In this document: in pieces, positions 1 to 64,000 of the stretch
Layout: every line of letters starts with the position of its first letter
How positions within the stretch are numbered: the stretch's first letter is position 1
Notes under the pieces: generated by a model
Databases searched by the model: none
What the model was told of the DNA's origin: nothing
The model's input: the letters and a program-made list of their open reading frames with translations, nothing else
Assembly (NCBI GenBank): GCA_965263035.1
Contig: OZ253580.1
Coordinates: forward strand, 4,448,001-4,512,000
Length of the DNA: 64,000 bases
Source: Acidobacteriota bacterium
GTDB taxonomy: Bacteria > Acidobacteriota > UBA6911 > RPQK01 > JAJDTT01
Direction of reading: 5' to 3'
Made by a program: the position numbers and the translations under genes

Positions 1-924
1 CAGGCTGGGCTCGGTGGACTCGTCCGTGCCGGTCACCGGGACGAAGGAGACGGGCCGCCAGAGCCCGTTGGTCCTTTGCCAGCGCAGGACGCCGGATCCG
101 CGGGGACCCAGCGGTTCCGGGCTGCCCGTACCGTCCACCTTGGAGGCGTGCATCCCGACCAGCAGGTCCTCACCGTCGGCGATGGCGTTGGTGAGGCCGC
201 CGTTGCTGATGTTCCAGCCGGACACGAGCTCGGATGGGGAGACTCGCTCTTCACCGGTCACCCGGAATTGGTCGCCGTCGTAGCTGAACTGGAAGACCTC
301 CATGATCTGGTAACGCTCGGCATCCTCGTACATGCCTCCCCCATGGGCGCTCTTGGGGTCGCCCGGCCGCCGAGCCAAACCGGTGTCGATCCCGAACCCG
401 GTTCCGGCGTGGGGGTGGGGCGAACCGTCCGGGTTCTTTGCCCCCAGGGGGATGAATCCGCCCCGCATGGGGTACTTGACCATGATGGCGGTCTGGTGGG
501 GCGGATTGGAGTTGGGATTGGCCTCCTCGTGGTTTCGGGTCACGGGTACGGCAGGCGCTGAAGGAGGGAGATTGATGTCGTCGAAAAGGACCACGTCGTT
601 GCCCACCTCGTAGTCGTCGCCGCTACGGGCCGGCGCCATGACGCCGTTGCGGATCCGGATGTTGACGAAGGCGGCGGCCATGCGAGGAGCCACCTGGAAG
701 GGAAAGATGAGGCCATAGCGCCAGCTCTTGCCCGGCGGAACGTCGGCGGGGGTGGTCAGATCCGCTTCCCCGCGAGTCACGCTCAGGATCCCGTGGCTCG
801 GGCCGCTGGATGACGGGAGGCTCTCCTCTCCGGGCGAGCAGCCGCCGATGGTTCCCAGCGAAGCGCCTCCCAGGAGCAGGGTCAATCTCTTCTGAAAATC
901 TCGGCGGTGAATTCGAGAGTTCAT
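1..924 (-). CDS. Tat-exported putative lipoprotein, hypothetical (3' end runs off the window)
   Basis: Manual translation from ATG 924: MNSRIHRRDFQKRLTLLLGGASLGTIGGC..., open to base 1; twin-Arg RRDF motif, hydrophobic stretch, Cys lipobox-like site. Absent from the ORF track because there is no stop in the window. Confidence 0.75.
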   Translation of the reverse strand, partial: MNSRIHRRDFQKRLTLLLGGASLGTIGGCSPGEESLPSSSGPSHGILSVTRGEADLTTPADVPPGKSWRYGLIFPFQVAPRMAAAFVNIRIRNGVMAPARSGDDYEVGNDVVLFDDINLPPSAPAVPVTRNHEEANPNSNPPHQTAIMVKYPMRGGFIPLGAKNPDGSPHPHAGTGFGIDTGLARRPGDPKSAHGGGMYEDAERYQIMEVFQFSYDGDQFRVTGEERVSPSELVSGWNISNGGLTNAIADGEDLLVGMHASKVDGTGSPEPLGPRGSGVLRWQRTNGLWRPVSFVPVTGTDESTEPSL

Positions 925-1116
925 GGGGTTCCTCCGTCCCAGATCTTGGGTTTTGCCACCCAGTCTACTACGCTGCCGACACGCTCCGCCACGGTCCCCG
1001 ACAGGTCCTCGCGATGGGCCGGCGGCAGCTCGGCCGGAGCCGGCCGGTCACCGGAGTCGAGGATGGGATCGCGAACGACATGCTTGGTTGTTAAGCTAAA
1101 CCAAAGACAACAGAAA

Positions 1117-4100
1117 TTGAAAAAACGGCCCGAGGTCGGTCTACTCGTCGCAATCGTCTGCCTCGCCGCAATCAGTGCTCCCGTCGCCGCGCAGCAGCAG
1201 TTCGGCGGTCTCCGTGTCCTCGTCACCGACCAGACCGGTAGCGTCATCCCCGGCGCCGAAGTCGAGTTCGGCGGCAAGGTGTTGATCCGGCCGGTCTTTG
1301 GGGTCTCCGACGATCACGGATTGGTGATCAGGAACAGCCTTCCACCCGGAAACTACACGGTAACCGTCCGATTCCCGGGGTTCCAGACTGCAGTGAATGA
1401 AGAAGTCGTCGTCCAGGCGGGACGGATTTTTTCGGTTGAGATAGCTCTCAAGGTCGGTCAACTCGACAGTACGATCGTCGTCGAGGCAGGCCAAGCGGCG
1501 ATCGATACGTTCAAGAGCGAGTCCGCGGCGACGTATGCCGGGCAAGGGATAACGGACGCCCCCGGCGGTCGAGACTTCAGCGACTACGCGCGCTTTACGC
1601 CGAGCGTCAACATCGAAGCCCAGGCGGGCAACGTGACCTACAGGGGACAGAGTGTCCGTGGCATCTCCGTCGACGGGTCCTCCGGCGCGGAGAACGTCTT
1701 CTACATCGACGGTGTCGATACCACGAGCATGTACAACGGGTTGAACAACCAGAATCTACGGGTCGAAACGGTGCAGGAGTTCCAGTTGAAGACGGCCGGG
1801 TACGAGGCCGAATTCGGCGGCGCCATGGGGGGCGTGCTCAGCATCCGGACCAAGAGCGGATCGAACGACTTTCACGGCAGCGTTCTGTGGTACGGGAGTG
1901 GAAGCGCCTTGGCGGGTGCGCCGAGCAAGCGTCTGCGCCTGGACCCGGCCCAGTCCGCCGACGTGGCCGAATACGTGTTCGACGCCGAAGACGATGAGGC
2001 GATCAACGAATTCGGCTTCACCTTGGGGGGGCCGATCTGGCGCGACCGCATCTGGTTCTTCGGGGCGCTCCTGCCGCAAATCCGAAACCGGACGCGCTCC
2101 GTCACCTTCACATCCGGGGAAACGGGCGATTTCAGACGCCAGGACCGGTTGCGCAGCACGACCGCCAAGATCGACTTCCAGCCTGCGGATAAAGTGAGAT
2201 TCATGACCTCGTACGTTTCGGACCGGTCGCGATGGAAGGGTGGATTGCCCGATCGCGACGGTACCTCCAACCCGAATTACGAGTGGGCGGAAGAAGGGTT
2301 CGAACATCCCGGCTACACGGTGACGGGAGCCCTGACCGTCACCCCGTCTCCGGTTTCGATCGTGGACGCCCGTTGGGGATTGAACGCCATCCAGACCGAA
2401 CAACTGCTGGGGCCGAACCAGGTCCGTCACCGGTTCCTCCAAACGCCGGGAGTGATCGGATATTCGCCGGACGACCCCCTGTATCGGCCACGCGACTTCT
2501 CCTCGATCGGACACTCGGCAAGCTACAATACCTCCCAGGATTTCCAGAAAAAGAGCACCATATCAGTCCGTGGTGAAAGTCCCGCGAGCACCGAGACCGG
2601 TCCTGCGCCCGCCGGACAAGGCGCGATGAGGGAGCATACCGGGAGTATGAGACCGAGTCGCAACGCAGTCCGCGCACGATGCAGGGAAGGTCGAATGCCG
2701 TGACGACTTTTGCCACGGGCTGATATCTCTGAGTGGGAGTTATCTGGCCACCCTGGCAGGCCAGCAGCATGAGGTGCGCGTCGGCTGGCAGTTCAATGGG
2801 CTCGCCCACGACGTCAACGACGCCTACAAGTTCGACTACATCCTGTACAACTACACCCGCCCCTACAACACCGTGGACGGGAACGTCCGGACCAGCACCT
2901 GCACGGGTCCGGACGGCGTCCGTTACGATCCTTGCGGTTATTACGAGCTGCGCACGCCGTTCGGCGTCGTGGCGAACGTCGTTACGCACCGCCATGCCCT
3001 TTTCTTCCAGGATGCCTGGACCATCAACGGTTCGCTCACCCTGAACCTCGGACTTCGCTTCGAGCACGAAGAGATCCCCTCCTTCAGCGATCTTCCGGAG
3101 TTTTCCGGAACGGTCTTCAAGTGGGGCTTCCTGGACAAGGCCGCGCCTCGTCTGGGCTTTGCCTATGACCCACTCGGTAACGCGAAGGTCAAGCTCTTCG
3201 GTAGTTGGGCCCGGTTCTACGACGCCATGAAACTCGAGATGGCCAACGGATCGTTCGGCGGGTTCAAATGGTTGAGCCATTACTACCTGATGGACGACAC
3301 CACGCTCGATTGGACCCGAATCGGAGGGCTGTCGGGACAAGGGGAATATCCTGGAACTTTCGTCGAGACCAGGAACTGGCGACTCCCGTCATTCGAGGAC
3401 CTGGACCCCGATCTGAAACCCATGCGGATGACGGGAGTCGTGGCCGGGGTCGAGTACGAGGCCGCGACGGACTATGTGGTTTCGGTCCGGTACACGCGAA
3501 AGAATCTGGATGAGGCGATCGAGGACGTCGGCCGGCAGACACCGGCGGGTGAGGCCTACTACATCACCAACCCGGGGCGCGGCCTTTCCGTCGACCGTTT
3601 CCTGGAAGCGGGACTGCCGGTTACCCCCCATCCCAAGCGAACCTACAACGCGGCCGAATTCCGCTTACGGAAATCCATCCGAGACCATTGGTTCGCGGAT
3701 GTCGCGTATGTGTATTCCCGGCTTTACGGCCTCTATTCAGGCTTGGGAAGCTCCGACGAGAACGGACGCCTCAGTCCGAACGTCGACCGCGATTTCGATC
3801 TCTGGTTCCTCAACTACGACTCCGCCGGCAACCTGATCGATGGACCGCTGGGCACCGACAGAACGCACCAGCTCAAGGTCAATTGGATGGTCCTCACTCC
3901 GTGGGACATGGCTGTGAGCGGTTTCTTCCGCGCCATGAGCGGAACGCCCGTCACCCGGACCGTCGATCTGGAACACGTGGACGTCATGGTGAACAACCGC
4001 GGCAGCGACGGACGAAACCCGTTCTGGACTCAGACGGACCTCTCACTGGTCCAGCGCTTCTACCCTTTCCCGGATGAAACCAGATCGTTCGAGATCAACT

Positions 4101-4333
4101 TCAACGTCATCAACCTCTTCAACCAGAAGACGGGCTTGCGGACATTCCGAAGCCTGTACCGCCAGTCCCTTCCCTTGTGGCAACCCGGCGATCCCGTCTC
4201 GCAAGTCCTGAACGGCTACGACTATCGCGCCATAGCCGCCTCCCAGGGCGCGACCCAGGATCCTCGCTTCCTGCAGCCGGACCGGTTCCTGGATCCAGTT
4301 GCGGCACGCTTCGGAGTTCGTTTCGTCTTCTGA
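1117..4333 (+). pseudogene. Oar-like TonB-dependent receptor with N-terminal carboxypeptidase-regulatory-like domain, frameshifted by a family A insertion
   Basis: ORFs 907..2703 and 2774..4333 are two halves: signal peptide from TTG 1117, plug motifs (ENVFYIDGVD, EFGGAMGGVLSIRTKSG), barrel ending RFVF. Removing 163 bp restores ...QKKST-I-SLSGSYLATLAGQQHEVRVGW... Confidence 0.9.
2563..2723 (+). mobile_element. Family A ERIC-like palindromic miniature element, copy A1 (161 bp, TA duplication)
   Basis: Terminal inverted repeats TCAGTCCGTGGTGAAAGTC / GACTTTTGCCACGGGCTGA, TA on both sides (2561-62, 2724-25), four other full copies in the window. Confidence 0.92.
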
Positions 4334-4337
4334 CCTG

Positions 4338-4498
4338 GGAGCCTGCGCGGCAGAAATTGATCTACTGCGAAAGCGGTAGAATCGGTCCATATTTCCCCGA
4401 TTTCTCGGCGAATAGAACAACTATGCACCTCCAAATCGAGAAAATCTGGCCTCGATTCCCCTCTTTCTCGCTACGATCATTCTTACCGCGCAGACTCT
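4338..4498. mobile_element. Family B palindromic miniature element, copy B1 (161 bp)
   Basis: Ends GGAGCCTGCGCGGCAGAAATTGATC / GATCATTCTTACCGCGCAGACTCT; near-identical to 11038-11198 and 51038-51198. Confidence 0.92.
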
Positions 4499-4563
4499 TA
4501 GTGTGTCCTCCGGTGTGAAATGCGGGCTGGAATGAGCAATTTTGGACGGAGCATGAAGGTCGC

Positions 4564-4710
4564 ATGACTTGTCCGCGCTGCCGCACCAAGATGACGGTCG
4601 CCGCCCATCGGCCTCACAAGCAAGAGAAGTGGCGCTGCCCCAAGTGCGGCAAGGTGCGGATGAAACCGGCCAGCTACCGCCGATCCAAGTACGGCAAACG
4701 AGAGGCCTGA
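4564..4710 (+). CDS. Small basic Zn-ribbon protein (48 aa)
   Basis: MTCPRCRTKMTVAAHRPHKQEKWRCPKCGKVRMKPASYRRSKYGKREA*; two CxxC knuckles; below the ORF-track length cutoff. Confidence 0.7.
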   Translation: MTCPRCRTKMTVAAHRPHKQEKWRCPKCGKVRMKPASYRRSKYGKREA

Positions 4711-4793
4711 GCGCCGGACGGCAGGCAAAAAAGCGGGTTCAGGCCCGTGGTCCATCGCGTCCGGCCGCCGAGGGCCTTGATCCGCTCCGCCCG

Positions 4794-6284
4794 CTATTTA
4801 ACTCCGGCGGCCAGCCACCGGATCGGTCGGGCGCAGATCAGGAACAGGGCCCCGGCCACGATCGAGGTGACGGCGACGCTGAAAAACAGCTCTTCAGCGG
4901 TCATGGTCTCGAGTCGGCCGGACATGAGCCCGGCGATGAGATTCCCCAGGGCGGCTCCCATGAACCAGGTTCCCATCATCTGCCCCACGAGACGCGTCGG
5001 CGAGAGCTTGGTGATGCTGCTCAACCCGACCGGGCTGAGGCAGAGTTCCCCCACGGTGTGAAAAAAGTAGGTCGTCACCAGCCACACGGGGCTCACCTTG
5101 CCCGCCGCGATGAATTGGGAGCCCCAGGCCATGACGAAAAAACCCGCTCCGAGCAGTACGAGCGCGAAGGCGAACTTGACTCCAAGCGACGGGTTCCTCG
5201 ACCCGAGACCGACCCACAGCATTCCCATCAAGGGCGCCAACAGGACGATGAACAGGGGATTGACCTGCTGCAGCCAACCGGCGGGAAACTCCCAGGAGAG
5301 GATCACCAGGTCGGTGTGTTCCTTGGCGAAGAGATTCATGCTGGATCCGGCCTGCTCGAAGCCGGACCAGAACAGCGCGGCTCCGATGAAGAGGACGAAG
5401 ATGAGGCCTACCCTCCGCCTCTCCAGGCTGTCTCTGCAGGCGAACAGGATGACGTAGCTGAAATAGAGGACGGCCAAGACCGAAATCGAAAGCGAGACGG
5501 TTCGGGCCACGGCCTCGACGGTGAGCGTCAGGAGCCCGGCCGAGGTCAGAGCGGCGAGAGCCAGTGCCGCGGCAGCCACCACTCCCAGACCCCTCAGGAA
5601 CTGGCCGCGAGACCGGGCCTGCGCCTGGAGACTGGACGCATCCCCCTTGAGTTCACCGGCCCCGTCCAGATGCCGCCGTCCCAGCACGTACTGCAGCACG
5701 GCGAAGGTCATGCCCACGCCGGCGGCGCCGAAACCCAGATGCCAATCCACCTTCTCGCCCAGGAACGAGCAGATCCCCGGCCCCAGGAAGGCTCCGACGT
5801 TGATTCCCATGTAGAAAATGGTGAAACCGGCGTCCCGCCGAGCGTCGTTTCCCGTATAGAGGTCTCCGACGATGGCGCTGACGTTGGGTTTCAACAGACC
5901 GGTGCCCAGGGCCACCAGGGCCAACCCCACGTAGAACGTGACCTCGGCCGGAATCGCCAGCGCATAGTGGCCGGCGGCGATGATGATGCCTCCCACCAGG
6001 ACGGCGCGGCGCTGGCCGATGAGCCGGTCCGCCACCCATCCTCCGGGGAGAGCCAGCGCGTAGACTCCGAAGGTATACAGACCGTAGATCGCGCCCGCCT
6101 CGGCCTTGCCCATGCCCATCCCTCCCCGGGCGCTGTCGATCATGAACAGGACCAGGAGGGCCCTCATTCCGTAGTAGCTGAAACGCTCCCACATCTCGGT
6201 GAAGAAGAGGGTCGAGAGCCCTCGGGGATGACCGAAAAAAGTCTGCGGCCGGCGATCGCCGCCGGGTGTCTGCGATGGGTCCAT
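4794..6284 (-). CDS. POT/PTR family proton-dependent oligopeptide transporter (DtpT-like)
   Basis: FFGHPRGL, EMWERFSYYGMR, GTGLLKPN and GELCLSPVGLS motifs; start uncertain (6284-6302). Confidence 0.93.
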   Translation of the reverse strand: MDPSQTPGGDRRPQTFFGHPRGLSTLFFTEMWERFSYYGMRALLVLFMIDSARGGMGMGKAEAGAIYGLYTFGVYALALPGGWVADRLIGQRRAVLVGGIIIAAGHYALAIPAEVTFYVGLALVALGTGLLKPNVSAIVGDLYTGNDARRDAGFTIFYMGINVGAFLGPGICSFLGEKVDWHLGFGAAGVGMTFAVLQYVLGRRHLDGAGELKGDASSLQAQARSRGQFLRGLGVVAAAALALAALTSAGLLTLTVEAVARTVSLSISVLAVLYFSYVILFACRDSLERRRVGLIFVLFIGAALFWSGFEQAGSSMNLFAKEHTDLVILSWEFPAGWLQQVNPLFIVLLAPLMGMLWVGLGSRNPSLGVKFAFALVLLGAGFFVMAWGSQFIAAGKVSPVWLVTTYFFHTVGELCLSPVGLSSITKLSPTRLVGQMMGTWFMGAALGNLIAGLMSGRLETMTAEELFFSVAVTSIVAGALFLICARPIRWLAAGVK

Positions 6285-6312
6285 GGAGACCTCCATACTC
6301 ACGTCTGCGGGA

Positions 6313-7272
6313 TCAGCGAACGGCGATGGGATTTCCCGGGGATCCGGTGGCTCCCTTCAGGCGAAGCGGGGAGAAGACGAAGGCGAACTCGTAGACCTTG
6401 TCCCGCGCCAACTCCTCCAGCGTGAGATTTTCCAGGTTGTAGATCCCGTGGCGCACCAGCATCCACTGATGCACCTCGAAGGGCCGGTCCGGATTCTCGT
6501 GCGGGACCACCTCGATGGCCCAGTTGTCGGCTCCGGTCAGGACCGTTTTCCGGCTGCTGAGCCAGCGGGCCGCCTCCATGCCGATTCCCGGCTCACCCGA
6601 GTTGTACAGGTCGTTGTCCCGCATCCACAGCTTCTCGTGTCCGGTGCGGATCAGGACCGCGTCCCCTTCTCGGACTTCCACGCCCTGTTTCTTCAGAGCT
6701 CCCTGCAGGTCGTCTGCGGTGATGACGTATCCCGGCTGCAGTCGGTCCACGCCCTTGAATGAGGCCACGTCGATGAGGACCCCGCGGGTAAAGAAGACGC
6801 CCACGTTCTCTACGCCCAGCTTCGTGAGCCCGTAGGGAGTGGCGAACCGGGACCGCTTGAAACCGTTATAGAAGTAGTCGTCGTCGGCCAGTCGAACTCC
6901 GACATGGCCGAGTCCGTCGAACTGAGTTCCGACCTGACCGATCTCGCCGCTGAACATCTCGTCGAAACCCACGAGCCCGTTCGATCCGGTCGGGTCGCCC
7001 GAAGTGGGAGATCCTGGGATCGTGAGCTTGAAATGCCGCTTGCCCGCCAGCGGCATCCCTTCCTGGTAGACCTGACCCAGCGAGTAGATCTTGCCGGTGC
7101 GGATGAGCCGGCTGGCTTCCAGGACTTTGGCCGGGGTGATCCGGTTGGCGGCGCCGCGTTGATCCGCGGTGCCCCACTCGGAAGGCCACCAGCGGGAGCC
7201 GATGGGTGTCTCCTGGGGCCAGGCAACCGACTGCATGGACCAGCAGAGCGCTATGAACCCGATGAGCCTCAT
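6313..7272 (-). CDS. Secreted cyclase/kynurenine-formamidase family metallohydrolase
   Basis: QVGTQFDGLGH, RGVLID, GATGSPGNPIA motifs; signal peptide MRLIGFIALCW... Confidence 0.88.
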   Translation of the reverse strand: MRLIGFIALCWSMQSVAWPQETPIGSRWWPSEWGTADQRGAANRITPAKVLEASRLIRTGKIYSLGQVYQEGMPLAGKRHFKLTIPGSPTSGDPTGSNGLVGFDEMFSGEIGQVGTQFDGLGHVGVRLADDDYFYNGFKRSRFATPYGLTKLGVENVGVFFTRGVLIDVASFKGVDRLQPGYVITADDLQGALKKQGVEVREGDAVLIRTGHEKLWMRDNDLYNSGEPGIGMEAARWLSSRKTVLTGADNWAIEVVPHENPDRPFEVHQWMLVRHGIYNLENLTLEELARDKVYEFAFVFSPLRLKGATGSPGNPIAVR

Positions 7273-7309
7273 GGTTTGTCTCTCCCTCGTGTCATGGCCG
7301 GCTTCCGAA

Positions 7310-8425
7310 TCAATTCGTTTCCGTCGGCTCGGAGAGACCGGCATTCAGGGCCGGAACCACTTCCCGAGCCAGGAGTTCCACACTCCGGATCCAGCTCTCC
7401 TTGTCGTCCCAGTCGTGGGCTACCAGGATCAGAGTCCCAAAGCCGCCGACTTCGTCTCTCAACTCCCGGAGCATCTGCGTGACCCGGGACGAATCCCCCG
7501 CGATCACCACCTCGTCCAGGAAATAGTCCAGATTGCAATCGGCGTCGCTCATGGACGGATCCCGTTTCCAGATTCCCACGCCGGGACCCCTCCGGGTCAG
7601 CTCCAGAATGTATTCGATGCATTTCCCCATGGAGTTGCCGGCGGCCAACCGGCGAGCTTCTTCGGTCGTTTCGGCCACAAACACGTTGCGGGAGACTCTC
7701 CAGTCGCTGATCCGTGCCCGGCGGCCGTGTTGGCGAGCGCCCGATTCGTAGGTCGACCAGTGGTTCCGCAAGGTGTCTGTCGACACCATGTGGTGGCTGA
7801 TGGGAAGAAAACCACGGCCGGCCGCTTTCTGGACGCCGACCGAGTCGCGGCTGATGCACGGGACCATAATGGGCGGGTGGGGCCGCTGCAGCGGTCGGTG
7901 CAGGACGCCGACGCCCATTTCGGGGTCGATTTGCTCGGAAAGGCGGAAATCCCAGAACTTCCCATGGAACTCGATGGGCGGGTCCTGGCTCCAGATTCTC
8001 AAGATGGCCTCGATGGCTTCGGAAACCAGACCGCCGGATTGCCGGGGATCGACGCCGTAGATCTCCATATCGCTGGGAATCGCTCCGGGACCGAAGCAGA
8101 GATTGAGGCGCCCGTGGGACAGGTGATCCAGAAAGGCCAGGCGCGAGGCGACGTGTGCCGGGTGGTGGTATTGGAGGCAGACCGGCGCCGGTCCGATCCG
8201 GATCCGGGAGGTCATTCCCAGCGCCTTGCCGATGAAGATCTCGGGCATGACGATGTTCTCCACGCTGGAGGAATGATGTTCTCCTACCCAGAACTCGGAA
8301 AATCCCAGCTCCTCGCATCGCACGACCAGTTCAAGGTCCTCGTCGAAGCATTGGGCCAGAGGCTTATCCGGATCGTGCACGGGCATGAGGAACATCCCCA
8401 GCTTGAGGGATGGCTGATGGGGCAT
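7310..8425 (-). CDS. LLM (luciferase-like) flavin-dependent monooxygenase
   Basis: LGMFLMP, ELGFSEFWVGEHH, LDHLSHGRL motifs; start at MPHQPS chosen by domain boundary. Confidence 0.9.
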   Translation of the reverse strand: MPHQPSLKLGMFLMPVHDPDKPLAQCFDEDLELVVRCEELGFSEFWVGEHHSSSVENIVMPEIFIGKALGMTSRIRIGPAPVCLQYHHPAHVASRLAFLDHLSHGRLNLCFGPGAIPSDMEIYGVDPRQSGGLVSEAIEAILRIWSQDPPIEFHGKFWDFRLSEQIDPEMGVGVLHRPLQRPHPPIMVPCISRDSVGVQKAAGRGFLPISHHMVSTDTLRNHWSTYESGARQHGRRARISDWRVSRNVFVAETTEEARRLAAGNSMGKCIEYILELTRRGPGVGIWKRDPSMSDADCNLDYFLDEVVIAGDSSRVTQMLRELRDEVGGFGTLILVAHDWDDKESWIRSVELLAREVVPALNAGLSEPTETN

Positions 8426-8652
8426 GGCGGGATCCTTTCCTGAATCGGGGCTCGTCATGGGCCTGGTCCTCGTGTCGCCAATCAGGATGGGCGCGATCGG
8501 GGGCAGAGTCAACGAGCCCCTCCAGGTCCCGAGTTGCACCTCGACCTTGGGAACGAATAACATTATGCAAGGTTTCCGAAGAGACAAGATAGCCTTGTCC
8601 CGGGTGGAAGCGAGTTCGGCGCCGCGACCGGCAGTGGCACAAGCGTGATGCG

Positions 8653-9747
8653 ATGATGTGGCACCTGATTCTCTCCAATCTCCGCCAGCGGCCGACCCGC
8701 ACCTGCGTCAACATCATGGCCGTTTGCCTGGGAGTGGTTCTGGTTCTGGTCTGCGTCGGACTCTCCTACGGCCAGTTGCTGGATCAGGCGCAACGGACCC
8801 GCCGTATCGGAGGGGACTTCATGCTCCAGCCTCCGGACGCCTCCTTTTTCCTGGCGCTCAACAGCGGCGCCATGGACGTCAGGATCGGACGCGTCATCGA
8901 TAAGGTGGATGGGGTCGAGGCCTCGACTCCGATCATGGTCAAGGTTGTCAGCAGGAACTTCTTCGCGGTTTACGGCGTGGACGCGTCCAGCTTTCAGAAT
9001 GTCAACGACGGGCTGAGGTTCGTCCAAGGCCGGTTTTTCGAGTCAGGGGACGAAGCCATCGTCGACGAACTCTTCGCCTCCAACAATCAGATGGACGTCG
9101 GACAGGACGTCGATCTCCTGGGGCACCGGTTCAAGATCACCGGGATCTTCCAGAGGGGAACCGCCGGCCGGGCCATGATTCCCCTCGAGACCATGCAGAA
9201 GATCAACGGAACTCCGGGCAAGTGCTCGGTCTTCTTCATCCGGGCTGAGGATGGGAAGCCCCACGATCAGGTTCGAACGGCGCTGGACACCCGTTTCGAG
9301 AATTACAGGGTCACAGCTACCGAAAATCTGGAACAACTCTTCACTACGACCACACCCGTTTTCCGCGAATTCCTCCTGGTGATCGTCGCGCTGGCCGTGG
9401 CCATGAGTTTCCTGGTGACGCTCACGGCCACTTACAGCACCATCGTGGAGAGGACCCGGGAGATCGGCATCCTCAAATCTCTTGGCGCCTCCAAGTCCTA
9501 TATCGTCCGCCTCTTTCTCGAGGAATCCCTGCTGGTCTCGGTGTTGGGCCTGATCTCCGGTTTCATCCTGACCTGGGGAGTCCTCAGCCTGATTGCCGTC
9601 AAGTTCCCCTCCTTGCCGGTGATTATCCAGCCCTACTGGAGAGTGGCGGTGGTGGGGATTTCGATGGGCGGAACCGTGTTGGGAGCCCTCTACCCGGCGT
9701 GGAAGGCCGCCAAGCTGGACCCGGTCACGGCTCTCGGTTACGAGTAG
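8653..9747 (+). CDS. MacB/FtsX-type ABC transporter permease
   Basis: ERTREIGILKSLGA and YPAWKAAKLDPVTALGYE signatures; periplasmic core; no ATPase adjacent. Confidence 0.92.
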   Translation: MMWHLILSNLRQRPTRTCVNIMAVCLGVVLVLVCVGLSYGQLLDQAQRTRRIGGDFMLQPPDASFFLALNSGAMDVRIGRVIDKVDGVEASTPIMVKVVSRNFFAVYGVDASSFQNVNDGLRFVQGRFFESGDEAIVDELFASNNQMDVGQDVDLLGHRFKITGIFQRGTAGRAMIPLETMQKINGTPGKCSVFFIRAEDGKPHDQVRTALDTRFENYRVTATENLEQLFTTTTPVFREFLLVIVALAVAMSFLVTLTATYSTIVERTREIGILKSLGASKSYIVRLFLEESLLVSVLGLISGFILTWGVLSLIAVKFPSLPVIIQPYWRVAVVGISMGGTVLGALYPAWKAAKLDPVTALGYE

Positions 9748-9823
9748 CGCCCCTTCATCGGGGAACACCGCCCGCCTCGGATGGTTCTCCCCAGCTTTGA
9801 GAAACAGCCGCCGAACAGATCCG

Positions 9824-10984
9824 TCAAATCAATTCGGTTTCGACGTCCCGAGCCGGACTGGCTGAGTAGCGGCAGGCAATCTCGTCTACGATCCGGACCA
9901 TCCGCTCATGGTGCTCCTCCATGGATTCCACCACTTTGAACTGGGCACGGCAGCGATCCAGGTTCTGGCCCTCCCGGTGGACCTTGAAATAGACGTCCCC
10001 TTCCAAATGGTCGGTGAGGAAGCGGAGTCCCAACTCGTAAGCGATGAGCTTTCCCGAGAAGGGGAGATATTGTCGCTCCACAGGAGTGAGGAAGCCGACG
10101 GTCTCCGAAAGGTACCCGCGAGCGAGAGCCTTGAAGTGAGGCAACTCGACACCCACTCTCGAGAGGTCGCGCTCGTCTTCCTGATGGGTTCCGCAGCCGC
10201 TGCGCATCAGGTCTCCGAAATCATGATCGGACAGGCCGGGCATGACCGTGTCCAGGTCGATGACGCAAAGCATCTTGCCGGTCATCGCGTCCAAGAGGAC
10301 GTTGTTGATCTTGGAGTCGTTGTGAGTGACCCTCTCGGGTAGCCGTCCCTGTTCCCGCAGGCGGGGCAGGACCCGGATCAGCCGCTTGGAGGAGTGGGCG
10401 AAGCGGATCTGCTCCTGGACTTCCCGGGCTCGATTGCAAGGGTCCCGGTCGAGCGCCGAAAGGAACTGCCGGTAACGGTGCTCCGTATCGTGGAAGCCGG
10501 GTATGGTTTCGACGAGGCGCGGGGACGGTAGATCCAGGAGAAGTTTCTGGAAACGCCCGAAGGCGCGACCTGCTTCATAGGCGATCCGGGGAGAGGTGAC
10601 GGTGTCGAAGATCGAGGCGCCCTCGACGAAGTCGTAGGTGCGCCAGTAATTTCCCTCGGCATCTCGATGGAAGCTGGACCCGTCGTTTGTCGGCACCAGA
10701 GACAGGGAGCGGCGCCCCACATCCTCAGCTCCCGCCTGCCGCAGCTTGTGCTCGAGATGCCGGGTGACCCTTACAATGTTCTTCATCAGGGCGGGCGGGT
10801 TCCGGAAGACTCTCTGGTTGATCCGCTGGTGAACGTAGCGTTTCCACCGGCCGCGATGCCAATAGCTGGCCAGGTAGGTGTCATTGATGTGGCCGTTCCC
10901 ATAGGGATGGATCCGGACCAGGTCGCCGCGCACAGAAAAACAAGAGCTGACGGCCGCGAGATCACCTTGGTGCTGCCGGTTCAT
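9824..10984 (-). CDS. Phosphotransferase (APH superfamily, N-acetylhexosamine 1-kinase-like)
   Basis: GNGHINDTY, HNDSKINN, IDLDTVMPG, RFLTDHLEGDVYF motifs; the N-terminal extension in the ORF track lies in element B2. Confidence 0.85.
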   Translation of the reverse strand: MNRQHQGDLAAVSSCFSVRGDLVRIHPYGNGHINDTYLASYWHRGRWKRYVHQRINQRVFRNPPALMKNIVRVTRHLEHKLRQAGAEDVGRRSLSLVPTNDGSSFHRDAEGNYWRTYDFVEGASIFDTVTSPRIAYEAGRAFGRFQKLLLDLPSPRLVETIPGFHDTEHRYRQFLSALDRDPCNRAREVQEQIRFAHSSKRLIRVLPRLREQGRLPERVTHNDSKINNVLLDAMTGKMLCVIDLDTVMPGLSDHDFGDLMRSGCGTHQEDERDLSRVGVELPHFKALARGYLSETVGFLTPVERQYLPFSGKLIAYELGLRFLTDHLEGDVYFKVHREGQNLDRCRAQFKVVESMEEHHERMVRIVDEIACRYSASPARDVETELI

Positions 10985-11037
10985 TCCTGCGCCTTTCATG
11001 AGAGGCCGCGGCAATCGCCATGAATTCGGGGATTCCA

Positions 11038-11198
11038 GGAGCCTGCGCCGCAGAAATTGATCTACTGCGAAAGCGGTAGAATCGGTCCATATTTCCCCGA
11101 TTTCTCGGCGAATAGAACAACTATGCACCTCAAAATCGAGAAAATCTGGCCTCGATTCCCCACTTTCTCGCTACGATCATTTCTACCGCGCAGACTCC
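11038..11198. mobile_element. Family B miniature element, copy B2 (161 bp)
   Basis: GGAGCCTGCG...CGCAGACTCC followed by TAG; near-identical to B1 and B3. Confidence 0.92.
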
Positions 11199-11226
11199 TA
11201 GCGCTGACGATCCTGAAGGCATGGGC

Positions 11227-11420
11227 GAGAGAGAGGAAAGAGAAAAGAGGGGAGAGGAAAGAGAGAGGAGAGGTGTTCGCACAACGGGGAAGAGCGCGAG
11301 AAAACGATCTGGCCGGGTACGCTCAGGCAAGCCTGGCTCGACGCCCTGTTTCTCCAATGACTTCGCTGGCTGCAGGCAAGTAGGAGACCTTCCGTCTTCA
11401 CTCTTTCCTCTTTCCTTCCT
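11227..11420. repeat. 47-nt all-purine heptamer tract (GAGGAAA-like) with a complementary pyrimidine tract at 11401-11420
   Basis: gagagagaggaaagagaaaagaggggagaggaaagagagaggagagg and ctctttcctctttccttcct read directly. Confidence 0.7.
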
Positions 11421-12871
11421 CACAAGGGATAGACACGGCGGCCCAGCCGCTCGTATTTGAGGGCGTCCGGACTGTGCACTCCCGGCTCCGATACGGCCTG
11501 GATCTGACCGGCCCATGCTTCGAAGCCAGCCCGGAAGTGCGCAGCCGATTTCAAGCCGATGTATCGCATTTGCCTGGGATCGAGCCCCAAAGTCAGCGAA
11601 AAGGCGGTGTCGAAGGGCTGCTCCCGGACACTGACCAGCAGCACGTGGACGCCGTCGACTCGGATCCGGGCCGAGACTCCCATATTTCCACGGAGACCGG
11701 CGTACATGGGACCGTTGTAGGCGAATGCTCCGTCAGAAACAGCTTCGACTACGGCCTCCACGGGGACCGGCGGCCCCTGTCTGGGCGTCGATTTCCCGCC
11801 AACCTGGAGCGATACGGTGGCGCCGACACCGGCGCGATGACAAGCCAGCACGGATTCGTGATCCACGATGTAGAGGATGCAGGCATCCTTGAGCCCAGAG
11901 TCCAGAAAGGTTCTGAGCATGCCGGTGCTGTCCCCCGGAGAACCGCCGCCCGTATTGTCGTTTCTGTCCGCGAAGACCGCGGGATATCGGCCCAACATCT
12001 CCGCCTTGGCCAGGGCTTCCCGGGTCGAGGGGAGATGCTGTTGCCAATCGGCCCGGCGGCGATAGATCCACGCCGCCAGTTCGTCGGCGTGGCGTTGAGC
12101 CGAGGCGCGGTCGTTGTCCGTGACCACGTGTACCGAGGCCCCCACGTGGGGTGCGTCAGCCAAGGGAAAACAGGTGGCGATGGATGCGGCCACGACGCCC
12201 GGTTCGGCCTCCAATCGGTGCAGGCGCTCGATGGCTTCGCTCATGGGCGGGTGTGCGGTCACCTGGTTCAGACCCCAGAACATGGGGATCTGGGACAGGG
12301 CCATGGTGGGACGGAGACCGTCCCTGACGATCCGGACCATCACGTCAGCGCACTCCCGGCCCCGCGCCGCCATGTCCACCTCGGGGTAGGTTTCTCGTCC
12401 GATGAGGGCGTCGGCCAGTTCGACCATGCGGTGCGAGACGTTGGAGTGGATGTCCAACTGTCCGACGATGGGAACCTCCGGGCCCACCAGATCTCGAACC
12501 GCCGCCAGGATGTAGGCCTCGCCGTCGTCGATGCCTTCGGCCACCATGGAGCCGTGGAGCTCCAGCAGGATCCCGTCCGCCGGAGACGCGGCCTTCATCA
12601 GACCCAACATCCGGTCCAGGAGGCGGTCCAGGTCTCGCCTGGGGACGGGGCCGCTGGGATGGGCTTCGGCGAAAATGGTAGGCACCAGCTCGAAGCCGTG
12701 TGCTTCAGCCGCCTCGATGAAACCGCCGGTGGGAATGTTGACACCCCGAAACGCCGGGATGATCTGGTCGGGTTGAAGCTCCCCGAATCTCTCGCTGAAG
12801 CTCTGCATGGTGGTGGGAATGGGAGTGAAGGTGCTGGTTTCGTGGCTGATGGTGCCGCTGAGGATCTTCAT
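11420..12871 (-). CDS. M81 family metallopeptidase (MlrC-like)
   Basis: ISHETSTF, LELHGSM, LDIHSN, TYPEVDM, DNTGGGSPGD, KSAAHFRA motifs. Confidence 0.92.
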   Translation of the reverse strand: MKILSGTISHETSTFTPIPTTMQSFSERFGELQPDQIIPAFRGVNIPTGGFIEAAEAHGFELVPTIFAEAHPSGPVPRRDLDRLLDRMLGLMKAASPADGILLELHGSMVAEGIDDGEAYILAAVRDLVGPEVPIVGQLDIHSNVSHRMVELADALIGRETYPEVDMAARGRECADVMVRIVRDGLRPTMALSQIPMFWGLNQVTAHPPMSEAIERLHRLEAEPGVVAASIATCFPLADAPHVGASVHVVTDNDRASAQRHADELAAWIYRRRADWQQHLPSTREALAKAEMLGRYPAVFADRNDNTGGGSPGDSTGMLRTFLDSGLKDACILYIVDHESVLACHRAGVGATVSLQVGGKSTPRQGPPVPVEAVVEAVSDGAFAYNGPMYAGLRGNMGVSARIRVDGVHVLLVSVREQPFDTAFSLTLGLDPRQMRYIGLKSAAHFRAGFEAWAGQIQAVSEPGVHSPDALKYERLGRRVYPL

Positions 12872-13011
12872 CGGATCAGTCTCCACTCATGCCGTGATCT
12901 GTCCGCGGCCGATCGGAATACCCTGGTTCCGCGTGCGATCTGTAAATTCAAGATCATCATTCCATAAAGGTCTGATAGACACGGCCGGCCTGAATCGGCG
13001 AGGTGTCGGAT

Positions 13012-13036
13012 TGTGACGACTTTTACCACGGACTGG
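13012..13036 (+). repeat. Family A right-end remnant
   Basis: TGTGACGACTTTTACCACGGACTGG followed by TA matches the family A terminal repeat. Confidence 0.75.
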
Positions 13037-13048
13037 TAAACTCCAGGA

Positions 13049-13822
13049 GTGTTGCGAATTCATAGAGCCAGTCGCCTCCTGAAAGCGCGGGGAATTCGCG
13101 TCGGATTCGGATGGGTCTTATTGTGGCTCCTGCTGACTCCCCCGCAGACTCGTGCAAGCGATTGGTTTGCCGTGTTCAACGGAGAGAATCTGGAGGGGTG
13201 GGAGTCCGTCGGGTCGGGCCTCTGGAACCCCACTCCCGAAGGCTATCTGCTGGGCCAGTGGGACCCCTTCGATCTGCCCGATCCCGAACCCTGGCTCAAT
13301 GGGCTGAAGGGGCGTCTGAACCGCTCCCGGTTCAAGACCGATTTCAAGGTCGTCATCAACCAGGCCTGGCTCTATACCCGCCGGGAATTCTACGAATACG
13401 ACCTTCATCTGGAGTGGAAGGTCCCCCCGGGCGGCAACAGCGGCATTGCATTGCACGATCCGAGCCGGGGGCGCTATACGTCCGGTCCCGAGGCCGACCT
13501 TGCCCGAACCCCGTCCCAGATCGCCTACGAAGTCCAGATCGTCAATCTGGACGTGGAGCAGGATCCCACGGGGAGCATCTACATGGTCCAGTCGGCACGC
13601 GAGGACTTCCGAAATGAGGATGACTGGAACGTGTTCGACATCGAGGTTCGGCGGGGATTGATTCGGGTCCGCCTCAACGGACACCTGGTCACCGAGGGAA
13701 CTCCGATTCCCGGACGTCCCGAATCAGGACCCATCGGCATCCAACTCCACGATCCCGCCAGCGTCATTCTGTTGCGGGACATCCGGATTCGAGAGCTGAC
13801 CCCGGCCACGACTCGCGAGTAA
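13049..13822 (+). CDS. DUF1080 (3-keto-disaccharide hydrolase-like) secreted protein
   Basis: VFNGENLEGW, GGNSGI, YEVQI, TGSIY, GPIGIQLH motifs; start uncertain. Confidence 0.85.
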   Translation: MLRIHRASRLLKARGIRVGFGWVLLWLLLTPPQTRASDWFAVFNGENLEGWESVGSGLWNPTPEGYLLGQWDPFDLPDPEPWLNGLKGRLNRSRFKTDFKVVINQAWLYTRREFYEYDLHLEWKVPPGGNSGIALHDPSRGRYTSGPEADLARTPSQIAYEVQIVNLDVEQDPTGSIYMVQSAREDFRNEDDWNVFDIEVRRGLIRVRLNGHLVTEGTPIPGRPESGPIGIQLHDPASVILLRDIRIRELTPATTRE

Positions 13823-13833
13823 CGTCTGCCCGT

Positions 13834-14589
13834 TCAATGGGCCAGATACCCGCCGTCAATGGGCAGCGCCAGGCCGTTGACGTAGGCAGCGGCGTCGCTA
13901 CAGAGCCACACGGCCGCTTCCGCAATCTCGTCCGGAGTCCCGAATCGAGCCATGGGGATAAATTGCGCCATGCGCTCCGACCGTTCGGGGTCGGCCCCCA
14001 GCAGCCGATCGGTCATCGGTGTCTGGATGGCTCCCGGACAGAGCGCGTTGATCCGGATCCCTTTGGCTCCGTACTCGACGGCGGCGGTCCTGGTCAGGCC
14101 GAGCACTCCGTGCTTGCTGGCGATGTAGGCGGACATGCCGCCCCGGGAGCCGACCAGGCCGGCGGTCGAGGAGGTGTTGACGATGGCCCCTTTGCCCTGT
14201 TTCAGCATCTGGCGCAACTCGTACTTCATGCAGAGCCAGGTCCCCTTGAGATTGACCTGGATGATCCGGTCCCACACCGTATCCGGGTACTCGTGCAATC
14301 GGGCGATGGCACCCTCGATGGCCGCATTGTTGAACCCGCAATCCAGCCTTCCATAGAAGTCGACAGCCTTCCGGATCAGGTGCTCGACCTGAGACGTGAC
14401 GGAGATGTCGGCCTGGATGAAGGTCGCCGGCGTCGGCATCATCTGCACGGTTTCGGCGCCTTTTCCCGGGTCGACATCGGAGACGACGACTCTGGCTCCG
14501 GCGCGGGCGAAGGCCAGAGCGGCGGCTCGACCGATTCCGGAACCGCCTCCGGTCACCAGGGCGACTCGGTCTCGAAGTGAATTCTTCAT
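13834..14589 (-). CDS. Classical SDR oxidoreductase
   Basis: TGGGSGIG, NNAA, YIASKHG, NALCPG motifs; real start MKNSLRDR, upstream part of the ORF is the antisense shadow of the PQQ gene. Confidence 0.92.
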   Translation of the reverse strand: MKNSLRDRVALVTGGGSGIGRAAALAFARAGARVVVSDVDPGKGAETVQMMPTPATFIQADISVTSQVEHLIRKAVDFYGRLDCGFNNAAIEGAIARLHEYPDTVWDRIIQVNLKGTWLCMKYELRQMLKQGKGAIVNTSSTAGLVGSRGGMSAYIASKHGVLGLTRTAAVEYGAKGIRINALCPGAIQTPMTDRLLGADPERSERMAQFIPMARFGTPDEIAEAAVWLCSDAAAYVNGLALPIDGGYLAH

Positions 14590-14697
14590 CGGGATCCGGC
14601 CTCCGTTGTGGCAGGGCGCCAAGTCTCTCACACTTTTCCCGAGCCCACATGCGCGTTGGCGACAGGGATGGAGCGGTTCTTTGGTACACTCCGGAGC

Positions 14698-16362
14698 ATG
14701 ATTCGATCCGCACGTGGATTCGGTTTCCCGGTGCCGGCCTTGATTCTGCTTGCCCTCGCGGCCGGAAGCATGCGGGGTCAGGATGGGCCCACCGGTGCGG
14801 ACTGGCCCCACTATGGCGGGAGCTACCAATTCTGGCGCTACAGCACCCTGGACCAGGTGAATCAGAAGACGGTGAAGAGACTGGTTCCGGTCTGGGCCTT
14901 CCAGACCGGAATCGTGGACGGCGGACTTCAGGCCACCCCCATCGTTCTGGACGGAGTCATGTATCTGACCTCGTCCTGGAACCGCGTCTTCGCCATCGAC
15001 GCCGCGACTGGCGAGGAGATCTGGCACTACTACTACGAGAACCCCCGGCAGATCGGGGTCATCTACAGCCCCTGGAACCGCGGCGTCGCGGTCTCGGGGC
15101 CGCGCGTCTTCATGGGGACTCTCGACAACCATGTCGTGGCCCTGGATCGGAAGACGGGCCGCGAGTTGTGGAAGGTCAACGTCGAGGATCTGAGACAGTG
15201 CGGCTGCAACATCACCGGGGCGCCGCTTGTGGTGAAGGACAAAGTGATCGTCGGCGTCACCGGGGGGGATTCGGCTCACCGGGGCTATCTGACCGCCTTC
15301 GACGCAGCCACCGGACGCCTGGCTTGGCGTTTCTACACCATCCCCGGTCCCGGAGAGAAGGGGCACGAGACTTGGGAAGGAGACAGCTGGACGTACGGAG
15401 GCGGAGCGACCTGGATGACCGGTTCCTACGATCCCCAGTTGGACCTCCTCTACTGGGGAGTGGGAAATCCGGCGGCCGACTTCTACGGGGGAGACCGGCG
15501 GGGAAGCAACCTGTACACCGACTCCGTCATCGCCTTGGATCCGGACACGGGAGAGCTCAAGTGGTACCACCAGCAGATCCCCCACGACGTGTGGGACTGG
15601 GACGCAGCCTACGAGTGCGTGCTGCTGGATCTGAAAGTGAATGGGAGAGACCGGAAGCTCCTCCTGAACACCAACAAAGGGGGCTACACCTACGTGGTGG
15701 ATCGGACCACCGGAGAGTTCATCTCAGCCTGGCCGGTCGTGGAACATCTGAATTGGATCGAAGGGGTGGGTCCGAACGGTGAACTGATCGGCCGCAATGA
15801 GCCGGTTCTGGACCAGGCCAAACTGATCTGCCCTTCCATCGGCGGTGGCAGGCAGTGGAACCAGGGCGCCTATTCTCCGCGCACCGGGTGGTACTACACG
15901 ACCGGCATCGAATGGTGTCAGGAGGTGACGGCCCGGGAGGAGGAGCCTCAGGAGGGGATGAACTTTTTTGGAGGCGTCTTCGAGTTGAAGGCGACGCCGG
16001 AAGTCGACCATCATGGACATCTGGACGCCTACGATCCGCTGACGGGGAAGAAGCACTGGAGCTACCGGTCCCCTTATCCCTTTCTGGCTTCACAGCTGGC
16101 CACGGCCGGGGACCTGATTTTCAGCGGTGACGCGGAGGGTCTCTTCTTCGCCCTGGACGCCATGACGGGACGGAAGCTGTGGAGCTTTCAGACCGGGTCG
16201 GGGCACCGGGGCTCGGCCATCACCTACTCGGTGGCGGGACGCCAGTTTATCGCCACCCCGTCCGGCTGGGGGTCGGCGGTGGCCGGCATTCTGCCCCAGC
16301 TCTGGCCCGAGACGGAGGATTTTCGGGCCGGGTCCACACTCTTCGTCTTCGCCCTGCCTTAA
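14698..16362 (+). CDS. PQQ-dependent dehydrogenase (alcohol/sugar type, beta-propeller), secreted
   Basis: DWPHYGG, QATPIV, YWGVGNP, HDVWDWD, CPSIGGG motifs and Trp-docking repeats. Confidence 0.92.
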   Translation: MIRSARGFGFPVPALILLALAAGSMRGQDGPTGADWPHYGGSYQFWRYSTLDQVNQKTVKRLVPVWAFQTGIVDGGLQATPIVLDGVMYLTSSWNRVFAIDAATGEEIWHYYYENPRQIGVIYSPWNRGVAVSGPRVFMGTLDNHVVALDRKTGRELWKVNVEDLRQCGCNITGAPLVVKDKVIVGVTGGDSAHRGYLTAFDAATGRLAWRFYTIPGPGEKGHETWEGDSWTYGGGATWMTGSYDPQLDLLYWGVGNPAADFYGGDRRGSNLYTDSVIALDPDTGELKWYHQQIPHDVWDWDAAYECVLLDLKVNGRDRKLLLNTNKGGYTYVVDRTTGEFISAWPVVEHLNWIEGVGPNGELIGRNEPVLDQAKLICPSIGGGRQWNQGAYSPRTGWYYTTGIEWCQEVTAREEEPQEGMNFFGGVFELKATPEVDHHGHLDAYDPLTGKKHWSYRSPYPFLASQLATAGDLIFSGDAEGLFFALDAMTGRKLWSFQTGSGHRGSAITYSVAGRQFIATPSGWGSAVAGILPQLWPETEDFRAGSTLFVFALP

Positions 16363-16522
16363 CAGCCCGTGGTAAAAGCCGCCGCGGCATTCGACCGTCC
16401 TTGCATCGTGCGCGGAATGCGTTGCGACTCGGTCACATACCCCCGGCATACTCCCTCATCGCGCCTTGTCCGGTGGGCGCTGGAACGGTCTCGGTGCTAG
16501 CGGGACTTTCACCACGGACTGT
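16362..16522 (-). mobile_element. Family A element, copy A2 (161 bp, TA duplication)
   Basis: ACAGCCCGTGGTAAAAG...CTTTCACCACGGACTGT, TA at 16360-61 and 16523-24; reverse orientation to A1. Confidence 0.9.
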
Positions 16523-16600
16523 TAACCCACGTTTCTGCCCAGGGAGCGTGATTATCACGCAGGACCGGTGAGGGCGCGCCAACTGCCGGCGGGCTACCTA

Positions 16601-16614
16601 GGAGTCTGCGCGGT
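16601..16614. repeat. Family B terminal remnant
   Basis: CCTA|GGAGTCTGCGCGGT matches the family B end and its CTAG-type flank; short. Confidence 0.55.
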
Positions 16615-16699
16615 GAACACTCCGGTCTATTCAGGTCCCGACTCAGCGCTCAATCCGAGCGGCGCGCCGGGGCCCCTAAAGCAGCTTGTTCCGCACCCA

Positions 16700-18922
16700 T
16701 CAAAGCCGATCGAAGCGGTCCAGAGTCATGACTTTCGTCCATGCCTTGATGAAGTCATGCACGAACTTTTCCTGCGCGTCGTCAGCCGCATAGAGCTCAG
16801 CAACTGCGCGCAGCTCAGAGTTGGAACCGAAGATCAGATCAACCGGAGTCGCTGTCCATTTGAGCTCACCCGTGGCATGATCGCGACCTTCATAAAGGCC
16901 TTCGGTGGATGACTTGGTCCACTGCGTCGACATGTCGATCAGGTTGACAAAGAAGTCGTTGCTCAGGGTGCCGGGACGGTCTGTGAACACGCCGTGAGCA
17001 GAGCCCCCCGCATTGGCATTCATGACTCGCATGCCGCCGACAAGTACCGTCATTTCAGAGGCCGTCAGGTTCAGCAGAGCCGCCTTCTCCACCAGCTTCT
17101 CCGCCGGAGATCGGGTGTCAGCGCTGGTGAAGTAGTTGCGGAATCCATCCGCGGTGGGCTCAAGCACGGCAAAGGAGTCCACGTCGGTCTGTTCCTGCAT
17201 GGCGTCCATGCGACCAGGTACAAAGGGCACATCCACGTCGACCCCGGCTCTCGCGGCCGCCTGCTCAATGGCAGCAGCACCGCCGAGAACGACCAGGTCC
17301 GCCAGAGAGACCCGTTTGTCGCCGGACCGAGCGCTGTTGAAATCACTCTGGATTCCCTCCAGGGTCTTCAACACGCGGTCCAGTTCAGCCGGATCGTTTA
17401 CAGCCCAATCCTTCTGCGGCGCGAGACGAATACGTGCCCCGTTGGCGCCACCGCGCATATCGGTCCCGCGGAAAATGGATGCCGAGGCCCAGGCGGCCCT
17501 GGCCAATTCGGCGGAAGACAGCCCGGAAGCAAGAATCTTATCTCTCAGCGCGGCCGCATCCTGTGCATCGATCAGGGTGTGATCGACTTCAGGAATCGGG
17601 TCTTGCCATACGAATTCCTGGTCGGGCGCCAGATCGCCGAGATAACGCGACCTGGGACCCAGGTCGCGGTGCGTCAGCTTGAACCATGCCCGGGCGAAAG
17701 CGTCTTCGAACTCTTCCGGGTTCTTGAGCCAGCGCGAGGTGACCTCGCGATAGGCCGGGTCGACTTTCAGGGCGAGGTCGGTGGTGAGCATCATCGGCGC
17801 ATGCCGTTTGGACTGATCGTGGGCATCCGGCACCAAGTCCGACGCGGCACCCCCAGCGGGCTTCCACTGGATTGCACCGGCGGGGCTCCGTGTCTGCTCC
17901 CACTCATAGCCGTACAAGTTCTCAAGGAAGTTATGAGTCCAGGCTGCGGGGTTTATGGTCCACGCACCTTCCAGGCCGCTGGTGATCGTGTCGGCCCGAT
18001 TGCCGGTGCCGTAGCTGTTTTTCCAACCTAATCCTTGGGCTTCGATATCGCCGCCCTCGGGCTCGGCACCTACGTACCGGGACGGATCGGCGGCGCCATG
18101 GGCTTTACCGAAGGTATGGCCGCCGGCAATCAGCGCAATCGTCTCTTCATCGTTCATCGCCATGCGGCCGAAAGCCTCACGGATGGCGTGAGCGGCTGCC
18201 TGCGGATCCGGATTTCCGCCCGGGCCCTGAGGATTCACGTAAATCAGGCCCATCTGAGAGGCGCCGAAAGGATGATTCAATTCTCCCTTCTCAGTTCTCC
18301 GGTCGGCGGCAAGCCACTGGCCCTCGGGTCCCCAGTTCACTTCTTCGGCTTGCCAAGCATCGATACGACCGCCGGCGAAACCCAGGGTCTCGAAGCCCAT
18401 GGACTCCATGGCGACGGTACCCGCGAGAATCAGCAGGTCGGCCCAGAAGATCTTGCGACCGTACTTTTGCTTGATCGGCCAGAGCAATCGGGTCGCTTTT
18501 TCCAGGTTTGCGTTGTCGGGCCAGCTGTTGAGCGGCGCGAAGCGTTGCAGCCCGCCGTCAGCGCCACCCCGGCCGTCGATGGTTCGATAGGTGCCTGCAC
18601 TGTGCCACGCCATACGAATGAAAAACGGCCCGTAGTGGCCATAGTCCGCTGGCCACCAGTCCTGCGAGGTCGTCATCAACGTTTCAAGATCTGCTTTCAG
18701 CGCCTTCAGGTCCAGACTCTCGAACGCCTCCGCATAGTTGAAGTCTTCGCCCAGGGGATTGGATTCCCGAGACGCTTGGCGCAGTGGATCGAGGCTCAGC
18801 CGGTTAGGCCACCAATAGTCATTGTCCGGTGCATCGTCCTTGGCAACCGCTACGCTGATCGGCATGACCGGAGAGATCCCAATCGTCAGCATCGCAAAAA
18901 CAGCTATGGTTCGTCTAAGCAT
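16700..18922 (-). CDS. katG: Catalase-peroxidase with N-terminal signal peptide
   Basis: [41 protein letters not shown] motifs; two peroxidase-like domains. Confidence 0.97.
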
Positions 18923-19145
18923 CTAAGTCGTCTCCTGTAGGTGATTTGCCGTGATTTGACGTCCTTGCCAGGTTGAGGCCGGTTGACTCAAACTCATTGG
19001 CCTCAGTCTTTTCTTGGCGGGCCAAGAGATCCAGGGCCGCTCCCCCCAAGAGGAAAGGTGGACCGTACTCCCGTAACTCGTCACTCCGTTCCTCTGAATT
19101 TCTGTTCCCGACCCTGACGGAATTTTACCACGAAGCCACTTCGCG

Positions 19146-19250
19146 TACCGTCCGCTGAAGAACCTCTACAACGTCCGCCCGCAATGGCTCTGAGAGGCCC
19201 ACGAAGCCCTTGACGCCACGGTGCCTGCCGCGTACGGTTGGTCCGCAGAC
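19146..19250 (+). pseudogene. Remnant of the C-terminus of an MmeI-like (type IIL) restriction-modification enzyme
   Basis: Translates as YRPLKNLYNVRPQWL*EAHEALDATVPAAYGWSAD, matching the recalled family motif TLTNLYNxRPxWLxxAHxxLDxAVxxAYGW; internal stop, no upstream gene body. Confidence 0.75.
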
Positions 19251-19387
19251 GGCTTCGATGGTTCCGTAGATCCCGGTTTGGAAATGAGGGATAAAACGAG
19301 GGACGCATGGCTGAACGTCTGCTACCAAGTGACTTTGTTTCAATAATATACGAGTATTGGATCGCTATCCCCGCCTGAGAACGACCC

Positions 19388-20173
19388 ATGATCTGGTTGC
19401 TCCTGGTACTGGTACAGAGTTCCCCTGATCCGGACCTGGCCTCTCGGGGCAAGGTGGTGTTCGCCCAGAGTTGCGCCACCGGATACTGCCATGGTTCCGT
19501 GGGGACGGCCGGCCGGGGGCCTCGGCTTCGAGGCACGGGACTTAGCCGTGATCGGATTCTGGAAGCCACCCGCGACGGGATCCCCCGTTCGGCCATGCCG
19601 GGCTGGGAAGGGAAGTTGAATGAGACGGACCTGTCGGCGGTGGTGGAATACGTGTGGAATCTGGCCATGGACACTCGTGAACCGCCGTCGGACGATGCCA
19701 TGCCTCCCGGAACGGGTCCGGCTGCTTATGTGGGATTCGAAGGGCCGGAGGAGGCGTCCCAAGGGCGGGACTTGTTCTTCGACGCGACGCGGGAGGCCCG
19801 TTGCGCGACCTGTCACGAGGCCGGCGGTCGAGGCATTCCCATCGGTCCCGACCTGCTGGCTCTGGGGGATGGGCTGCACGCTACCCTGATGGGCAAGACC
19901 CAGGGTCGGAGTTCCCGTCACGTTCTGCGAGCCCAGCTCGCGGACGGCCAGAGTTTTGCCGCTCTACGAGTCGCTCAGGAGGAAGATCGGGTCAAGCTCT
20001 ATGACCTCACGACGATTCCTCCCGTCTTGCGCACGCTCCTGTCGGACGAGCTCGAGTCCCTTGTCCAGGATGGGAGTTGGGAGCATCGGACCGTCGCCGC
20101 CGAGTACAGCGACGACGAACTCGGAGCCATCGTCCATTACCTGGACTGGCTGAATTCACGCAAATCCGAATAG
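19388..20173 (+). CDS. Diheme c-type cytochrome with putative heme-binding domain
   Basis: Signal peptide, CATGYCH and CATCH motifs, SAMPGW distal Met, IGPDL. Confidence 0.85.
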   Translation: MIWLLLVLVQSSPDPDLASRGKVVFAQSCATGYCHGSVGTAGRGPRLRGTGLSRDRILEATRDGIPRSAMPGWEGKLNETDLSAVVEYVWNLAMDTREPPSDDAMPPGTGPAAYVGFEGPEEASQGRDLFFDATREARCATCHEAGGRGIPIGPDLLALGDGLHATLMGKTQGRSSRHVLRAQLADGQSFAALRVAQEEDRVKLYDLTTIPPVLRTLLSDELESLVQDGSWEHRTVAAEYSDDELGAIVHYLDWLNSRKSE

Positions 20174-20272
20174 CGGTCAGCCGCTGTTCTCCCCAGGCGG
20201 TGGAGTGTGCGGCGAGGAAGATCCTACCCTCGGCCGGTTGATCCTCGGTGGGATAATTCCTGGGAATGCGCG

Positions 20273-20473
20273 TCACTTGACGCGGCGAAGAACGGTCCGG
20301 CCCTGAACCTGCGTCAGCTCGGTCCGATAGTGCCGAATCTGCTGCAGGAGCTCGTCCCGTCGGATCTGGAGACGGTCCAGGTCACTTTGGATATTCTCCA
20401 ACTCGGCTTCGAGAATGCAGAGTTGGAGTTGAAGAGGTAAAGCCGCTTCCGAGCCCGAGGTCTTGTGACTCAT
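20273..20473 (-). CDS. Small coiled-coil hypothetical protein
   Basis: Heptad Leu pattern; ATGA overlap with the VWA gene stop. Confidence 0.55.
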   Translation of the reverse strand: MSHKTSGSEAALPLQLQLCILEAELENIQSDLDRLQIRRDELLQQIRHYRTELTQVQGRTVLRRVK

Positions 20474-21402
20474 GGATTCGATTCCGCTGCATAATACCCC
20501 TCACGGTGTCTGACTTTCAACCCGGACCGTTCCAGCCTAATCCGGATCTTTCGGAATGATCCGTCGGCCTTGGAGTTGGAGGAAACATAGCCGAGGCTGT
20601 ACTGATTTCCCAAGTCCCGGCGGATGCCGTTGAAGGCTTGGCGGAGGCGCTTCAGGTTGGCCTTGGAGTTGACGAAACGGCCCCCGGTGGCCTCGGCAAA
20701 GCGCTTCAACTTCTCGAAATCCGCGTCGAAACCGGAACTCTTCACCCCGATTCCGTAGATCACCACATCGTGGGATTGGGCCGTCCGAATCGCTCGTACC
20801 CACGGCACGGAGCTCCGAGTATCGGCGCCGTCCGAGAGCACCAGCAGGACTCGTCGCCCGGCCTGGTGCCGCAACAGATCCCTTGCCGTCACCCAAATGG
20901 CATCGTAGAGTCGGGTGGCGCCTCCGGCCCGAACCTCCATAATGGCGTCCGCGAGCTTCGATGGATCGGTGCTGAAATCGTGGAGGAGCCGGACATCACT
21001 GTCGAACTGGACCACGGCTCCCGCCTCCCCATCCCCTGTCAGGATCTCGCCGAAGAACTCGATGGCGGCGTTCTGCTCGAACGCCAACTTGTCCTTGACG
21101 CTGGCACTGGAATCCATGACCAGCGCGACGGATAAGGACCGCGCCGTCCCGGCCTTCTCCCGATGGAAGAAAAGAAGCTCTTGGCGGACTCCGTCTTCGT
21201 AGACCTGGAAGTCGTGTCGGGTCAGGTCCTCCACGTATCGGCCCCGCCGGTCCCGGACGATGCAGGAGACGTCCACGACGTCGACCTTGGCTCGAATGGA
21301 TGGGCGCTGCTGTCCGCCGGCCGTCCAGGAGGAGGTGAGGATCAGGGCCGATCCAAAGAGGATGGAACTCCAAACGGAGAAAGGCCGTATCCGGTCCTTC
21401 AA
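20470..21402 (-). CDS. VWA domain protein (acidobacterial VWFA-related type)
   Basis: DSSAS MIDAS, TRLYDAI, LSDGADT, ATGGRF, QYSLGY, RHREGYYA motifs. Confidence 0.92.
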   Translation of the reverse strand: MKDRIRPFSVWSSILFGSALILTSSWTAGGQQRPSIRAKVDVVDVSCIVRDRRGRYVEDLTRHDFQVYEDGVRQELLFFHREKAGTARSLSVALVMDSSASVKDKLAFEQNAAIEFFGEILTGDGEAGAVVQFDSDVRLLHDFSTDPSKLADAIMEVRAGGATRLYDAIWVTARDLLRHQAGRRVLLVLSDGADTRSSVPWVRAIRTAQSHDVVIYGIGVKSSGFDADFEKLKRFAEATGGRFVNSKANLKRLRQAFNGIRRDLGNQYSLGYVSSNSKADGSFRKIRIRLERSGLKVRHREGYYAAESNP

Positions 21403-22175
21403 CGGGCCGTCTTCTCCGCCATTATTCTGCTTGTCGCCATGTAGGTGTAGATGCCCGTGGTTGCCAGAGAGATCACTTCCAGGTAGTCGATGGACAGACC
21501 GGTCATGGTCACTGCCGTTTCAATCGCCACGGCGGGAGTCAGACTGTAGATGGCGATAGTCAGATAGGCGGGAAAAGGGAACCTCACCTGGTAACGGCTT
21601 GTCACCGAGAGCGCAAGCAGCGTAAAGAGCAAGGCCAGAACCAGTTTGACCGCAAAGGTGAATACCAGAATCAACGAATACGCGGTCGGGAAATAGGCCC
21701 ATTTCATGAACTCGAGCCAGTTCCGGATCAGGTCCGGAGTGACTTCAAACGGGCCGAAATCTCTCCAGGGAAAGGTTTCCAACGTCTGGTTCTGGCGTAG
21801 CACAAGGGCGTCTTGGGTGAAGAGAAGCAAGGGTTCCGGGAAACGAGCCAGGTCCTGCCGGCTTTCTGTGGTGTCGAAGATCAGTGTGACGGGCCGGCGG
21901 CCCGAGTAGGTCTGGATCAGCGGTTGGTCGGCCTCGATTCGGAGCCGGCCCTCGCTCACCTGCATGGGAGGGACGTTCTCCTGGAGCCAAATGCCGAATT
22001 CCCGAAACTCCGGCCCGAAGTGAAATGCGTAGGCCAAAGTCACGATCAAGGAGGCGTGGGCGCAAAGATACAGCAGATAGAGCAGAGTCTGCCGGAGGGG
22101 CTGCGCCAGAATCGTCTTGTAAAAAGGGAATTCAGTGATGGCCCAGTAGAGCTGGTGGTAGAAGGTGGTCCGCAT
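21399..22175 (-). CDS. Membrane protein (DUF1189-like)
   Basis: One N-terminal TM, soluble loop, several C-terminal TMs with YSLTP; overlaps the VWA start. Confidence 0.7.
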   Translation of the reverse strand: MRTTFYHQLYWAITEFPFYKTILAQPLRQTLLYLLYLCAHASLIVTLAYAFHFGPEFREFGIWLQENVPPMQVSEGRLRIEADQPLIQTYSGRRPVTLIFDTTESRQDLARFPEPLLLFTQDALVLRQNQTLETFPWRDFGPFEVTPDLIRNWLEFMKWAYFPTAYSLILVFTFAVKLVLALLFTLLALSVTSRYQVRFPFPAYLTIAIYSLTPAVAIETAVTMTGLSIDYLEVISLATTGIYTYMATSRIMAEKTAR

Positions 22176-22244
22176 AGCGGGCTCTCGAGAGGTTCTCCCA
22201 GAGTCGCTGATTCAAGTACCCGCGGCAACAACCGAAACGGCAAT

Positions 22245-22644
22245 CACCAAGAATTGCTTGTAAACGCACACTGGGGAGAGGTGCGTCTCCATCTGGCCTC
22301 CACGATTCTCTCGATCACCCCTTCCGGCTTGCCCGTGATCAGGACCCGATTCCGGCAGCTCGTTTTTTCAAGATGGATCAAGAGGGTTCTAGCGGACACC
22401 CACTTGGTTTCGACGAACTGAGAGGGATTCGGAGGCGGCCTCCGGCATGGATTTACTGGCTCACCATCCCCTCGCTGGTGGCTCGACCCGACCGTTTACC
22501 GGCTGCGGCCAGACCCGGTTCGCGCAGGATGATGACTCCCTGATCCAAGACGACTCCGGCCTTGATCAATGCCCTCTTGCAATCCGTCATTCTGGCGCGG
22601 GTCCTGCCCCGGAGTGTCGTGACGTGTGCAGCGGTTACACTCAT
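22245..22644 (-). pseudogene. tsf: Decayed elongation factor Ts copy
   Basis: MSVTAAHVTTLRGRTRARMTDCKRAL...GLAAAGKRSGRATSEGMVSQ*IHAGG, then GKPEGVIERIVEAR and VCVYKQFL across frameshifts; follows EF-Ts motif order with stop and indels. Confidence 0.8.
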
Positions 22645-23825
22645 TTCGGGTCGCCCTTCCCGCTGAAAAAGCTCGATGCATCAATTCCTAGCTTCTGGAT
22701 CTCGCCTATGAGCCAGTCAATCCCGGGCCAACCATCTGCTCTGCCCAGCCCTCTTCTCCACGTCTGAGGAAGCGCCACATGGCGTTGGGCCGTGTCACGA
22801 GAGATTCCCTGCCGTGGATCCGAAATCCATATCGCGGACTTGATCGACAACCCGTACGGCCATTGATCTGCTCCTGCAACGGAAGCCGGTAGTTCGTGTG
22901 GCCCCTCTTCGGCGGCTGTCTGTAGACCCATGTAGATCCTTTTCCCGGGCCCGGGCCAGTAGATCAGCATGAGGTCACCCTTTTTGATCTGATTCTCGAA
23001 TTCCCGTCCTGTCGTTCGGGAAAAGTGCTGGTACTCAACGTCTTCGCGAATCCACTCCCGCTTCGGGTTTTGAGAATCTCCCTTCATTGCCTGCCATATG
23101 GCCTGCTTGGAAACTTTGGGTGGAACGTAGTAGAGGATTCGGTTACAGGACTCGCAGGTCAGGATCTTCAGCCCGCTCTTGACCTCGGTATAGAACTGGG
23201 GACGAAGCTTCACGTTGCAGGCTTGGCAGGACTCCCTGCGGACCGCTGCAAGGGCCTGCCCGTTACTGGCCGAAGCGATTCTGCGGTACTGTTCGAGCAA
23301 TGACTCGGGCAGGTCCCGTTCCAACTGGTTTCTCTCCTGCTCAAAACCGGCCATGTTCGTCTCGGAACGAGCAACAAAGGTCTCCAGTTCCTTTTGTCGG
23401 GACGACACCTCCGATGCCCGTTCCTCTGCCAGCCGGCGGCCTTCCCGGATCTGGTCTTCCAGCTCATCCAGGTCCATCATGATTTCCAGGATCTCGTCTT
23501 CCTTGCTGGATATCTGAGCCCGGACGCCGGCGATTTCGTGGCGCATGGCCCGGTACTCCCGGTTGGTTTTGACGTCCATGAGCTGCTCCTCGTATCGGGA
23601 CAGCTTCTGTTGCACCAACTCGACTTCACCCTCGAGCTGGCGTTGGATCCGGGCTCTTCGGTCGGCTTGCTCCCGGAGCTTTTCTACGGCGTCTTGACTC
23701 TCCTGAAGCGACTCGGCCTGAGTCTCGATCTCGTCAGGAATCGACAAGACCCGCTGCCGCAACTCGACGATTCTGGCGTCGAGTTGCTGAAGCTGGATCA
23801 ACCTCTGCAACTCTTCGCTCAACAC
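22641..23825 (-). CDS. Coiled-coil C4 Zn-ribbon protein (DUF164/CT398/HP0958 family) with extra C-terminal EVE-like domain
   Basis: LIQLQQLD, VKTNREY, CQACNV...CESCNRILY, then ~155 extra aa containing IKKGDLMLIY...RIYMG...WPY. Confidence 0.85.
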   Translation of the reverse strand: MLSEELQRLIQLQQLDARIVELRQRVLSIPDEIETQAESLQESQDAVEKLREQADRRARIQRQLEGEVELVQQKLSRYEEQLMDVKTNREYRAMRHEIAGVRAQISSKEDEILEIMMDLDELEDQIREGRRLAEERASEVSSRQKELETFVARSETNMAGFEQERNQLERDLPESLLEQYRRIASASNGQALAAVRRESCQACNVKLRPQFYTEVKSGLKILTCESCNRILYYVPPKVSKQAIWQAMKGDSQNPKREWIREDVEYQHFSRTTGREFENQIKKGDLMLIYWPGPGKRIYMGLQTAAEEGPHELPASVAGADQWPYGLSIKSAIWISDPRQGISRDTAQRHVALPQTWRRGLGRADGWPGIDWLIGEIQKLGIDASSFFSGKGDPK

Positions 23826-23871
23826 ATGCCTCCATGGGACGGTGCGGACCGGCAGCCGGCATCGGTGGGTA

Positions 23872-23945
23872 TGGGCCCAGTAGGACTCGAACCTACGACC
23901 ACCTGATTATGAGTCAGACGCTCTAACCGACTGAGCTATGGGCCC
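23872..23945 (-). tRNA. tRNA with CAT anticodon, most likely tRNA-Ile2 (lysidine-modified)
   Basis: GGGCCCATAGCTCAGTCGGTTAGAGCGTCTGACT-CAT-AATCAGGTGGTCGTAGGTTCGAGTCCTACTGGGCCCA folds to a cloverleaf; paired G1-C72 argues against fMet; CCA not encoded. Confidence 0.92.
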
Positions 23946-23949
23946 ACCG

Positions 23950-23976
23950 AAAAAAAAAGGGCGCTTCCAAGCGCCC
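23950..23976 (-). terminator. Intrinsic terminator downstream of rpoD
   Basis: GGGCGCT-TGGA-AGCGCCC followed by 9 T on the minus strand. Confidence 0.75.
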
Positions 23977-24117
23977 GTGTGAAACAGTTGCCGCGCCATT
24001 CGGACAGCGCCGCGTCCCGGCCGGGGATCCTGTCCCCAGGTCGAGACTCGGTGGCGGCAACGGCCGTCACCGCCTGGTCGCGCCAAGTCCGCCCCGCAGT
24101 CTTCCGTCGCCGTGCTG

Positions 24118-25839
24118 CTATGAAAGTGTCCGACCCGAATTCCCATTGTCTTCATGGAATGTTTTCAACTTCCGGCTGCGGGACGGGTGCCGCAGCTTTC
24201 GCAAGGCCTTGGCTTCGATCTGACGGATCCGCTCACGGGTGACAGAGAACCGCTGACCCACTTCTTCCAGGGTGTGCTCACTTCCGTCCCCGATGCCGAA
24301 TCTCATGCGGATCACCTGTTCCTCTCTGTCGGTGAGAGTCTTGAGAACGGCCGCCGTCTGTTCCTTTAGATTGAGATTGATCACCGCCTCGGCCGGTGAG
24401 GTAACGCCTCGGTCCTCGATAAAGTCACCGAGATGACTGTCCTCCTCCTCGCCGATAGGTGTCTCCAGAGAAATGGGTTCTTGAGCGATCTTGAGGATCT
24501 TCCGAACCTTGCTGACTGAAAGGCCCATTTTCACCGAGATCTCTTCGTTGGTCGGTTCCCGACCATATTCCTGCACCAGCGCCCGGGAGGTTCGAATCAG
24601 TTTGTTGATGGTCTCGATCATGTGGACCGGGATCCGGATGGTCCGGGCCTGATCCGCTATGGCCCGGGTGATGGCCTGCCGAATCCACCAAGTGGCGTAG
24701 GTCGAGAACTTGTATCCCCTTCGATACTCGAACTTCTCAACCGCCTTCATGAGTCCGATGTTCCCTTCCTGGATCAGATCCAGGAACTGCAGGCCCCGGT
24801 TCGTGTATTTCTTGGCTATGGAAACTACCAGTCTCAGGTTCGCTTCCACCAACTCCTTCTTGGCAATATCGGCTTCGAGCTCACCCTGCTTTATGGTAGC
24901 CAGAGTACGCTTGAGTTCCGCGGGGCTGGCCAGAACCTCGTCTTCGATCTCCTTCAGCTGTTTGTCGATCTCCCGTAAGCGTAGCTTGATCTTCTTGGAG
25001 TCCTCCAACTTCAGCGGGGCTTCCTGCAACTTCTTGAGTTTCTTGGTTTCCTGGTCCAGGGCGACGATCCGGTCGACGGCTCGCTTGATGACATTGACCA
25101 ACCGCTCGTAAGTCAGAGGGGTGAGATCCAGGGCCCGGATGTGGCGCGCGATGGGAATTCGATAACGGGCCAACTGCGACAGGAACTTCTTGTATTCGGG
25201 CGAATCCTTGGATTTCCTGATCCGTCGCAACTTGCCCCGAATCCTGCTGGCTCCATCTTCCAGCACTCCCACCTCTCGCACCACGCGGATAGTGGTTTCC
25301 CGCCGGGTCTCGCAAACCTCGACGGTGACCTCGGCTTCACGGAAGACGACCAGTGCCTTGATGTTGAGGTTGCCCTGGTCCAGCGCTTCCCCGTAGCGCA
25401 TGATCTCGTTGACGACCACGGGAGATCGGGACAGCACCTTGAGCACCACCTTTCGACCCTTCTCGATCCGCTTGGCGATTGCCACCTCCCCCTCTCGGGT
25501 CAGGAGGGGTACCGTGCCCATCTCCCGCAAATACATGCGGACCGGATCATTGGTCTTCTCGAGCGTGGGGTCCGGGGGCTCCGTCCCCGCCCCCTTGGCC
25601 TTGGTCCGAATCCTACGTTGGGTAGACTCGAAATCCTCCTCCGAGTCGATGACCTCGATCCCGGCATCCCCGAACAGGTAGAAGATGCTGTCCAGGTCTT
25701 CCGAGGATTGGATATCGTCGGGGAGGTAGTCGTTGACTTCGTCGTAAAGGAGATAGCCCTTTTCCTTACCCAGGGCGATCAGTTCCTTTACGCCGTCGTA
25801 CTTCTGCTCAATGGGAATCTTCTCTTCGTTTTCCGTCAT
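24118..25839 (-). CDS. rpoD: RNA polymerase primary sigma factor
   Basis: [56 protein letters not shown]. Confidence 0.98.
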
Positions 25840-25856
25840 GCCGCCAGCCGCCCCCA

Positions 25857-27602
25857 TTATACAAGATCGAACTCTATTTTCTTGCGGATCCGCTCCTTCC
25901 TTGCCAGAAGCTCCCGCAAGATTCCGGTTGACGTAGCGTTCTTCTCCTCTTCCATAATCTGTTCCTGTACCCGCCGGCTCAGGTTCTCGAAATGCTTTCG
26001 TCTCAATGCTCGAATGCACTCGACCACGACCTCGTCCGAAAGCGAGTCGTCGGTCAGGGCCAAATATTCCAGGAGATCCCTGTTCTCCGGGTCGAGCCGC
26101 TCCGAGGCCGCTGCCACCGTCGGGCCCTGCTGCTGGCGGTTCAAGTCGAACAAGACCTCGAAGATCTTGCCCGATCCCAGGTTCCCGAACCAGTCGGGTT
26201 CCACCTCGCTGAAGACTCGATTTCGGTGGGCCGGATCCAGGGCGGCCAGCACCAGCGTCTTCTCCGCCAGAGTGACGGTCGCCGGCCGCGGAGACGGCGT
26301 CGCCAGGAGGTGTCCGGACTGGGGTTTCCGGACGTAGCGCATCTCCGCCAGGATCAGGTTCTCATCCAGTCTCAGCCGCGTGGCGGTCCGGGACACGGCT
26401 TCGGCACGCTCGATTCGATTGGCGATCGCAGCGAGGTGGGGCACAACCTGTTCGACGATTTCCTGTTTGCCCCCGGGACTGTACGGATCCTTCTGCTGTT
26501 GAATCAGCCAGGAGAGCAGGAAGGACAGGAACGGGACCGAAGATCGCAGCACGTCGCCGTAGGCCTGGGCGCCGTGGTCTCTCAAAAAGGAGTCCGGATC
26601 CTGGCCTCCGGGAATCTGGGCAATGCTCATGTGGAAGCCTTCGCGCACGAAGATGTCGGCCGAGCGCAAAGTCGCGTTGGCTCCGGCCTGGTCCGGATCG
26701 TAGTTGATAACGACTCGACGCGTGTAGTGTCGCAGCAGCTTGGCCTGATCCGTGGTCAGACTGGTGCCCAGGGCGGCGATCACGTTCCCGAAGCCGAACT
26801 GATGGGGTATGACACAGTCGAAATAGCCCTCGACCAGAATGGCGAATCCCCGCCGTCTGATCTCCGGGCGGCTCAGTTCCAGAGCGTACAGGTTGGCACC
26901 CTTCTTGTAGAGATCGGTGTCCGGAGAGTTGAGGTATTTGGGAATTCCGTCTCCCATGATCCGTCCGCCGAAGGCCACAATCCGTCCTTGAAGATCCCGG
27001 ATCGGGAAAACCACGCGCCGCCGCAGATGCTCGTAGCTGTGGCCTCCGCGTCCCTCCTTGACCAGGCCGCAGGCCCTCAGTTCCTGATCCGTGAATCCTT
27101 CACGCTGAAGGTTGGCAATCAGTTGGCCTCCGCCCGGGGCGTACCCGATCTGGAATCGATCGGTGGTCTCACGGTTGATCTGCCGGTTCTGAAGATAGTT
27201 CCTGGCCGCTTCCGACCGCTCCAGGAACTGGCTGTAGAGTCTCCCGGCCAGCTCCATGGCTTGACGGAGGCGCTGCGTCCGGTCGGTCCGGGGACTCTGG
27301 CTCCCGGCGTCATGGCGCACCGTGATACCCGAGCGCTCCCCCAGAAACTTCACCGCTTCGGGAAACGTCCGGTTTTCCATCAGCATGACGAACTTGAAGA
27401 TGTCCCCTCCGGCGCCGCACCCAAAACACTTGAAGATCTGCTTGCTGTCGCTGACCAGAAACGAAGGGGTCTTTTCGGCATGGAAGGGACAGAGGGCGGA
27501 GTGGTTCTGCCCCTGCTTTTTCAGGGGGAAGTAGCCGCCGATCAGATCCACGATATTGATGCTGTTGCGGATCTGTTCCACGATCCGGTCGTCGAACTTC
27601 AT
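25857..27602 (-). CDS. dnaG: DNA primase
   Basis: [11 protein letters not shown]...CFGC Zn finger, KYLNSP, LVEGYFD, YDPDQAG Toprim motif. Confidence 0.97.
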
Positions 27603-27756
27603 CCCTTATTCGTACTCGGGGACTCGCCCGCCCCAGCTTGGTCCCGGATGACTTCCAGACCGAGGGGGTAAGTGCCTGAAAAAGGGTCCTTGCTTCGTTG
27701 TGCCCCCAACGACCCGGTGAGAAATTCCGGTTAGAATTTACCAGAATCAGGCCGGG

Positions 27757-28515
27757 TCAGTCGCAGTCTCGCCGCCGGTTGATCATGCTTGCCACATAGC
27801 CGGCTCCGAACCCATTGTCGATGTTGACCACGGACACGTTTGCGGCACAGCTGTTGAGCATGCCCAGGAGTGCGGCCAGACCGCCGAAGGAAGCCCCGTA
27901 CCCCACGCTGGTGGGAACCGCGATCACAGGCAGATCGACCAGGCCGCCGACCACGCTGGGAAGGGCTCCTTCCATGCCCGCAACGGCGATCACCACCGTG
28001 CATGACGCCAACAGCTCCCGCTGTCCCAGGATCCGATGCAGCCCCGCCACGCCCACGTCGTAGCAGGGGACGGCCTGGTTTCCCATGACCGTTGCCGTGA
28101 TCAAGGCCTCTTCGGCAACCGGGATGTCCGCGGTGCCGGCGGCGAAGACCCCGATGGTGCCCCGGCCCTGATCGACCGGGTCCCGGACCACCTCCAGAAT
28201 CCGGCTCCGGCAGTGGAACACGGCTTCCGGGCAAGACGCTTTCACTCGAGCGTGGACTTCCTCGCTCGTGGAAGTGATGAGCAGGTTGGAGTGGTTCTCC
28301 AACAGCGACTCGGCAATCCCGAGGATCTGGTCCGGACTCTTGCCCCTCCCGAAAATGACCTCGGGGAAGCCGTGCCGGAGACTCCGGTGGTGGTCCACCT
28401 TGGCATAGTCCAGATCTTCGTAGGGCAGATCATGGAGAAGCCGAAGCAACTCCGTCTCGGGCAGACGGCCCTCCCTGAAATCGCGAAGAGCCTGCTTCAG
28501 CGATTCCGGGATCAT
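27757..28515 (-). CDS. larB: Nickel-pincer cofactor biosynthesis carboxylase (PurE-like)
   Basis: [54 protein letters not shown]. Confidence 0.93.
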
Positions 28516-30686
28516 CGGCGCTGCCGGCGGCGCCTCCGGCGATTCTCGGGCTGCTCCCGAACTCCTTGCTGGTCTCGATTCTCGGGCTGCTCTCGAACTC
28601 CTTGCTGGTCTCTGAGCACGGCGCGGCGGCTGAGCCGGATCTTGTTGTTGTCGTCGACATTGAGGACCTTCACCAGCATCTTGTCCCCATTGTTGATCTC
28701 CTGGTAGATGTCCCGGATCCGATGTTCCGCGACCTCGGAGATGTGGAGGAGACCGTCCGTTCCCGGGAAAATCTCGACGAAGGCTCCGAAGTCCACCACT
28801 TTCACCACCGTTCCCAGATAGGTCTTGCCGATCTCGGCGGTGGCCGTCAGTTCCTCGATGATCCGGATCGCCTTTTCGGTGGCCTCGCTGCTGGTGGAAG
28901 CGATGTTGACCGTGCCGTCGTCTTCGATGTCGATCTTGACCCCCGTCTGATCGATGATGCTGCGGATCATCTTCCCACCGGGACCGATGACGCCGCCGAT
29001 CTTCTTGACCGGGATCTTGATGGTGACGATACGGGGCGCGAACCTGGAAATGTCGGGGCGCGGCTCGGCAATGGTCTCCGCCATCCGATCCAGGATATGC
29101 AGCCGGCCCTCCCGGGCCTGGAGCAGGGCTTCCTCCATGATCTCTCGCGTGACCCCCGCAATCTTGATGTCCATCTGCAGGGCGGTGATGCCCTTCCGGC
29201 TGCCGGCGACCTTGAAGTCCATATCGCCGTAGTGGTCCTCGAATCCGGCGATGTCCGACAGGACGGCGTAGTCATCACCCTCCTTGACCAGTCCCATGGC
29301 GATGCCGGCGATGGAGCCCCCGAGGGGCACGCCTGCGTCCTGCAGCGCCATAATGGCGCCGCAGACCGTTGCCATGGACGACGAGCCGTTGGACTCCAGG
29401 ATGTCTGACACCACGCGGACGGTGTAAGGGAACTTCTCCTCGGACGGAAGCATCGGCGTGACGGCTCTCTCCGCCAGGACGCCGTGCCCGATTTCCCGGC
29501 GCCCCGGGCCTCTCAGGAATCTCACCTCACCCACGCTGAAGGGAGGGAAGTTGTAGTGGAGCATGAAGCGTTTCGAACTCTCCCCGGTGAGCAGATCCAG
29601 GCGTTGGGCGTCATCTCCGGTGCCCAGCGTAGCCGTCACCAGAGCCTGGGTCTCTCCTCGCGTGAAAAGGGCCGATCCATGTGCCCGGGGCAGAAAGCCG
29701 ACTTCGCTGGAGATGGCCCTGACCTGGTCGAATCCCCGGCCGTCGGGGCGACGTCCATCCCGCAGCAACCGCTCCCGAAACAGCCTTTCCTTGAGCCGGT
29801 TGAAGCAGTCTCCCGCCTCGGCCCTCTTCTCGCCGGTCTCGTCGGGGATGGAATCGAGGACCTCGCCCTTGGAGTCACTCATTTTCCGTTCGCTGGCCAA
29901 CTTCCCGGGGGTATGGAGAGCCTCCAGAATCTTCTCCTTGGCCAGGGACTCAACCTGCTCCACGAGTCCCGGGTCGAGAGTTTTGGGCTCCACGGTCCGT
30001 TTGGTAACCGGACGGCGCCCCGCCAGCTCTCGAATCCCCTCGATGACGGGCCGGATTCCCTGCTTGTGACCATATTCGATGGCCTCGACGACGACCTGCT
30101 CGGAGACCTCCCGCATGGTGGCTTCCACCATGGTGATGCCGTCCCAGGAGCCGGAAAGGATCAGGTTCAGATCGCTCTCTTCCAACTGGGAATAGCTGGG
30201 GTTGAGGATGAACCGGCCGTCGACGCGGCCCACCCGCACCGCCCCCAGGGGATACGGGAACGGGATGTCGGACAGGGCCAGTGCCGCCGACGCACCATTC
30301 AGAGCCAGAATATCCGGGTTCGTCTCCGGGTCGGCCGACAGCACCATGGCCACGATCTGAGTCTCGCAAGCAAAGCCGTCCGGGAAGAGCGGGCGGATGG
30401 GACGGTCGATGAGGCGACTCGTCAGAACCTCTTTTTCGGAGGGCCTGCCCTCCCGTTTGAAAAAGCCTCCGGGAATCTTGCCCGCGGCATAGGTGTATTC
30501 CCGGTAGTCACAGGTGAGCGGGAAGAAACTCAAGTTCTTCCGAGGCTCACGTTGAGAACAGGCCGAAACCAGGACCATCGTCTCTTCGAGGCCAACCACG
30601 ACGGCGCCGTCGGCTTGCTTGGCCATTCTGCCGGTTTCTATGGAAAGGACTTTACCGTCCAGGTGAACTTCTATTTTCTCCGCCAT
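28512..30686 (-). CDS. pnp: Polyribonucleotide nucleotidyltransferase
   Basis: [37 protein letters not shown] and S1 domains. Confidence 0.98.
28541..28612. repeat. 36-bp tandem duplication in the pnp 3' end
   Basis: Two copies of GATTCTCGGGCTGCTC(C/T)CGAACTCCTTGCTGGTCTC encoding [12 protein letters not shown] twice. Confidence 0.92.
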
Positions 30687-30861
30687 TCTTTACTCCTTAA
30701 AACTGTTAGGGTGTGTGAAACTGATCGAAGCCACTCCGGCTACCGGGAGAGCAGATTCTCACCGGGAGTGTGGGAGCCATTTCCCGTCCGGCTCGGAAGC
30801 CGGTTACCGGAGGGTCGTCGCGGTCAAGAATTCGAACCTCTGTGGTCGGGTGTACCCCAGT

Positions 30862-31128
30862 TCACTTGCGAATTCCCAGACGACCTATCAGCTCCTGGTA
30901 GCGGACGAAGTCCATTCGCTTCAGATAGTCCAGAAGCCGCCGCCTCTGGCCGACGAGTTTCAGGAGTCCCCGCCGGGAGTGGTGGTCTTTCTTGTGGGAC
31001 TTGAAGTGTTCAGTGAGGTAGCCGATACGGTGGCTCAGAATGGCGACCTGGACTTCGGGCGAACCGGTATCGGTTCGGTGCAGTTGGTAGCCGCTGATGA
31101 GCTCTTCTTTCTGTTCCTTCGTCAACAT
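30862..31128 (-). CDS. rpsO: 30S ribosomal protein S15
   Basis: [23 protein letters not shown]; directly upstream of pnp. Confidence 0.98.
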
Positions 31129-31309
31129 CTTTCTTCTTCGTTCGCGCGTCAATTTAGCAGAGAAGGGTGTCGTCTGGCAACCGAACCGGTGGGTCCGTCG
31201 GAGAAATCAAGGGGCCTTCGGACAGATTCCATATCCCGAACCGCTCCCAGATCCCAGGTCGCGAATCGTAAAACCGGAGTGTGGGCGGCTGAAAAGTCGC
31301 CCCCCTCCG

Positions 31310-32215
31310 TCAGGCCTTGGGGTGGGCCGCTCGGTAGACTTTCTGCAGATGCTCGATGGAGACATGGGTGTAGCGCTGAGTTGTGGAGAGGCTCTCGTGT
31401 CCCAGGAGCTCCTGAATCGAGCGAAGGTCGGCGCCGTTGTTGAGCAGGTGCGTGGCGAAGGAATGGCGCAGAAGGTGAGGATGGACGTCCAGCAGCAACG
31501 CAGTTTGCCGGATGTAGGCTCCCAGGTTTCTCTGGACCGACCGGGCGCTGAGACGGCCTCCGCGAAGATTCAGGAATAGGGCCGGGGTTTCCGGACTGTC
31601 CTTGCGCTTGGCCAGGATCTGCCGCCTGGCCTCCAGGTAGGCGGCCAGACTTGCCCGCGAAGGCTTTCCGAAGGGGACCACACGCTCCTTGTTGCCCTTT
31701 CCCAGGACGCGTACCAGTTGGCGGGTCATGGAGAGGTCGATCAGGTTCAGGCCGACCAGCTCTCCCACCCGCAGGCCGCTGGCATAGAGGAGTTCGAGGA
31801 TGGCCCGGTCCCGGAGTCCCTTCGAGGTCGCTGCCGGGGGCAGGGTCAGGATGGATTCGATCTCCGGGAGAGAGAGAAAGCGGGGTGTCTTGTGTGGCTG
31901 GCGGGGAGTCCGAACCAACTTGGCCGGGTTCTGGTCCAGATGGCCCTCCCGATAGAGGTAGCGGAAGAAGGACCGCAATACCGACAGTTTTCGAGCGATG
32001 GTCACCTTCTGGTTCCCCTCTTGGCTCAACCGGCTCAGAAACTCCCGGATGGTGATGTGATCCAGATCGGAAGGCTTGATCTCTCTATCGGTGCGGCCGG
32101 CGGTCAGGTGGCGGAAGAATTGCTCCAGGTCGCGGGAGTAGCTCTTCACGGTGTGGGGAGAGTAGTTTTTCTCGAATTTCAAATGGGCGACGAAGGATGC
32201 CATCAGTGCTTGCAT
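31310..32215 (-). CDS. xerC: Tyrosine recombinase XerC-like
   Basis: RDRAILELLYASGLR, GKGNKER, HPHLLRHSFATH, LGHESLSTTQRY. Confidence 0.9.
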   Translation of the reverse strand: MQALMASFVAHLKFEKNYSPHTVKSYSRDLEQFFRHLTAGRTDREIKPSDLDHITIREFLSRLSQEGNQKVTIARKLSVLRSFFRYLYREGHLDQNPAKLVRTPRQPHKTPRFLSLPEIESILTLPPAATSKGLRDRAILELLYASGLRVGELVGLNLIDLSMTRQLVRVLGKGNKERVVPFGKPSRASLAAYLEARRQILAKRKDSPETPALFLNLRGGRLSARSVQRNLGAYIRQTALLLDVHPHLLRHSFATHLLNNGADLRSIQELLGHESLSTTQRYTHVSIEHLQKVYRAAHPKA

Positions 32216-32235
32216 GAACTTCCAGCTCGAATCGG

Positions 32236-33708
32236 TCAGCGGCTCATACTCCCTCCCCGGGCCGCTTCCGGAAATCCCTGGCGGCCCCGGCGCTTTCCGC
32301 GTGGGACGCCGACGCTGATCCCATAGGCCTTGATTTTCCGGTGCAGGTGGCTGCGTTCCATTCCGATCTCGGTGGCGGTTCGGGAAATGTTGCCACCATT
32401 TTCCTGCAGCATTCGGGTCAGGAAATCGGACTCGAATGCCGCGCGGGCTTCCTGCCAGCTCCGGGACTCCGGCCGGGAGGCGCCGGCTGCGTCCAGGATG
32501 GACCGGGGTAGGTCCGAAAGCTCCACCCGGCCACCCGGAACCATGATAATCCAACGCTCGACCATGTTGCGCAGCTCTCGGACGTTTCCCGGCCAGTGAT
32601 ATTGAAGAAGCCGATCCCGGACCTCTGGAGGAATGACCTTTCCCGGTTTTCCATGATGGGGACTGAGCACCTCCATGAAGTAGTCCAGAAGCTGAGGAAT
32701 GTCCTCCTTGCGCTCCCGTAGCGGCGGGACTTCGAAGGGGATGACGTTGAGCCGGAAATAGAGATCCTCCCGGAACCGGCCGGTTTCGATCTCCTTCTCC
32801 AGGTCCTTGTTGGTCGCCGCCAGGACGCGCGTATCCACCTCGGTGGGCCGCTGGCTGCCCACCGGATAAAATCGTTGATCCTCCAGTACCCTCAGAACCC
32901 GGGCCTGGGTCTTGAGACTCATGTCCGCCACTTCGTCCAGAAAGAGCGTTCCGCCGTCGGCCAGCTTGAAGCGGCCTTTCCGGTTCTCGGTTGACCCGGT
33001 GAACCCCCCCTTGACGCTCCCGAACAGTTCGCTCTCGATCAGGTCGTCCGGTATGGCCGCACAGTTGACTTCGACGAAGGGACCCTCCCGGCGCGCGCTG
33101 TTGAGGTGGAGCAGCCGCGCCACCAGTTCTTTGCCGGTGCCGTTCTCGCCGTAAATGACCACCCTTCCCTCCGTGGGGGCCGCGAAGTCGATCTGTTGCC
33201 GCAGCGCCTGCATCGGCACCGAGGTGCCGATCATGACCGTCTCCTGCCGGATCAGGTCCTTCAGACTCCGGTTTTCCGTCTCCAGGCGTTTCTGCTTGAG
33301 GGCATGGTCCAGCACCAGCAAGACCTTGTCGCGGGCCAGCGGTTTCTCGATGAAGTCGTACGCTCCCAGCTTGGTGGCTTGGACCGCGGTCTCGATGGTG
33401 CCATGGCCGGAGATCATGATGACGTACTGCCGGGAGCGGCGGGCTCGAATCTGCTTGAGCGCATCGATCCCGTCCATACCGGGCAACCAGATGTCCAGGA
33501 AGATGGCGTCGTAAGTGGTCCTGTCCACGAGGCGCAGCCCCTCCTCGGCGCTGGCCGCCGTGTGCACCAGGTAGCCCTCGTCTCTCAGGACCCCGTCCAA
33601 CGAACGGAGCACGCCCCGGTTGTCGTCTACGATCAACAGTCGGATTCTGGGATGATGTCCGGTCCTGATCGGATCGAGCCCCAGCGTCTTGTCGGCCGTG
33701 TGGATCAT
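32236..33708 (-). CDS. ntrX: Sigma54-type response regulator, NtrX-like
   Basis: REC (LDIWL), AAA+ GENGTGKE, GGFTG in place of GAFTGA, Fis-type HTH ERSHLHRK. Confidence 0.88.
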   Translation of the reverse strand: MIHTADKTLGLDPIRTGHHPRIRLLIVDDNRGVLRSLDGVLRDEGYLVHTAASAEEGLRLVDRTTYDAIFLDIWLPGMDGIDALKQIRARRSRQYVIMISGHGTIETAVQATKLGAYDFIEKPLARDKVLLVLDHALKQKRLETENRSLKDLIRQETVMIGTSVPMQALRQQIDFAAPTEGRVVIYGENGTGKELVARLLHLNSARREGPFVEVNCAAIPDDLIESELFGSVKGGFTGSTENRKGRFKLADGGTLFLDEVADMSLKTQARVLRVLEDQRFYPVGSQRPTEVDTRVLAATNKDLEKEIETGRFREDLYFRLNVIPFEVPPLRERKEDIPQLLDYFMEVLSPHHGKPGKVIPPEVRDRLLQYHWPGNVRELRNMVERWIIMVPGGRVELSDLPRSILDAAGASRPESRSWQEARAAFESDFLTRMLQENGGNISRTATEIGMERSHLHRKIKAYGISVGVPRGKRRGRQGFPEAARGGSMSR

Positions 33709-35912
33709 ACGTACGGAAACTCCATGATGAAGCGGGTGCCGCGGGGCTCGTTCCGTTCCGCCCGGATGAAACCGTTGTGCTCGGAGACGATCTGTCTCAC
33801 GATGGCCAGTCCCAGGCCCGTGCCCCTCTTCTTGGTGGAGAAATAGGGGAGGAAGAGATTCTCGTAGTCTTCCGGGGCGATCCCGGTTCCATTGTCTTCG
33901 AATTCCACCACCACCGAACCTCGCGCTTGATTGTAACGGCTGCGAATTCCGATCTGGCGGCGGCCCTTGACTTCGACCAGGGCGTCAAGAGAGTTGTCGA
34001 TCAGATTGACGAAGACCCGCTGGATCTGGATCGGGTCCCAGCGCACGGTCTTGATTCCGGGGTCGAAGTGGGTGCTCACCCCGACGCTCTTCAAGGCCCC
34101 GTCGTAGCGGGCGAGGGTCTGTTCGACGAGTTTGGCCGGATCGACCTCCACGGGATGGCAGATGGGAAGACGTGCGAAACGGGAAAACTCCTCGACCAGG
34201 GTCTTGAGCGTGGCCGCCTCTGCGGTGATCAAAGTCGTCGCTTCCGTCAATGTCTCGCCGAACTGGCGAGTCTCGCGTGTCCTGGGCAGGGTTTTCTCGA
34301 TCCTGTGGAAGCGGTTCCGGATGCGATCGGCCGAGAGCTGGATGGGGGTCAGCGGGTTCTTGATCTCGTGAGCCAGTCGTCTGGCGACCTCCTGCCAGGC
34401 GGCGAATTTCTCAGCTCGGATCAGTTCCGTGAGGTCGTCCAGGACGACCAGGTGCTCGACTCCATTCTTGAACGGCAGGTGGGTGGTGGTCACGGTGACG
34501 GTGAGAGGCAGTTGTCCCAGGCCCCGCTTGAAGTTGACCCGTCGCCGGTCCGTGCTGAACAGGCTCACGCGGTTTTTCATGTCCTGAAAATCGGCGTAGA
34601 CATCCGGCTCCAGAACGCGGGTCATGGGCCGGTTCAGGATCTGCTCGGGACCCGCACCGAACATTTCCATGGCCGCCTTGTTGGCGGTGCGAATCACGTC
34701 GTTTCGGTCCACGCTCACCACCCCGGTGGCGATGTTTTCGAGAATCGTCTCGATATACCTGCGGCGTTCATCCAGACGCTCGTTGGTTTCCCGCAACTCG
34801 GCGTTGGCCTGCTCCAACCGGCTGCGGCTGTGGTGGATCTCGTCGGCCATCCGGTTGAAGGAGTCCACCAGGATCCCCAGCTCGTCCACCGCCGTCTGCT
34901 CCACCCGGTGGTCCAGGTTCCCTTCGGCAAGTTCCCGCGCACCCTGGGCCAGGGCCTCCAGCGGAACCGTGATTCTTCTGGCCATGTAGGTGCCCAGCCA
35001 GACGAAAACGACCACCACGACCAGGGTGGTGACCGCCAGGATCAGGTAGTAGCTGTACTCGAACTGTTTCCGGTTGCTCATCAACTCCAGATGCTTTTCC
35101 GATGCGGTCTGGACTTCCAGGGCGCGGAACCGGACGCTTTCAGGCAGGGTGAAGCTGGCCACGACCCCCCCCAGAACCGCTCCATCCGGACCGCGGGCCG
35201 GAACCGCAGCCAGACCTCGGTCCACGAACCTGCGGCGGTTCTGGTCGGCCTGGTAGGAGACCGTGTAATACTCCCCGCCTTCCAGGATTTCATCGAGGGC
35301 CGGTTCCCAGGAAGCTTCCGCCCAGTCGCCTTTCCGGAATCGGATCGTCCGGTCTCGATCCACGAGCATCAAACCGTCGAAACCCAGTTCAGTCATCCGG
35401 CCCAGCAGAGGGGAATCGACGGTGAAGCGGGTCCAGTCGATCTCCGCGGCGAGGGAACGCGCTGCGATCATGCTCACTGTCTCTTCCCTTTCGTAGTACT
35501 TGGCGGCAATGATCTCGGCCGATTCCAGCAGCCGCTCTGACGGGGAGCTGAACCAGAAGTCGAGATTCTTATTGATGAGTCCGGAAGCCACCAAAAAGAG
35601 AATCAGCGCGGGGAAGAGGGAGATGATGGTCAGGGTCAGCACCAGCTGCCGTTTCAAACGGCTGAGTCCCCGGCTGGATCGATGCTCGAAAAGCAGCTTG
35701 ATGAGATTCCGGGCAAAAATGAACAGAAGCGTCAGAGCCACTATGAAATAGATGGCCCAGACCGCGGACCACAGCGTCAGATTGGCGACGAACCGGGGGT
35801 TGCCTACGGAGGTGGGATTCAAGAAGAGAACGGCCACGATGACCAGGAGCGCGGAGCAGGCGAGAAGCGCTCCCGTCCAGTAGATTCTCCGGAGTCGTTC
35901 GAGCCGCTTCAT
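33705..35912 (-). CDS. ntrY: HAMP/PAS sensor histidine kinase, NtrY-like
   Basis: AAWQEVARRLAHEIKNPLTPIQLSA, TKKRGTGLGL; ATGA overlap with ntrX. Confidence 0.9.
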   Translation of the reverse strand: MKRLERLRRIYWTGALLACSALLVIVAVLFLNPTSVGNPRFVANLTLWSAVWAIYFIVALTLLFIFARNLIKLLFEHRSSRGLSRLKRQLVLTLTIISLFPALILFLVASGLINKNLDFWFSSPSERLLESAEIIAAKYYEREETVSMIAARSLAAEIDWTRFTVDSPLLGRMTELGFDGLMLVDRDRTIRFRKGDWAEASWEPALDEILEGGEYYTVSYQADQNRRRFVDRGLAAVPARGPDGAVLGGVVASFTLPESVRFRALEVQTASEKHLELMSNRKQFEYSYYLILAVTTLVVVVVFVWLGTYMARRITVPLEALAQGARELAEGNLDHRVEQTAVDELGILVDSFNRMADEIHHSRSRLEQANAELRETNERLDERRRYIETILENIATGVVSVDRNDVIRTANKAAMEMFGAGPEQILNRPMTRVLEPDVYADFQDMKNRVSLFSTDRRRVNFKRGLGQLPLTVTVTTTHLPFKNGVEHLVVLDDLTELIRAEKFAAWQEVARRLAHEIKNPLTPIQLSADRIRNRFHRIEKTLPRTRETRQFGETLTEATTLITAEAATLKTLVEEFSRFARLPICHPVEVDPAKLVEQTLARYDGALKSVGVSTHFDPGIKTVRWDPIQIQRVFVNLIDNSLDALVEVKGRRQIGIRSRYNQARGSVVVEFEDNGTGIAPEDYENLFLPYFSTKKRGTGLGLAIVRQIVSEHNGFIRAERNEPRGTRFIMEFPYV

Positions 35913-36078
35913 GATGCCGGCTGAGGGTCGGAAAGCGCCCCGGGTCACGCTTGTCAGGTCTCCCGAATCTTCGGTATTGTAGCATCTTCTCAGGCTTGAA
36001 CCGGATGACGGGGAAAGGGTGGGCGTCCGGCCGCGGCGCCAGATTTTGATAGAAGGGGCAAACTCGGGACAGCACGTG

Positions 36079-38094
36079 ATGGAGGGGCTGGGCGATCCTG
36101 AGTCTCTGCTGCGGGTCGGGGTCGACACCGGCGGCACCTTCACCGATTTCGTGGTCTGCCGCGGGGGGCGGATCGAATTCCTGAAGCTGCCCTCGACGCC
36201 GGCGTCCCCGGAACAGGCGGTCTTGGAGGGATTGGCCCGAATCCTCGGGGACGCTCCCGCTCTGGTTCAACATGGCTTTACCGTCGGCACCAACGCGTTG
36301 CTGGAGCGCAAGGGCGCCAAGATTCTTCTGGTGACGACCGAAGGTTTCCAGGACGTTCTGGAGATCGGCCGCCAGAACCGGGCCCATCTGTACAGTCTGG
36401 CCGCGCCCCGGGTCACACCGCTGGTTCCCCGCAGCCGGCGCGTCGGAATCGAGGAGCGGACGCTTCACGACGGAACGCGGCTGGAACCGCTGAAACGGGA
36501 GACTCTGGATCGGCTCCTGGAAAAGGTGCGGCGTCAGTCTCCCCAGGCCATCGCCGTAGTCCTGCTGCACAGCTATGTCAATCCACGTCACGAGGAGCTC
36601 GTCGGCAAGGCGCTGCAGGACAGCGGAATTCCGGTCAGTCTCTCCAGCCGCGTCCTGCCCGAGTTCCGCGAATACGAGCGAACGTCGGCGACCGTCATCA
36701 ACGCCTACCTGACTCCGGTGATCGACCGTTATCTGGAAGCCTTGAGCTCGAGCCCGTTGCTGGAGCGAGGCCGTCTCACGGTCATGCAGTCCAATGGGGG
36801 GACGGTACCCCTGGCTTCGACTTCCGTCGATCCGGTGAGAACTCTCTTTTCGGGACCGGCCGGAGGAGTCGTGGGAGCCTTCAAGCTTGCCCGGCAGGCC
36901 GGCTACGACCGGATCATCACTTTGGACATGGGGGGCACGTCCACCGATGTCTGCCTCTGCGACCAGCGCGTTCCCAGCACCGGAGAGGCCGAGGTGGACC
37001 GCTTTCCCCTCCCCGTCCAGACGATTCCCATTCGATCCGTCGGCGCGGGCGGAGGCTCCATTGCATGGGTCGATTCCGGGGGGCTGCTGCGGGTGGGCCC
37101 CAGGAGCGCAGGGTCCAGTCCGGGTCCCGTCTGCTATGGGAGGGGGCGGAGCATCACCGTGACCGACGCGAACCTCTTTTTGGGCAGAATCGACGCCGAG
37201 CGCTTTCTGGGCGGAGAGATGAAGCTCGATTCAGGACGGCTTCCCAGGTGCATGAGACAGCTTTCAAGCCAGATCAAGGAGCAGTCCTGGTCACTCGAGG
37301 AACTTTCCGAGGGAATCATCAGGATCGCAAACACCCAGATGGAAACGGCCTTGCGGATGATCTCGCTGGAAAAGGGCCACGACACGCGAGACTTCACCCT
37401 GGTGAGCTATGGCGGTGCAGGCGGGCTCCACGCCTGTGAGCTGGCTCGATCACTGATGATTCCGCGGGTCATGATCCCCCCTAGCCCGGGTCTGGTCTCC
37501 GCCTGGGGAATGATGGACACGCAGGTCGTCCGGGATCTCTCGCGTACCGTCCGTCTTGCCTTCAGCAATGCCAACGTGTCACGTCGCCTCCAGAAGAGGA
37601 TGGCGCCCCTGGTGAATCAGGCGCGCCGCCAATTGGCTCGGGATGGGTTCGCGGAGGAGCGGATCGAGGTGCAGCGGAGCGTGGACGTCCGGTACCTGGG
37701 GCAAGGTTACGAAATCAACGTTCCCTACTCGCGCAACCTGTTGCGGACCTTTCACAAGAAGCATGAGCGGCTCTACGGATACTCCAATCCTGGTCTCGCC
37801 GTGGAAGTGGTGACGCTGCGGGTTCGGGCCGCGGGCAGCCACGCCGAGCTGCCGCTTCCGGAAGCTGCCACCATCCCGAAGGAGCCACCCCGGGCCGTCG
37901 CCGAAGAGAAAAGAAAGGTCCTTTTCGGGGGGAGGCGCCGAATGACCCGCTCTTACGATCGCGACCGGCTGCAGCCTGGAACCCGGCTCAAGGCGCCCGC
38001 CGTGATCAGTGAATACAGCGCCACCACCTTGATTCCTCCCGGATTCAAGGGTCGCGTGGATCGATGGCGGAACCTGATTCTGGAGCCCGGCTAG
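36079..38094 (+). CDS. Hydantoinase A / 5-oxoprolinase ATP-binding subunit
   Basis: GVDTGGTFTD, REYERTS, SGPAGG, DMGGTSTD, GAGGGSIA, GGAGGLHA. Confidence 0.92.
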   Translation: MEGLGDPESLLRVGVDTGGTFTDFVVCRGGRIEFLKLPSTPASPEQAVLEGLARILGDAPALVQHGFTVGTNALLERKGAKILLVTTEGFQDVLEIGRQNRAHLYSLAAPRVTPLVPRSRRVGIEERTLHDGTRLEPLKRETLDRLLEKVRRQSPQAIAVVLLHSYVNPRHEELVGKALQDSGIPVSLSSRVLPEFREYERTSATVINAYLTPVIDRYLEALSSSPLLERGRLTVMQSNGGTVPLASTSVDPVRTLFSGPAGGVVGAFKLARQAGYDRIITLDMGGTSTDVCLCDQRVPSTGEAEVDRFPLPVQTIPIRSVGAGGGSIAWVDSGGLLRVGPRSAGSSPGPVCYGRGRSITVTDANLFLGRIDAERFLGGEMKLDSGRLPRCMRQLSSQIKEQSWSLEELSEGIIRIANTQMETALRMISLEKGHDTRDFTLVSYGGAGGLHACELARSLMIPRVMIPPSPGLVSAWGMMDTQVVRDLSRTVRLAFSNANVSRRLQKRMAPLVNQARRQLARDGFAEERIEVQRSVDVRYLGQGYEINVPYSRNLLRTFHKKHERLYGYSNPGLAVEVVTLRVRAAGSHAELPLPEAATIPKEPPRAVAEEKRKVLFGGRRRMTRSYDRDRLQPGTRLKAPAVISEYSATTLIPPGFKGRVDRWRNLILEPG

Positions 38095-38803
38095 TCCTGC
38101 GAAGAGAGATGTGGAACAGGAGGACTCCCGCCGCCACCGACAGGTTCAGGGATGCGACCCGTCCCTGCATGGGCAGCGCTGCCAGGAAGTCGCACTGCCG
38201 GCGCACGAGCCGGCGCAGACCCTGGTGTTCACCGCCCACGACCACGACCAGACGCAGGGTGGCGTCGATCTGGTTCAGACTGGTCGAGCCCCTCGGGTCC
38301 AAACCCACGATCCAGAATCCCGCCTGCTTGAGTTCGTCCAGGGTTCGAGACAAGTTGGAGACACGGCAGATCTTCAGATGCAGGGCGGCTCCGGCGCTGG
38401 CGGTGACGACGCTGGGGGTGATGGAACAGGAGCGGCGCCGCGGGATCAGGACTCCGTCGGCCCCGACCGCCTCGGCCGTTCTCAGGAGGGCGCCCAGATT
38501 GTTGGGGTCCTGGACGCCGTCAACGGCGACTAGCAGGTTTGGCTGCTGACTCAGGATGCGTTCGAGAGGAACCGGGGAGGCGCCGGAGACCCGGGCAGAG
38601 ACCTCCGAGTGACGCTGCCGCCTTTTTCCTGAAGAGGATCGGGCCGCCGCCTCGAACTGGATTGGGATTCCCAGGTGATGAGCCGACTCGACGATTTCCT
38701 GCAGTCTTGGATTCAGATCCCGTCTCCGGATCAGAATCTTCTCGACCTTGGGATTCTCCGCAGCCAATGCCTCCCGGACGGCATGGACCCCATGGACGAT
38801 CAT
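38045..38803 (-). CDS. rlmB: 23S rRNA Gm2251 methyltransferase (SPOUT)
   Basis: GVHAVREAL, DGVQDPNNLGA, GGEHQGL, SLNLSVA. Confidence 0.9.
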   Translation of the reverse strand: MIVHGVHAVREALAAENPKVEKILIRRRDLNPRLQEIVESAHHLGIPIQFEAAARSSSGKRRQRHSEVSARVSGASPVPLERILSQQPNLLVAVDGVQDPNNLGALLRTAEAVGADGVLIPRRRSCSITPSVVTASAGAALHLKICRVSNLSRTLDELKQAGFWIVGLDPRGSTSLNQIDATLRLVVVVGGEHQGLRRLVRRQCDFLAALPMQGRVASLNLSVAAGVLLFHISLRRTSRAPESGSAIDPRDP

Positions 38804-38934
38804 GGGACAAGAACAAGATTGAGGAACGGATTCATGGCCGGAGTATACACTCGTATCAAGAGTGAAAACGGAACGCGCGAGGGGTGAGTGGAATATTCAG
38901 GTGGAGGTTCGTGGATTCAAAATGCGACGGCGAA

Positions 38935-38963
38935 TTGACTATATGGATGATGCTGCCTAGAAT
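38935..38963 (+). promoter_or_regulatory. Sigma70-type promoter of the OM barrel gene
   Basis: TTGACT-17 bp-TAGAAT ending 20 nt before ATG 38984. Confidence 0.65.
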
Positions 38964-38983
38964 GTGGAACTGAAAGAAAACTT

Positions 38984-40768
38984 ATGGCCTGTCCTTCAAT
39001 AGGTCGCCTGCCGGTTCACCTGTTTCTACTCGGTGTGCTCCTATCTCTGTCCGGAGTGTCGGTTCAAGCGTCCGCCCGGGGACAACTCTTCGGTCTGGTG
39101 CAAGACGAATCCGGGCTCCCGGTTTCCGATATTCTGGTGACGCTGACGGAAAGCTCCTCCGACGAAGGCTTGCCGGTTCTGACCCGCAGCGACGATTCGG
39201 GCCGGCTGTTCTTCAAGAATATGAGGGCGGGTTCCTACAGGGTCCTGGTCAAGAGCAGTCAGTACGCGGTGCGGAAGGCGGGTCCGGTGGAGATTCTTCC
39301 CGGACAGACGGCGGTGATGACCCTGGTGTTGCAGGAGTTGCTGGACGTCGAAGGGTTGGGAGGCCGCAACGTCAGCTTCAAGGCGCTGCTTCGCAATGCC
39401 GACCCGAGGCTCATTTTCCGCCATCTTCCCGAGTTGCTGGAGGGACGAACCAACCCCTGGTTTGAAAGCGCGGTTTTCCAGGTCTATTCCAGCGCCGGCC
39501 ATGGCGGAGACTATCTCCGTCTTCCCGACGACTCGGCGGGAGCGACCACGGCGAATTTCGGCATGGTGCAGAGTCTCCCCGGTGGCCGCGACTACATCTT
39601 CGCAGGCCAGCTGAATTCTGGCGAGGATTCGCTCTGGCGGATCAAGGCGTTCATGGACCAGACGCTGAGTGATCGCCACTCGGTGAGGGTCTTTCTGGGC
39701 CACGGCCGGATCGGTGTCCATCAGCCCGGAATGGCCTTGTTGGGGAATCCCGGGGCCCTGAGTCGTGACGTGAATTTCACCAATGCCGCCGGCACCACCA
39801 ACATCCTGAGTGTGGGTCTCGAAGACAGATTCTCATGGGGCGACACACTGGCCCTGACCTGGGGACTCGAGCTGAACAAGGTTCGATCGACCTCTAACTA
39901 TTCGACCCTGAGTCCGAGCGCCGAATTGACCCTGCGACCTGTGCCCCGCGCCCGTTTGCGGGTGACCATGGCGTCGAAGCGACCAACTCTCTACCAGAAT
40001 TCCGTGACCTTGGAGGACGGCCGTACCGTGGGTCTCTCGGATGCCGTCAAGATCTCGTGGATCGACAATCGATTGGAATTCGGCACCTCGCGCCACTACC
40101 GGGGAAGTCTGGCCTACAAGCTCTGGGAAAACACCGAGTTGGAGTTGGCCCGCTTCCAGGACCAGTTCTTCGGCGGAACCGTTCCCTTCATGGCTTTTTT
40201 CACGAGTTCCCCGGACCCGGATCTGGTCCGGCTCACGGACGATCAGGCCCGGACCTGGGGCAATCGGTTGACGCTGCGGCAGGGGATCAGCCGCAATGTT
40301 CGTGCCGGCGTTTCCTATATCCGCGGCACGGCGGTCAGCGTGGTTCCCGCCGGGTACGCCCTGGTGCTGGAAACGGCGGATGTCGGCAGCCTGTTGAAGA
40401 GAACGGGCTACGGCGCTGTCGACACCGAGCTGGGCGTGTTCATACCGACGACTCGGACCGAGTTGACGGCCGTGGTCAAGTTCGTGACGGACGGCGACCC
40501 CGTGACCCCGTTGGACGCGCTCTCGGATGCCTACGAGACCGGCAACAAGGGCCTGAATCTCTTTGTTCGTCAGATCATCCCCATTCCCGACAGCATCTTG
40601 AGCTTCCTCGGTCTGGACTTCCTCAACGGCCGCCGGATCGAGGCGCTTTTGGATATCCGCAATCTCACCAATGAGGACCTTGGCGTGGTTTCGAACGGTC
40701 CGGGTGGAAGCGTCGTTTTGGCCCAAAACCCAAGGTCCGTTCGGGGAGGAGTCACGGTCCGGTTCTGA
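38984..40768 (+). CDS. Outer-membrane beta-barrel protein with N-terminal carboxypeptidase-regulatory-like domain
   Basis: Signal peptide, GLVQDESGLPV...GSYRV domain, alternating strand pattern, C-terminal GVTVRF. Confidence 0.75.
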   Translation: MACPSIGRLPVHLFLLGVLLSLSGVSVQASARGQLFGLVQDESGLPVSDILVTLTESSSDEGLPVLTRSDDSGRLFFKNMRAGSYRVLVKSSQYAVRKAGPVEILPGQTAVMTLVLQELLDVEGLGGRNVSFKALLRNADPRLIFRHLPELLEGRTNPWFESAVFQVYSSAGHGGDYLRLPDDSAGATTANFGMVQSLPGGRDYIFAGQLNSGEDSLWRIKAFMDQTLSDRHSVRVFLGHGRIGVHQPGMALLGNPGALSRDVNFTNAAGTTNILSVGLEDRFSWGDTLALTWGLELNKVRSTSNYSTLSPSAELTLRPVPRARLRVTMASKRPTLYQNSVTLEDGRTVGLSDAVKISWIDNRLEFGTSRHYRGSLAYKLWENTELELARFQDQFFGGTVPFMAFFTSSPDPDLVRLTDDQARTWGNRLTLRQGISRNVRAGVSYIRGTAVSVVPAGYALVLETADVGSLLKRTGYGAVDTELGVFIPTTRTELTAVVKFVTDGDPVTPLDALSDAYETGNKGLNLFVRQIIPIPDSILSFLGLDFLNGRRIEALLDIRNLTNEDLGVVSNGPGGSVVLAQNPRSVRGGVTVRF

Positions 40769-40843
40769 TTTCCCACCGCCGTTCCTGCTGTTCCGGAAGC
40801 AGGCCTCCCGGTAACGCTCTGATCCGGGGGACGCATGTCGACA

Positions 40844-40878
40844 ATCCAAATTATTGGATCTCGTACGAGAGATTGGAC
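40844..40878. promoter_or_regulatory. Candidate enhancer-binding-protein sites (UAS)
   Basis: Perfect ATCCAA-N4-TTGGAT plus degenerate GTACGA-N4-TTGGAC, ~90-120 bp upstream of a sigma54 consensus. Confidence 0.5.
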
Positions 40879-40965
40879 TGATTTCTCCGTCAGGGGTGCA
40901 CCGGCCTTCTCGCAGGGACGAGAATCCCTCTTCTTCTCAGGAGATTTCGTGGGTCGACCGGTAGA

Positions 40966-40980
40966 TGGCACCGATCTTGC
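40966..40980 (+). promoter_or_regulatory. Sigma54 (-24/-12) promoter
   Basis: TGGCAC-CGATC-TTGC, exact consensus spacing, ~90 nt before the kinase ATG. Confidence 0.75.
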
Positions 40981-41070
40981 GAATGAATGGTGGGGTATTG
41001 GAAGGGTCATGAAAAGCGTCGCCGTCGTGTGCGTCATTTCCGTTGCCGGCCGTTTCTGAGGGAGCCGTTC

Positions 41071-43938
41071 ATGCTTCGTGGCTTCCAACTGAAGGCTATT
41101 CTGGTCGTCCTGGCTTCCGTCGTCGCCGTCTACGCCGGCGTCCTGAATCTTCTGGATCGGTCGACTTGGGGCGAGGTCTCTGACGGGATCGTCTGGACCG
41201 AAGGAAGCAGCGGGAACGTGGTCGCTCATCGGATCCGGGATCCGGCGGGCGGCGGGCCGCGTGCCGGAATCGAGACGGGAGACCGGCTGCTGGAGCTGGG
41301 GGGTATCGAGATCCGGACTCTCGACGACTATGTCGAGGTGATGGAAGTCTTGGCCGGGGCCGTTCCCCATGGCATGCCGGCGACGTATCTGATCCAGAAA
41401 ACACCGGGAGGCGATCGGAGCCGACACGAAGTGCAGTTGGAGATCGAGTCGGGGCTCGACCGGACCGACAGCCTTCTGGTGCTTGTAGCCCTGCTCCACC
41501 TCTCCATCGGATTGTTCGTCTTTCTGCGAAAGCACCAGTCACCGGGCGCACTCCACTTTTTTCTGCTGTGCCTGGTTTCGTTCTGCCTGTATCTGTACCG
41601 GTACTCCGGCCGCGGCGATCCCTTCGATCTCCTGATTTATTGGATCGGGTCGGTGGCCCTGCTGGTTCTTCCCCCCTTGTTTCTCCATTTCTGCGCGACT
41701 TTTCCCGAGGCCCAACGATGGCTGGATCCGCGGGGAAAGCTGGGGGCTGCCTTCTATCTGCCGGCGGTCACGCTACTGGCGATCCACGTGGCTTGGTTCC
41801 TGGGGTCTCTGCAGCCGCTGGGGTTGGCGCGAAGTCCGGGGATCGCCCACTTCTTTGACAAGATTCATCTGTCCCATTTGGGGATCTTCTTCTGTCTGGG
41901 AGCCGGTCTGCTCATCCATTCCGGCCGGCAGGCACGGACACCCCTTCACCGCAGGCAGATGAAGTGGGTGTCCCATGGGACCCTCATCGCCCTGGCCCCG
42001 TTCCTGATTCTGTATGCCGGACCCTATTTCCTGGGCTTTCCCATCCATCCCCTCATGGAGATGTCGATCTTGAGTCTGACGCTCCTTCCCTTGTGTTTCG
42101 GATACGCCATCATCCGGTACCGATTGATGGACGTGGAGTTGATCTTCCGCGAAAGCGCGGCCTACGTCCTGGCCAGTTGGGTCCTGCTGGTTTTTTACGT
42201 GGGGGTGGTCCTGCTGGTCGGTGGAACGCTATTCGGTCTCTCTCCCCATTCCGACTTCTCAGTGTTCGCCGTTTCGGCCTTGGTGGTGGCCTTCCTGTTC
42301 GCACCGGTGAAGAACAGGATTCAGCAGCGACTGGATCGCTACTACTATCCGGAGACCTACGACTATCGTCAGTCATTTGCGGATTTCGGAAGGAGCCTGA
42401 ACTCGGAAATCAGTTTGCCGCGTTTGGCGGAGCGAGTTTGCGCCCGGATCGAGCAGACCTTCACTGTCCGTCCCGTGGCCGTCTTTCTCCGCTCTCCGGA
42501 CCGGCCTGGTCAATTCTTCCTTTACCACGCCCTCGGTGTGAACGGCCGGCTTGATAAGGACAGTCCGATCCTGGTGCCGGCTCCACCTTGGGGCCGCGGT
42601 GACGGCCGGGCGGAGCGGTTGGCGCCGGGTGTCGGCGGCTGGGATGAGGAGACGCGTCACCAGACCCGACTGTCAGCCCTGGGAATTCGGTGTCTCCAGC
42701 CCCTCGAGACCCATGGCCGCGTCATCGGCCTGCTGGGTCTGGGGGATCGGGCCAACGGCGACGTCTTGAACAGCGAGGATATGGAGTTGCTGGCGGCGCT
42801 TGCCGGCTATGTGGCAACGGCCGTGGACAACGCGGTGCTCTACCGTTCGTTGGAAACCAGGGCGGGCGAGCTTCAGAGGCTCAAGACCTACAACGAAAGC
42901 GTGATCCAGAGCATTACGGCGGGAGTCGTGGTGGTCGATTCGGAAGGCGCCGTCCGAGTCTGGAACTCGTTCATGGAGTCTTTCTACGGCTTGGAGGCGA
43001 GCCAGGCGGTCGGCCGGAGTATCGACAACGTCTTTCCCTCGGACCTGCTCCAATCCGTGAAGGAGGCACTGGGCGGATCTCGCTGGCGCATTCCGGAGGT
43101 GACGCGCCTGGACAAGGCGCGTCTCAAGTCCTCGTCGGGCGAGGATCGCCTCGTGAATATTCACCTCTCGCCCTTCGTGGCCCAGGATGACGTACTCACC
43201 GGAACTCTTCTGCTCTTCGACGACGTGACGGTGAAGGCGCAGTTGGAGGATCAACTGGTGCAGGCGGAGAAGCTCACGTCCATCGGCCTCCTGGCGGCGG
43301 GTGTGGCGCATGAAGTCAATACGCCTCTGGCCGGGATCTCGAGCTACACGCAGTTGCTGCTGGATTCGACTCCTGCTTCCGACTTCCGGCGCGACCTGTT
43401 GGAGAAGATCGAAAAGCAGAGCTTTCGAGCCTCGCGGATCGTCAACAACCTGGTCAACTTTGCCCGTGTCCGGGACGGCGAAATCCGCGAGGTCAACGTC
43501 AATTCCCTGATGTTGGAGACGGTGTCCCTCTTGGAGCATCAACTCTGGAGCCATAGGGTGGAGGTCAGTCTCCATCTCGATCCCGCTCTTCCCCGCACCC
43601 GGGGACATGAGGGCAAGCTGCAGCAGGTTTTCGTCAACTTGCTGATGAATGCCAAGGACGCCATGCCGGACGGAGGGAGCATCACGGTCCGTACCTCCCG
43701 TAGGAATTCAGGTCTCGTGGTGGAGGTGGAAGACAGTGGAAAGGGCATTCCCGGCGACGTTCTCCACCGGATCTACGATCCCTTCTTCACCACCAAGGAC
43801 GTAGGGAAGGGGACCGGCCTGGGGCTCTCGGTCTGTTACGGAATCGTTCAGGAGCACGAGGGTCGAATTCAGGCGCGAAGCCGAGTGGGGGAGGGGAGCA
43901 CGTTCACAGTCCAGCTGCCCGTGAAAAGGGTTCAATGA
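41071..43938 (+). CDS. Multi-TM sensor histidine kinase with PDZ-like, GAF and PAS domains
   Basis: RAGIETGDRLLELGG (PDZ-like), many TMs, GAF-like region, AAGVAHEVNTP, FFTTKDVGKGTGLGL. Confidence 0.9.
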   Translation: MLRGFQLKAILVVLASVVAVYAGVLNLLDRSTWGEVSDGIVWTEGSSGNVVAHRIRDPAGGGPRAGIETGDRLLELGGIEIRTLDDYVEVMEVLAGAVPHGMPATYLIQKTPGGDRSRHEVQLEIESGLDRTDSLLVLVALLHLSIGLFVFLRKHQSPGALHFFLLCLVSFCLYLYRYSGRGDPFDLLIYWIGSVALLVLPPLFLHFCATFPEAQRWLDPRGKLGAAFYLPAVTLLAIHVAWFLGSLQPLGLARSPGIAHFFDKIHLSHLGIFFCLGAGLLIHSGRQARTPLHRRQMKWVSHGTLIALAPFLILYAGPYFLGFPIHPLMEMSILSLTLLPLCFGYAIIRYRLMDVELIFRESAAYVLASWVLLVFYVGVVLLVGGTLFGLSPHSDFSVFAVSALVVAFLFAPVKNRIQQRLDRYYYPETYDYRQSFADFGRSLNSEISLPRLAERVCARIEQTFTVRPVAVFLRSPDRPGQFFLYHALGVNGRLDKDSPILVPAPPWGRGDGRAERLAPGVGGWDEETRHQTRLSALGIRCLQPLETHGRVIGLLGLGDRANGDVLNSEDMELLAALAGYVATAVDNAVLYRSLETRAGELQRLKTYNESVIQSITAGVVVVDSEGAVRVWNSFMESFYGLEASQAVGRSIDNVFPSDLLQSVKEALGGSRWRIPEVTRLDKARLKSSSGEDRLVNIHLSPFVAQDDVLTGTLLLFDDVTVKAQLEDQLVQAEKLTSIGLLAAGVAHEVNTPLAGISSYTQLLLDSTPASDFRRDLLEKIEKQSFRASRIVNNLVNFARVRDGEIREVNVNSLMLETVSLLEHQLWSHRVEVSLHLDPALPRTRGHEGKLQQVFVNLLMNAKDAMPDGGSITVRTSRRNSGLVVEVEDSGKGIPGDVLHRIYDPFFTTKDVGKGTGLGLSVCYGIVQEHEGRIQARSRVGEGSTFTVQLPVKRVQ

Positions 43939-45323
43939 CATCCCGGGCTTCAGTTCTGATCATCGACGACGAAGAGATCATGCGAGAGGTCTTCTCGCGA
44001 GTCGTCGCCGGCGGCGGCCACCGGGTTCTCCTCGCTTCCTCGGGAGAGGAAGGGCTCGAGCTGATTCGACGGGAGCCGGTGGACCTGGTGCTCCTGGACC
44101 TGATGCTTCCGGGCATCGGCGGACTCGAGACGTTGGAGAAGATCCTCGACCTGGATCCTGACCTGGCCGTCATCATGGTCACGGCCTATGCGTCCATCGA
44201 GAACGCGGTGCAGGCGACCCGGCTGGGAGCGTTCGACTTCGTGACCAAACCATTTCGCAACGAAGAGTTGCTGTTGGTCATCAAGAACGGCATTCGACAG
44301 CGCCGCCTCGAGTTGGAGAATCGCCAGCTCAAGTCCAGTCTCCACCACCGTCAGGGTCACTTCCAGAACATCGTCGGGAAGAGCGAACCGATCCGTCGGG
44401 TCACGGACCTCATTACCCAGGTGGGTCCGGGCCGCAGCACGGTTCTGATCACGGGAGAGAGCGGTACCGGGAAGGAGTTGGTCGCCAAGGCCATACACAA
44501 TCTGAGTCCCCGGCGCGTCCGGTCCTTCGTCCCCGTCAACAGCGGCTCGATTCCCTCCGAGCTCCTGGAAAGTGAGCTTTTCGGGCACGTGAAGGGAGCA
44601 TTTACCGGGGCCACGGCAACCAAGAAGGGACTGTTCGAAATCGCTCATGGGGGCACCCTTTTCCTGGACGAAATCGGTACCGTCCCGGTGCAGACCCAGG
44701 CCAAGCTGTTGCGGGTTCTGCAGGAGAGGGAATTCCGTGCCGTGGGTGGCATACGGAACATCAAGGTCGACGTGAGAATCGTGGCCGCCACCAACGTGGG
44801 CCTGGAGCAGGCGGTCAGGGAAGGCCGATTCCGAGAGGACCTCTACTACCGTCTCAAGGTCATCACCGTGGACGTGGCGCCGTTGCGCGATCGGAAGGAT
44901 GACATCCCTCTGCTGGCCCACCATTTCCTTACCCGCTTCAACCGCGAGAATGAAAAGACGTTGAATTCCATCGACCAGGACGCGCTCAGGGTCATGATGA
45001 ACTACGACTGGCCCGGGAACGTCAGGGAACTGGAGAACGCCATCGAACGTGCAGTGGTTCTTTCCGGGACCAGCGGAAGCATCCGATCAGATCTGCTTCC
45101 TCAGGAAATTCTGGATTCGACCTCGGGCCGGGTGGATGGAATCCCGGCGCAATCCCAGAACGGTTCCCTCAGGGACCTGGTGCTCGAGTTTGAGCGAAAT
45201 CTGATTCTGCTGGCGCTGGAACGGGCCAATTGGAACCAGAGGAAGGCCGCCAGTCTTCTCAAGGTCAAGCCGACCACCCTCAATGCCAAGTTGAAACGCC
45301 TGCAGGTCAGAATCCCCTCCTGA
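43935..45323 (+). CDS. Sigma54-dependent response regulator (bEBP)
   Basis: REC, GESGTGKE, intact GAFTGA, WPGNVRELEN, C-terminal HTH; ATGA overlap with the kinase. Confidence 0.95.
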   Translation: MTSRASVLIIDDEEIMREVFSRVVAGGGHRVLLASSGEEGLELIRREPVDLVLLDLMLPGIGGLETLEKILDLDPDLAVIMVTAYASIENAVQATRLGAFDFVTKPFRNEELLLVIKNGIRQRRLELENRQLKSSLHHRQGHFQNIVGKSEPIRRVTDLITQVGPGRSTVLITGESGTGKELVAKAIHNLSPRRVRSFVPVNSGSIPSELLESELFGHVKGAFTGATATKKGLFEIAHGGTLFLDEIGTVPVQTQAKLLRVLQEREFRAVGGIRNIKVDVRIVAATNVGLEQAVREGRFREDLYYRLKVITVDVAPLRDRKDDIPLLAHHFLTRFNRENEKTLNSIDQDALRVMMNYDWPGNVRELENAIERAVVLSGTSGSIRSDLLPQEILDSTSGRVDGIPAQSQNGSLRDLVLEFERNLILLALERANWNQRKAASLLKVKPTTLNAKLKRLQVRIPS

Positions 45324-45330
45324 ACGCATA

Positions 45331-45376
45331 ACAGCCCGTGGCAACAGTCGTCACGGCATGCGACCGTCCCTGCATC
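45331..45376 (-). repeat. Family A terminal remnant
   Basis: TA|ACAGCCCGTGGCAACAGTCGTCACGGCATGCGACCGTCCCTGCATC matches the first ~46 nt of A2/A4. Confidence 0.85.
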
Positions 45377-45576
45377 CCGGCGCAGTTTGCTTCCCGGATG
45401 TCTCCTCCGGGCCGGTTTGACTTGCCCGGCGAGGCGGGGCTATCATGACTTTTCCTGACGAGTGCCACGGGGTCGGATGCCAGACTCTTTGGACTGAATT
45501 GATACTTCCACCGATTTTTGCAGTCTAATTTACTCAGCACATTGGTTTGTTGGTCGGACAATAGGAGGACAGGACA

Positions 45577-46257
45577 GTGGTAGTAGCAATCGGGGGGACC
45601 CTGTGGAGTTATTTCCAGCAGGGCGGTCCCATGATGTACGCCCTCCTTCTCTGTTCCATACTCGCGTTGATATTCATCATCGAACGGATGATCACGTACT
45701 ACCGGGTTCAAGGAACCACGGCGGACATCTTTTCCTCAGTCCGCCAGGCATTGCTCGACGGGGATCTTCGCCGCTCCCTGGAGGTTTGCGAGTCCTATAC
45801 TCACCCCGTCGCCAGCACTCTGAAGTCGGGTCTGCTCCGGTACGGAAAGCCTCACTACGAGATCGAGAAGGCAATGGAAAGCGTGGCGCTTCACGAGGTT
45901 TCCAATTTGGAGAAGGGGCTCTGGATCCTGGGAACGGTGGCCAACATTGCTCCGTTGTTCGGATTCCTGGGAACCGTCACCGGTATGATCGCGTCATTTG
46001 AGGCGTTGGCGGAGGTCGGCCTTGGAAACCCGCAGGCGGTGGCAGGTGGCATCGCCGAGGCCCTGGTGACCACGGCGACGGGCCTCATCGTCGCTCTCCC
46101 GGTCCAGGCCGCATACAACTACTTCAGCAACCGGGTCTCAATCCTGGGTCTGGACATGGAAACCAGTTCGTCCATGCTGTTGGAGACGTTCAACGAGTTG
46201 GAGGAAAGGCAGGGCGGAAGAGACCGGCTGACGGAAACGGCCCCGAGTGATTCCTGA
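45577..46257 (+). CDS. MotA/TolQ/ExbB proton-channel protein
   Basis: APLFGFLGTVTGMI, GIAEALVTTATGLIVA. Confidence 0.95.
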   Translation: MVVAIGGTLWSYFQQGGPMMYALLLCSILALIFIIERMITYYRVQGTTADIFSSVRQALLDGDLRRSLEVCESYTHPVASTLKSGLLRYGKPHYEIEKAMESVALHEVSNLEKGLWILGTVANIAPLFGFLGTVTGMIASFEALAEVGLGNPQAVAGGIAEALVTTATGLIVALPVQAAYNYFSNRVSILGLDMETSSSMLLETFNELEERQGGRDRLTETAPSDS

Positions 46258-46691
46258 TGAAGCTGAGACGGGAAGCATCCGTATCCATGGTTCCCCGGAT
46301 TCCGACGGCATCCATGGCGGATATCGCCTTTCTGCTCATTATTTTCTTCATGTTGACGACTTCCTTTTCTCCGGAACGGACCTCGGTGAGCTTGCCCGAG
46401 TCGGAGATTCGGACGGAAGTATCCAAGGATGCAGCCATCGTTGCGATCTCATCTCAAGGCGAGGTCAGCTTTACTGATGGCGAGGTGCCGGCGTTCCCGC
46501 TGGCGAATATCGCCGAGTTGGGTCAATTGGTGAAAACACTGGTAGCCGTGATTCCGGGGAAGGAGTTTCTGATCAAGGCGGACCGGAATGTCCAATATCA
46601 ATTGGTGGACGGCGTCCTGGAGCAGTTGCGGAGCAATGGCGCCCGCCGGATCGGCCTCCTCACCGATCGAAAGCCAAAGGAATCGGGTTGA
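46257..46691 (+). CDS. ExbD/TolR family protein
   Basis: SMADIAFLLIIFFML, IKADRNVQY. Confidence 0.93.
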   Translation: MKLRREASVSMVPRIPTASMADIAFLLIIFFMLTTSFSPERTSVSLPESEIRTEVSKDAAIVAISSQGEVSFTDGEVPAFPLANIAELGQLVKTLVAVIPGKEFLIKADRNVQYQLVDGVLEQLRSNGARRIGLLTDRKPKESG

Positions 46692-47129
46692 ATGAAGTTC
46701 CGAAGCCGTCTCCAGCGGAGCCCCGAGGTCCCCACCTCCTCCATGGCCGACATCGCCTTTCTGTTGATCATCTTCTTCATGTTGACGGCGGTCTTTACTT
46801 CTAACCGGGGGATTCAGTTCGCTTTCCCCAAGGAGGATCCGACCCGGTTGGACGTCCAGCCCGAGGAAGCCGTCCACATCAAGATCACGGGCGAACAGCA
46901 ATACCTGGTGGACAAGACGCCCATGTCACTGGGTTCGCTGGCGAGCTATGTGGAAGCGAAGATGGGGCAGAATCCCAGCAAGCCCGTGATCATTCAGACA
47001 CAGGGACATGTTCCGTATCGGGTAATGATCGAAGTTTTCGACCTCTTGAGGCACCTTGAGGTCAAGAACATCTCGGTTCCTACGGAGTCGGAAGTCGAGC
47101 GCTGGAAGACATTCGGTGTTTTCGAGTGA
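46692..47129 (+). CDS. ExbD/TolR family protein, second paralog
   Basis: SMADIAFLLIIFFML transmembrane motif repeated. Confidence 0.93.
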   Translation: MKFRSRLQRSPEVPTSSMADIAFLLIIFFMLTAVFTSNRGIQFAFPKEDPTRLDVQPEEAVHIKITGEQQYLVDKTPMSLGSLASYVEAKMGQNPSKPVIIQTQGHVPYRVMIEVFDLLRHLEVKNISVPTESEVERWKTFGVFE

Positions 47130-47148
47130 AGCCGACGAAGGGGTGACC

Positions 47149-48126
47149 ATGCGGCCCGCCCGTCGCCATTGCCGAATCGGAATGCTGGCACTGTTGCTCG
47201 GTACTCGTCTGCTCTGGGGCCAGGGCGACTTCGGGAAGGGGATCTCCTTCTACAAGCAGGGGCAGTACGACAAGGCCATAGCAGAGTTCGAGGTGATCGT
47301 CGAGGAGCACTCTGACTATGAAAGTGGTCACCGGATTCTCGGGATCTCGTACCTGAAGACCGATCGGGCGGACAAGGCCATCGAGTCCTTCAAGAAGGCG
47401 CTGGAACTCAAAGACGACGTCTACGCCTCGCATCAGGGTCTGGGGATCGCCTACTACAACACGGGTAATTTTCAGGAAGCCGTCGCGGCGCTTGAAAAAG
47501 CGGAGCCGTACGTCAAGTCGCCTGCGGATCGCTACCAACTGCACCACACGCGAGGAAGTGCCTACTTCAATCTGGCCATGTATGACCGGGCCATCTCGGA
47601 TCTGGAGAGGGCCGTCTCGATCCGCAGGGGCCAGTTTGACGATGTGTTCCAACTCGGATTGGCCCATTACAGGAAGAGGAGCTACGCACTGGCCGAGGGA
47701 TTCTTGAAACAGGCCGTCGGGCTGAATCCAAATTCCGCCGAAGCCCGGAACCACCTCTCTCGCATCGTCTATTACCGAGGCGTTGCGTCCCTGGAACAGG
47801 GAAACTATTCGGAAGCGGTCACCATCTTGGGCGAATACCTGAAGGAACAACCGGAAGACGGGGATGCCTGGTTCAATCTGGGGATCGCTCATCTCTTCTC
47901 CGAACATCTTTCGGCGGCACAGGAAGCCTTTTTGAAGAGCAGGGAAATCGCCCCGGATCACTGGGAGACATATAACCGGCTCGGTTACATCTACGAAATG
48001 AATGACCAGTATTCGGAGGCTCTGGAACACTACAAGAAAGCTCACAGCCTCAGGCAGGATGGTGAGATCCAGGCGAGCGTCGAGCGGCTCCAGGAACGAA
48101 TTCGACGGCAGAAGGAGCGAAGATAA
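47149..48126 (+). CDS. Secreted tetratricopeptide-repeat protein
   Basis: Multiple LG..Y...G.Y..A...F..A TPR units after a signal-like segment; start 47149 or 47182. Confidence 0.88.
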   Translation: MRPARRHCRIGMLALLLGTRLLWGQGDFGKGISFYKQGQYDKAIAEFEVIVEEHSDYESGHRILGISYLKTDRADKAIESFKKALELKDDVYASHQGLGIAYYNTGNFQEAVAALEKAEPYVKSPADRYQLHHTRGSAYFNLAMYDRAISDLERAVSIRRGQFDDVFQLGLAHYRKRSYALAEGFLKQAVGLNPNSAEARNHLSRIVYYRGVASLEQGNYSEAVTILGEYLKEQPEDGDAWFNLGIAHLFSEHLSAAQEAFLKSREIAPDHWETYNRLGYIYEMNDQYSEALEHYKKAHSLRQDGEIQASVERLQERIRRQKERR

Positions 48127-48151
48127 CCTCCCCCCCGCCCGTTTCGTGTGA

Positions 48152-49462
<1,311 letters not shown>

Positions 49463-49502
49463 CAAGAACCACTGTTTGACCCTGTTATTGCCGCGCTGAA
49501 TC

Positions 49503-51038
49503 ATGTCGACACCCCCCGTGGTCCTTCTGGCCGTCCTGGATGGTTGGGGATGGCGAGACGGTCGGGAAGGGAATGCCATCGCCCAGGCCCGACTCCCCAA
49601 CATGGAGAGTCTCTACTCGCGCTACGCCTGGACCCGCTTGGCGGCCAGTGGCGGACGTGTCGGCCTGCCCCAGGGCCAGATGGGTAACAGCGAGGTCGGC
49701 CATTTGAATCTGGGGGCCGGACGGATTGTCCCGCAGGATCTGACCCGAATCGATCGAGCCATAGAAACAGGGCGGTTCGACGGCAACTCGAGCCTGCGAT
49801 CCGTTATGGAAAGGGCTCGCCACACGGCGCTTCACCTGATCGGGCTGGTTTCGGACGGTGGAGTGCACAGCCACATCCGCCACCTGCTGGCGTTGCTGCG
49901 GCTGGCCCGGAACGAGCATGTCGAGAAGGTGTGGATCCACGCGATCCTGGATGGGAGGGACGCGAGTCCCAGCGGCGGAGTGCAATTTCTGGAACAGTTG
50001 CAGGCAGAAACCAGGAAACTGGGAACGGGAGGATTGGCTTCGGTCGGCGGCCGCTACTACGCCATGGATCGCGACAACCGTTGGGACCGGGTGGAAAAGG
50101 CCTACCGATGTATGGTCGAGGGTCGAGGAGGACGAGGCTGGCGGAATCCGATTCAGGGTGTGGAGGAGTCGTATCGAAACGGGGTCTACGATGAGTTCGT
50201 GGACCCATTTTCGGTTGTGGATTCACTCGGCCGTCCGATGGGCTCGATCGATCCCGATCATGCGGCCATTTTCTTCAACTTCCGTGCCGACCGGGCTCGC
50301 CAACTCACACACTCACTGACGGGAGTCGATTTCCGGGCCTTTCCCCGGAGCCGGGAGCCCATGGCTCACTTTCTCACGATGACCCAGTATCGGCTCGACT
50401 GGGCGCTGCCGGCGGCCTTCCGTTACGTTCCCGTTCAGCACACGCTGGCCCAGCTCTTGAGTTCCCACGGCGTTTCCAATCTGCGGCTGGCGGAGACGGA
50501 AAAATACGCTCACGTCACCTATTTCTTCAACGGGGGGGCAGAGGACCCTCCGGCAGGCGAGACGAGGGTTCTGATTCCGTCTCCGAAGGTGGCCACGTAC
50601 GATCTCCAACCCTGGATGAGCGCCGCCGAGATCACGAATCGCTTGCTTTACGAGTTGGAGCGCGGCGTCTTTCCGGCCATGGTGGTCAATTTTGCCAACG
50701 CCGACATGGTGGGACACACGGGAGACCTGGCGGCCACCGTCCAGGCGGTAGAGGCGGTGGACTCCTGCCTTGGCCGAATCTACCGAAAGATCCGGAAAAC
50801 CGGGGGCGTCATGGCGGTCACGGCAGACCATGGGAATGCCGAGTTGATGGTGGATGCGAAGACAGGTCAGCCCCATACGGCTCACACCAGTCACCCGGTG
50901 CCGTTCATTCTGGTCGATCCTCAAAACCGGCCAGCGTTGAGGTCGGGAGGAGCTCTGGAGGATGTGGCCCCCACGCTGCTGCAATATCTGGACTTGCCGC
51001 AGCCGGAGGAAATGACCGGCCGATCCCTGTTGATCTAG
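49503..51038 (+). CDS. gpmI: 2,3-BPG-independent phosphoglycerate mutase
   Basis: LDGWG, MGNSEVGH, GRYYAMDRD, ETEKYAHVT, DMVGHTG, TADHGNAE. Confidence 0.98.
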   Translation: MSTPPVVLLAVLDGWGWRDGREGNAIAQARLPNMESLYSRYAWTRLAASGGRVGLPQGQMGNSEVGHLNLGAGRIVPQDLTRIDRAIETGRFDGNSSLRSVMERARHTALHLIGLVSDGGVHSHIRHLLALLRLARNEHVEKVWIHAILDGRDASPSGGVQFLEQLQAETRKLGTGGLASVGGRYYAMDRDNRWDRVEKAYRCMVEGRGGRGWRNPIQGVEESYRNGVYDEFVDPFSVVDSLGRPMGSIDPDHAAIFFNFRADRARQLTHSLTGVDFRAFPRSREPMAHFLTMTQYRLDWALPAAFRYVPVQHTLAQLLSSHGVSNLRLAETEKYAHVTYFFNGGAEDPPAGETRVLIPSPKVATYDLQPWMSAAEITNRLLYELERGVFPAMVVNFANADMVGHTGDLAATVQAVEAVDSCLGRIYRKIRKTGGVMAVTADHGNAELMVDAKTGQPHTAHTSHPVPFILVDPQNRPALRSGGALEDVAPTLLQYLDLPQPEEMTGRSLLI

Positions 51039-51198
51039 GAGCCTGCGCCGCAGAAATTGAGCTACTGCGAAAGCGGTAGAATCGGTCCATATTTCCCCGA
51101 TTTCTCGGCGAATAGAACAACTATGCACCTCCAAATCGAGAAAATCCGGCCTCGATTCCCCACTTTCTCGCTACGATCATTGCTACCGCGCAGACTCC
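51038..51198. mobile_element. Family B element, copy B3 (161 bp)
   Basis: CTA|GGAGCCTGCG...CGCAGACTCC; its first base completes the gpmI TAG. Confidence 0.92.
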
Positions 51199-51217
51199 TG
51201 GCCCAGCAGCATTGCCC

Positions 51218-52312
51218 ATGGACGTGAGCATCGTCATTCCAACCTGGAACGGACTCGCCTTGTTGCGGGAGACTCTGCCCTCGGTGTGCGTGGCGGCCGA
51301 GCTTTACCGTCGCGAGAGCAATTGCCGGACCGAGATCCTGGTCGTCGATGACGGCAGTGAGGACGAGACCCGGGACGTCCTGACGGCCGAGTTTCCCCGG
51401 GTCCGGCTGATCGAGTCCCCCTCGAATCGAGGTTTCGCCCCGACCTGCAATCTCGGATTCGAGCACGCCGATTTTCCGCTGGTGGCTCTCTTGAACAACG
51501 ACGTGAAGGTGGAGCCCGATTACCTTCTGTACCAAGCCCCGCATTTTCAGGACCCGGATGTGCTGGCGGTCACGGCTCGGGTCTTCTCCTGGGACGGAGG
51601 CGAGTTCACGGCGGGAGGGCGGTTCGGCCGTTTCCGGCGCGGCTTCTGGAGCGTCTATCTGAACTATGACTTGGACCCGAACAGCACCGGAGCGGAAATT
51701 CAGGACCGCCGATGGCTATCGGCCTATGCGGTCGGTGGGTTCGCCACCTACGACCGCCGGAAACTCCGGGAGCTGGGAGGTTTCAACACCCTCCTCGCCC
51801 CCTTCCATTGGGAGGATGTCGACCTTTCCTACCGCGGATGGAAGCGTGGGTGGAAGATCCACTACGAACCCAATAGCGTCGCCTATCACCGGATCAGCGC
51901 CACCATCGGCAGCCGATTCCGGCCTCGAAAGGTCGAGACCGTAGCGGTGCGGAATCGGCTCCTCTTCCACTGGATCAACCTCCACTCCACCGGCTACTGG
52001 ATTCGCCACCTGGTGGGACTCGCAGGCCTCCTGCTGACTCGGTTCATGGTGCTCGATGGAAACTTCTACCGTTCTTTCCTGGGCGCTCTCTCCCGGATTT
52101 CCAAAGTGAGGCGGATGCGGCGATGGGAGCGGGACCGGGCACGGCGATCCGATGTGGAGATCTCCAGAATACTGAGTTCCTTCTATCGGACCGCACCGAT
52201 TCGAGTGTATCGGAGCAGCAGCCAGGTCCGAGCGGAGCATCCGGGTCTGGAAAAAGCTCCTGCCGTCGAGGCCGACTCCTCTCGTCCCGGCCGGTTCGGT
52301 TGTATGATCTGA
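51218..52312 (+). CDS. GT2 family glycosyltransferase
   Basis: VSIVIPTWNG, VVDDGSED, NRGFA, LLNNDV, EDVDLSYR. Confidence 0.92.
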   Translation: MDVSIVIPTWNGLALLRETLPSVCVAAELYRRESNCRTEILVVDDGSEDETRDVLTAEFPRVRLIESPSNRGFAPTCNLGFEHADFPLVALLNNDVKVEPDYLLYQAPHFQDPDVLAVTARVFSWDGGEFTAGGRFGRFRRGFWSVYLNYDLDPNSTGAEIQDRRWLSAYAVGGFATYDRRKLRELGGFNTLLAPFHWEDVDLSYRGWKRGWKIHYEPNSVAYHRISATIGSRFRPRKVETVAVRNRLLFHWINLHSTGYWIRHLVGLAGLLLTRFMVLDGNFYRSFLGALSRISKVRRMRRWERDRARRSDVEISRILSSFYRTAPIRVYRSSSQVRAEHPGLEKAPAVEADSSRPGRFGCMI

Positions 52313-52338
52313 GGATCTGAACTCCAGGTCAGGGGCTT

Positions 52339-52436
52339 GGAGTCTGCGCGGTAGAAATGATCGTAGCGAGAAAGCGGGGAAATATGGACCGATTCTACCG
52401 CTTTCGCAGTAGATCAATTTCTGCCGCGCAGGCTCC
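52339..52436. mobile_element. Family B element, copy B4: inverted, 63-bp internal deletion (98 bp)
   Basis: Both ends intact in reverse orientation; the deletion falls between the internal direct repeats TTCCCCnnTTTCTCG. Confidence 0.88.
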
Positions 52437-52472
52437 TTGGTCGGCTCAAGTGATCTGGATGGGGCGAGTCTC

Positions 52473-53249
52473 TTGAAGAAGCTCTCCGGCGTCGTCATCA
52501 GCTACAACGAGGAGGAGAAGATCGATGCTGCTCTGAGCAGCCTTCAGGCCGTGACCGACGAGATCGTGGTGGTGGACTCCTTCAGCTCAGATGGGACCGA
52601 AGCCATCTGCCGTCGTTATACGGATCGATTTCTCCAACGCAGGTGGTCCGGCTACCGCGACCAGAAGCAGTTTGCGGCCCATCAAGCCTCCTTCGACTGG
52701 GTCCTGAGCCTGGATGCGGACGAAGTCCTGAGTCCGGAGCTGCAAGCGGAAGTGCACCGCTGGAAATCCGGGAAGGATGACGGAATCGACGGATACTACC
52801 TGTGCCGCAAGACCTTCTTTCTGGGGAGATGGATCGAGCACACGACCTGGTATCCCGATTGGCAGATGAGACTCTTTCTCCGGTCCGGGGGACAGTGGAA
52901 GGGCGGACGGGTCCATGAGTCCTTCCGAGTCAAAGGGCCCACCGGCCGACTTTCGGGGGATCTGCACCACTACACCTACGCTTCCCTGAGCGAGTATCTG
53001 CAACAGCTGGAGCGGTTCACCAACTTGGCGGCGGCCGACTATTTCGATTCGGGTGCCCGAGCCGGACCGTTGAAACTGTTGTTGTATCCCCCTCTGGTAT
53101 TCCTGCGCAATTACGTCCTTCACCGGGGTTTTCAGGACGGCGTTCCCGGGCTGGCCGTGTCGGCCCTCTCTGCCGTGTCCACATTCTTCAAGTATCTCAA
53201 GCTGTGGGAACTGGCCGCAGGAGACCCGAAGCGGGTGGGTGATCGATAG
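52473..53249 (+). CDS. GT2 glycosyltransferase (beta-1,4-glucosyltransferase/KdtX-like)
   Basis: SYNEE, VDSFSSDGT, LDADE, WYPDWQMRLF, VHES. Confidence 0.9.
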   Translation: MKKLSGVVISYNEEEKIDAALSSLQAVTDEIVVVDSFSSDGTEAICRRYTDRFLQRRWSGYRDQKQFAAHQASFDWVLSLDADEVLSPELQAEVHRWKSGKDDGIDGYYLCRKTFFLGRWIEHTTWYPDWQMRLFLRSGGQWKGGRVHESFRVKGPTGRLSGDLHHYTYASLSEYLQQLERFTNLAAADYFDSGARAGPLKLLLYPPLVFLRNYVLHRGFQDGVPGLAVSALSAVSTFFKYLKLWELAAGDPKRVGDR

Positions 53250-54357
53250 CGTGAAGTGTCCTTTGAGGATCCTCTACGTGGATACCGAGAGCTTCTGGCG
53301 GGGAGGCCAGGAGCAGCTCTTCAGTCTGATGGTGGGAATCCGACAACGGGGCTACGGCGTGGAGTTGGCGGCGCCGGCCGGGAGCCCGCTGGAAAACAGA
53401 GTTCACGATGCGGGCATTCCCACCCACAGCTTCACCCAGCGGAGTGAACTGAGTCTGCCGGCGGCATGGAGCCTGGCCCGGATTATGGGGCCCGGGAAGG
53501 TGGACGTGCTCCACTACAATACGCCCCGCCCGGTCCTGGCAGGCAAACTGGCGGCTTGGATCTGCGGAGTTCCCATTCTGGTCGCTTCCCGCCGAGTCAA
53601 CTTTCCGCTGCGCTCCAGGTTCAGCCACATCAAGTACAACTGGCTCCTCGACCGGGTCGTCACCGTCTCCGGAAGTATCGAGCGGACGCTGGTTCAGGAC
53701 GGCGTACGGCCGGAGCGGGTTTCGGTGATCTATGAAGGGGTGGATCTGCAGTCCGTCGACGGGCACCCTTCCACGTCGGTTTTGCCGGTGCGATCGGGCC
53801 TTGTAGTGGGTGTCGTCGCCCATCTGAGCCCTGAGAAGGGACACGAGACGGTGCTGAAGGCCGCGGCTCGGTTGCGGGAGAGGTTTCCCGACGTGACGTA
53901 TGTCCTTGTCGGAGGCGGGGAGCGCAGGCAGATCCTCGAGGAGCGGGCTCGCGCACTGAATGTCGCGGACCGAGTCCTGTTCACCGGATTTCGGAAAGAC
54001 AGCGACGCGATGATGCGGGAATTCGACGTCTTCTGCCTGCCATCGCTGTCGGAGGGGCTCAGCTCCGCCATTCTCGCTGCAATGGCCCGGCCGCTACCCG
54101 TCGTGGCCACTCGTGTCGGGGGGATTCCGGAGCTGGTGGTAGATGGGAGTACGGGTCTGCTGGTCCCCGCCGGCAGGCCGGACAAGTTGGCCGAGGCGCT
54201 GGCCAAGGTGCTCTCGTCCTCCTCGTTGAGACGCCGAATGAGGGAAGCGGGTCGCAGGCGGGTCGCCGAGTATTTCACTCTGGATCGTAAGCTGGATGAG
54301 ACCGAGCGGCTCTATCTGGAATTGGCGAAATTGCGACGGCCGAAACGCCTGAGTTAG
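53239..54357 (+). CDS. GT4 family glycosyltransferase
   Basis: WRGGQEQ, EKGHE, PSLSEGL, TRVGGIPELV. Confidence 0.92.
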   Translation: MIDSVKCPLRILYVDTESFWRGGQEQLFSLMVGIRQRGYGVELAAPAGSPLENRVHDAGIPTHSFTQRSELSLPAAWSLARIMGPGKVDVLHYNTPRPVLAGKLAAWICGVPILVASRRVNFPLRSRFSHIKYNWLLDRVVTVSGSIERTLVQDGVRPERVSVIYEGVDLQSVDGHPSTSVLPVRSGLVVGVVAHLSPEKGHETVLKAAARLRERFPDVTYVLVGGGERRQILEERARALNVADRVLFTGFRKDSDAMMREFDVFCLPSLSEGLSSAILAAMARPLPVVATRVGGIPELVVDGSTGLLVPAGRPDKLAEALAKVLSSSSLRRRMREAGRRRVAEYFTLDRKLDETERLYLELAKLRRPKRLS

Positions 54358-54518
54358 CAGTCCGTGGCAAAAGTCCCGCGTAGCACCGAAACCGGGGCTG
54401 CGCCCGCCGGACAAGGCGCGTAGAGGGAGCATACCGGGAGTATGCGACCGAGACGCAACGCAGTCCGCGCACGATGCAGACCCGGTCGAATGCCGTGACG
54501 ACTTTTTCCACTGGCTGG
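54357..54518 (+). mobile_element. Family A element, copy A3 (162 bp, TA duplication)
   Basis: TA|GCAGTCCGTGGCAAAAGTC...GACTTTTTCCACTGGCTGG|TA. Confidence 0.9.
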
Positions 54519-54544
54519 TAAGATGAGCCGGGATTTGGAAGAAG

Positions 54545-55303
54545 ATGAAGGGAATCATTCTCGCGGGTGGACTCGGCACCAGATTGTGGCCCCTCACCAA
54601 GGTGACCAACAAGCACCTGTTGCCGGTCTACAACAAGCCCATGATCTACTATCCGCTGGAAATGTTGGTCGACGCCGGCATCGACGAGATCATGCTGGTG
54701 ACGGGGGGCAACAACGCGGGTGACTTTCTCCGTCTGTTGGGCAGCGGCCAGGAGTTCGGCCTCAGACAGATACACTTCGGCTATCAGGAGGGAGAGGGGG
54801 GAATCGCGGATGCGCTCTCTCTGGCCCGGCATTTCGCCGGAAACGACCTGATCTGTGTCGTGCTGGGCGACAACATTCTTGAACAATCCATCGTGCCGTT
54901 CGTTCGGAGCTTTCTCCGTCAGGGGCGGGGCGCCAAGATTCTATTGAAGAAAGTGCGCGACCCTCAACGTTTCGGTGTGCCGGAGTTGAACGGCGACCGA
55001 GTCGTACGCATCACCGAGAAGCCGTCCAGGCCCGTTTCTCCGTATGCCGTGACGGGAGTGTACATGTACGACAGCCGGGTCTTCGACATCATCGATACCC
55101 TCTCTCCTTCCGCCAGGGGCGAACTGGAGATTACGGACGTCAACAACCGGTACATCGAGTCGAACGAGTTGACGTACAATGTCATTGACGGCTGGTGGAC
55201 GGACGCGGGAACCATCGAGTCCCTGATGCGGGCCGCGAACCTGGTGGCGGCGGGTGCTGGAGATCTTGCGCACCTTGAAGTCGAGATGTTCGCCAATCCT
55301 TGA
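54545..55303 (+). CDS. rmlA: Glucose-1-phosphate thymidylyltransferase (short RmlA/SpsI type)
   Basis: GIILAGGLGTRL, KHLLPVYNKPM, LGDN, SARGELEITD, WTDAGT. Confidence 0.88.
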   Translation: MKGIILAGGLGTRLWPLTKVTNKHLLPVYNKPMIYYPLEMLVDAGIDEIMLVTGGNNAGDFLRLLGSGQEFGLRQIHFGYQEGEGGIADALSLARHFAGNDLICVVLGDNILEQSIVPFVRSFLRQGRGAKILLKKVRDPQRFGVPELNGDRVVRITEKPSRPVSPYAVTGVYMYDSRVFDIIDTLSPSARGELEITDVNNRYIESNELTYNVIDGWWTDAGTIESLMRAANLVAAGAGDLAHLEVEMFANP

Positions 55304-55392
55304 CATTCCGTGCAGAAACTCCCGTATGATCCGCTGATCAATGCGGGCCGGCACCGAGCCCCGGAATCGCAATTGGGATTTGGCGCCCTCAT

Positions 55393-55554
55393 GCGGACCG
55401 TGGTAAAAGTCGTCACGGCATTCGACCGTCCCTGCATCGTGCGCGGACTGCGTTGCTATCGGCTCGCATACTCCCGGTATGCTCCCTCCGTTGCGCCTGG
55501 TCCGGCGGGCGCAGGAACGGTTTCGGTGCTCGCGGGACTTTCGCCACGGACTGC
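55393..55554 (-). mobile_element. Family A element, copy A4 (162 bp, eroded flanks)
   Basis: Reverse-oriented close match to A5; lies between rmlA and rmlB. Confidence 0.88.
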
Positions 55555-55569
55555 AAGGGGTGGCTTCAG

Positions 55570-56595
55570 ATGAAACTGTTGGTGACCGGTGGAGCAGGTT
55601 TCATCGGCTCGAATTTCATCCGCCACATTCTGAGTCGCCGCGGCTTTCAGGTCGTCAACTTCGATCTCCTCACCTACGCCGGGAATCTGCAGAACTTGGC
55701 CGGTCTGGAGGCCGGCGACAACTACCGCTTCATCCGGGGCGACATTGCCTCCAGGGAACAGGTGGCCGGGGCTCTGGATCCCGGAATCGACGCCATTGTC
55801 CACTTTGCCGCCGAAAGCCATGTGGACCGGAGCATTCTGGATGCTTCCGCATTTGTCCAGACCAACGTTCTGGGAACCCAGAATCTATTGGAGACGGCCC
55901 GGCGCAAGGGGATTCCTCGTTTCATCCACGTTTCCACCGATGAGGTTTACGGGTCGCTGCCCGGCAGCGGAAAGTTCACGGAGGATTCTCCGCTGGCTCC
56001 CAACAGTCCCTACGCCGCCAGCAAGGCGGCCGCCGACCTCGTGGCCAGGGCCTACCATCGCACCTATGGTCTGGGCGTAGTTACGACGCGTTGCGGGAAC
56101 AACTACGGTCCCTATCAGTTTCCGGAGAAGCTGATTCCCCTGATGGTCTCCAACGCGCTGGACGATGAACCCCTCCCCCTGTACGGAGATGGTCTGCATA
56201 CCCGGGACTGGATTCATGTCCTGGACCATTGCCGGGCCTTGGAGGCGATATTGCTCGAAGGCCGAAACGGGACTGTCTACAACATCGGAGCTGAGGGAGA
56301 ACGAACCAATCTGGAAGTGGCGCGCCGTATCCTTGGTATCCTGGGAAAGGCTGAAGACCTGATCTCCTTCGTGGCCGACCGACCGGCCCACGATCGGAGG
56401 TACGCCGTGGACAGCAGCCGTCTGCGGCTGGAGTTGGGCTGGTCTCCCCGGATTCCCTTCGAGGAAGGATTGGAGGAGACGGTGCGGTGGTACCGGGATC
56501 ATCCCCGATGGGTGGACGGAGTTCGAAGCGGGGATTATCGACTCTACTACCGCAGGGTATACCGAAACCGGGATCGGACGCTGTCCAGCCTGTAA
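55570..56595 (+). CDS. rmlB: dTDP-glucose 4,6-dehydratase
   Basis: TGGAGFIGS, AAESHVDRS, STDEVYG, YAASKA, NNYGPYQFPEKLIP. Confidence 0.96.
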   Translation: MKLLVTGGAGFIGSNFIRHILSRRGFQVVNFDLLTYAGNLQNLAGLEAGDNYRFIRGDIASREQVAGALDPGIDAIVHFAAESHVDRSILDASAFVQTNVLGTQNLLETARRKGIPRFIHVSTDEVYGSLPGSGKFTEDSPLAPNSPYAASKAAADLVARAYHRTYGLGVVTTRCGNNYGPYQFPEKLIPLMVSNALDDEPLPLYGDGLHTRDWIHVLDHCRALEAILLEGRNGTVYNIGAEGERTNLEVARRILGILGKAEDLISFVADRPAHDRRYAVDSSRLRLELGWSPRIPFEEGLEETVRWYRDHPRWVDGVRSGDYRLYYRRVYRNRDRTLSSL

Positions 56596-56605
56596 TTCTG
56601 GGCTG

Positions 56606-57067
56606 TTGGAGGATTCGGTGAACAACGGTTCGGTGGCCAGAAACAAGAAGGCCTTCCACAACTACGAGATCCGGCAGAGGTACCAGGCCGGAATGGTGCT
56701 GCTGGGAACCGAGATCAAGGCGATCCGCGACCATCAGGTCAGCCTTGCCGACAGCTATGCCAGGATCAGGAATGGAGAGGTCTGGTTGGAGAATTGCCAC
56801 ATCGGACCCTACCGTCATGGCAATTTGGCCAACCACGATCCCATGAGACCCCGGAAGCTGTTGCTGCACCGCAGAGAGATCAGCCGGTTGACGAGCGCCG
56901 TGGCCAACAAGGGGTTCACCCTGGTCCCTCTGGCTCTCTATTTCGAGAGGGGGCGGGCCAAGGTCGAGCTGGGAGTCGCTCGGGGAAAACGCCTCTACGA
57001 CAAGAGGGAAGCGGCCCGGCGCCGCGCCGTGGACCGGGACATTGCACAGGAGTTGAAGCGTCGATGA
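56606..57067 (+). CDS. smpB: SsrA-binding protein
   Basis: NKKAFHNY, GTEIKAIR, RKLLLHRREI, GKRLYDKR. Confidence 0.97.
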   Translation: MEDSVNNGSVARNKKAFHNYEIRQRYQAGMVLLGTEIKAIRDHQVSLADSYARIRNGEVWLENCHIGPYRHGNLANHDPMRPRKLLLHRREISRLTSAVANKGFTLVPLALYFERGRAKVELGVARGKRLYDKREAARRRAVDRDIAQELKRR

Positions 57068-58554
57068 GCATGGAATTTGGAGTGGTCGATCTGAATTGGC
57101 ATCGTCTCGACTGCGATGCCATGGTGCTGATTCTTTATCAGGAGGAGGAGTCCGGCCAGTTGATCCGGTCGGCCGATGAACGCTTGAATGGCCTGCTGGC
57201 AGAGCTGACCGCCAGCGGAGAGTGGACGGCGGGCAACGGTGACATCCTGGTGATTCACAGGCCCGCGGACGTCTCGGCCCGCCGTCTGGTCCTTTTGGGC
57301 GCGGGGCGCCGCGGCGATTGCGGCGGCGCCCGTCTTCGCGATCGAATGGTTCAGGTGGTGCGCAATTTTCGAGGCTCCAATGTCGAAAGCATTGCCGTTG
57401 AAGGCTGGGATGCATTGGATTCTGCCCTCTCGATCCAGGCGTGTGCCGAGGGTCTGGTCATCGGGTGCTATGAACCGGACGAATACAAGACCCGGGATCG
57501 ACGCCAGTCCAAAATCGGCAAGGCGCTATTCTGCTCCGGTGATCCGGCGCGGACGAGCGAGTTGCAGGAGGCTTTGAATCGCGGGCAGATTCTGGGGGAG
57601 GCCACCAATCTGGCTCGGTCCCTGGTCAATCAGCCCGGGAACAGGGTCAATCCCTCGCGGCTGGCCGAGGAGGCCCGCTCCATTGCGGGGAAATCGGGTC
57701 TCCAGATCGAGATCCTGGATGAGCCGGCCATGGAGGACGAGGGCATGGGGGCTCTTTTGGCCGTGGCTCGGGGGAGTCACGAGCCGGCCAGGATGATCGT
57801 CTTGAAGCACTTCGGAGCCGAGGATGACGGTGCGCCGCCGGTGGTTTTGGTCGGCAAGGGGGTGACCTTCGACAGTGGGGGGCTCTCCCTGAAGACCTCC
57901 CAGGGAATGGAGGAGATGAAAGCGGACAAGGCCGGAGCCTGTGCCGTTCTGGCCGCCATGAAGGCCGTCTCCGAACTGCGGTTGCGCAAGAATGTCGTGG
58001 GCATTCTTCCGGCAGTCGAAAACATGCCCAGCGGCCGGGCTCAGCGTCCCGGCGATGTGGTTCGTTCCATGTCGGGCAAGACCATCGAGGTCCTCAACAC
58101 GGACGCGGAGGGCCGGCTGATTCTGGCCGACGCCATACACTATGCCCTACGTTTGAATCCGGCCTGCATCGTGGACATCGCCACGCTCACGGGCGCCTGC
58201 GTGGTCGCGCTGGGCCATGTCCGCGCTGGGCTGTTTTCCAACGATGACCGGCTGGCGCAGAGCTTTTTCAAGGCCTCGGAACGGTCCGGGGAGAAGTTCT
58301 GGCGGCTTCCTCTGGACGACGAGTACCGCTCGCTCCTGGACAGCCATATTGCGGATATGAGAAACGTGGGAAAGCGGGCGGCCGGCGCCGTCACGGCTGC
58401 CAAGTTCCTCCAGGAATTCGTCGACGATACGCCCTGGTGTCATATCGACATGGCCGGTGTGGACATGTTTCAGGAGGGAGGCGCCAACCAGGGACCCACC
58501 GGCTTCGGTGTGCGAACCATGGTGGAGCTGGCGTCACTCTATCCGGATTCATGA
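57064..58554 (+). CDS. pepA: M17 leucyl aminopeptidase
   Basis: GKGVTFDSGG, NTDAEGRL, DIATLTGA; ATGA overlap with smpB. Confidence 0.95.
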   Translation: MSMEFGVVDLNWHRLDCDAMVLILYQEEESGQLIRSADERLNGLLAELTASGEWTAGNGDILVIHRPADVSARRLVLLGAGRRGDCGGARLRDRMVQVVRNFRGSNVESIAVEGWDALDSALSIQACAEGLVIGCYEPDEYKTRDRRQSKIGKALFCSGDPARTSELQEALNRGQILGEATNLARSLVNQPGNRVNPSRLAEEARSIAGKSGLQIEILDEPAMEDEGMGALLAVARGSHEPARMIVLKHFGAEDDGAPPVVLVGKGVTFDSGGLSLKTSQGMEEMKADKAGACAVLAAMKAVSELRLRKNVVGILPAVENMPSGRAQRPGDVVRSMSGKTIEVLNTDAEGRLILADAIHYALRLNPACIVDIATLTGACVVALGHVRAGLFSNDDRLAQSFFKASERSGEKFWRLPLDDEYRSLLDSHIADMRNVGKRAAGAVTAAKFLQEFVDDTPWCHIDMAGVDMFQEGGANQGPTGFGVRTMVELASLYPDS

Positions 58555-58612
58555 ATCGTCCGGTATCCGTGGTTCGCTATCTCGCAGCATCAGCCCGAGT
58601 CCGGGGACGCTT

Positions 58613-59257
58613 GTGAGGACTGCTCTCCGGTTTGCCGCTCTGGCACGAAAGAAGCAGCTCTTCGAAGCGGGAAAATCGGATTCCTACGAACTGCTCCGGC
58701 AGCGGATTCTTCCCGGATTGGTAGAGTTCGAGGCCTTGCGGGGCGGATTGGCGGAGCCGGTTGTCAGCGCTGGATTTCGAGTTCTATTGAAGATCGCTCG
58801 CGCCGGGAGGTGTCCCGATCTCGAAGGTCTGATCGCCTTGCGCGACGCCATCATCCCCGGGACGAAGGCTGGATTGCGCCTGGTCCCCGCCGAGCCTCTC
58901 TGCCGCGCTCACGTGCCGTTCGAACCTGCGGCGGTTGGGCCGGCCCTGGACCGGTTCTTCGAGTGGACCCGCAGTCCGGGCTTTGCCGAGATGCACGTTG
59001 TGGAGCAGGTCACGGTGACCCAGATCCGACTCCACGAAATCTATCCGTTCGGGGAAGGGACGGAGGTCGCGGTCTCATTGTTCGCCCACTGGTTTCTGCT
59101 GGCGCAGGGCTATCTCCTGCCGGCCTACGGGTTTGCGGACGCCGCCGAGTTCGACCCGGCTCTGCAGGCCGGTCTGGAATTCAGGACGGAAGATCTGGTG
59201 AATCTGAACCTTCGGGCTCTGGGGCGGGCATACAATCTGGGACTGGAGGACTCTTGA
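58613..59257 (+). CDS. Fic/Fido-fold-like protein with degenerate active site
   Basis: LHEIYPFGEGTEVAVSL aligns with HPFxxGNGR; helical context; start ambiguous (GTG 58613, or ATG 58551 plus a frameshift). Confidence 0.6.
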   Translation: MRTALRFAALARKKQLFEAGKSDSYELLRQRILPGLVEFEALRGGLAEPVVSAGFRVLLKIARAGRCPDLEGLIALRDAIIPGTKAGLRLVPAEPLCRAHVPFEPAAVGPALDRFFEWTRSPGFAEMHVVEQVTVTQIRLHEIYPFGEGTEVAVSLFAHWFLLAQGYLLPAYGFADAAEFDPALQAGLEFRTEDLVNLNLRALGRAYNLGLEDS

Positions 59258-59258
59258 C

Positions 59259-59591
59259 TCAGACGCGGCGTCTGGGTCCCAACCCCGGCTCGTCTTCATT
59301 CTGCTTGAAAATGTATTTGATCACGTTCTTTGGGATCAGGAGATTAGGCTCGGTTTCCCGGTTCACTTTGATGCAGTTTCTGTCGTACCACTCGATGACG
59401 CCCCGAATCTCTTCTCCGTCGATGAGTCGCACCACCATGGGGGTTTTCCCCGTCATCTGCTTCAGATAGTAATACTGCTCCGCGTTGGTCTGTTCGGGGG
59501 GAACTCGCCGCTTCGGGCCGTCGGCGTACTTGGGCGAACTCTGGTCCCGCAGTCCCGAAAGTGAGGGCCGTATCAATTTTCGATTGACCAT
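59259..59591 (-). CDS. Hfq-like Sm-fold RNA chaperone (atypical)
   Basis: Helix EQYYYLKQM, then MVVRLIDGEEIRGVIEWYD (Sm1) and LLIPKNVIKYI (Sm2). Confidence 0.8.
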   Translation of the reverse strand: MVNRKLIRPSLSGLRDQSSPKYADGPKRRVPPEQTNAEQYYYLKQMTGKTPMVVRLIDGEEIRGVIEWYDRNCIKVNRETEPNLLIPKNVIKYIFKQNEDEPGLGPRRRV

Positions 59592-59714
59592 AGTGACCTC
59601 ATGCCAAGCTGAGTCTCATTCTTGTATGGAGCTTGAAATGAAAAAGGACCAATAAAGGGGAGAGTAGAATCTCCAAAAGCGCTATCTGAGAAAGTATAAC
59701 ATCTGTGCCCTGTT

Positions 59715-59743
59715 TTGACAAGCGATACGGCCCCAAATAGAAT
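59715..59743 (+). promoter_or_regulatory. Near-consensus sigma70 promoter
   Basis: TTGACA-17 bp-TAGAAT ending 13 nt before ATG 59757, implying a very short leader. Confidence 0.75.
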
Positions 59744-59756
59744 GGTCCGTGTCGGC

Positions 59757-60179
59757 ATGCGAGCCCTTTTCTACCCCCTTTTGCTTCTGGCTTTGACACT
59801 CCCCCTCCAGGAACGGAGATTGGGGCGCAAGCCGGTCCTGATTCGAGCGGATGACGCCTCCTCACAAGAGCAGGAGGAGGTCCCTCCGGAGCCCGATCCG
59901 GATAAAGCCCGCAAGGCCGTCGAGATCGGAAACTTCTACTACAAGCGGGAGAATTACAAGGCGGCCGAAATCCGCTACCGAGAAGCGATCCTTTACGGAC
60001 CCAATTGGCACGAAGGGTACGAGAAACTGGTCAAGACCCTGGAGACCTTGGCCCAATACGGCCAGGCGATCCAGGCTTGCCGAGACTTCCTCAAGGCCGT
60101 GCCCGACTCCAAGAAGGCTTCTGAGTTCGAGCGCCGGGCGAAGCTCCTGGAACAGAAGCTGGGCAGCGGCGCCGACTGA
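59757..60179 (+). CDS. Small secreted TPR protein (BamD C-terminal-like)
   Basis: Signal-like MRALFYPLLLLAL, VEIGNFYYKRENYKAAEIRY. Confidence 0.8.
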   Translation: MRALFYPLLLLALTLPLQERRLGRKPVLIRADDASSQEQEEVPPEPDPDKARKAVEIGNFYYKRENYKAAEIRYREAILYGPNWHEGYEKLVKTLETLAQYGQAIQACRDFLKAVPDSKKASEFERRAKLLEQKLGSGAD

Positions 60180-60343
60180 AGAAGAGATAAGTACCTCCAC
60201 CGGGCGGCGAAGGTGGAACCACGGTCTTCCAGCCCTCCAAGGAGCGCGGCGGGTTCCCGATCAGCCGGTCCCTCGTTCCATACGTTCCCGGTCTTGCACG
60301 AATCGACGAGCAAACTTGGCTCAACCTATGTGGAATCGGGAAG

Positions 60344-60396
60344 TTTTCGCTACGGATAGCAAAAATGACATCACGATTTACTATCCATAGTAAATC
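60344..60396. promoter_or_regulatory. Pair of operator-like palindromes
   Basis: Perfect GATTTACTAT-CC-ATAGTAAATC (60375-60396) and related TTTTCGCTACGGATAGCAAAA (60344-60364). Confidence 0.55.
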
Positions 60397-60655
60397 AAGG
60401 GCAGGGCAGAGGAAAAATAGAAGTTCTCCCAGCGCACGGGAGCGGTGGGTTTCCAGCCGCCGAATTCCCAACGGAGTATCGGGAATCAGGATCATGAGGG
60501 AATGGGCGATTGGAAAGTTGTCCGTCCAATTTGTCAGTACTCGACCCCAGTGGCAGGGGCGATAAGGCTACCGCCGGTTTCCGGTCCCTTGGGTGGAATT
60601 CGGAATTTCCCGGAAGTGGGATGGGAGGTGCCAGCGAAAGTGATGTGGCGGACGG

Positions 60656-61354
60656 TCAGTTCGTCCGCGGTCGTTTGCCCCGTCGCCGCCCCCGGCGTTG
60701 AGTGCATCTTCGGCGAGAGGTGTCGACCTCGTAGTTCAAACAGCACTTGAGGCGGCCGCACATGCCGGAGAGCCGGTTCATGCTCATTCTCAAGTCCTGA
60801 CGCTTGACCGTCCGTACGCTCACCGACTTCAGTTCCTTCAGGAAAAGAGCCGAGCAATTCTGCCCCAGACCACAGCAACCCAGTCCGCCGATAAGTTTGG
60901 CCTCATCTCGAGCCCCCACTTGGCGCATTTCGATTCTGGTCCTCAGGCGGTGCGCCAACTGTTTGACCAGACTTCGAAAGTCGACTCGGCGATTAGCGGT
61001 GAAGTAGATGATGACTCGGCTTCCGTCGAAGACGTACTCGACTTCGGACAGCTTCATGGGAAGCTTGTGGGCCTTGATCTGCTTGCGGCAGAGACGGTAC
61101 GCCGTATTTTCCCAGTCCTTCTTTTTCTCGTACAGGTAGAGGTCCCGTTCCGTCGCCCGTCTCAGAGCCTTGCCCAGGGTCGTCTCCGTCGTCCCGTTGG
61201 TGTCGAGTTGGTGACTGTCGAGAACCATCCCCACTTCCACGCTCCGCTCGGTGGAGACCACACAGCGGTCTCCAACCCGAAAGCTCATGTTCGTCGCCAG
61301 GAATCTTCCGATCGTCTTCCGGAGTCCGAATCTCAAGGTGAGCAATTCGTACAT
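60656..61354 (-). CDS. ricT: PSP1-domain Fe-S regulatory protein RicT/YaaT-like
   Basis: RVDFRSLVK, RIEMRQVGARDEA, GGLGCCG, GMCGRLKCCLNYE; follows holB. Confidence 0.9.
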   Translation of the reverse strand: MYELLTLRFGLRKTIGRFLATNMSFRVGDRCVVSTERSVEVGMVLDSHQLDTNGTTETTLGKALRRATERDLYLYEKKKDWENTAYRLCRKQIKAHKLPMKLSEVEYVFDGSRVIIYFTANRRVDFRSLVKQLAHRLRTRIEMRQVGARDEAKLIGGLGCCGLGQNCSALFLKELKSVSVRTVKRQDLRMSMNRLSGMCGRLKCCLNYEVDTSRRRCTQRRGRRRGKRPRTN

Positions 61355-61355
61355 G

Positions 61356-62414
61356 TCATGCCCTTCCGGCCAATTTCAACCAAAGGGTTTCGAAGCAGAA
61401 GAGGGGCTGAACGTTCCTGTCCAGATCCTCGCGTGCCTCCCGGAGATGGTATAGGAGATCCCGAATCCAGTCCAGATCGACTCTTTCCGCCAGTTCCAGC
61501 AACCGCTCCCGGCGATCCAGGTTCACCAATCTGGACTCGGTCCCGGTTCGAAGGAAATAAAGGTCTTCACCCAGATGCCTCAATGTTTCCAGATGTTCTC
61601 GAACTCGGTCCCGGCTCTTGAGGTCCCTGCGCAAGGGTTCTTCCTCACAGGCCTCGAAGAGTTGGGTGAAGGAGGCGTTCGACAGCCACTGTTGGAGCAC
61701 GGTCAGAACCCGGTCCCGGTCCTGCAGCGTTTGCTCCAGGTCCAACCGCAGGGCTCGTCCGATGCTTCCCCCGGCGAATGCCGCCCGTTGCTCCGCCTCT
61801 TCCGCTCCATATCGGATCTCGAGATAATTTCTGAGCTGGTTGCGTGTCAAGGGTCGGAAAACGAAGAGTTGGCATCTGGATCGAATGGTTGGGAGGAGCT
61901 GGTTGGGGAAGGCCGTCGTCAGGATGATCCGGCTGGTCTCGGCCGGTTCTTCCAGCGTCTTGAGGATGGAGTTGGCGGCTTCCCGGGTCATCTTTTCCGC
62001 CTGGTCCACGATGAAGACTCGGCAGGCTCCTTGAAAGGGCCGGAAACGGGCCTCTCGGGTCAACTGCCGGATGGTCTCGATCCTGATGGAAGTGCCGGTG
62101 GCCTGGAAGAGGCGGATGTCCGGATGGTTGCCTCCGGCCACCTTCGAGCACGATTCGCAGTTTCCACAGAAGTCCTCTCCAAGCCGGTTTCTGCAGTCGG
62201 TCCGGGTGGCCAGGCCCAGTGCCAGGGTCTTCTTGCCGACTCCTTCGGGCCCGGCAAAGAGGGCGGATTGGGGTAGGGAAGCTCTCTTCACCCGGCTGAC
62301 GAGCTCCTGGTTCCCGATGAAATCCTGCAGACGCACCAGGCTGTACCCTGACGACAGGCCGGAACCGGAAACCTCGGACGAACTGCGCTTGGCGGCGCGA
62401 CGCTTGGCGGCCAT
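61356..62414 (-). CDS. holB: DNA polymerase III delta-prime subunit
   Basis: LFAGPEGVGK, CGNCESC, HPD, ANSILKTLEEP, TIRSRC. Confidence 0.93.
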   Translation of the reverse strand: MAAKRRAAKRSSSEVSGSGLSSGYSLVRLQDFIGNQELVSRVKRASLPQSALFAGPEGVGKKTLALGLATRTDCRNRLGEDFCGNCESCSKVAGGNHPDIRLFQATGTSIRIETIRQLTREARFRPFQGACRVFIVDQAEKMTREAANSILKTLEEPAETSRIILTTAFPNQLLPTIRSRCQLFVFRPLTRNQLRNYLEIRYGAEEAEQRAAFAGGSIGRALRLDLEQTLQDRDRVLTVLQQWLSNASFTQLFEACEEEPLRRDLKSRDRVREHLETLRHLGEDLYFLRTGTESRLVNLDRRERLLELAERVDLDWIRDLLYHLREAREDLDRNVQPLFCFETLWLKLAGRA

Positions 62415-62456
62415 CTCTTCTTCTTGCCGGCGGCCTCTCCTGGCGAGCAGTGTGGG

Positions 62457-63095
62457 CTAGCCGATCAGTGCTTTCCCCTCCAGTTCGGCCAGCAGTTTTT
62501 CCAGAGTCTCTTGTGGATTCCCGGAAGCGTCAACCAGCGAGATCCGATCCGGATCCCGCTGTGCCAGCAGTCGATAACCCTCTCGGACCCGCCGGTGGAA
62601 CCGCATGGTTTCGGCTTCGAAGCGGCCCCAAACCTGATTGCCCTCGACGGCATTCCTCCTGCGGGCGCGCGCCAACCCGGATTCCACCCCCAGATCCAGG
62701 ATCAGAGTCAGATCGGGCATGCGGATCCGGAGAGGGCGGGCCAGCTCATCGACCAGGGAGAACCCGATGCCGCGGGCATACCCCTGGTAGGCTAGCGTCG
62801 CGGCGTGGTAGCGATCGCAGAGGACCGTTCGTCCCTGTTGGAGCGCCGGTTCGATCACCTCCGCCAGATGTTGGAACCGGTCCGCCAAGTACAGCAGAAG
62901 TTCGGCCTCGGCCTCCCGGCTGGGTCCTTTGGATTCCAGAAGGATGCGGCGCAGTCGGGATCCGAAGGGAGTCCCGCCCGGCTCCCGGGTCACGACGATC
63001 GGGATATTGCGTCTCTTGAACTCCTCGGACAGCAGCTGCAGCTGCAGCGTCTTTCCCGATCCCTCGATGCCTTCGAGTGCAATGAATCGGCCCAC
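62457..63095 (-). CDS. tmk: Thymidylate kinase
   Basis: FIALEGIEGSGKT, TREPGG, CDRY, AYQG; GTG start at 63095. Confidence 0.96.
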   Translation of the reverse strand: MGRFIALEGIEGSGKTLQLQLLSEEFKRRNIPIVVTREPGGTPFGSRLRRILLESKGPSREAEAELLLYLADRFQHLAEVIEPALQQGRTVLCDRYHAATLAYQGYARGIGFSLVDELARPLRIRMPDLTLILDLGVESGLARARRRNAVEGNQVWGRFEAETMRFHRRVREGYRLLAQRDPDRISLVDASGNPQETLEKLLAELEGKALIG

Positions 63096-63194
63096 AGGGC
63101 CTCCGCCGATGCCGAGAAGCACGCCCTCCACCTCGTCCTGAAACAAGGGTTGGTCATAGTACCATATGATTCGGTGGGTGAAGCTTGTGGAATA

Positions 63195-63356
63195 TCAGTC
63201 CGTGGTGAAAGTCCCGCGAGCACCGAGACCGTTCCTGCGCCCGCCGGACCAGGCGCAACGGAGGGAGCAGACCGGGAGTATGTGAGCCGATAGCAACGCA
63301 GTCCGCGCACGATGCGGGGACGGTCGAATGCCGCGACGACTTTTGCCACGGGCTGA
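63195..63356 (+). mobile_element. Family A element, copy A5 (162 bp, TA duplication)
   Basis: TA|TCAGTCCGTGGTGAAAGTC...GACTTTTGCCACGGGCTGA|TA in the divergent tmk/yggS intergenic region. Confidence 0.92.
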
Positions 63357-63420
63357 TATGGCGCGCGCGCGCCGATCTCCATGAGCGCTCACCGATTCAC
63401 CTCGGCTATACTGGCTGTCA

Positions 63421-64000
63421 ATGCAGGATTTGAGATCCCGTCTGGAGAGTCTGCTGGATGAAATCGACCGGACGGCCCGGTCCTGCGGTCGAGACGGACG
63501 CGACATTCAGCTCCTGGCCGTGACCAAGGTGTTTCCCGCCCCGGTCGTTTCCAACGCCGTCGCGGCCGGCCAGACCCGGTTCGGCGAGAATCGGGTTCTG
63601 GAGGCCGCGGCCAAGATTCCTGCCGTGGGCGGCCCCGCATTGGAGTGGCATCTGATCGGCCATCTCCAATCCAACAAGGTGCGCCGGGCGGTTCAGATCT
63701 TCGACGTGATCCAGACTCTGGACAGCGAGAAGCTCATCTCAAAGGTTGCCCGATGCGCCCGAGAGATGGGAAAGGTCCTCTCCATCTATATCCAGGTCAA
63801 TCTTGGCCAGGAGACGCAAAAGCACGGCGCCGACCCCGAAGCCGTGGCACAGCTCGTGCGGCTGGTGGATCGGTCGCCGCCTCTGGTCCTCCGAGGCCTG
63901 ATGGCGATTCCACCCTATGCCGTGGACCCGGAAGCCTCGAGACCCTATTTTCGGCAGTTGGCCCGATTGGCCCGGGAAGTCAGCCGATCCCGACCGGAAC
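63421..64000 (+). CDS. yggS: YggS family PLP-binding protein (3' end outside the window)
   Basis: Manual translation: LLAVTK, FGENRVLE, WHLIGHLQSNK, IQVNLGQETQKHG, LRGLMAIPP. Confidence 0.95.
   Translation, partial: MQDLRSRLESLLDEIDRTARSCGRDGRDIQLLAVTKVFPAPVVSNAVAAGQTRFGENRVLEAAAKIPAVGGPALEWHLIGHLQSNKVRRAVQIFDVIQTLDSEKLISKVARCAREMGKVLSIYIQVNLGQETQKHGADPEAVAQLVRLVDRSPPLVLRGLMAIPPYAVDPEASRPYFRQLARLAREVSRSRPE

Follow-up and report, generated by a model that had tools for sequence, protein, structure and literature searches.

Two families of MITEs with probable IS1182-type partners and a strand-specific rod fold in an Acidobacteriota genome

Correia/NEMIS, ERIC and RUP are repeats reviewed as bacterial MITEs by Delihas 2008 (PMC2229807). 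In the passages of that review drawn on here, bacterial MITEs in general are 100-200 bp long with terminal inverted repeats and a high copy number, carry TA at their termini or in the target duplication, and give transcripts for which one long stem-loop is predicted. The two repeat families described below, A and B, share these features, but differ from Correia/NEMIS, ERIC and RUP, to which they are likened by general features only, in that their partners are identified as IS1182-type. A closer parallel is provided by the MITEs of ISMac2 (IS1182 family) from Methanosarcina acetivorans, which are 160 and 169 bp long (Kamoun et al. 2013, PMC3852290). According to the published table values, on which the comparison is based rather than on sequences, these elements resemble A and B in having an IS1182-type partner, in inverted repeats of 25-26 bp and, for the 160-bp family, in a 4-bp direct repeat, while differing in their archaeal host and in copy number (14 and 7 copies, versus about 160 each here; excerpted data of PMC3852290). 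Judged by titles and the beginnings of abstracts, none of the literature found on Acidobacteria, sponge symbionts and MITEs deals with families A or B.

Copies, ends and target duplications

The genome contains 156 full copies of family A and 163 of family B, so that the two repeat families of the original prediction, which was made from one stretch of DNA, are real. Both consensus sequences are 161 nt long, in keeping with the predicted 161-162 bp; B measures 161 nt in 154/163 copies, while the A core (CAG..CTG) spans 158-161 nt in 146/154 copies. A and B are whole-length imperfect palindromes, putatively non-coding, with the terminal inverted repeats CAGTCCGTGGTGAAAGTC / GACTTTTGCCACGGGCTG (A) and GGAGCCTGCGCCGCAG / CTACCGCGCAGACTCC (B). 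The target duplications, 2 or 4 bp in length, are centred on TA, which lies within CTAG for B and NTAN for A, and the duplicated TA is also found at three nested B-in-A insertions. The 4 nt to the left and the 4 nt to the right of A are the same in 76/154 copies, and the flanks of B show CTA in 100/163 copies and TAG in 88/163. Both families thus combine the small size, high copy number, terminal inverted repeats and target site duplication typical of MITEs.

In the window, i.e. the whole 64-kb stretch that was analysed, family A is represented on the plus strand at 2564..2722 (core CAGTCC...GGGCTG, 98% identity to the A consensus, flanks TAT / ATA), 54358..54517 and 63196..63355 (93.8%), and on the minus strand at 16362..16522 (92.5% to the A consensus) and 55398..55553, together with a right-end fragment of 46 nt (45331..45376, minus strand). 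The copy at 54358..54517 belongs to a subfamily with GGGGC/GACCC arms and folds as one rod (-73.6 kcal/mol, z -3.3). Copies of family B are located on the plus strand at 4338..4497 (GGAGCCTGCGC...GCGCAGACTC), 11038..11198 and 51038..51198, the minus strand of the second forming one rod of -88.6 kcal/mol (z -10.5), while a derivative of ~98 nt with an internal deletion lies on the minus strand at 52339..52436 and retains only consensus positions 1-70 and 119-161.

Family A is found in its own genus only, whereas B, with 86-99% identity, extends across several families of the order; B is present in 6/6 sister-genus genomes and A in 0/6, and a search for A-type ends 145-175 bp apart gave 0 matches in 5/5 sister-genus genomes.

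IS1182-type partner elements

Longer copies with the same ends around an open reading frame had been suggested as a place to look for a mobiliser. By end-pair spacing, no recurrent length was detected in the genome, but a masked search for solo ends revealed the partner insertion sequences of both families, so the ends of A and of B each match a transposase-encoding element. The terminal ~20 nt of B are identical to the termini of an intact IS1182-family element of this genome (203086-204686; TA|GGAGCCTGCGC and TA|GGAGTCTGCGCCGTAGAAA), which encodes at 203299-204624 a 441-aa protein scoring 363.3 bits on the IS1182 family model NF033551, above its curated cut-off of 270 bits. Exact TA+GGAGNCTGCGCCGYAG occurs at both ends in 43/80 loci encoding relatives of this transposase (70-83% amino acid identity, several phyla). 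As judged from its sequence, the 441-aa enzyme is potentially an autonomous partner of B in the same genome.

The ends of A are those of a second IS1182-like element, distantly related to the partner of B (30% identity between the transposases over 114 aa, E 2e-8). This element has no intact representative in the genome itself, where only deleted or frameshifted relics occur, but sister species carry it at full length (~1.48 kb), ending in CAGCCCGTGGCAAAAGTCC and with exact 4-bp flanks at 5/6 loci. Its reading frame of 451 aa looks frameshifted near the C-terminus, and IS1182 is the best-scoring family for this apparently shifted frame, at 158.2 bits (cut-off 270). The state of the partners fits the age of the families: A copies, whose partner survives as relics, are more diverged than B copies, whose partner is intact (93.0% versus 98.05% identity to their own consensus).

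Two other types of mobiliser were considered and rejected. An IS630 element was suggested by the TA duplication, but the IS630 copies of this genome end in TA|GTACCCC... and TA|GTGTAGTGTCC..., and an IS200/IS605-type single-strand element, as in PATEs and REPINs, does not agree with the inverted repeats and target duplications of A and B. The copies are also split between the replication strands (73/83 for A, 94/69 for B), and so do not show the strand-biased insertion of IS200/IS605-type elements.

A and B are therefore very probably MITEs of IS1182-type elements, and each transposase would mobilise its own MITE in trans by recognising the terminal repeats in double-stranded form. The original prediction, which noted no transposase in the window, proposed a single trans-acting factor for both families; instead, each family carries IS1182-type ends with TA-centred duplications, the two transposases are only distant relatives, and B occurs without A. 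A and B would thus have ordinary, identifiable mobilisers, and no new recognition system would be needed. The explanation as a whole, in which these MITEs have their own IS1182-type partners and also a selected strand-specific rod (see below), is given a probability of roughly 0.8.

Centre and geometry of the two families

The single factor was supposed to read a shared single-stranded central hairpin (GAGG..GCATA-loop-TAT..CCGAG) of fixed geometry, and the observations behind this idea are reproducible. The central strings exist in the window as quoted (2/2 matches, whereas none of 100 shuffles contained the 30-mer), the 5-nt loop lies at positions 78-82 on A(+) and 79-83 on B(-), and a T·G pair, the predicted U-G wobble, occupies 5:157 in both families. 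The same position of the apical loop, the common length of 161 nt, the 5'-GA/5'-GA tandem mismatch followed by GG/CC just under the loop in both families, and the retention of GAGG and the 3' GA in 4/4 B lineages compared are all in favour of one factor. However, the similarity of A and B does not rise above shuffled controls: their local alignment scores 16, shuffles average 16.8 and 1427/2000 of them reach the observed value, softer scoring gives 467/1000, and a test of the centre alone against hairpin-like shuffles, where the pairing register is approximate, gives P = 0.16 (5000 shuffles). Nor is the central motif conserved in relatives, as an A subfamily has TCGG-GTG...GCCCGAA in place of GAGG-GAG...GACCGAG and B relatives have TCGAA, CCGAA or CAGAG in place of CCGAG; the sister-species A subfamily, with standard pairs for the G·A mismatches, has spread nonetheless. 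The geometry is not fixed either, since B-type ends also delimit elements of 41, 50, 111 and 119 nt, and 58-nt A derivatives without the centre are present at 8 loci. With partners and taxonomic ranges that differ between the families as well, mobilisation of A and B by one factor is very improbable.

The short elements do not by themselves prove that the centre is dispensable, as slippage between short direct repeats (TCTAC; CAGTCCG) may generate both the 41-nt form of B and the 58-nt form of A from copies already resident at the site. True mobility of the mini-A elements is favoured solely by the uniform G preceding CAGTCC in 8/8 of them.

Descent from a common ancestral MITE, whose ends co-diverged with the two IS1182-type transposases and whose length, polarity and centre were inherited, would also account for the resemblance. 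Positions 3-8 of the ends are similar (AGTCYG / CRGGCT), the transposases are distant homologues (E as above), and the global alignment is marginal, with the observed score reached by 59/1000 shuffles. The interior similarity is not significant, however, the contrasting distributions of A and B fit poorly with a shared origin, and position 5 is polymorphic (T/C) in the clade of the B partner, where 43 loci comprise T/T 29, T/C 7, C/C 6 and C/T 1. Common ancestry is therefore considered unlikely.

Equal length and a look-alike centre are best read as a coincidence between two rod-shaped palindromes, as a central loop follows automatically from two whole-length palindromes of equal length. How much of a coincidence the exact 161 nt in two independent families represents is hard to quantify, and a preferred size may exist, as could be suggested by analogy with the 160- and 169-bp lengths tabulated for the ISMac2 MITEs (PMC3852290).

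Strand-specific fold and comparison with known systems

Each family folds into a single long rod far better on one strand, with -96.8 (+) versus -76.8 (-) kcal/mol for the A consensus and -88.8 (-) versus -57.7 (+) kcal/mol for that of B, and the same strand (A+, B-) is favoured in 155/156 A copies and 163/163 B copies. The favoured strands tolerate mispairing of a particular kind: A(+) has 8 G·U pairs versus 2 A·C mismatches and B(-) has 7 versus 0, while G·A or G·G accounts for most of the other mismatches. When 34 B copies taken from 15 genomes are aligned, the alignment fold reaches -83.2 (63 pairs) on one strand versus -38.2 (44 pairs) on the other, and pair states move along the series UA/UG/CG or GC/GU/AU. 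Alignment cells changed on both sides of a pair number 118 in A versus 47.0 in shuffles and 15 in B versus 4.7, each reached by 0/500 shuffles, although shared ancestry among the copies makes these controls overstate the significance. Recognition of a double-stranded repeat would by itself lead one to expect covariation in the outer helix, and arm changes at the level of lineages are compensatory or pass via G·U. The predicted reading of a single-stranded fold is thus upheld as regards the strand-specific fold, its G·U and G·A pairs and the compensatory changes, but not as regards a shared centre or a fixed geometry.

The asymmetry and covariation may alternatively be mutational by-products, generated in master copies, for instance by template switching at quasi-palindromes or by deamination biased to one strand, with no selection on a single-stranded form. 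Arm changes that involve several bases in concert, such as GTTCC/GGGAC to GGGGC/GACCC, resemble template switching more than selection acting step by step, and private mutations of B on the favoured strand are mildly enriched in C>T (37 vs 32, expected fraction 0.39, p = 0.018). Template switching, however, yields perfect complements, which does not account for G·U or G·A confined to one strand, the private spectrum of A is symmetric (C>T 40 vs G>A 53, p = 0.60), and a further bias of another kind would be required for the purine-purine mismatches. In the B pair table, as read by eye, ~13 pairs are G·U in at least 3 sequences and none is A·C in at least 3. An origin of this kind is rather unlikely, and the strand-specific fold appears somewhat more probably selected than a by-product of mutation.

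Selection could act in the host, if the rods are kept as RNA elements, i.e. as terminators or as stabilisers or destabilisers of mRNA in the manner of ERIC or Correia. The strand-specific folds would suit such a role, and bacterial MITEs are described in parts of the review by Delihas (PMC2229807) as sources of long stem-loop transcripts with effects on neighbouring mRNAs. The inserted copies nevertheless look neutral, with no preferred orientation with respect to genes or replication: they lie sense/antisense to flanking tandem genes in 33/31 (A) and 51/40 (B) cases, and their distribution over tandem, convergent and divergent gaps equals the background. The private mutations of A create G·U and A·C about equally. 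Scans of window positions 2400-4700 and 10800-11400 found neither sigma-70-like promoters nor terminators with a U-tail inside copies. Maintenance as host RNA elements is accordingly improbable. As to the likeness to ERIC and Rickettsia RPE elements put forward in the original prediction, no Rfam family matched positions 2500-4560 (one A and one B copy) at E up to 1, and at gathering scores the whole window gave tRNA only and no repeat family. Four RNA-library runs matching window positions 2001-17000 consist of contigs, which carry neither strand nor level information; the summed repeat depth of ~2,500-5,200 in X15 equals ~160 copies at flank depth, and DNA carry-over is possible.

If the fold is selected, one strand of each rod (A+, B-) would be kept well paired in the lineages giving rise to copies, with selection acting during propagation of the element on RNA or on a DNA intermediate in single-stranded form, while inserted copies would decay neutrally. 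A and B would then be two independent MITE families, unbiased in genomic orientation, each optimised to fold on one strand only. That propagation of IS1182-type MITEs actually depends on a strand-specific single-stranded rod, whether DNA or an RNA of fixed polarity, is a doubtful but still tenable extension. In its DNA version, a folded single strand would join both ends of an element too short to loop during transposition, and only lineages keeping pairing on one strand that tolerates G·U and G·A would continue to be copied. Should the fold bias reflect how IS1182-type transposases handle very short elements, this would be new for a poorly studied family, and with ~320 copies, mini-derivatives and nested insertions the genus offers a good natural data set for the dynamics of MITEs.

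Among described elements, bcr1 of the Bacillus cereus group is likewise a small mobile repeat (~155 bp) in which compensatory base-pair changes preserve the structure at the RNA level, but its fold is cruciform-like and comprises two stem-loops, its direct repeats measure 5 bp, and it is transcribed, whereas A and B are known here from sequence alone (Delihas 2011, PMC3184786, in part). IS1272 of staphylococci belongs to the IS1182 family, as does the partner of B and probably that of A, and its biology is similarly tied to inverted-repeat or stem-loop DNA; according to the portion of Wan et al. 2017 (PMC5678879) used here, it replaces target stem-loops without duplication, whereas for A and B a TA-centred target is duplicated and the palindrome is the element itself. 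If propagation does depend on the rod, it would provide a mechanistic link to the known attraction of the IS1182 family to stem-loop DNA.

Copies, length and fold of families A and B

In the window, family A has five full copies plus a fragment, and family B three full copies plus one with a deletion. A tRNA gene (window 23872-23945, minus strand) is the sole Rfam match there, and a coding direct repeat (window 46293-46379 and 46722-46808), 74% identical with a spacing of 429 bp, appears to represent a tandem pair of small paralogous genes. The genome forms one 6.198-Mb contig, where BLAST with one window copy per family as query recovers 156 full-length A copies and 163 full-length B copies at at least 80% identity. 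Both consensus sequences are 161 nt long; 154 of the 163 B copies measure 161 nt, and the A core (CAG..CTG) spans 158-161 nt in 146/154 copies. Identity to the family consensus is 93.0% for A and 98.05% for B.

Each family is an imperfect palindrome over its whole length that folds as one rod capped by a 5-nt apical loop, and the strings, positions and T·G pair (5:157) quoted in the original prediction are all confirmed. The prediction further held that a single-stranded fold is read by one recognition system common to A and B, of which the fold is upheld by a strong strand bias in both rods, while the common system is not. Fold energies are -96.8 (plus strand) vs -76.8 kcal/mol (minus strand) for the A consensus, and -88.8 (minus strand) vs -57.7 kcal/mol (plus strand) for the B consensus; the favoured strand folds better in 155/156 A copies and 163/163 B copies. 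Among the differences between the arms on the favoured strand, G·U outnumbers A·C by 8 to 2 for A and by 7 to 0 for B; the remaining mismatches are mostly G·A or G·G, which correspond to C·T or C·C on the opposite strand.

In alignments of 34 B copies (15 genomes) and 53 A copies (nine genomes), this bias is kept across lineages. The B alignment folds at -83.2 kcal/mol with 63 pairs, vs -38.2 with 44 pairs on the other strand, and contains pair series such as UA 25 / UG 6 / CG 3 and GC 19 / GU 7 / AU 7, where non-standard states are almost all confined to single sequences. Interior pairs of A switch from GC to UA (28/20), AU to CG (25/19) and CG to UA (44/7). Cells changed on both sides number 118 in A (47.0 ± 5.8 in shuffles) and 15 in B (4.7 ± 2.0), values reached by 0/500 shuffles in either family, although these controls overstate the excess, as the copies share ancestry. 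In the outer helix, recognition of the repeats as double-stranded DNA would by itself produce covariation. The strand-specific rod is real, and of modest interest. The genome also carries REP-like GC-rich hairpins in about 100 + 21 short regions (GGCGAC-AAGAAA-GTCGCC; GGGGACAAGAATGTCC), for example at 3925691-3925745 and 3570321-3570373, which are unrelated to A and B.

Resemblance, distribution and sizes of the two families

The centre said to be shared by A and B does not rise above chance. Aligned locally in the better of the two orientations, the consensus sequences score 16 (dinucleotide-shuffle mean 16.8), a value reached by 1427/2000 shuffles; softer scoring is matched by 467/1000 shuffles, and global alignment, similar ends included, by 59/1000. 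The central 32 nt give P = 0.16 against hairpin-like shuffles, in which the pairing register is approximate. A loop at mid-element is automatic for two palindromes of equal length, and the ends are alike at positions 3-8 only. Nor is the central motif conserved within either family. Relatives of B in other genera contain TCGAA, CCGAA or CAGAG in place of CCGAG, and GCGCATAG, GCTCATAG or GCGAATAG in place of GTGCATAG, while an A subfamily in sister species contains TCGG-GTGCATA...TATGTGCCCGAA, where the G·A mismatches become standard pairs. Once folded, the quoted GAGG...CCGA forms a G·A/A·G tandem mismatch with two G-C pairs next to it. A common recognition system for A and B is not supported. 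The prediction also likens the centre to those of ERIC and RPE elements, a putative resemblance.

Family B is found in 8/8 genomes of its own genus and 6/6 of the sister genus, and is also clear in three other families of the order (86-99% identity, always 160-162 nt), whereas family A is found in 8/8 own-genus genomes and 0/6 sister-genus genomes, so B also exists independently of A. Matches from the unpublished genome G016 in these tallies were weak, and no claim is based on it. The proposed fixed geometry does not hold, as elements with B-type ends measure about 31, 41, 50 and 111 nt and A derivatives 58 nt. The 41-nt B and 58-nt A derivatives each occupy 8 loci in this genome, and two other genomes with the IS-B clade (the insertion sequence partnering B) carry same-end elements of about 31, 50 and 111 nt. 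A third small family of 119 nt with an AT-rich interior occurs in 7 regions (e.g., 4009604-4009722), with B-like ends CTAG|GAGGCTGTCCGAGAA. At loci L216-L226 (genomes G042 and G044), a conserved segment of about 55 nt (GGGTTGGTTGGGCGGCAA...GGGCTAG) comes after a mini-hairpin of about 31 nt with B-type ends, so that direct repeats of the end motif have a spacing of 85 nt in several loci. For a different IS1182-family element, MITEs of 160 and 169 bp are reported (PMC3852290), which leaves room for a possible mild size preference.

Partner insertion sequences and target sites

A search for solo ends after masking A and B copies located a partner insertion sequence for each family. IS-B (1.6 kb; genome 203086-204686, outside the window) has the ends TA|GGAGCCTGCGC... 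and TA|GGAGTCTGCGCCGTAGAAA... with TA flanks, and encodes an intact 441-aa transposase whose score on the model of the IS1182 family is 363 bits, above the cut-off of 270; a second copy (5705599-5706932, outside the window) is 81% identical. A scan of one genome per species detected 589 relatives of this transposase in 600 candidate stretches. The best 80 of the 589 share 70-83% aa identity and lie in records titled Acidobacteriota, Vicinamibacterales, Terriglobia, Gamma-/Alphaproteobacteria, Binatia and Latescibacterota, and both ends match TA+GGAGNCTGCGCCGYAG exactly in 43 of these 80 loci. Among the 43 loci, position 5 is T/T in 29, T/C in 7, C/C in 6 and C/T in 1; the "wobble" noted there is thus present, but as an ordinary polymorphism of the IS-B clade.

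For A, the solo-end search found no intact partner in this genome. Three deleted relics of about 765 bp (2099105-2099871, near 2919613 and near 5669960) and a frameshifted one of 1.07 kb (151695-152766), all outside the window, end in TA-G-CAGCCCGTGGCAAAAGTCC and retain the N-terminal DUF772 region. Sister species carry full-length elements of about 1.48 kb with the same ends and open frames of 447-467 aa, the sister genus has more distant ones, and the N-terminal piece is matched in 13/21 genomes. The 4-bp flanks are exact in 5/6 loci examined. The protein best matches IS1182 at 158 bits, below the cut-off, in a frame that looks shifted near the C-terminus, and is 30% identical to the B-partner transposase over 114 residues (E 2e-8). 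Past about residue 330, the A-type frames (L133 502-1857, minus strand, and similar sister-species loci) apparently depart from the canonical C-terminal frame (…GGLRRIF.RGH.NVRKRLL…); a shared frameshift, programmed frameshifting and an assembly error are all possible causes. In this genome, the autonomous partner is lost for the older family A and still present for the younger B, which fits ordinary transposon behaviour.

A TA-centred duplication is seen in flanks and nested insertions. B inserts as CTA|GGAG...CTCC|TAG, with CTA on the left in 100/163 copies and TAG on the right in 88/163, and TA is duplicated at three insertions of B in A, two of them independent (opposite orientations, same TA, at the apex of an A-subfamily hairpin). 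The 4-base flanks of A are identical in 76/154 copies, including non-palindromic ones (ATAG, CTAA), so the A duplication is probably 4 bp (NTAN). Seven pairs of adjoining full copies, six of them A-B pairs, share exactly one TA (0.25 expected by chance), again fitting ordinary transposon behaviour; each insertion regenerates a CTAG-like target at its own flanks. Insertion sequences are plentiful in the genome (IS630-type DDE_3 domain, 22 matches; DDE_Tnp_1, 70 matches), and two IS630 groups (1225 and 1156 bp) are inserted at CTAG, some directly beside B ends. Although CTAG/TA is likewise used by the IS630 elements, their ends differ, and they were rejected as the mobiliser.

Site of constraint and comparison with known systems

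Inserted copies of A and B look neutral. The favoured strand is sense vs antisense to flanking tandem genes in 33/31 cases for A and 51/40 for B, by crude gene calls from reading frame and GC3, and both families follow the background spread across tandem, convergent and divergent gaps; a host RNA role is an improbable explanation of the rods. The replication-strand split is 73/83 for A and 94/69 for B (p = 0.06). Among private mutations, C>T and G>A are roughly balanced between the strands in A (40 and 53) and show a mild skew in B (37 and 32; expected fraction 0.39, p = 0.018). As inserted copies look neutral, the pairing constraint would act on the copy-producing lineages rather than on the copies. 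The simplest explanation is selection for a single-stranded form while the element propagates (probability about 0.6); a mutational origin of the one-strand pairing is unlikely, if less so than the host RNA role. Sequence does not distinguish RNA from single-stranded DNA here, since G·U (G·T in DNA) and G·A rank as the mildest mismatches for either.

A search of titles and abstract openings did not find families A and B described, which is a weak negative. They are apparently new families of an already known element type, being bacterial MITEs in the sense of Delihas, who describes elements of 100-200 bp with TA at the termini and long stem-loop transcripts (PMC2229807). MITEs with IS1182-family partners are already published (PMC3852290), compensatory changes preserving an RNA fold are reported for bcr1 (PMC3184786), and the IS1182 family is described as interacting with stem-loop DNA, as in IS1272 (PMC5678879).

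Follow-up and report, generated by a model that had tools for sequence, protein, structure and literature searches.

Two neighbouring partial genes, lying in different frames within a 64-kb stretch of an uncultured Acidobacteriota genome (G000; the stretch as a whole is referred to below as the window), together have the make-up of one large TonB-dependent receptor. The locus therefore raises the question of what separates the two halves, how long they have been separated and whether their separation amounts to a loss of the gene, a reversible state or an interruption that the cell can bypass. A first-pass annotation of the sequence had favoured a recent insertion into an otherwise intact gene and had left all three outcomes in play. 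We followed the locus through its congeners, through public loci and sequencing runs, and through the repeat family to which the insert belongs. The reading that we consider very probable is that of a recent, tolerated knock-out, in which a 159-bp hairpin MITE mobilised in trans landed in a conserved receptor gene.

One receptor gene in two frames

The frame of the N-terminal half begins at TTG 1117 and runs into the insert, where it acquires 46 foreign residues before the TGA given in Table 1. The downstream frame is shifted by +1, is preceded by a TGA at 2648-2650 and is open from 2651 to the stop at 4331-4333; both boundaries lie where the first-pass annotation had placed them. When the halves were joined in silico they gave 3,054 nt with a sole, terminal stop, and the joined gene aligned with the orthologues of the congeners G007 and G004 without a single indel and with that of G002 with one in-frame 6-nt difference, bearing out the claim of an otherwise intact gene of 482 + 535 codons. 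The two partial genes are thus one gene, a warning for annotators.

Table 1. Features of the interrupted receptor locus; positions are those of the window unless a contig is named.
Feature	Position	Strand	Description
Window	G000:C1:4448001-4512000		genome is one contig of 6.198 Mb
Split receptor gene	1117-4333	+	1,017 codons, TonB-dependent-receptor type, broken after codon 482
N-terminal half	1117-2562	+	482 codons; CarboxypepD_reg, Plug, beginning of beta-barrel
Target-site duplication, left	2560-2563	.	ATAT, 4-bp repeat of the family
MITE copy A1	2564-2722	+	159 bp, ends CAG...CTG, terminal inverted repeats of 18-19 nt
Premature stop	2701-2703	+	TGA within MITE copy A1 (from translation)
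Target-site duplication, right	2723-2726	.	ATAT, 4-bp repeat of the family
C-terminal half	2726-4333	+	535 codons (2726-4330) and stop; remainder of beta-barrel

The domain content is that of a receptor on both sides of the break. The N-terminal half matches PF13620 (49.5 bits), PF07715 (28.2 bits) and PF25183 (51.4 bits), all above their Pfam cut-offs, with the Plug domain PF07715 lying at residues 140-240 (cut-off 23.9 bits). The C-terminal half matches PF00593 (55.8 bits, cut-off 27) and PF25183 (70.5 bits, cut-off 30), and the protein finishes in ...RFVF, so that the barrel ends in the aromatic residue typical of the class. Inspected by eye, the N terminus has a signal-peptide-like arrangement, conserved in the orthologues, of basic residues, a hydrophobic stretch and ...APVAA|QQQ. 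Against solved structures, the plug region (residues 117-273) gave weak matches to the TonB-dependent receptors 5fr8 and 1fep (E about 2e-4), and the C-terminal half gave no sequence matches. As in FepA (1fep) and the siderophore receptor 5fr8, a Plug precedes a C-terminal beta-barrel whose last residue is aromatic; the protein differs from them in its length of ~1,017 residues, its extra N-terminal CarboxypepD_reg domain and its long PF25183 barrel. For the intact G007 orthologue, an AlphaFold2 model based on 28 close orthologues had a mean pLDDT of 38.9 and was unusable either for a fold search or for placing the insertion. Scans of 900-4700 revealed no promoter-like site and two terminator-like sites, both outside the element.

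The insert belongs to a high-copy MITE family

A BLAST search of the G000 genome with the inserted element, copy A1, returned 191 matches, 161 of them full-length (at least 150 nt aligned), at a median identity to A1 of 92.6%. With 161 full-length copies in a 6.2-Mb genome, the MITE is a repeat far beyond chance. The ends of the element are CAGTCCGTGGTGAAAGTC and CAGCCCGTGGCAAAAGTC; the aligned copies start with CAGTCCGTGGTGAAAGTC and finish with GACTTTTGCCACGGGCTG, forming inverted repeats of 18-19 nt. The cores measure 158-161 bp and carry no transposase, which makes the element short and non-coding. Among the 145 copies with clean CAG...CTG ends, a flanking 4-bp direct repeat is exact in 73 and a 5-bp repeat fits none. 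Of these exact duplications, 53 of 73 read NTAN (TTAA 23, ATAT 7, CTAG 7); tetramers with a central TA make up 1.65% of the G000 genome, whose G+C content is 62%. Terminal inverted repeats with a target duplication, in many dispersed copies that vary between relatives, place the element among the MITEs. We found no published description of this family in literature on MITEs in Acidobacteria, on MITE/IS1182 and on receptor insertions, as judged from search results alone.

Because the duplication of the family is 4 bp, we take the repeat at this site to be ATAT and the element to be the copy delimited in Table 1. The insert had previously been described as an element plus one TA; its net length of 163 bp and its +1 frame shift hold, whereas the duplication is the 4-bp ATAT and not TA. 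Copy A1 lies forward relative to the gene, which is its stop-bearing orientation: the family consensus has stops in all three frames of the forward strand and in none of the reverse strand. Over its full length A1 folds as a single hairpin (RNA -89.8 kcal/mol, z -7.1; DNA z -3.0). A folded core maintained by selection was considered and rejected, the termini of the copies in G000 being better conserved (0.965) than the centre (0.884); double changes among the copies came mostly from one subfamily.

Across the 161 copies, divergence from the consensus has a median of 10 differences, indicating that most copies are old. A1 differs from the 159-nt consensus at only three positions, tied for the fewest of all; two of these differences are private to it and the other is a common polymorphism.

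A partner insertion sequence with the same ends

Genomes G007 and G005 carry an element of 1,477 bp with ends CAGCCCGTGGCAAAAGTCC, flanked by the 4-bp duplications CTAG and CTAC. It has only its terminal 18-19 nt in common with the MITE, in addition to the 4-bp duplication, and it is by these shared ends and this duplication that the 1.48-kb element may have moved the MITE in trans. Its transposase is a protein of 451 aa with an N-terminal DUF772 domain, for which IS1182 is the best model. The score against NF033551 (IS1182) is 178.8 bits, below the curated cut-off of 270, and that against IS5 models is 84.6 bits, below the cut-off of 140; we therefore call the partner IS1182/IS5-like, and it is unlike curated members of either family in falling below both cut-offs. 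Like IS1182/IS5-type insertion sequences and their miniatures, the elements here duplicate 4 bp of target, with TA at the centre and often a palindrome (TTAA, CTAG, ATAT). Targets of the IS5 group are of the 4-bp form YTAR. The nearest plasmid-borne relatives of the transposase are about 50% identical to it. Its gene is a single frame in G005, G006, G002, G001 and G003, and the G007 copy that we examined has a 1-nt frameshift.

We found no intact partner element in G000 itself. The derivatives recovered there all have internal deletions: three measure about 760 bp and a fourth 1.09 kb. The 760-bp derivatives were considered as signs of recent movement and discarded, since their identical flanks place them inside a larger repeat. 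An autonomous copy was sought as pairs of terminal inverted repeats 0.5-6 kb apart, a search that returned only the decayed 1.09-kb derivative (151695-152766) and a chance pair, and a scan of G000 for partner ends outside the known copies gave fragments only. None of the 10 best-scoring IS1182-family transposase genes of G000, seven of which are full-length, has these ends within 500 bp. The source of the family's transposase appears to have since been lost from the G000 genome.

The site is empty in relatives and the insertion is recent

No insertion occupies the site in the orthologues of G007, G006, G003, G002, G004 and G008, nor in any of the 36 public loci that cover it, out of 37 loci taken from MAGs labelled Acidobacteriota, Bryobacterales, Terriglobia or Candidatus Versatilivorator. 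At the empty site the orthologues read ACN-[GTA/ATA/GTT/CTG...]-TCN. The frame is uninterrupted (at least 470 + 530 codons open) in 30 of the 37 loci and comprises exactly 1,016-1,017 codons in 28, and mean column identity across these 28 orthologues is 84%. The C-terminal half has 92-97% amino-acid identity to the orthologues of the congeners.

Substitutions point in the same direction. Parsimony, with the outgroups G002 and G004, placed 54 synonymous and 15 non-synonymous codon changes on the G000 branch, against 54 and 16 on the branch of the intact G007 gene; had the gene been a pseudogene throughout, about three non-synonymous changes should have accumulated for each synonymous one. As a rough bound, this suggests that 5% or less of the G000 branch was unconstrained. 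Compared pairwise with G007, the N-terminal half has a dN/dS of 0.27 and the C-terminal half one of 0.08, and the raised value of the N-terminal half is not confined to G000. The two private changes in A1 (1.3%) suggest an insertion somewhat older than the substitution ratio implies, although the confidence ranges overlap. The event thus falls late on the species' own branch, after purifying selection for nearly the whole of it.

The family has also turned over since the species separated. MITE copies are present in all eight of the other genus genomes and in none of six sister-genus genomes. Beyond these, full-length relatives of 72-79% identity are patchy in the phylum, and a match occurs in 18 of 301 genomes and 11 of 185 genera, a tally that includes the unpublished genome G016 with a match of 46 nt only. 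Over its 64 kb the window is collinear with both G002 and G007, the latter at about 90-95% identity, yet none of its five full-length copies has a counterpart at the same position in either. The syntenic region of G007, also 64 kb, has five MITE copies at other sites; two of these are independent insertions into intergenic regions that are also hit in the window. A high-copy MITE family thus moved after the species split in this uncultured lineage of Acidobacteriota.

These comparisons support the earlier view of both the insertion and the family. The insertion was held to be recent, and it is absent from every relative examined, lies in a gene whose non-synonymous ratio is not raised on its lineage, and is formed by a copy tied closest to the consensus. 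The recent activity claimed for the family agrees with the complete turnover of the window copies relative to G007 and G002, and the old split with decayed halves, shared by relatives, that would have spoken for a long-dead gene was not found at any of the 36 covering loci. The data thus support a recent insertion by a recently active family, and its value is that of a well-dated, clean marker.

The interrupted allele is present in independent sequencing runs

Both junctions are crossed by contigs assembled from the public runs X1, X5 and X7, which belong to three studies; these contigs lead out of unique gene sequence into the element. Those crossing the left junction reach up to 2588 and those crossing the right start at 2697 or 2709, and the junction pieces match without mismatch except for one other letter in the right-hand piece of X7. 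Since X1 may be the source sample, two independent studies would remain. The suspicion that the insert might be an assembly artefact therefore fails. More generally, the idea that the split is either a mis-assembly or an ancient one common to the group is barely credible, given contigs of three studies that cross both junctions, a site that is empty in all 36 covering related loci and a substitution pattern that is that of a selected gene. An RNA run, X16, contributed one contig spanning 2344-2578, which extends 15 nt into the element and is too short for bridging it; the bins covering 2824-3051 were uncovered.

The interruption is best explained as a tolerated loss

The simplest course of events begins with insertion of the MITE at an ATAT site within the gene for a receptor of roughly 1,017 residues, of CarboxypepD_reg-Plug-barrel type. 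Because the 163-bp insert brings stops in every frame, translation would end 46 codons into the element, and the 535 C-terminal codons would be left without a start that provides a signal peptide, so that the allele is predicted to be null, a loss of function.

A way round the interruption had also been proposed, in which the insert is removed from the mRNA, or a +1 frameshift within 2651-2700 restores the full-length protein, and the two frames do overlap by 50 nt. Rfam scans of the element at both gathering and E-value thresholds gave no match, intron families included, and the terminal repeats and target duplication of the element are those of a transposon. Within 2651-2703 the overlap, which ends ...AUG CCG UGA C, holds no slippery motif that we recognise. 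Its sequence is plain family consensus and did not evolve at the locus, and the frameshifted product would place 54 foreign residues in a barrel strand of the low-confidence model. Rescue by either route, for which the first-pass annotation had allowed, finds no footing here, and we regard its likelihood as next to negligible.

Reversal at the DNA level is a different matter, in that deletion of exactly 163 bp would give back a perfect frame and the end-to-end hairpin brings the two ATAT copies together. A hairpin that juxtaposes direct repeats favours slippage deletions. A reversible switch would require such precise removal, by transposase or by replication slippage, to re-activate the receptor at a useful rate. 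However, no joint of 2563 to 2727, which would mark the empty site, occurs in the contigs of four runs, in which rare alleles are invisible; we found in G000 no intact transposase flanked by matching ends; and the age of most family copies (median 10 differences) speaks against frequent excision. G000 shows no dedicated mechanism of frequent reversal, only the 4-bp repeats on which slippage could act, and a switch of this kind is very unlikely.

Whether the loss was merely tolerated or positively selected is a closer question, on which the other congeners bear. The G003 orthologue has a 697-bp deletion, that of G006 has six indels of 1-2 nt in the N-terminal half that are possibly assembly errors, about 73 codons adjoining a conserved neighbour gene remain in G005, and searches with either half found no orthologue in G001. 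The paralogues are many: each congener has about 29-40 matches to the N-terminal half, which apart from the orthologue are about 24-34% identical to it. Because of this number the receptor class is highly redundant, and damage to or absence of the orthologue in the other congeners fits relaxed selection in the genus. Conversely, because the gene is so highly conserved across the 28 orthologues, it is not self-evident that losing it was fully neutral, and the damage in four other congeners could instead reflect selection for loss and not mere tolerance.

In an adaptive knock-out the loss of a surface receptor, for example one that served as a door for a phage or toxin, would have been selected and the MITE would merely have delivered the mutation. 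Such an account draws on the different routes by which the orthologue has been damaged or lost in four other members of a genus of nine genomes, on the integrity of the gene in most loci of the wider clade (30 of 37) and on the fact that the insertion allele is the one present in contigs from the runs of three studies. Yet the protein has no known phage, toxin or receptor function, the same pattern fits relaxed selection in a genus with 30-40 paralogues equally well, and the G006 indels may not be real, so that we consider selection unlikely to be the cause. A compound version, in which the receptor was lost repeatedly and adaptively across the genus as a harmful entry point and the MITE allele is a soft one, potentially revertible by slippage between the 4-bp repeats, seems to us quite improbable.

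Most simply, then, one of about 30-40 paralogous receptors has been lost and the loss tolerated, rather than a regulated switch having been installed. We infer both the near-neutrality of this loss and the present immobility of the family. The locus is a clean but ordinary case of gene loss by a mobile element, and in it a large, strongly conserved receptor would be dispensable in at least one species, leaving a natural null allele for later study of what this receptor class imports.

Comparison with other copies and with known MITE insertions

Inactivation of genes by MITEs is documented in many prokaryotes, and a review (PMC10969869) cites as examples MITEaba12 in hns of Acinetobacter, MITEs in the mcy genes of Anabaena and Correia elements in Neisseria genes. 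These cases are like the present one in that a coding sequence is broken by a short non-coding element that has terminal inverted repeats, makes a target-site duplication and is mobilised in trans, and in that the strain- or species-specific presence of the element shows mobility; here the element family, the phylum (an uncultured Acidobacteriota MAG) and the target gene are other ones. According to a published census (PMC11602168), about 90% of conserved bacterial MITEs are intergenic.

In G000, removal of the element in silico left open stretches of 100 codons or more to either side of the site in 29 of the 161 copies, compared with 62% of random positions. Among the nine best restored frames, those at tsf-pyrH, nuoJ, PQQ-dehydrogenase, HlyD and an Eco57I-like methylase were set aside as intergenic placements on the basis of Pfam and comparison with congeners, and three of the nine showed no Pfam domain on either side. 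One other true genic copy was found among the nine, lying in-frame within a conserved gene.

Rickettsia palindromic elements, as described in the same review (PMC10969869), are likewise palindromic elements of about 150-160 bp inside genes, and the reverse strand of the G000 family, open in three frames, resembles them together with the single in-frame genic copy. Copy A1 is unlike them: stop-bearing and frame-shifting, it would destroy its gene where those elements extend theirs.

MITE orientation and an in-frame insertion

The consensus of the 159-nt MITE that splits the TonB-dependent-receptor-type gene is open in all three frames on its reverse strand and carries stops in all three on its forward strand (the copy at window 2564-2722 being an example), so that the orientation of a genic insertion determines whether the protein is truncated. 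At locus L130 a member of this family lies within a host gene of ~1,041 codons that encodes PD40-like repeats, then FG-GAP repeats and UnbV_ASPIC. The 161-bp core and its TCAG target-site duplication together amount to 165 bp, or 55 codons, in frame and without stops, and the host gene is therefore open over 1,096 codons. In seven congeners the gene has 1,033-1,041 codons, and in the congener G007 the insertion site is empty. The MITE occupies the linker separating domains of the host protein; in lying in frame within a gene and in an inter-domain linker, this copy resembles the Rickettsia palindromic elements.

Distribution of the MITE families

Our phylum-wide search recovered full-length relatives of the 159-nt MITE, 72-79% identical to it, from six further families of the phylum, but none from the sister genus or from most of the order. 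This patchy distribution implies either that the element spread horizontally or that its internal sequence is constrained; among the copies in the genome under study (G000), the best-conserved part is the termini, not the centre. Two intergenic regions of the window hold one copy each in both G000 and G007, at sites that are not the same and with differing duplications or orientation, so the insertions were independent.

The window also contains a second MITE family of ~165-169 bp, with ends GGAGCCTGCGC...GCGCAGACTCC and a CTAG-type target. Its sites at window 4334 and 51034 are both empty in the congener G002, the latter also in G007.

Features in the window and elsewhere in G000
Feature	Location	Strand	Remarks
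Gene 3' of receptor gene	window 4569-6425		618 codons
159-bp-family MITE	window 16363-16521
159-bp-family MITE	window 54358-54517
159-bp-family MITE	window 55398-55553
159-bp-family MITE	window 63196-63355
159-bp-family MITE	window 45332-45376		fragment
159-bp-family MITE, L130	G000:C1:3372613-3372773	antisense to host gene	outside window; inside conserved gene
Second-family MITE	window 4334-4502		begins immediately 3' of receptor gene's TGA stop
Second-family MITE	window 11034-11202
Second-family MITE	window 51034-51202
Second-family MITE	window 52335-52442		partial
Partner insertion sequence	G000:C1:2099107		internally deleted, ~760 bp
Partner insertion sequence	G000:C1:2919631	-	internally deleted, ~760 bp
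Partner insertion sequence	G000:C1:5669960		internally deleted, ~760 bp

Insertion sequences and the downstream gene

G000 is rich in insertion sequences, several families having numerous near-identical copies; genome-wide, DDE_Tnp_1 gave 70 matches and the IS1182 model 29. Flanks are identical at the three deleted copies of the partner insertion sequence, the IS1182/IS5-like element sharing the MITE's ends, and these copies are therefore passengers within a larger repeated unit.

The downstream neighbour of the receptor gene has no match in Pfam; G000 and G002 both carry it as one contiguous gene. In three congeners (G007, G005 and G001) ~1.4-1.5 kb of extra sequence follows its first ~50-64 codons, and in G007 this stretch contains a 465-codon frame.
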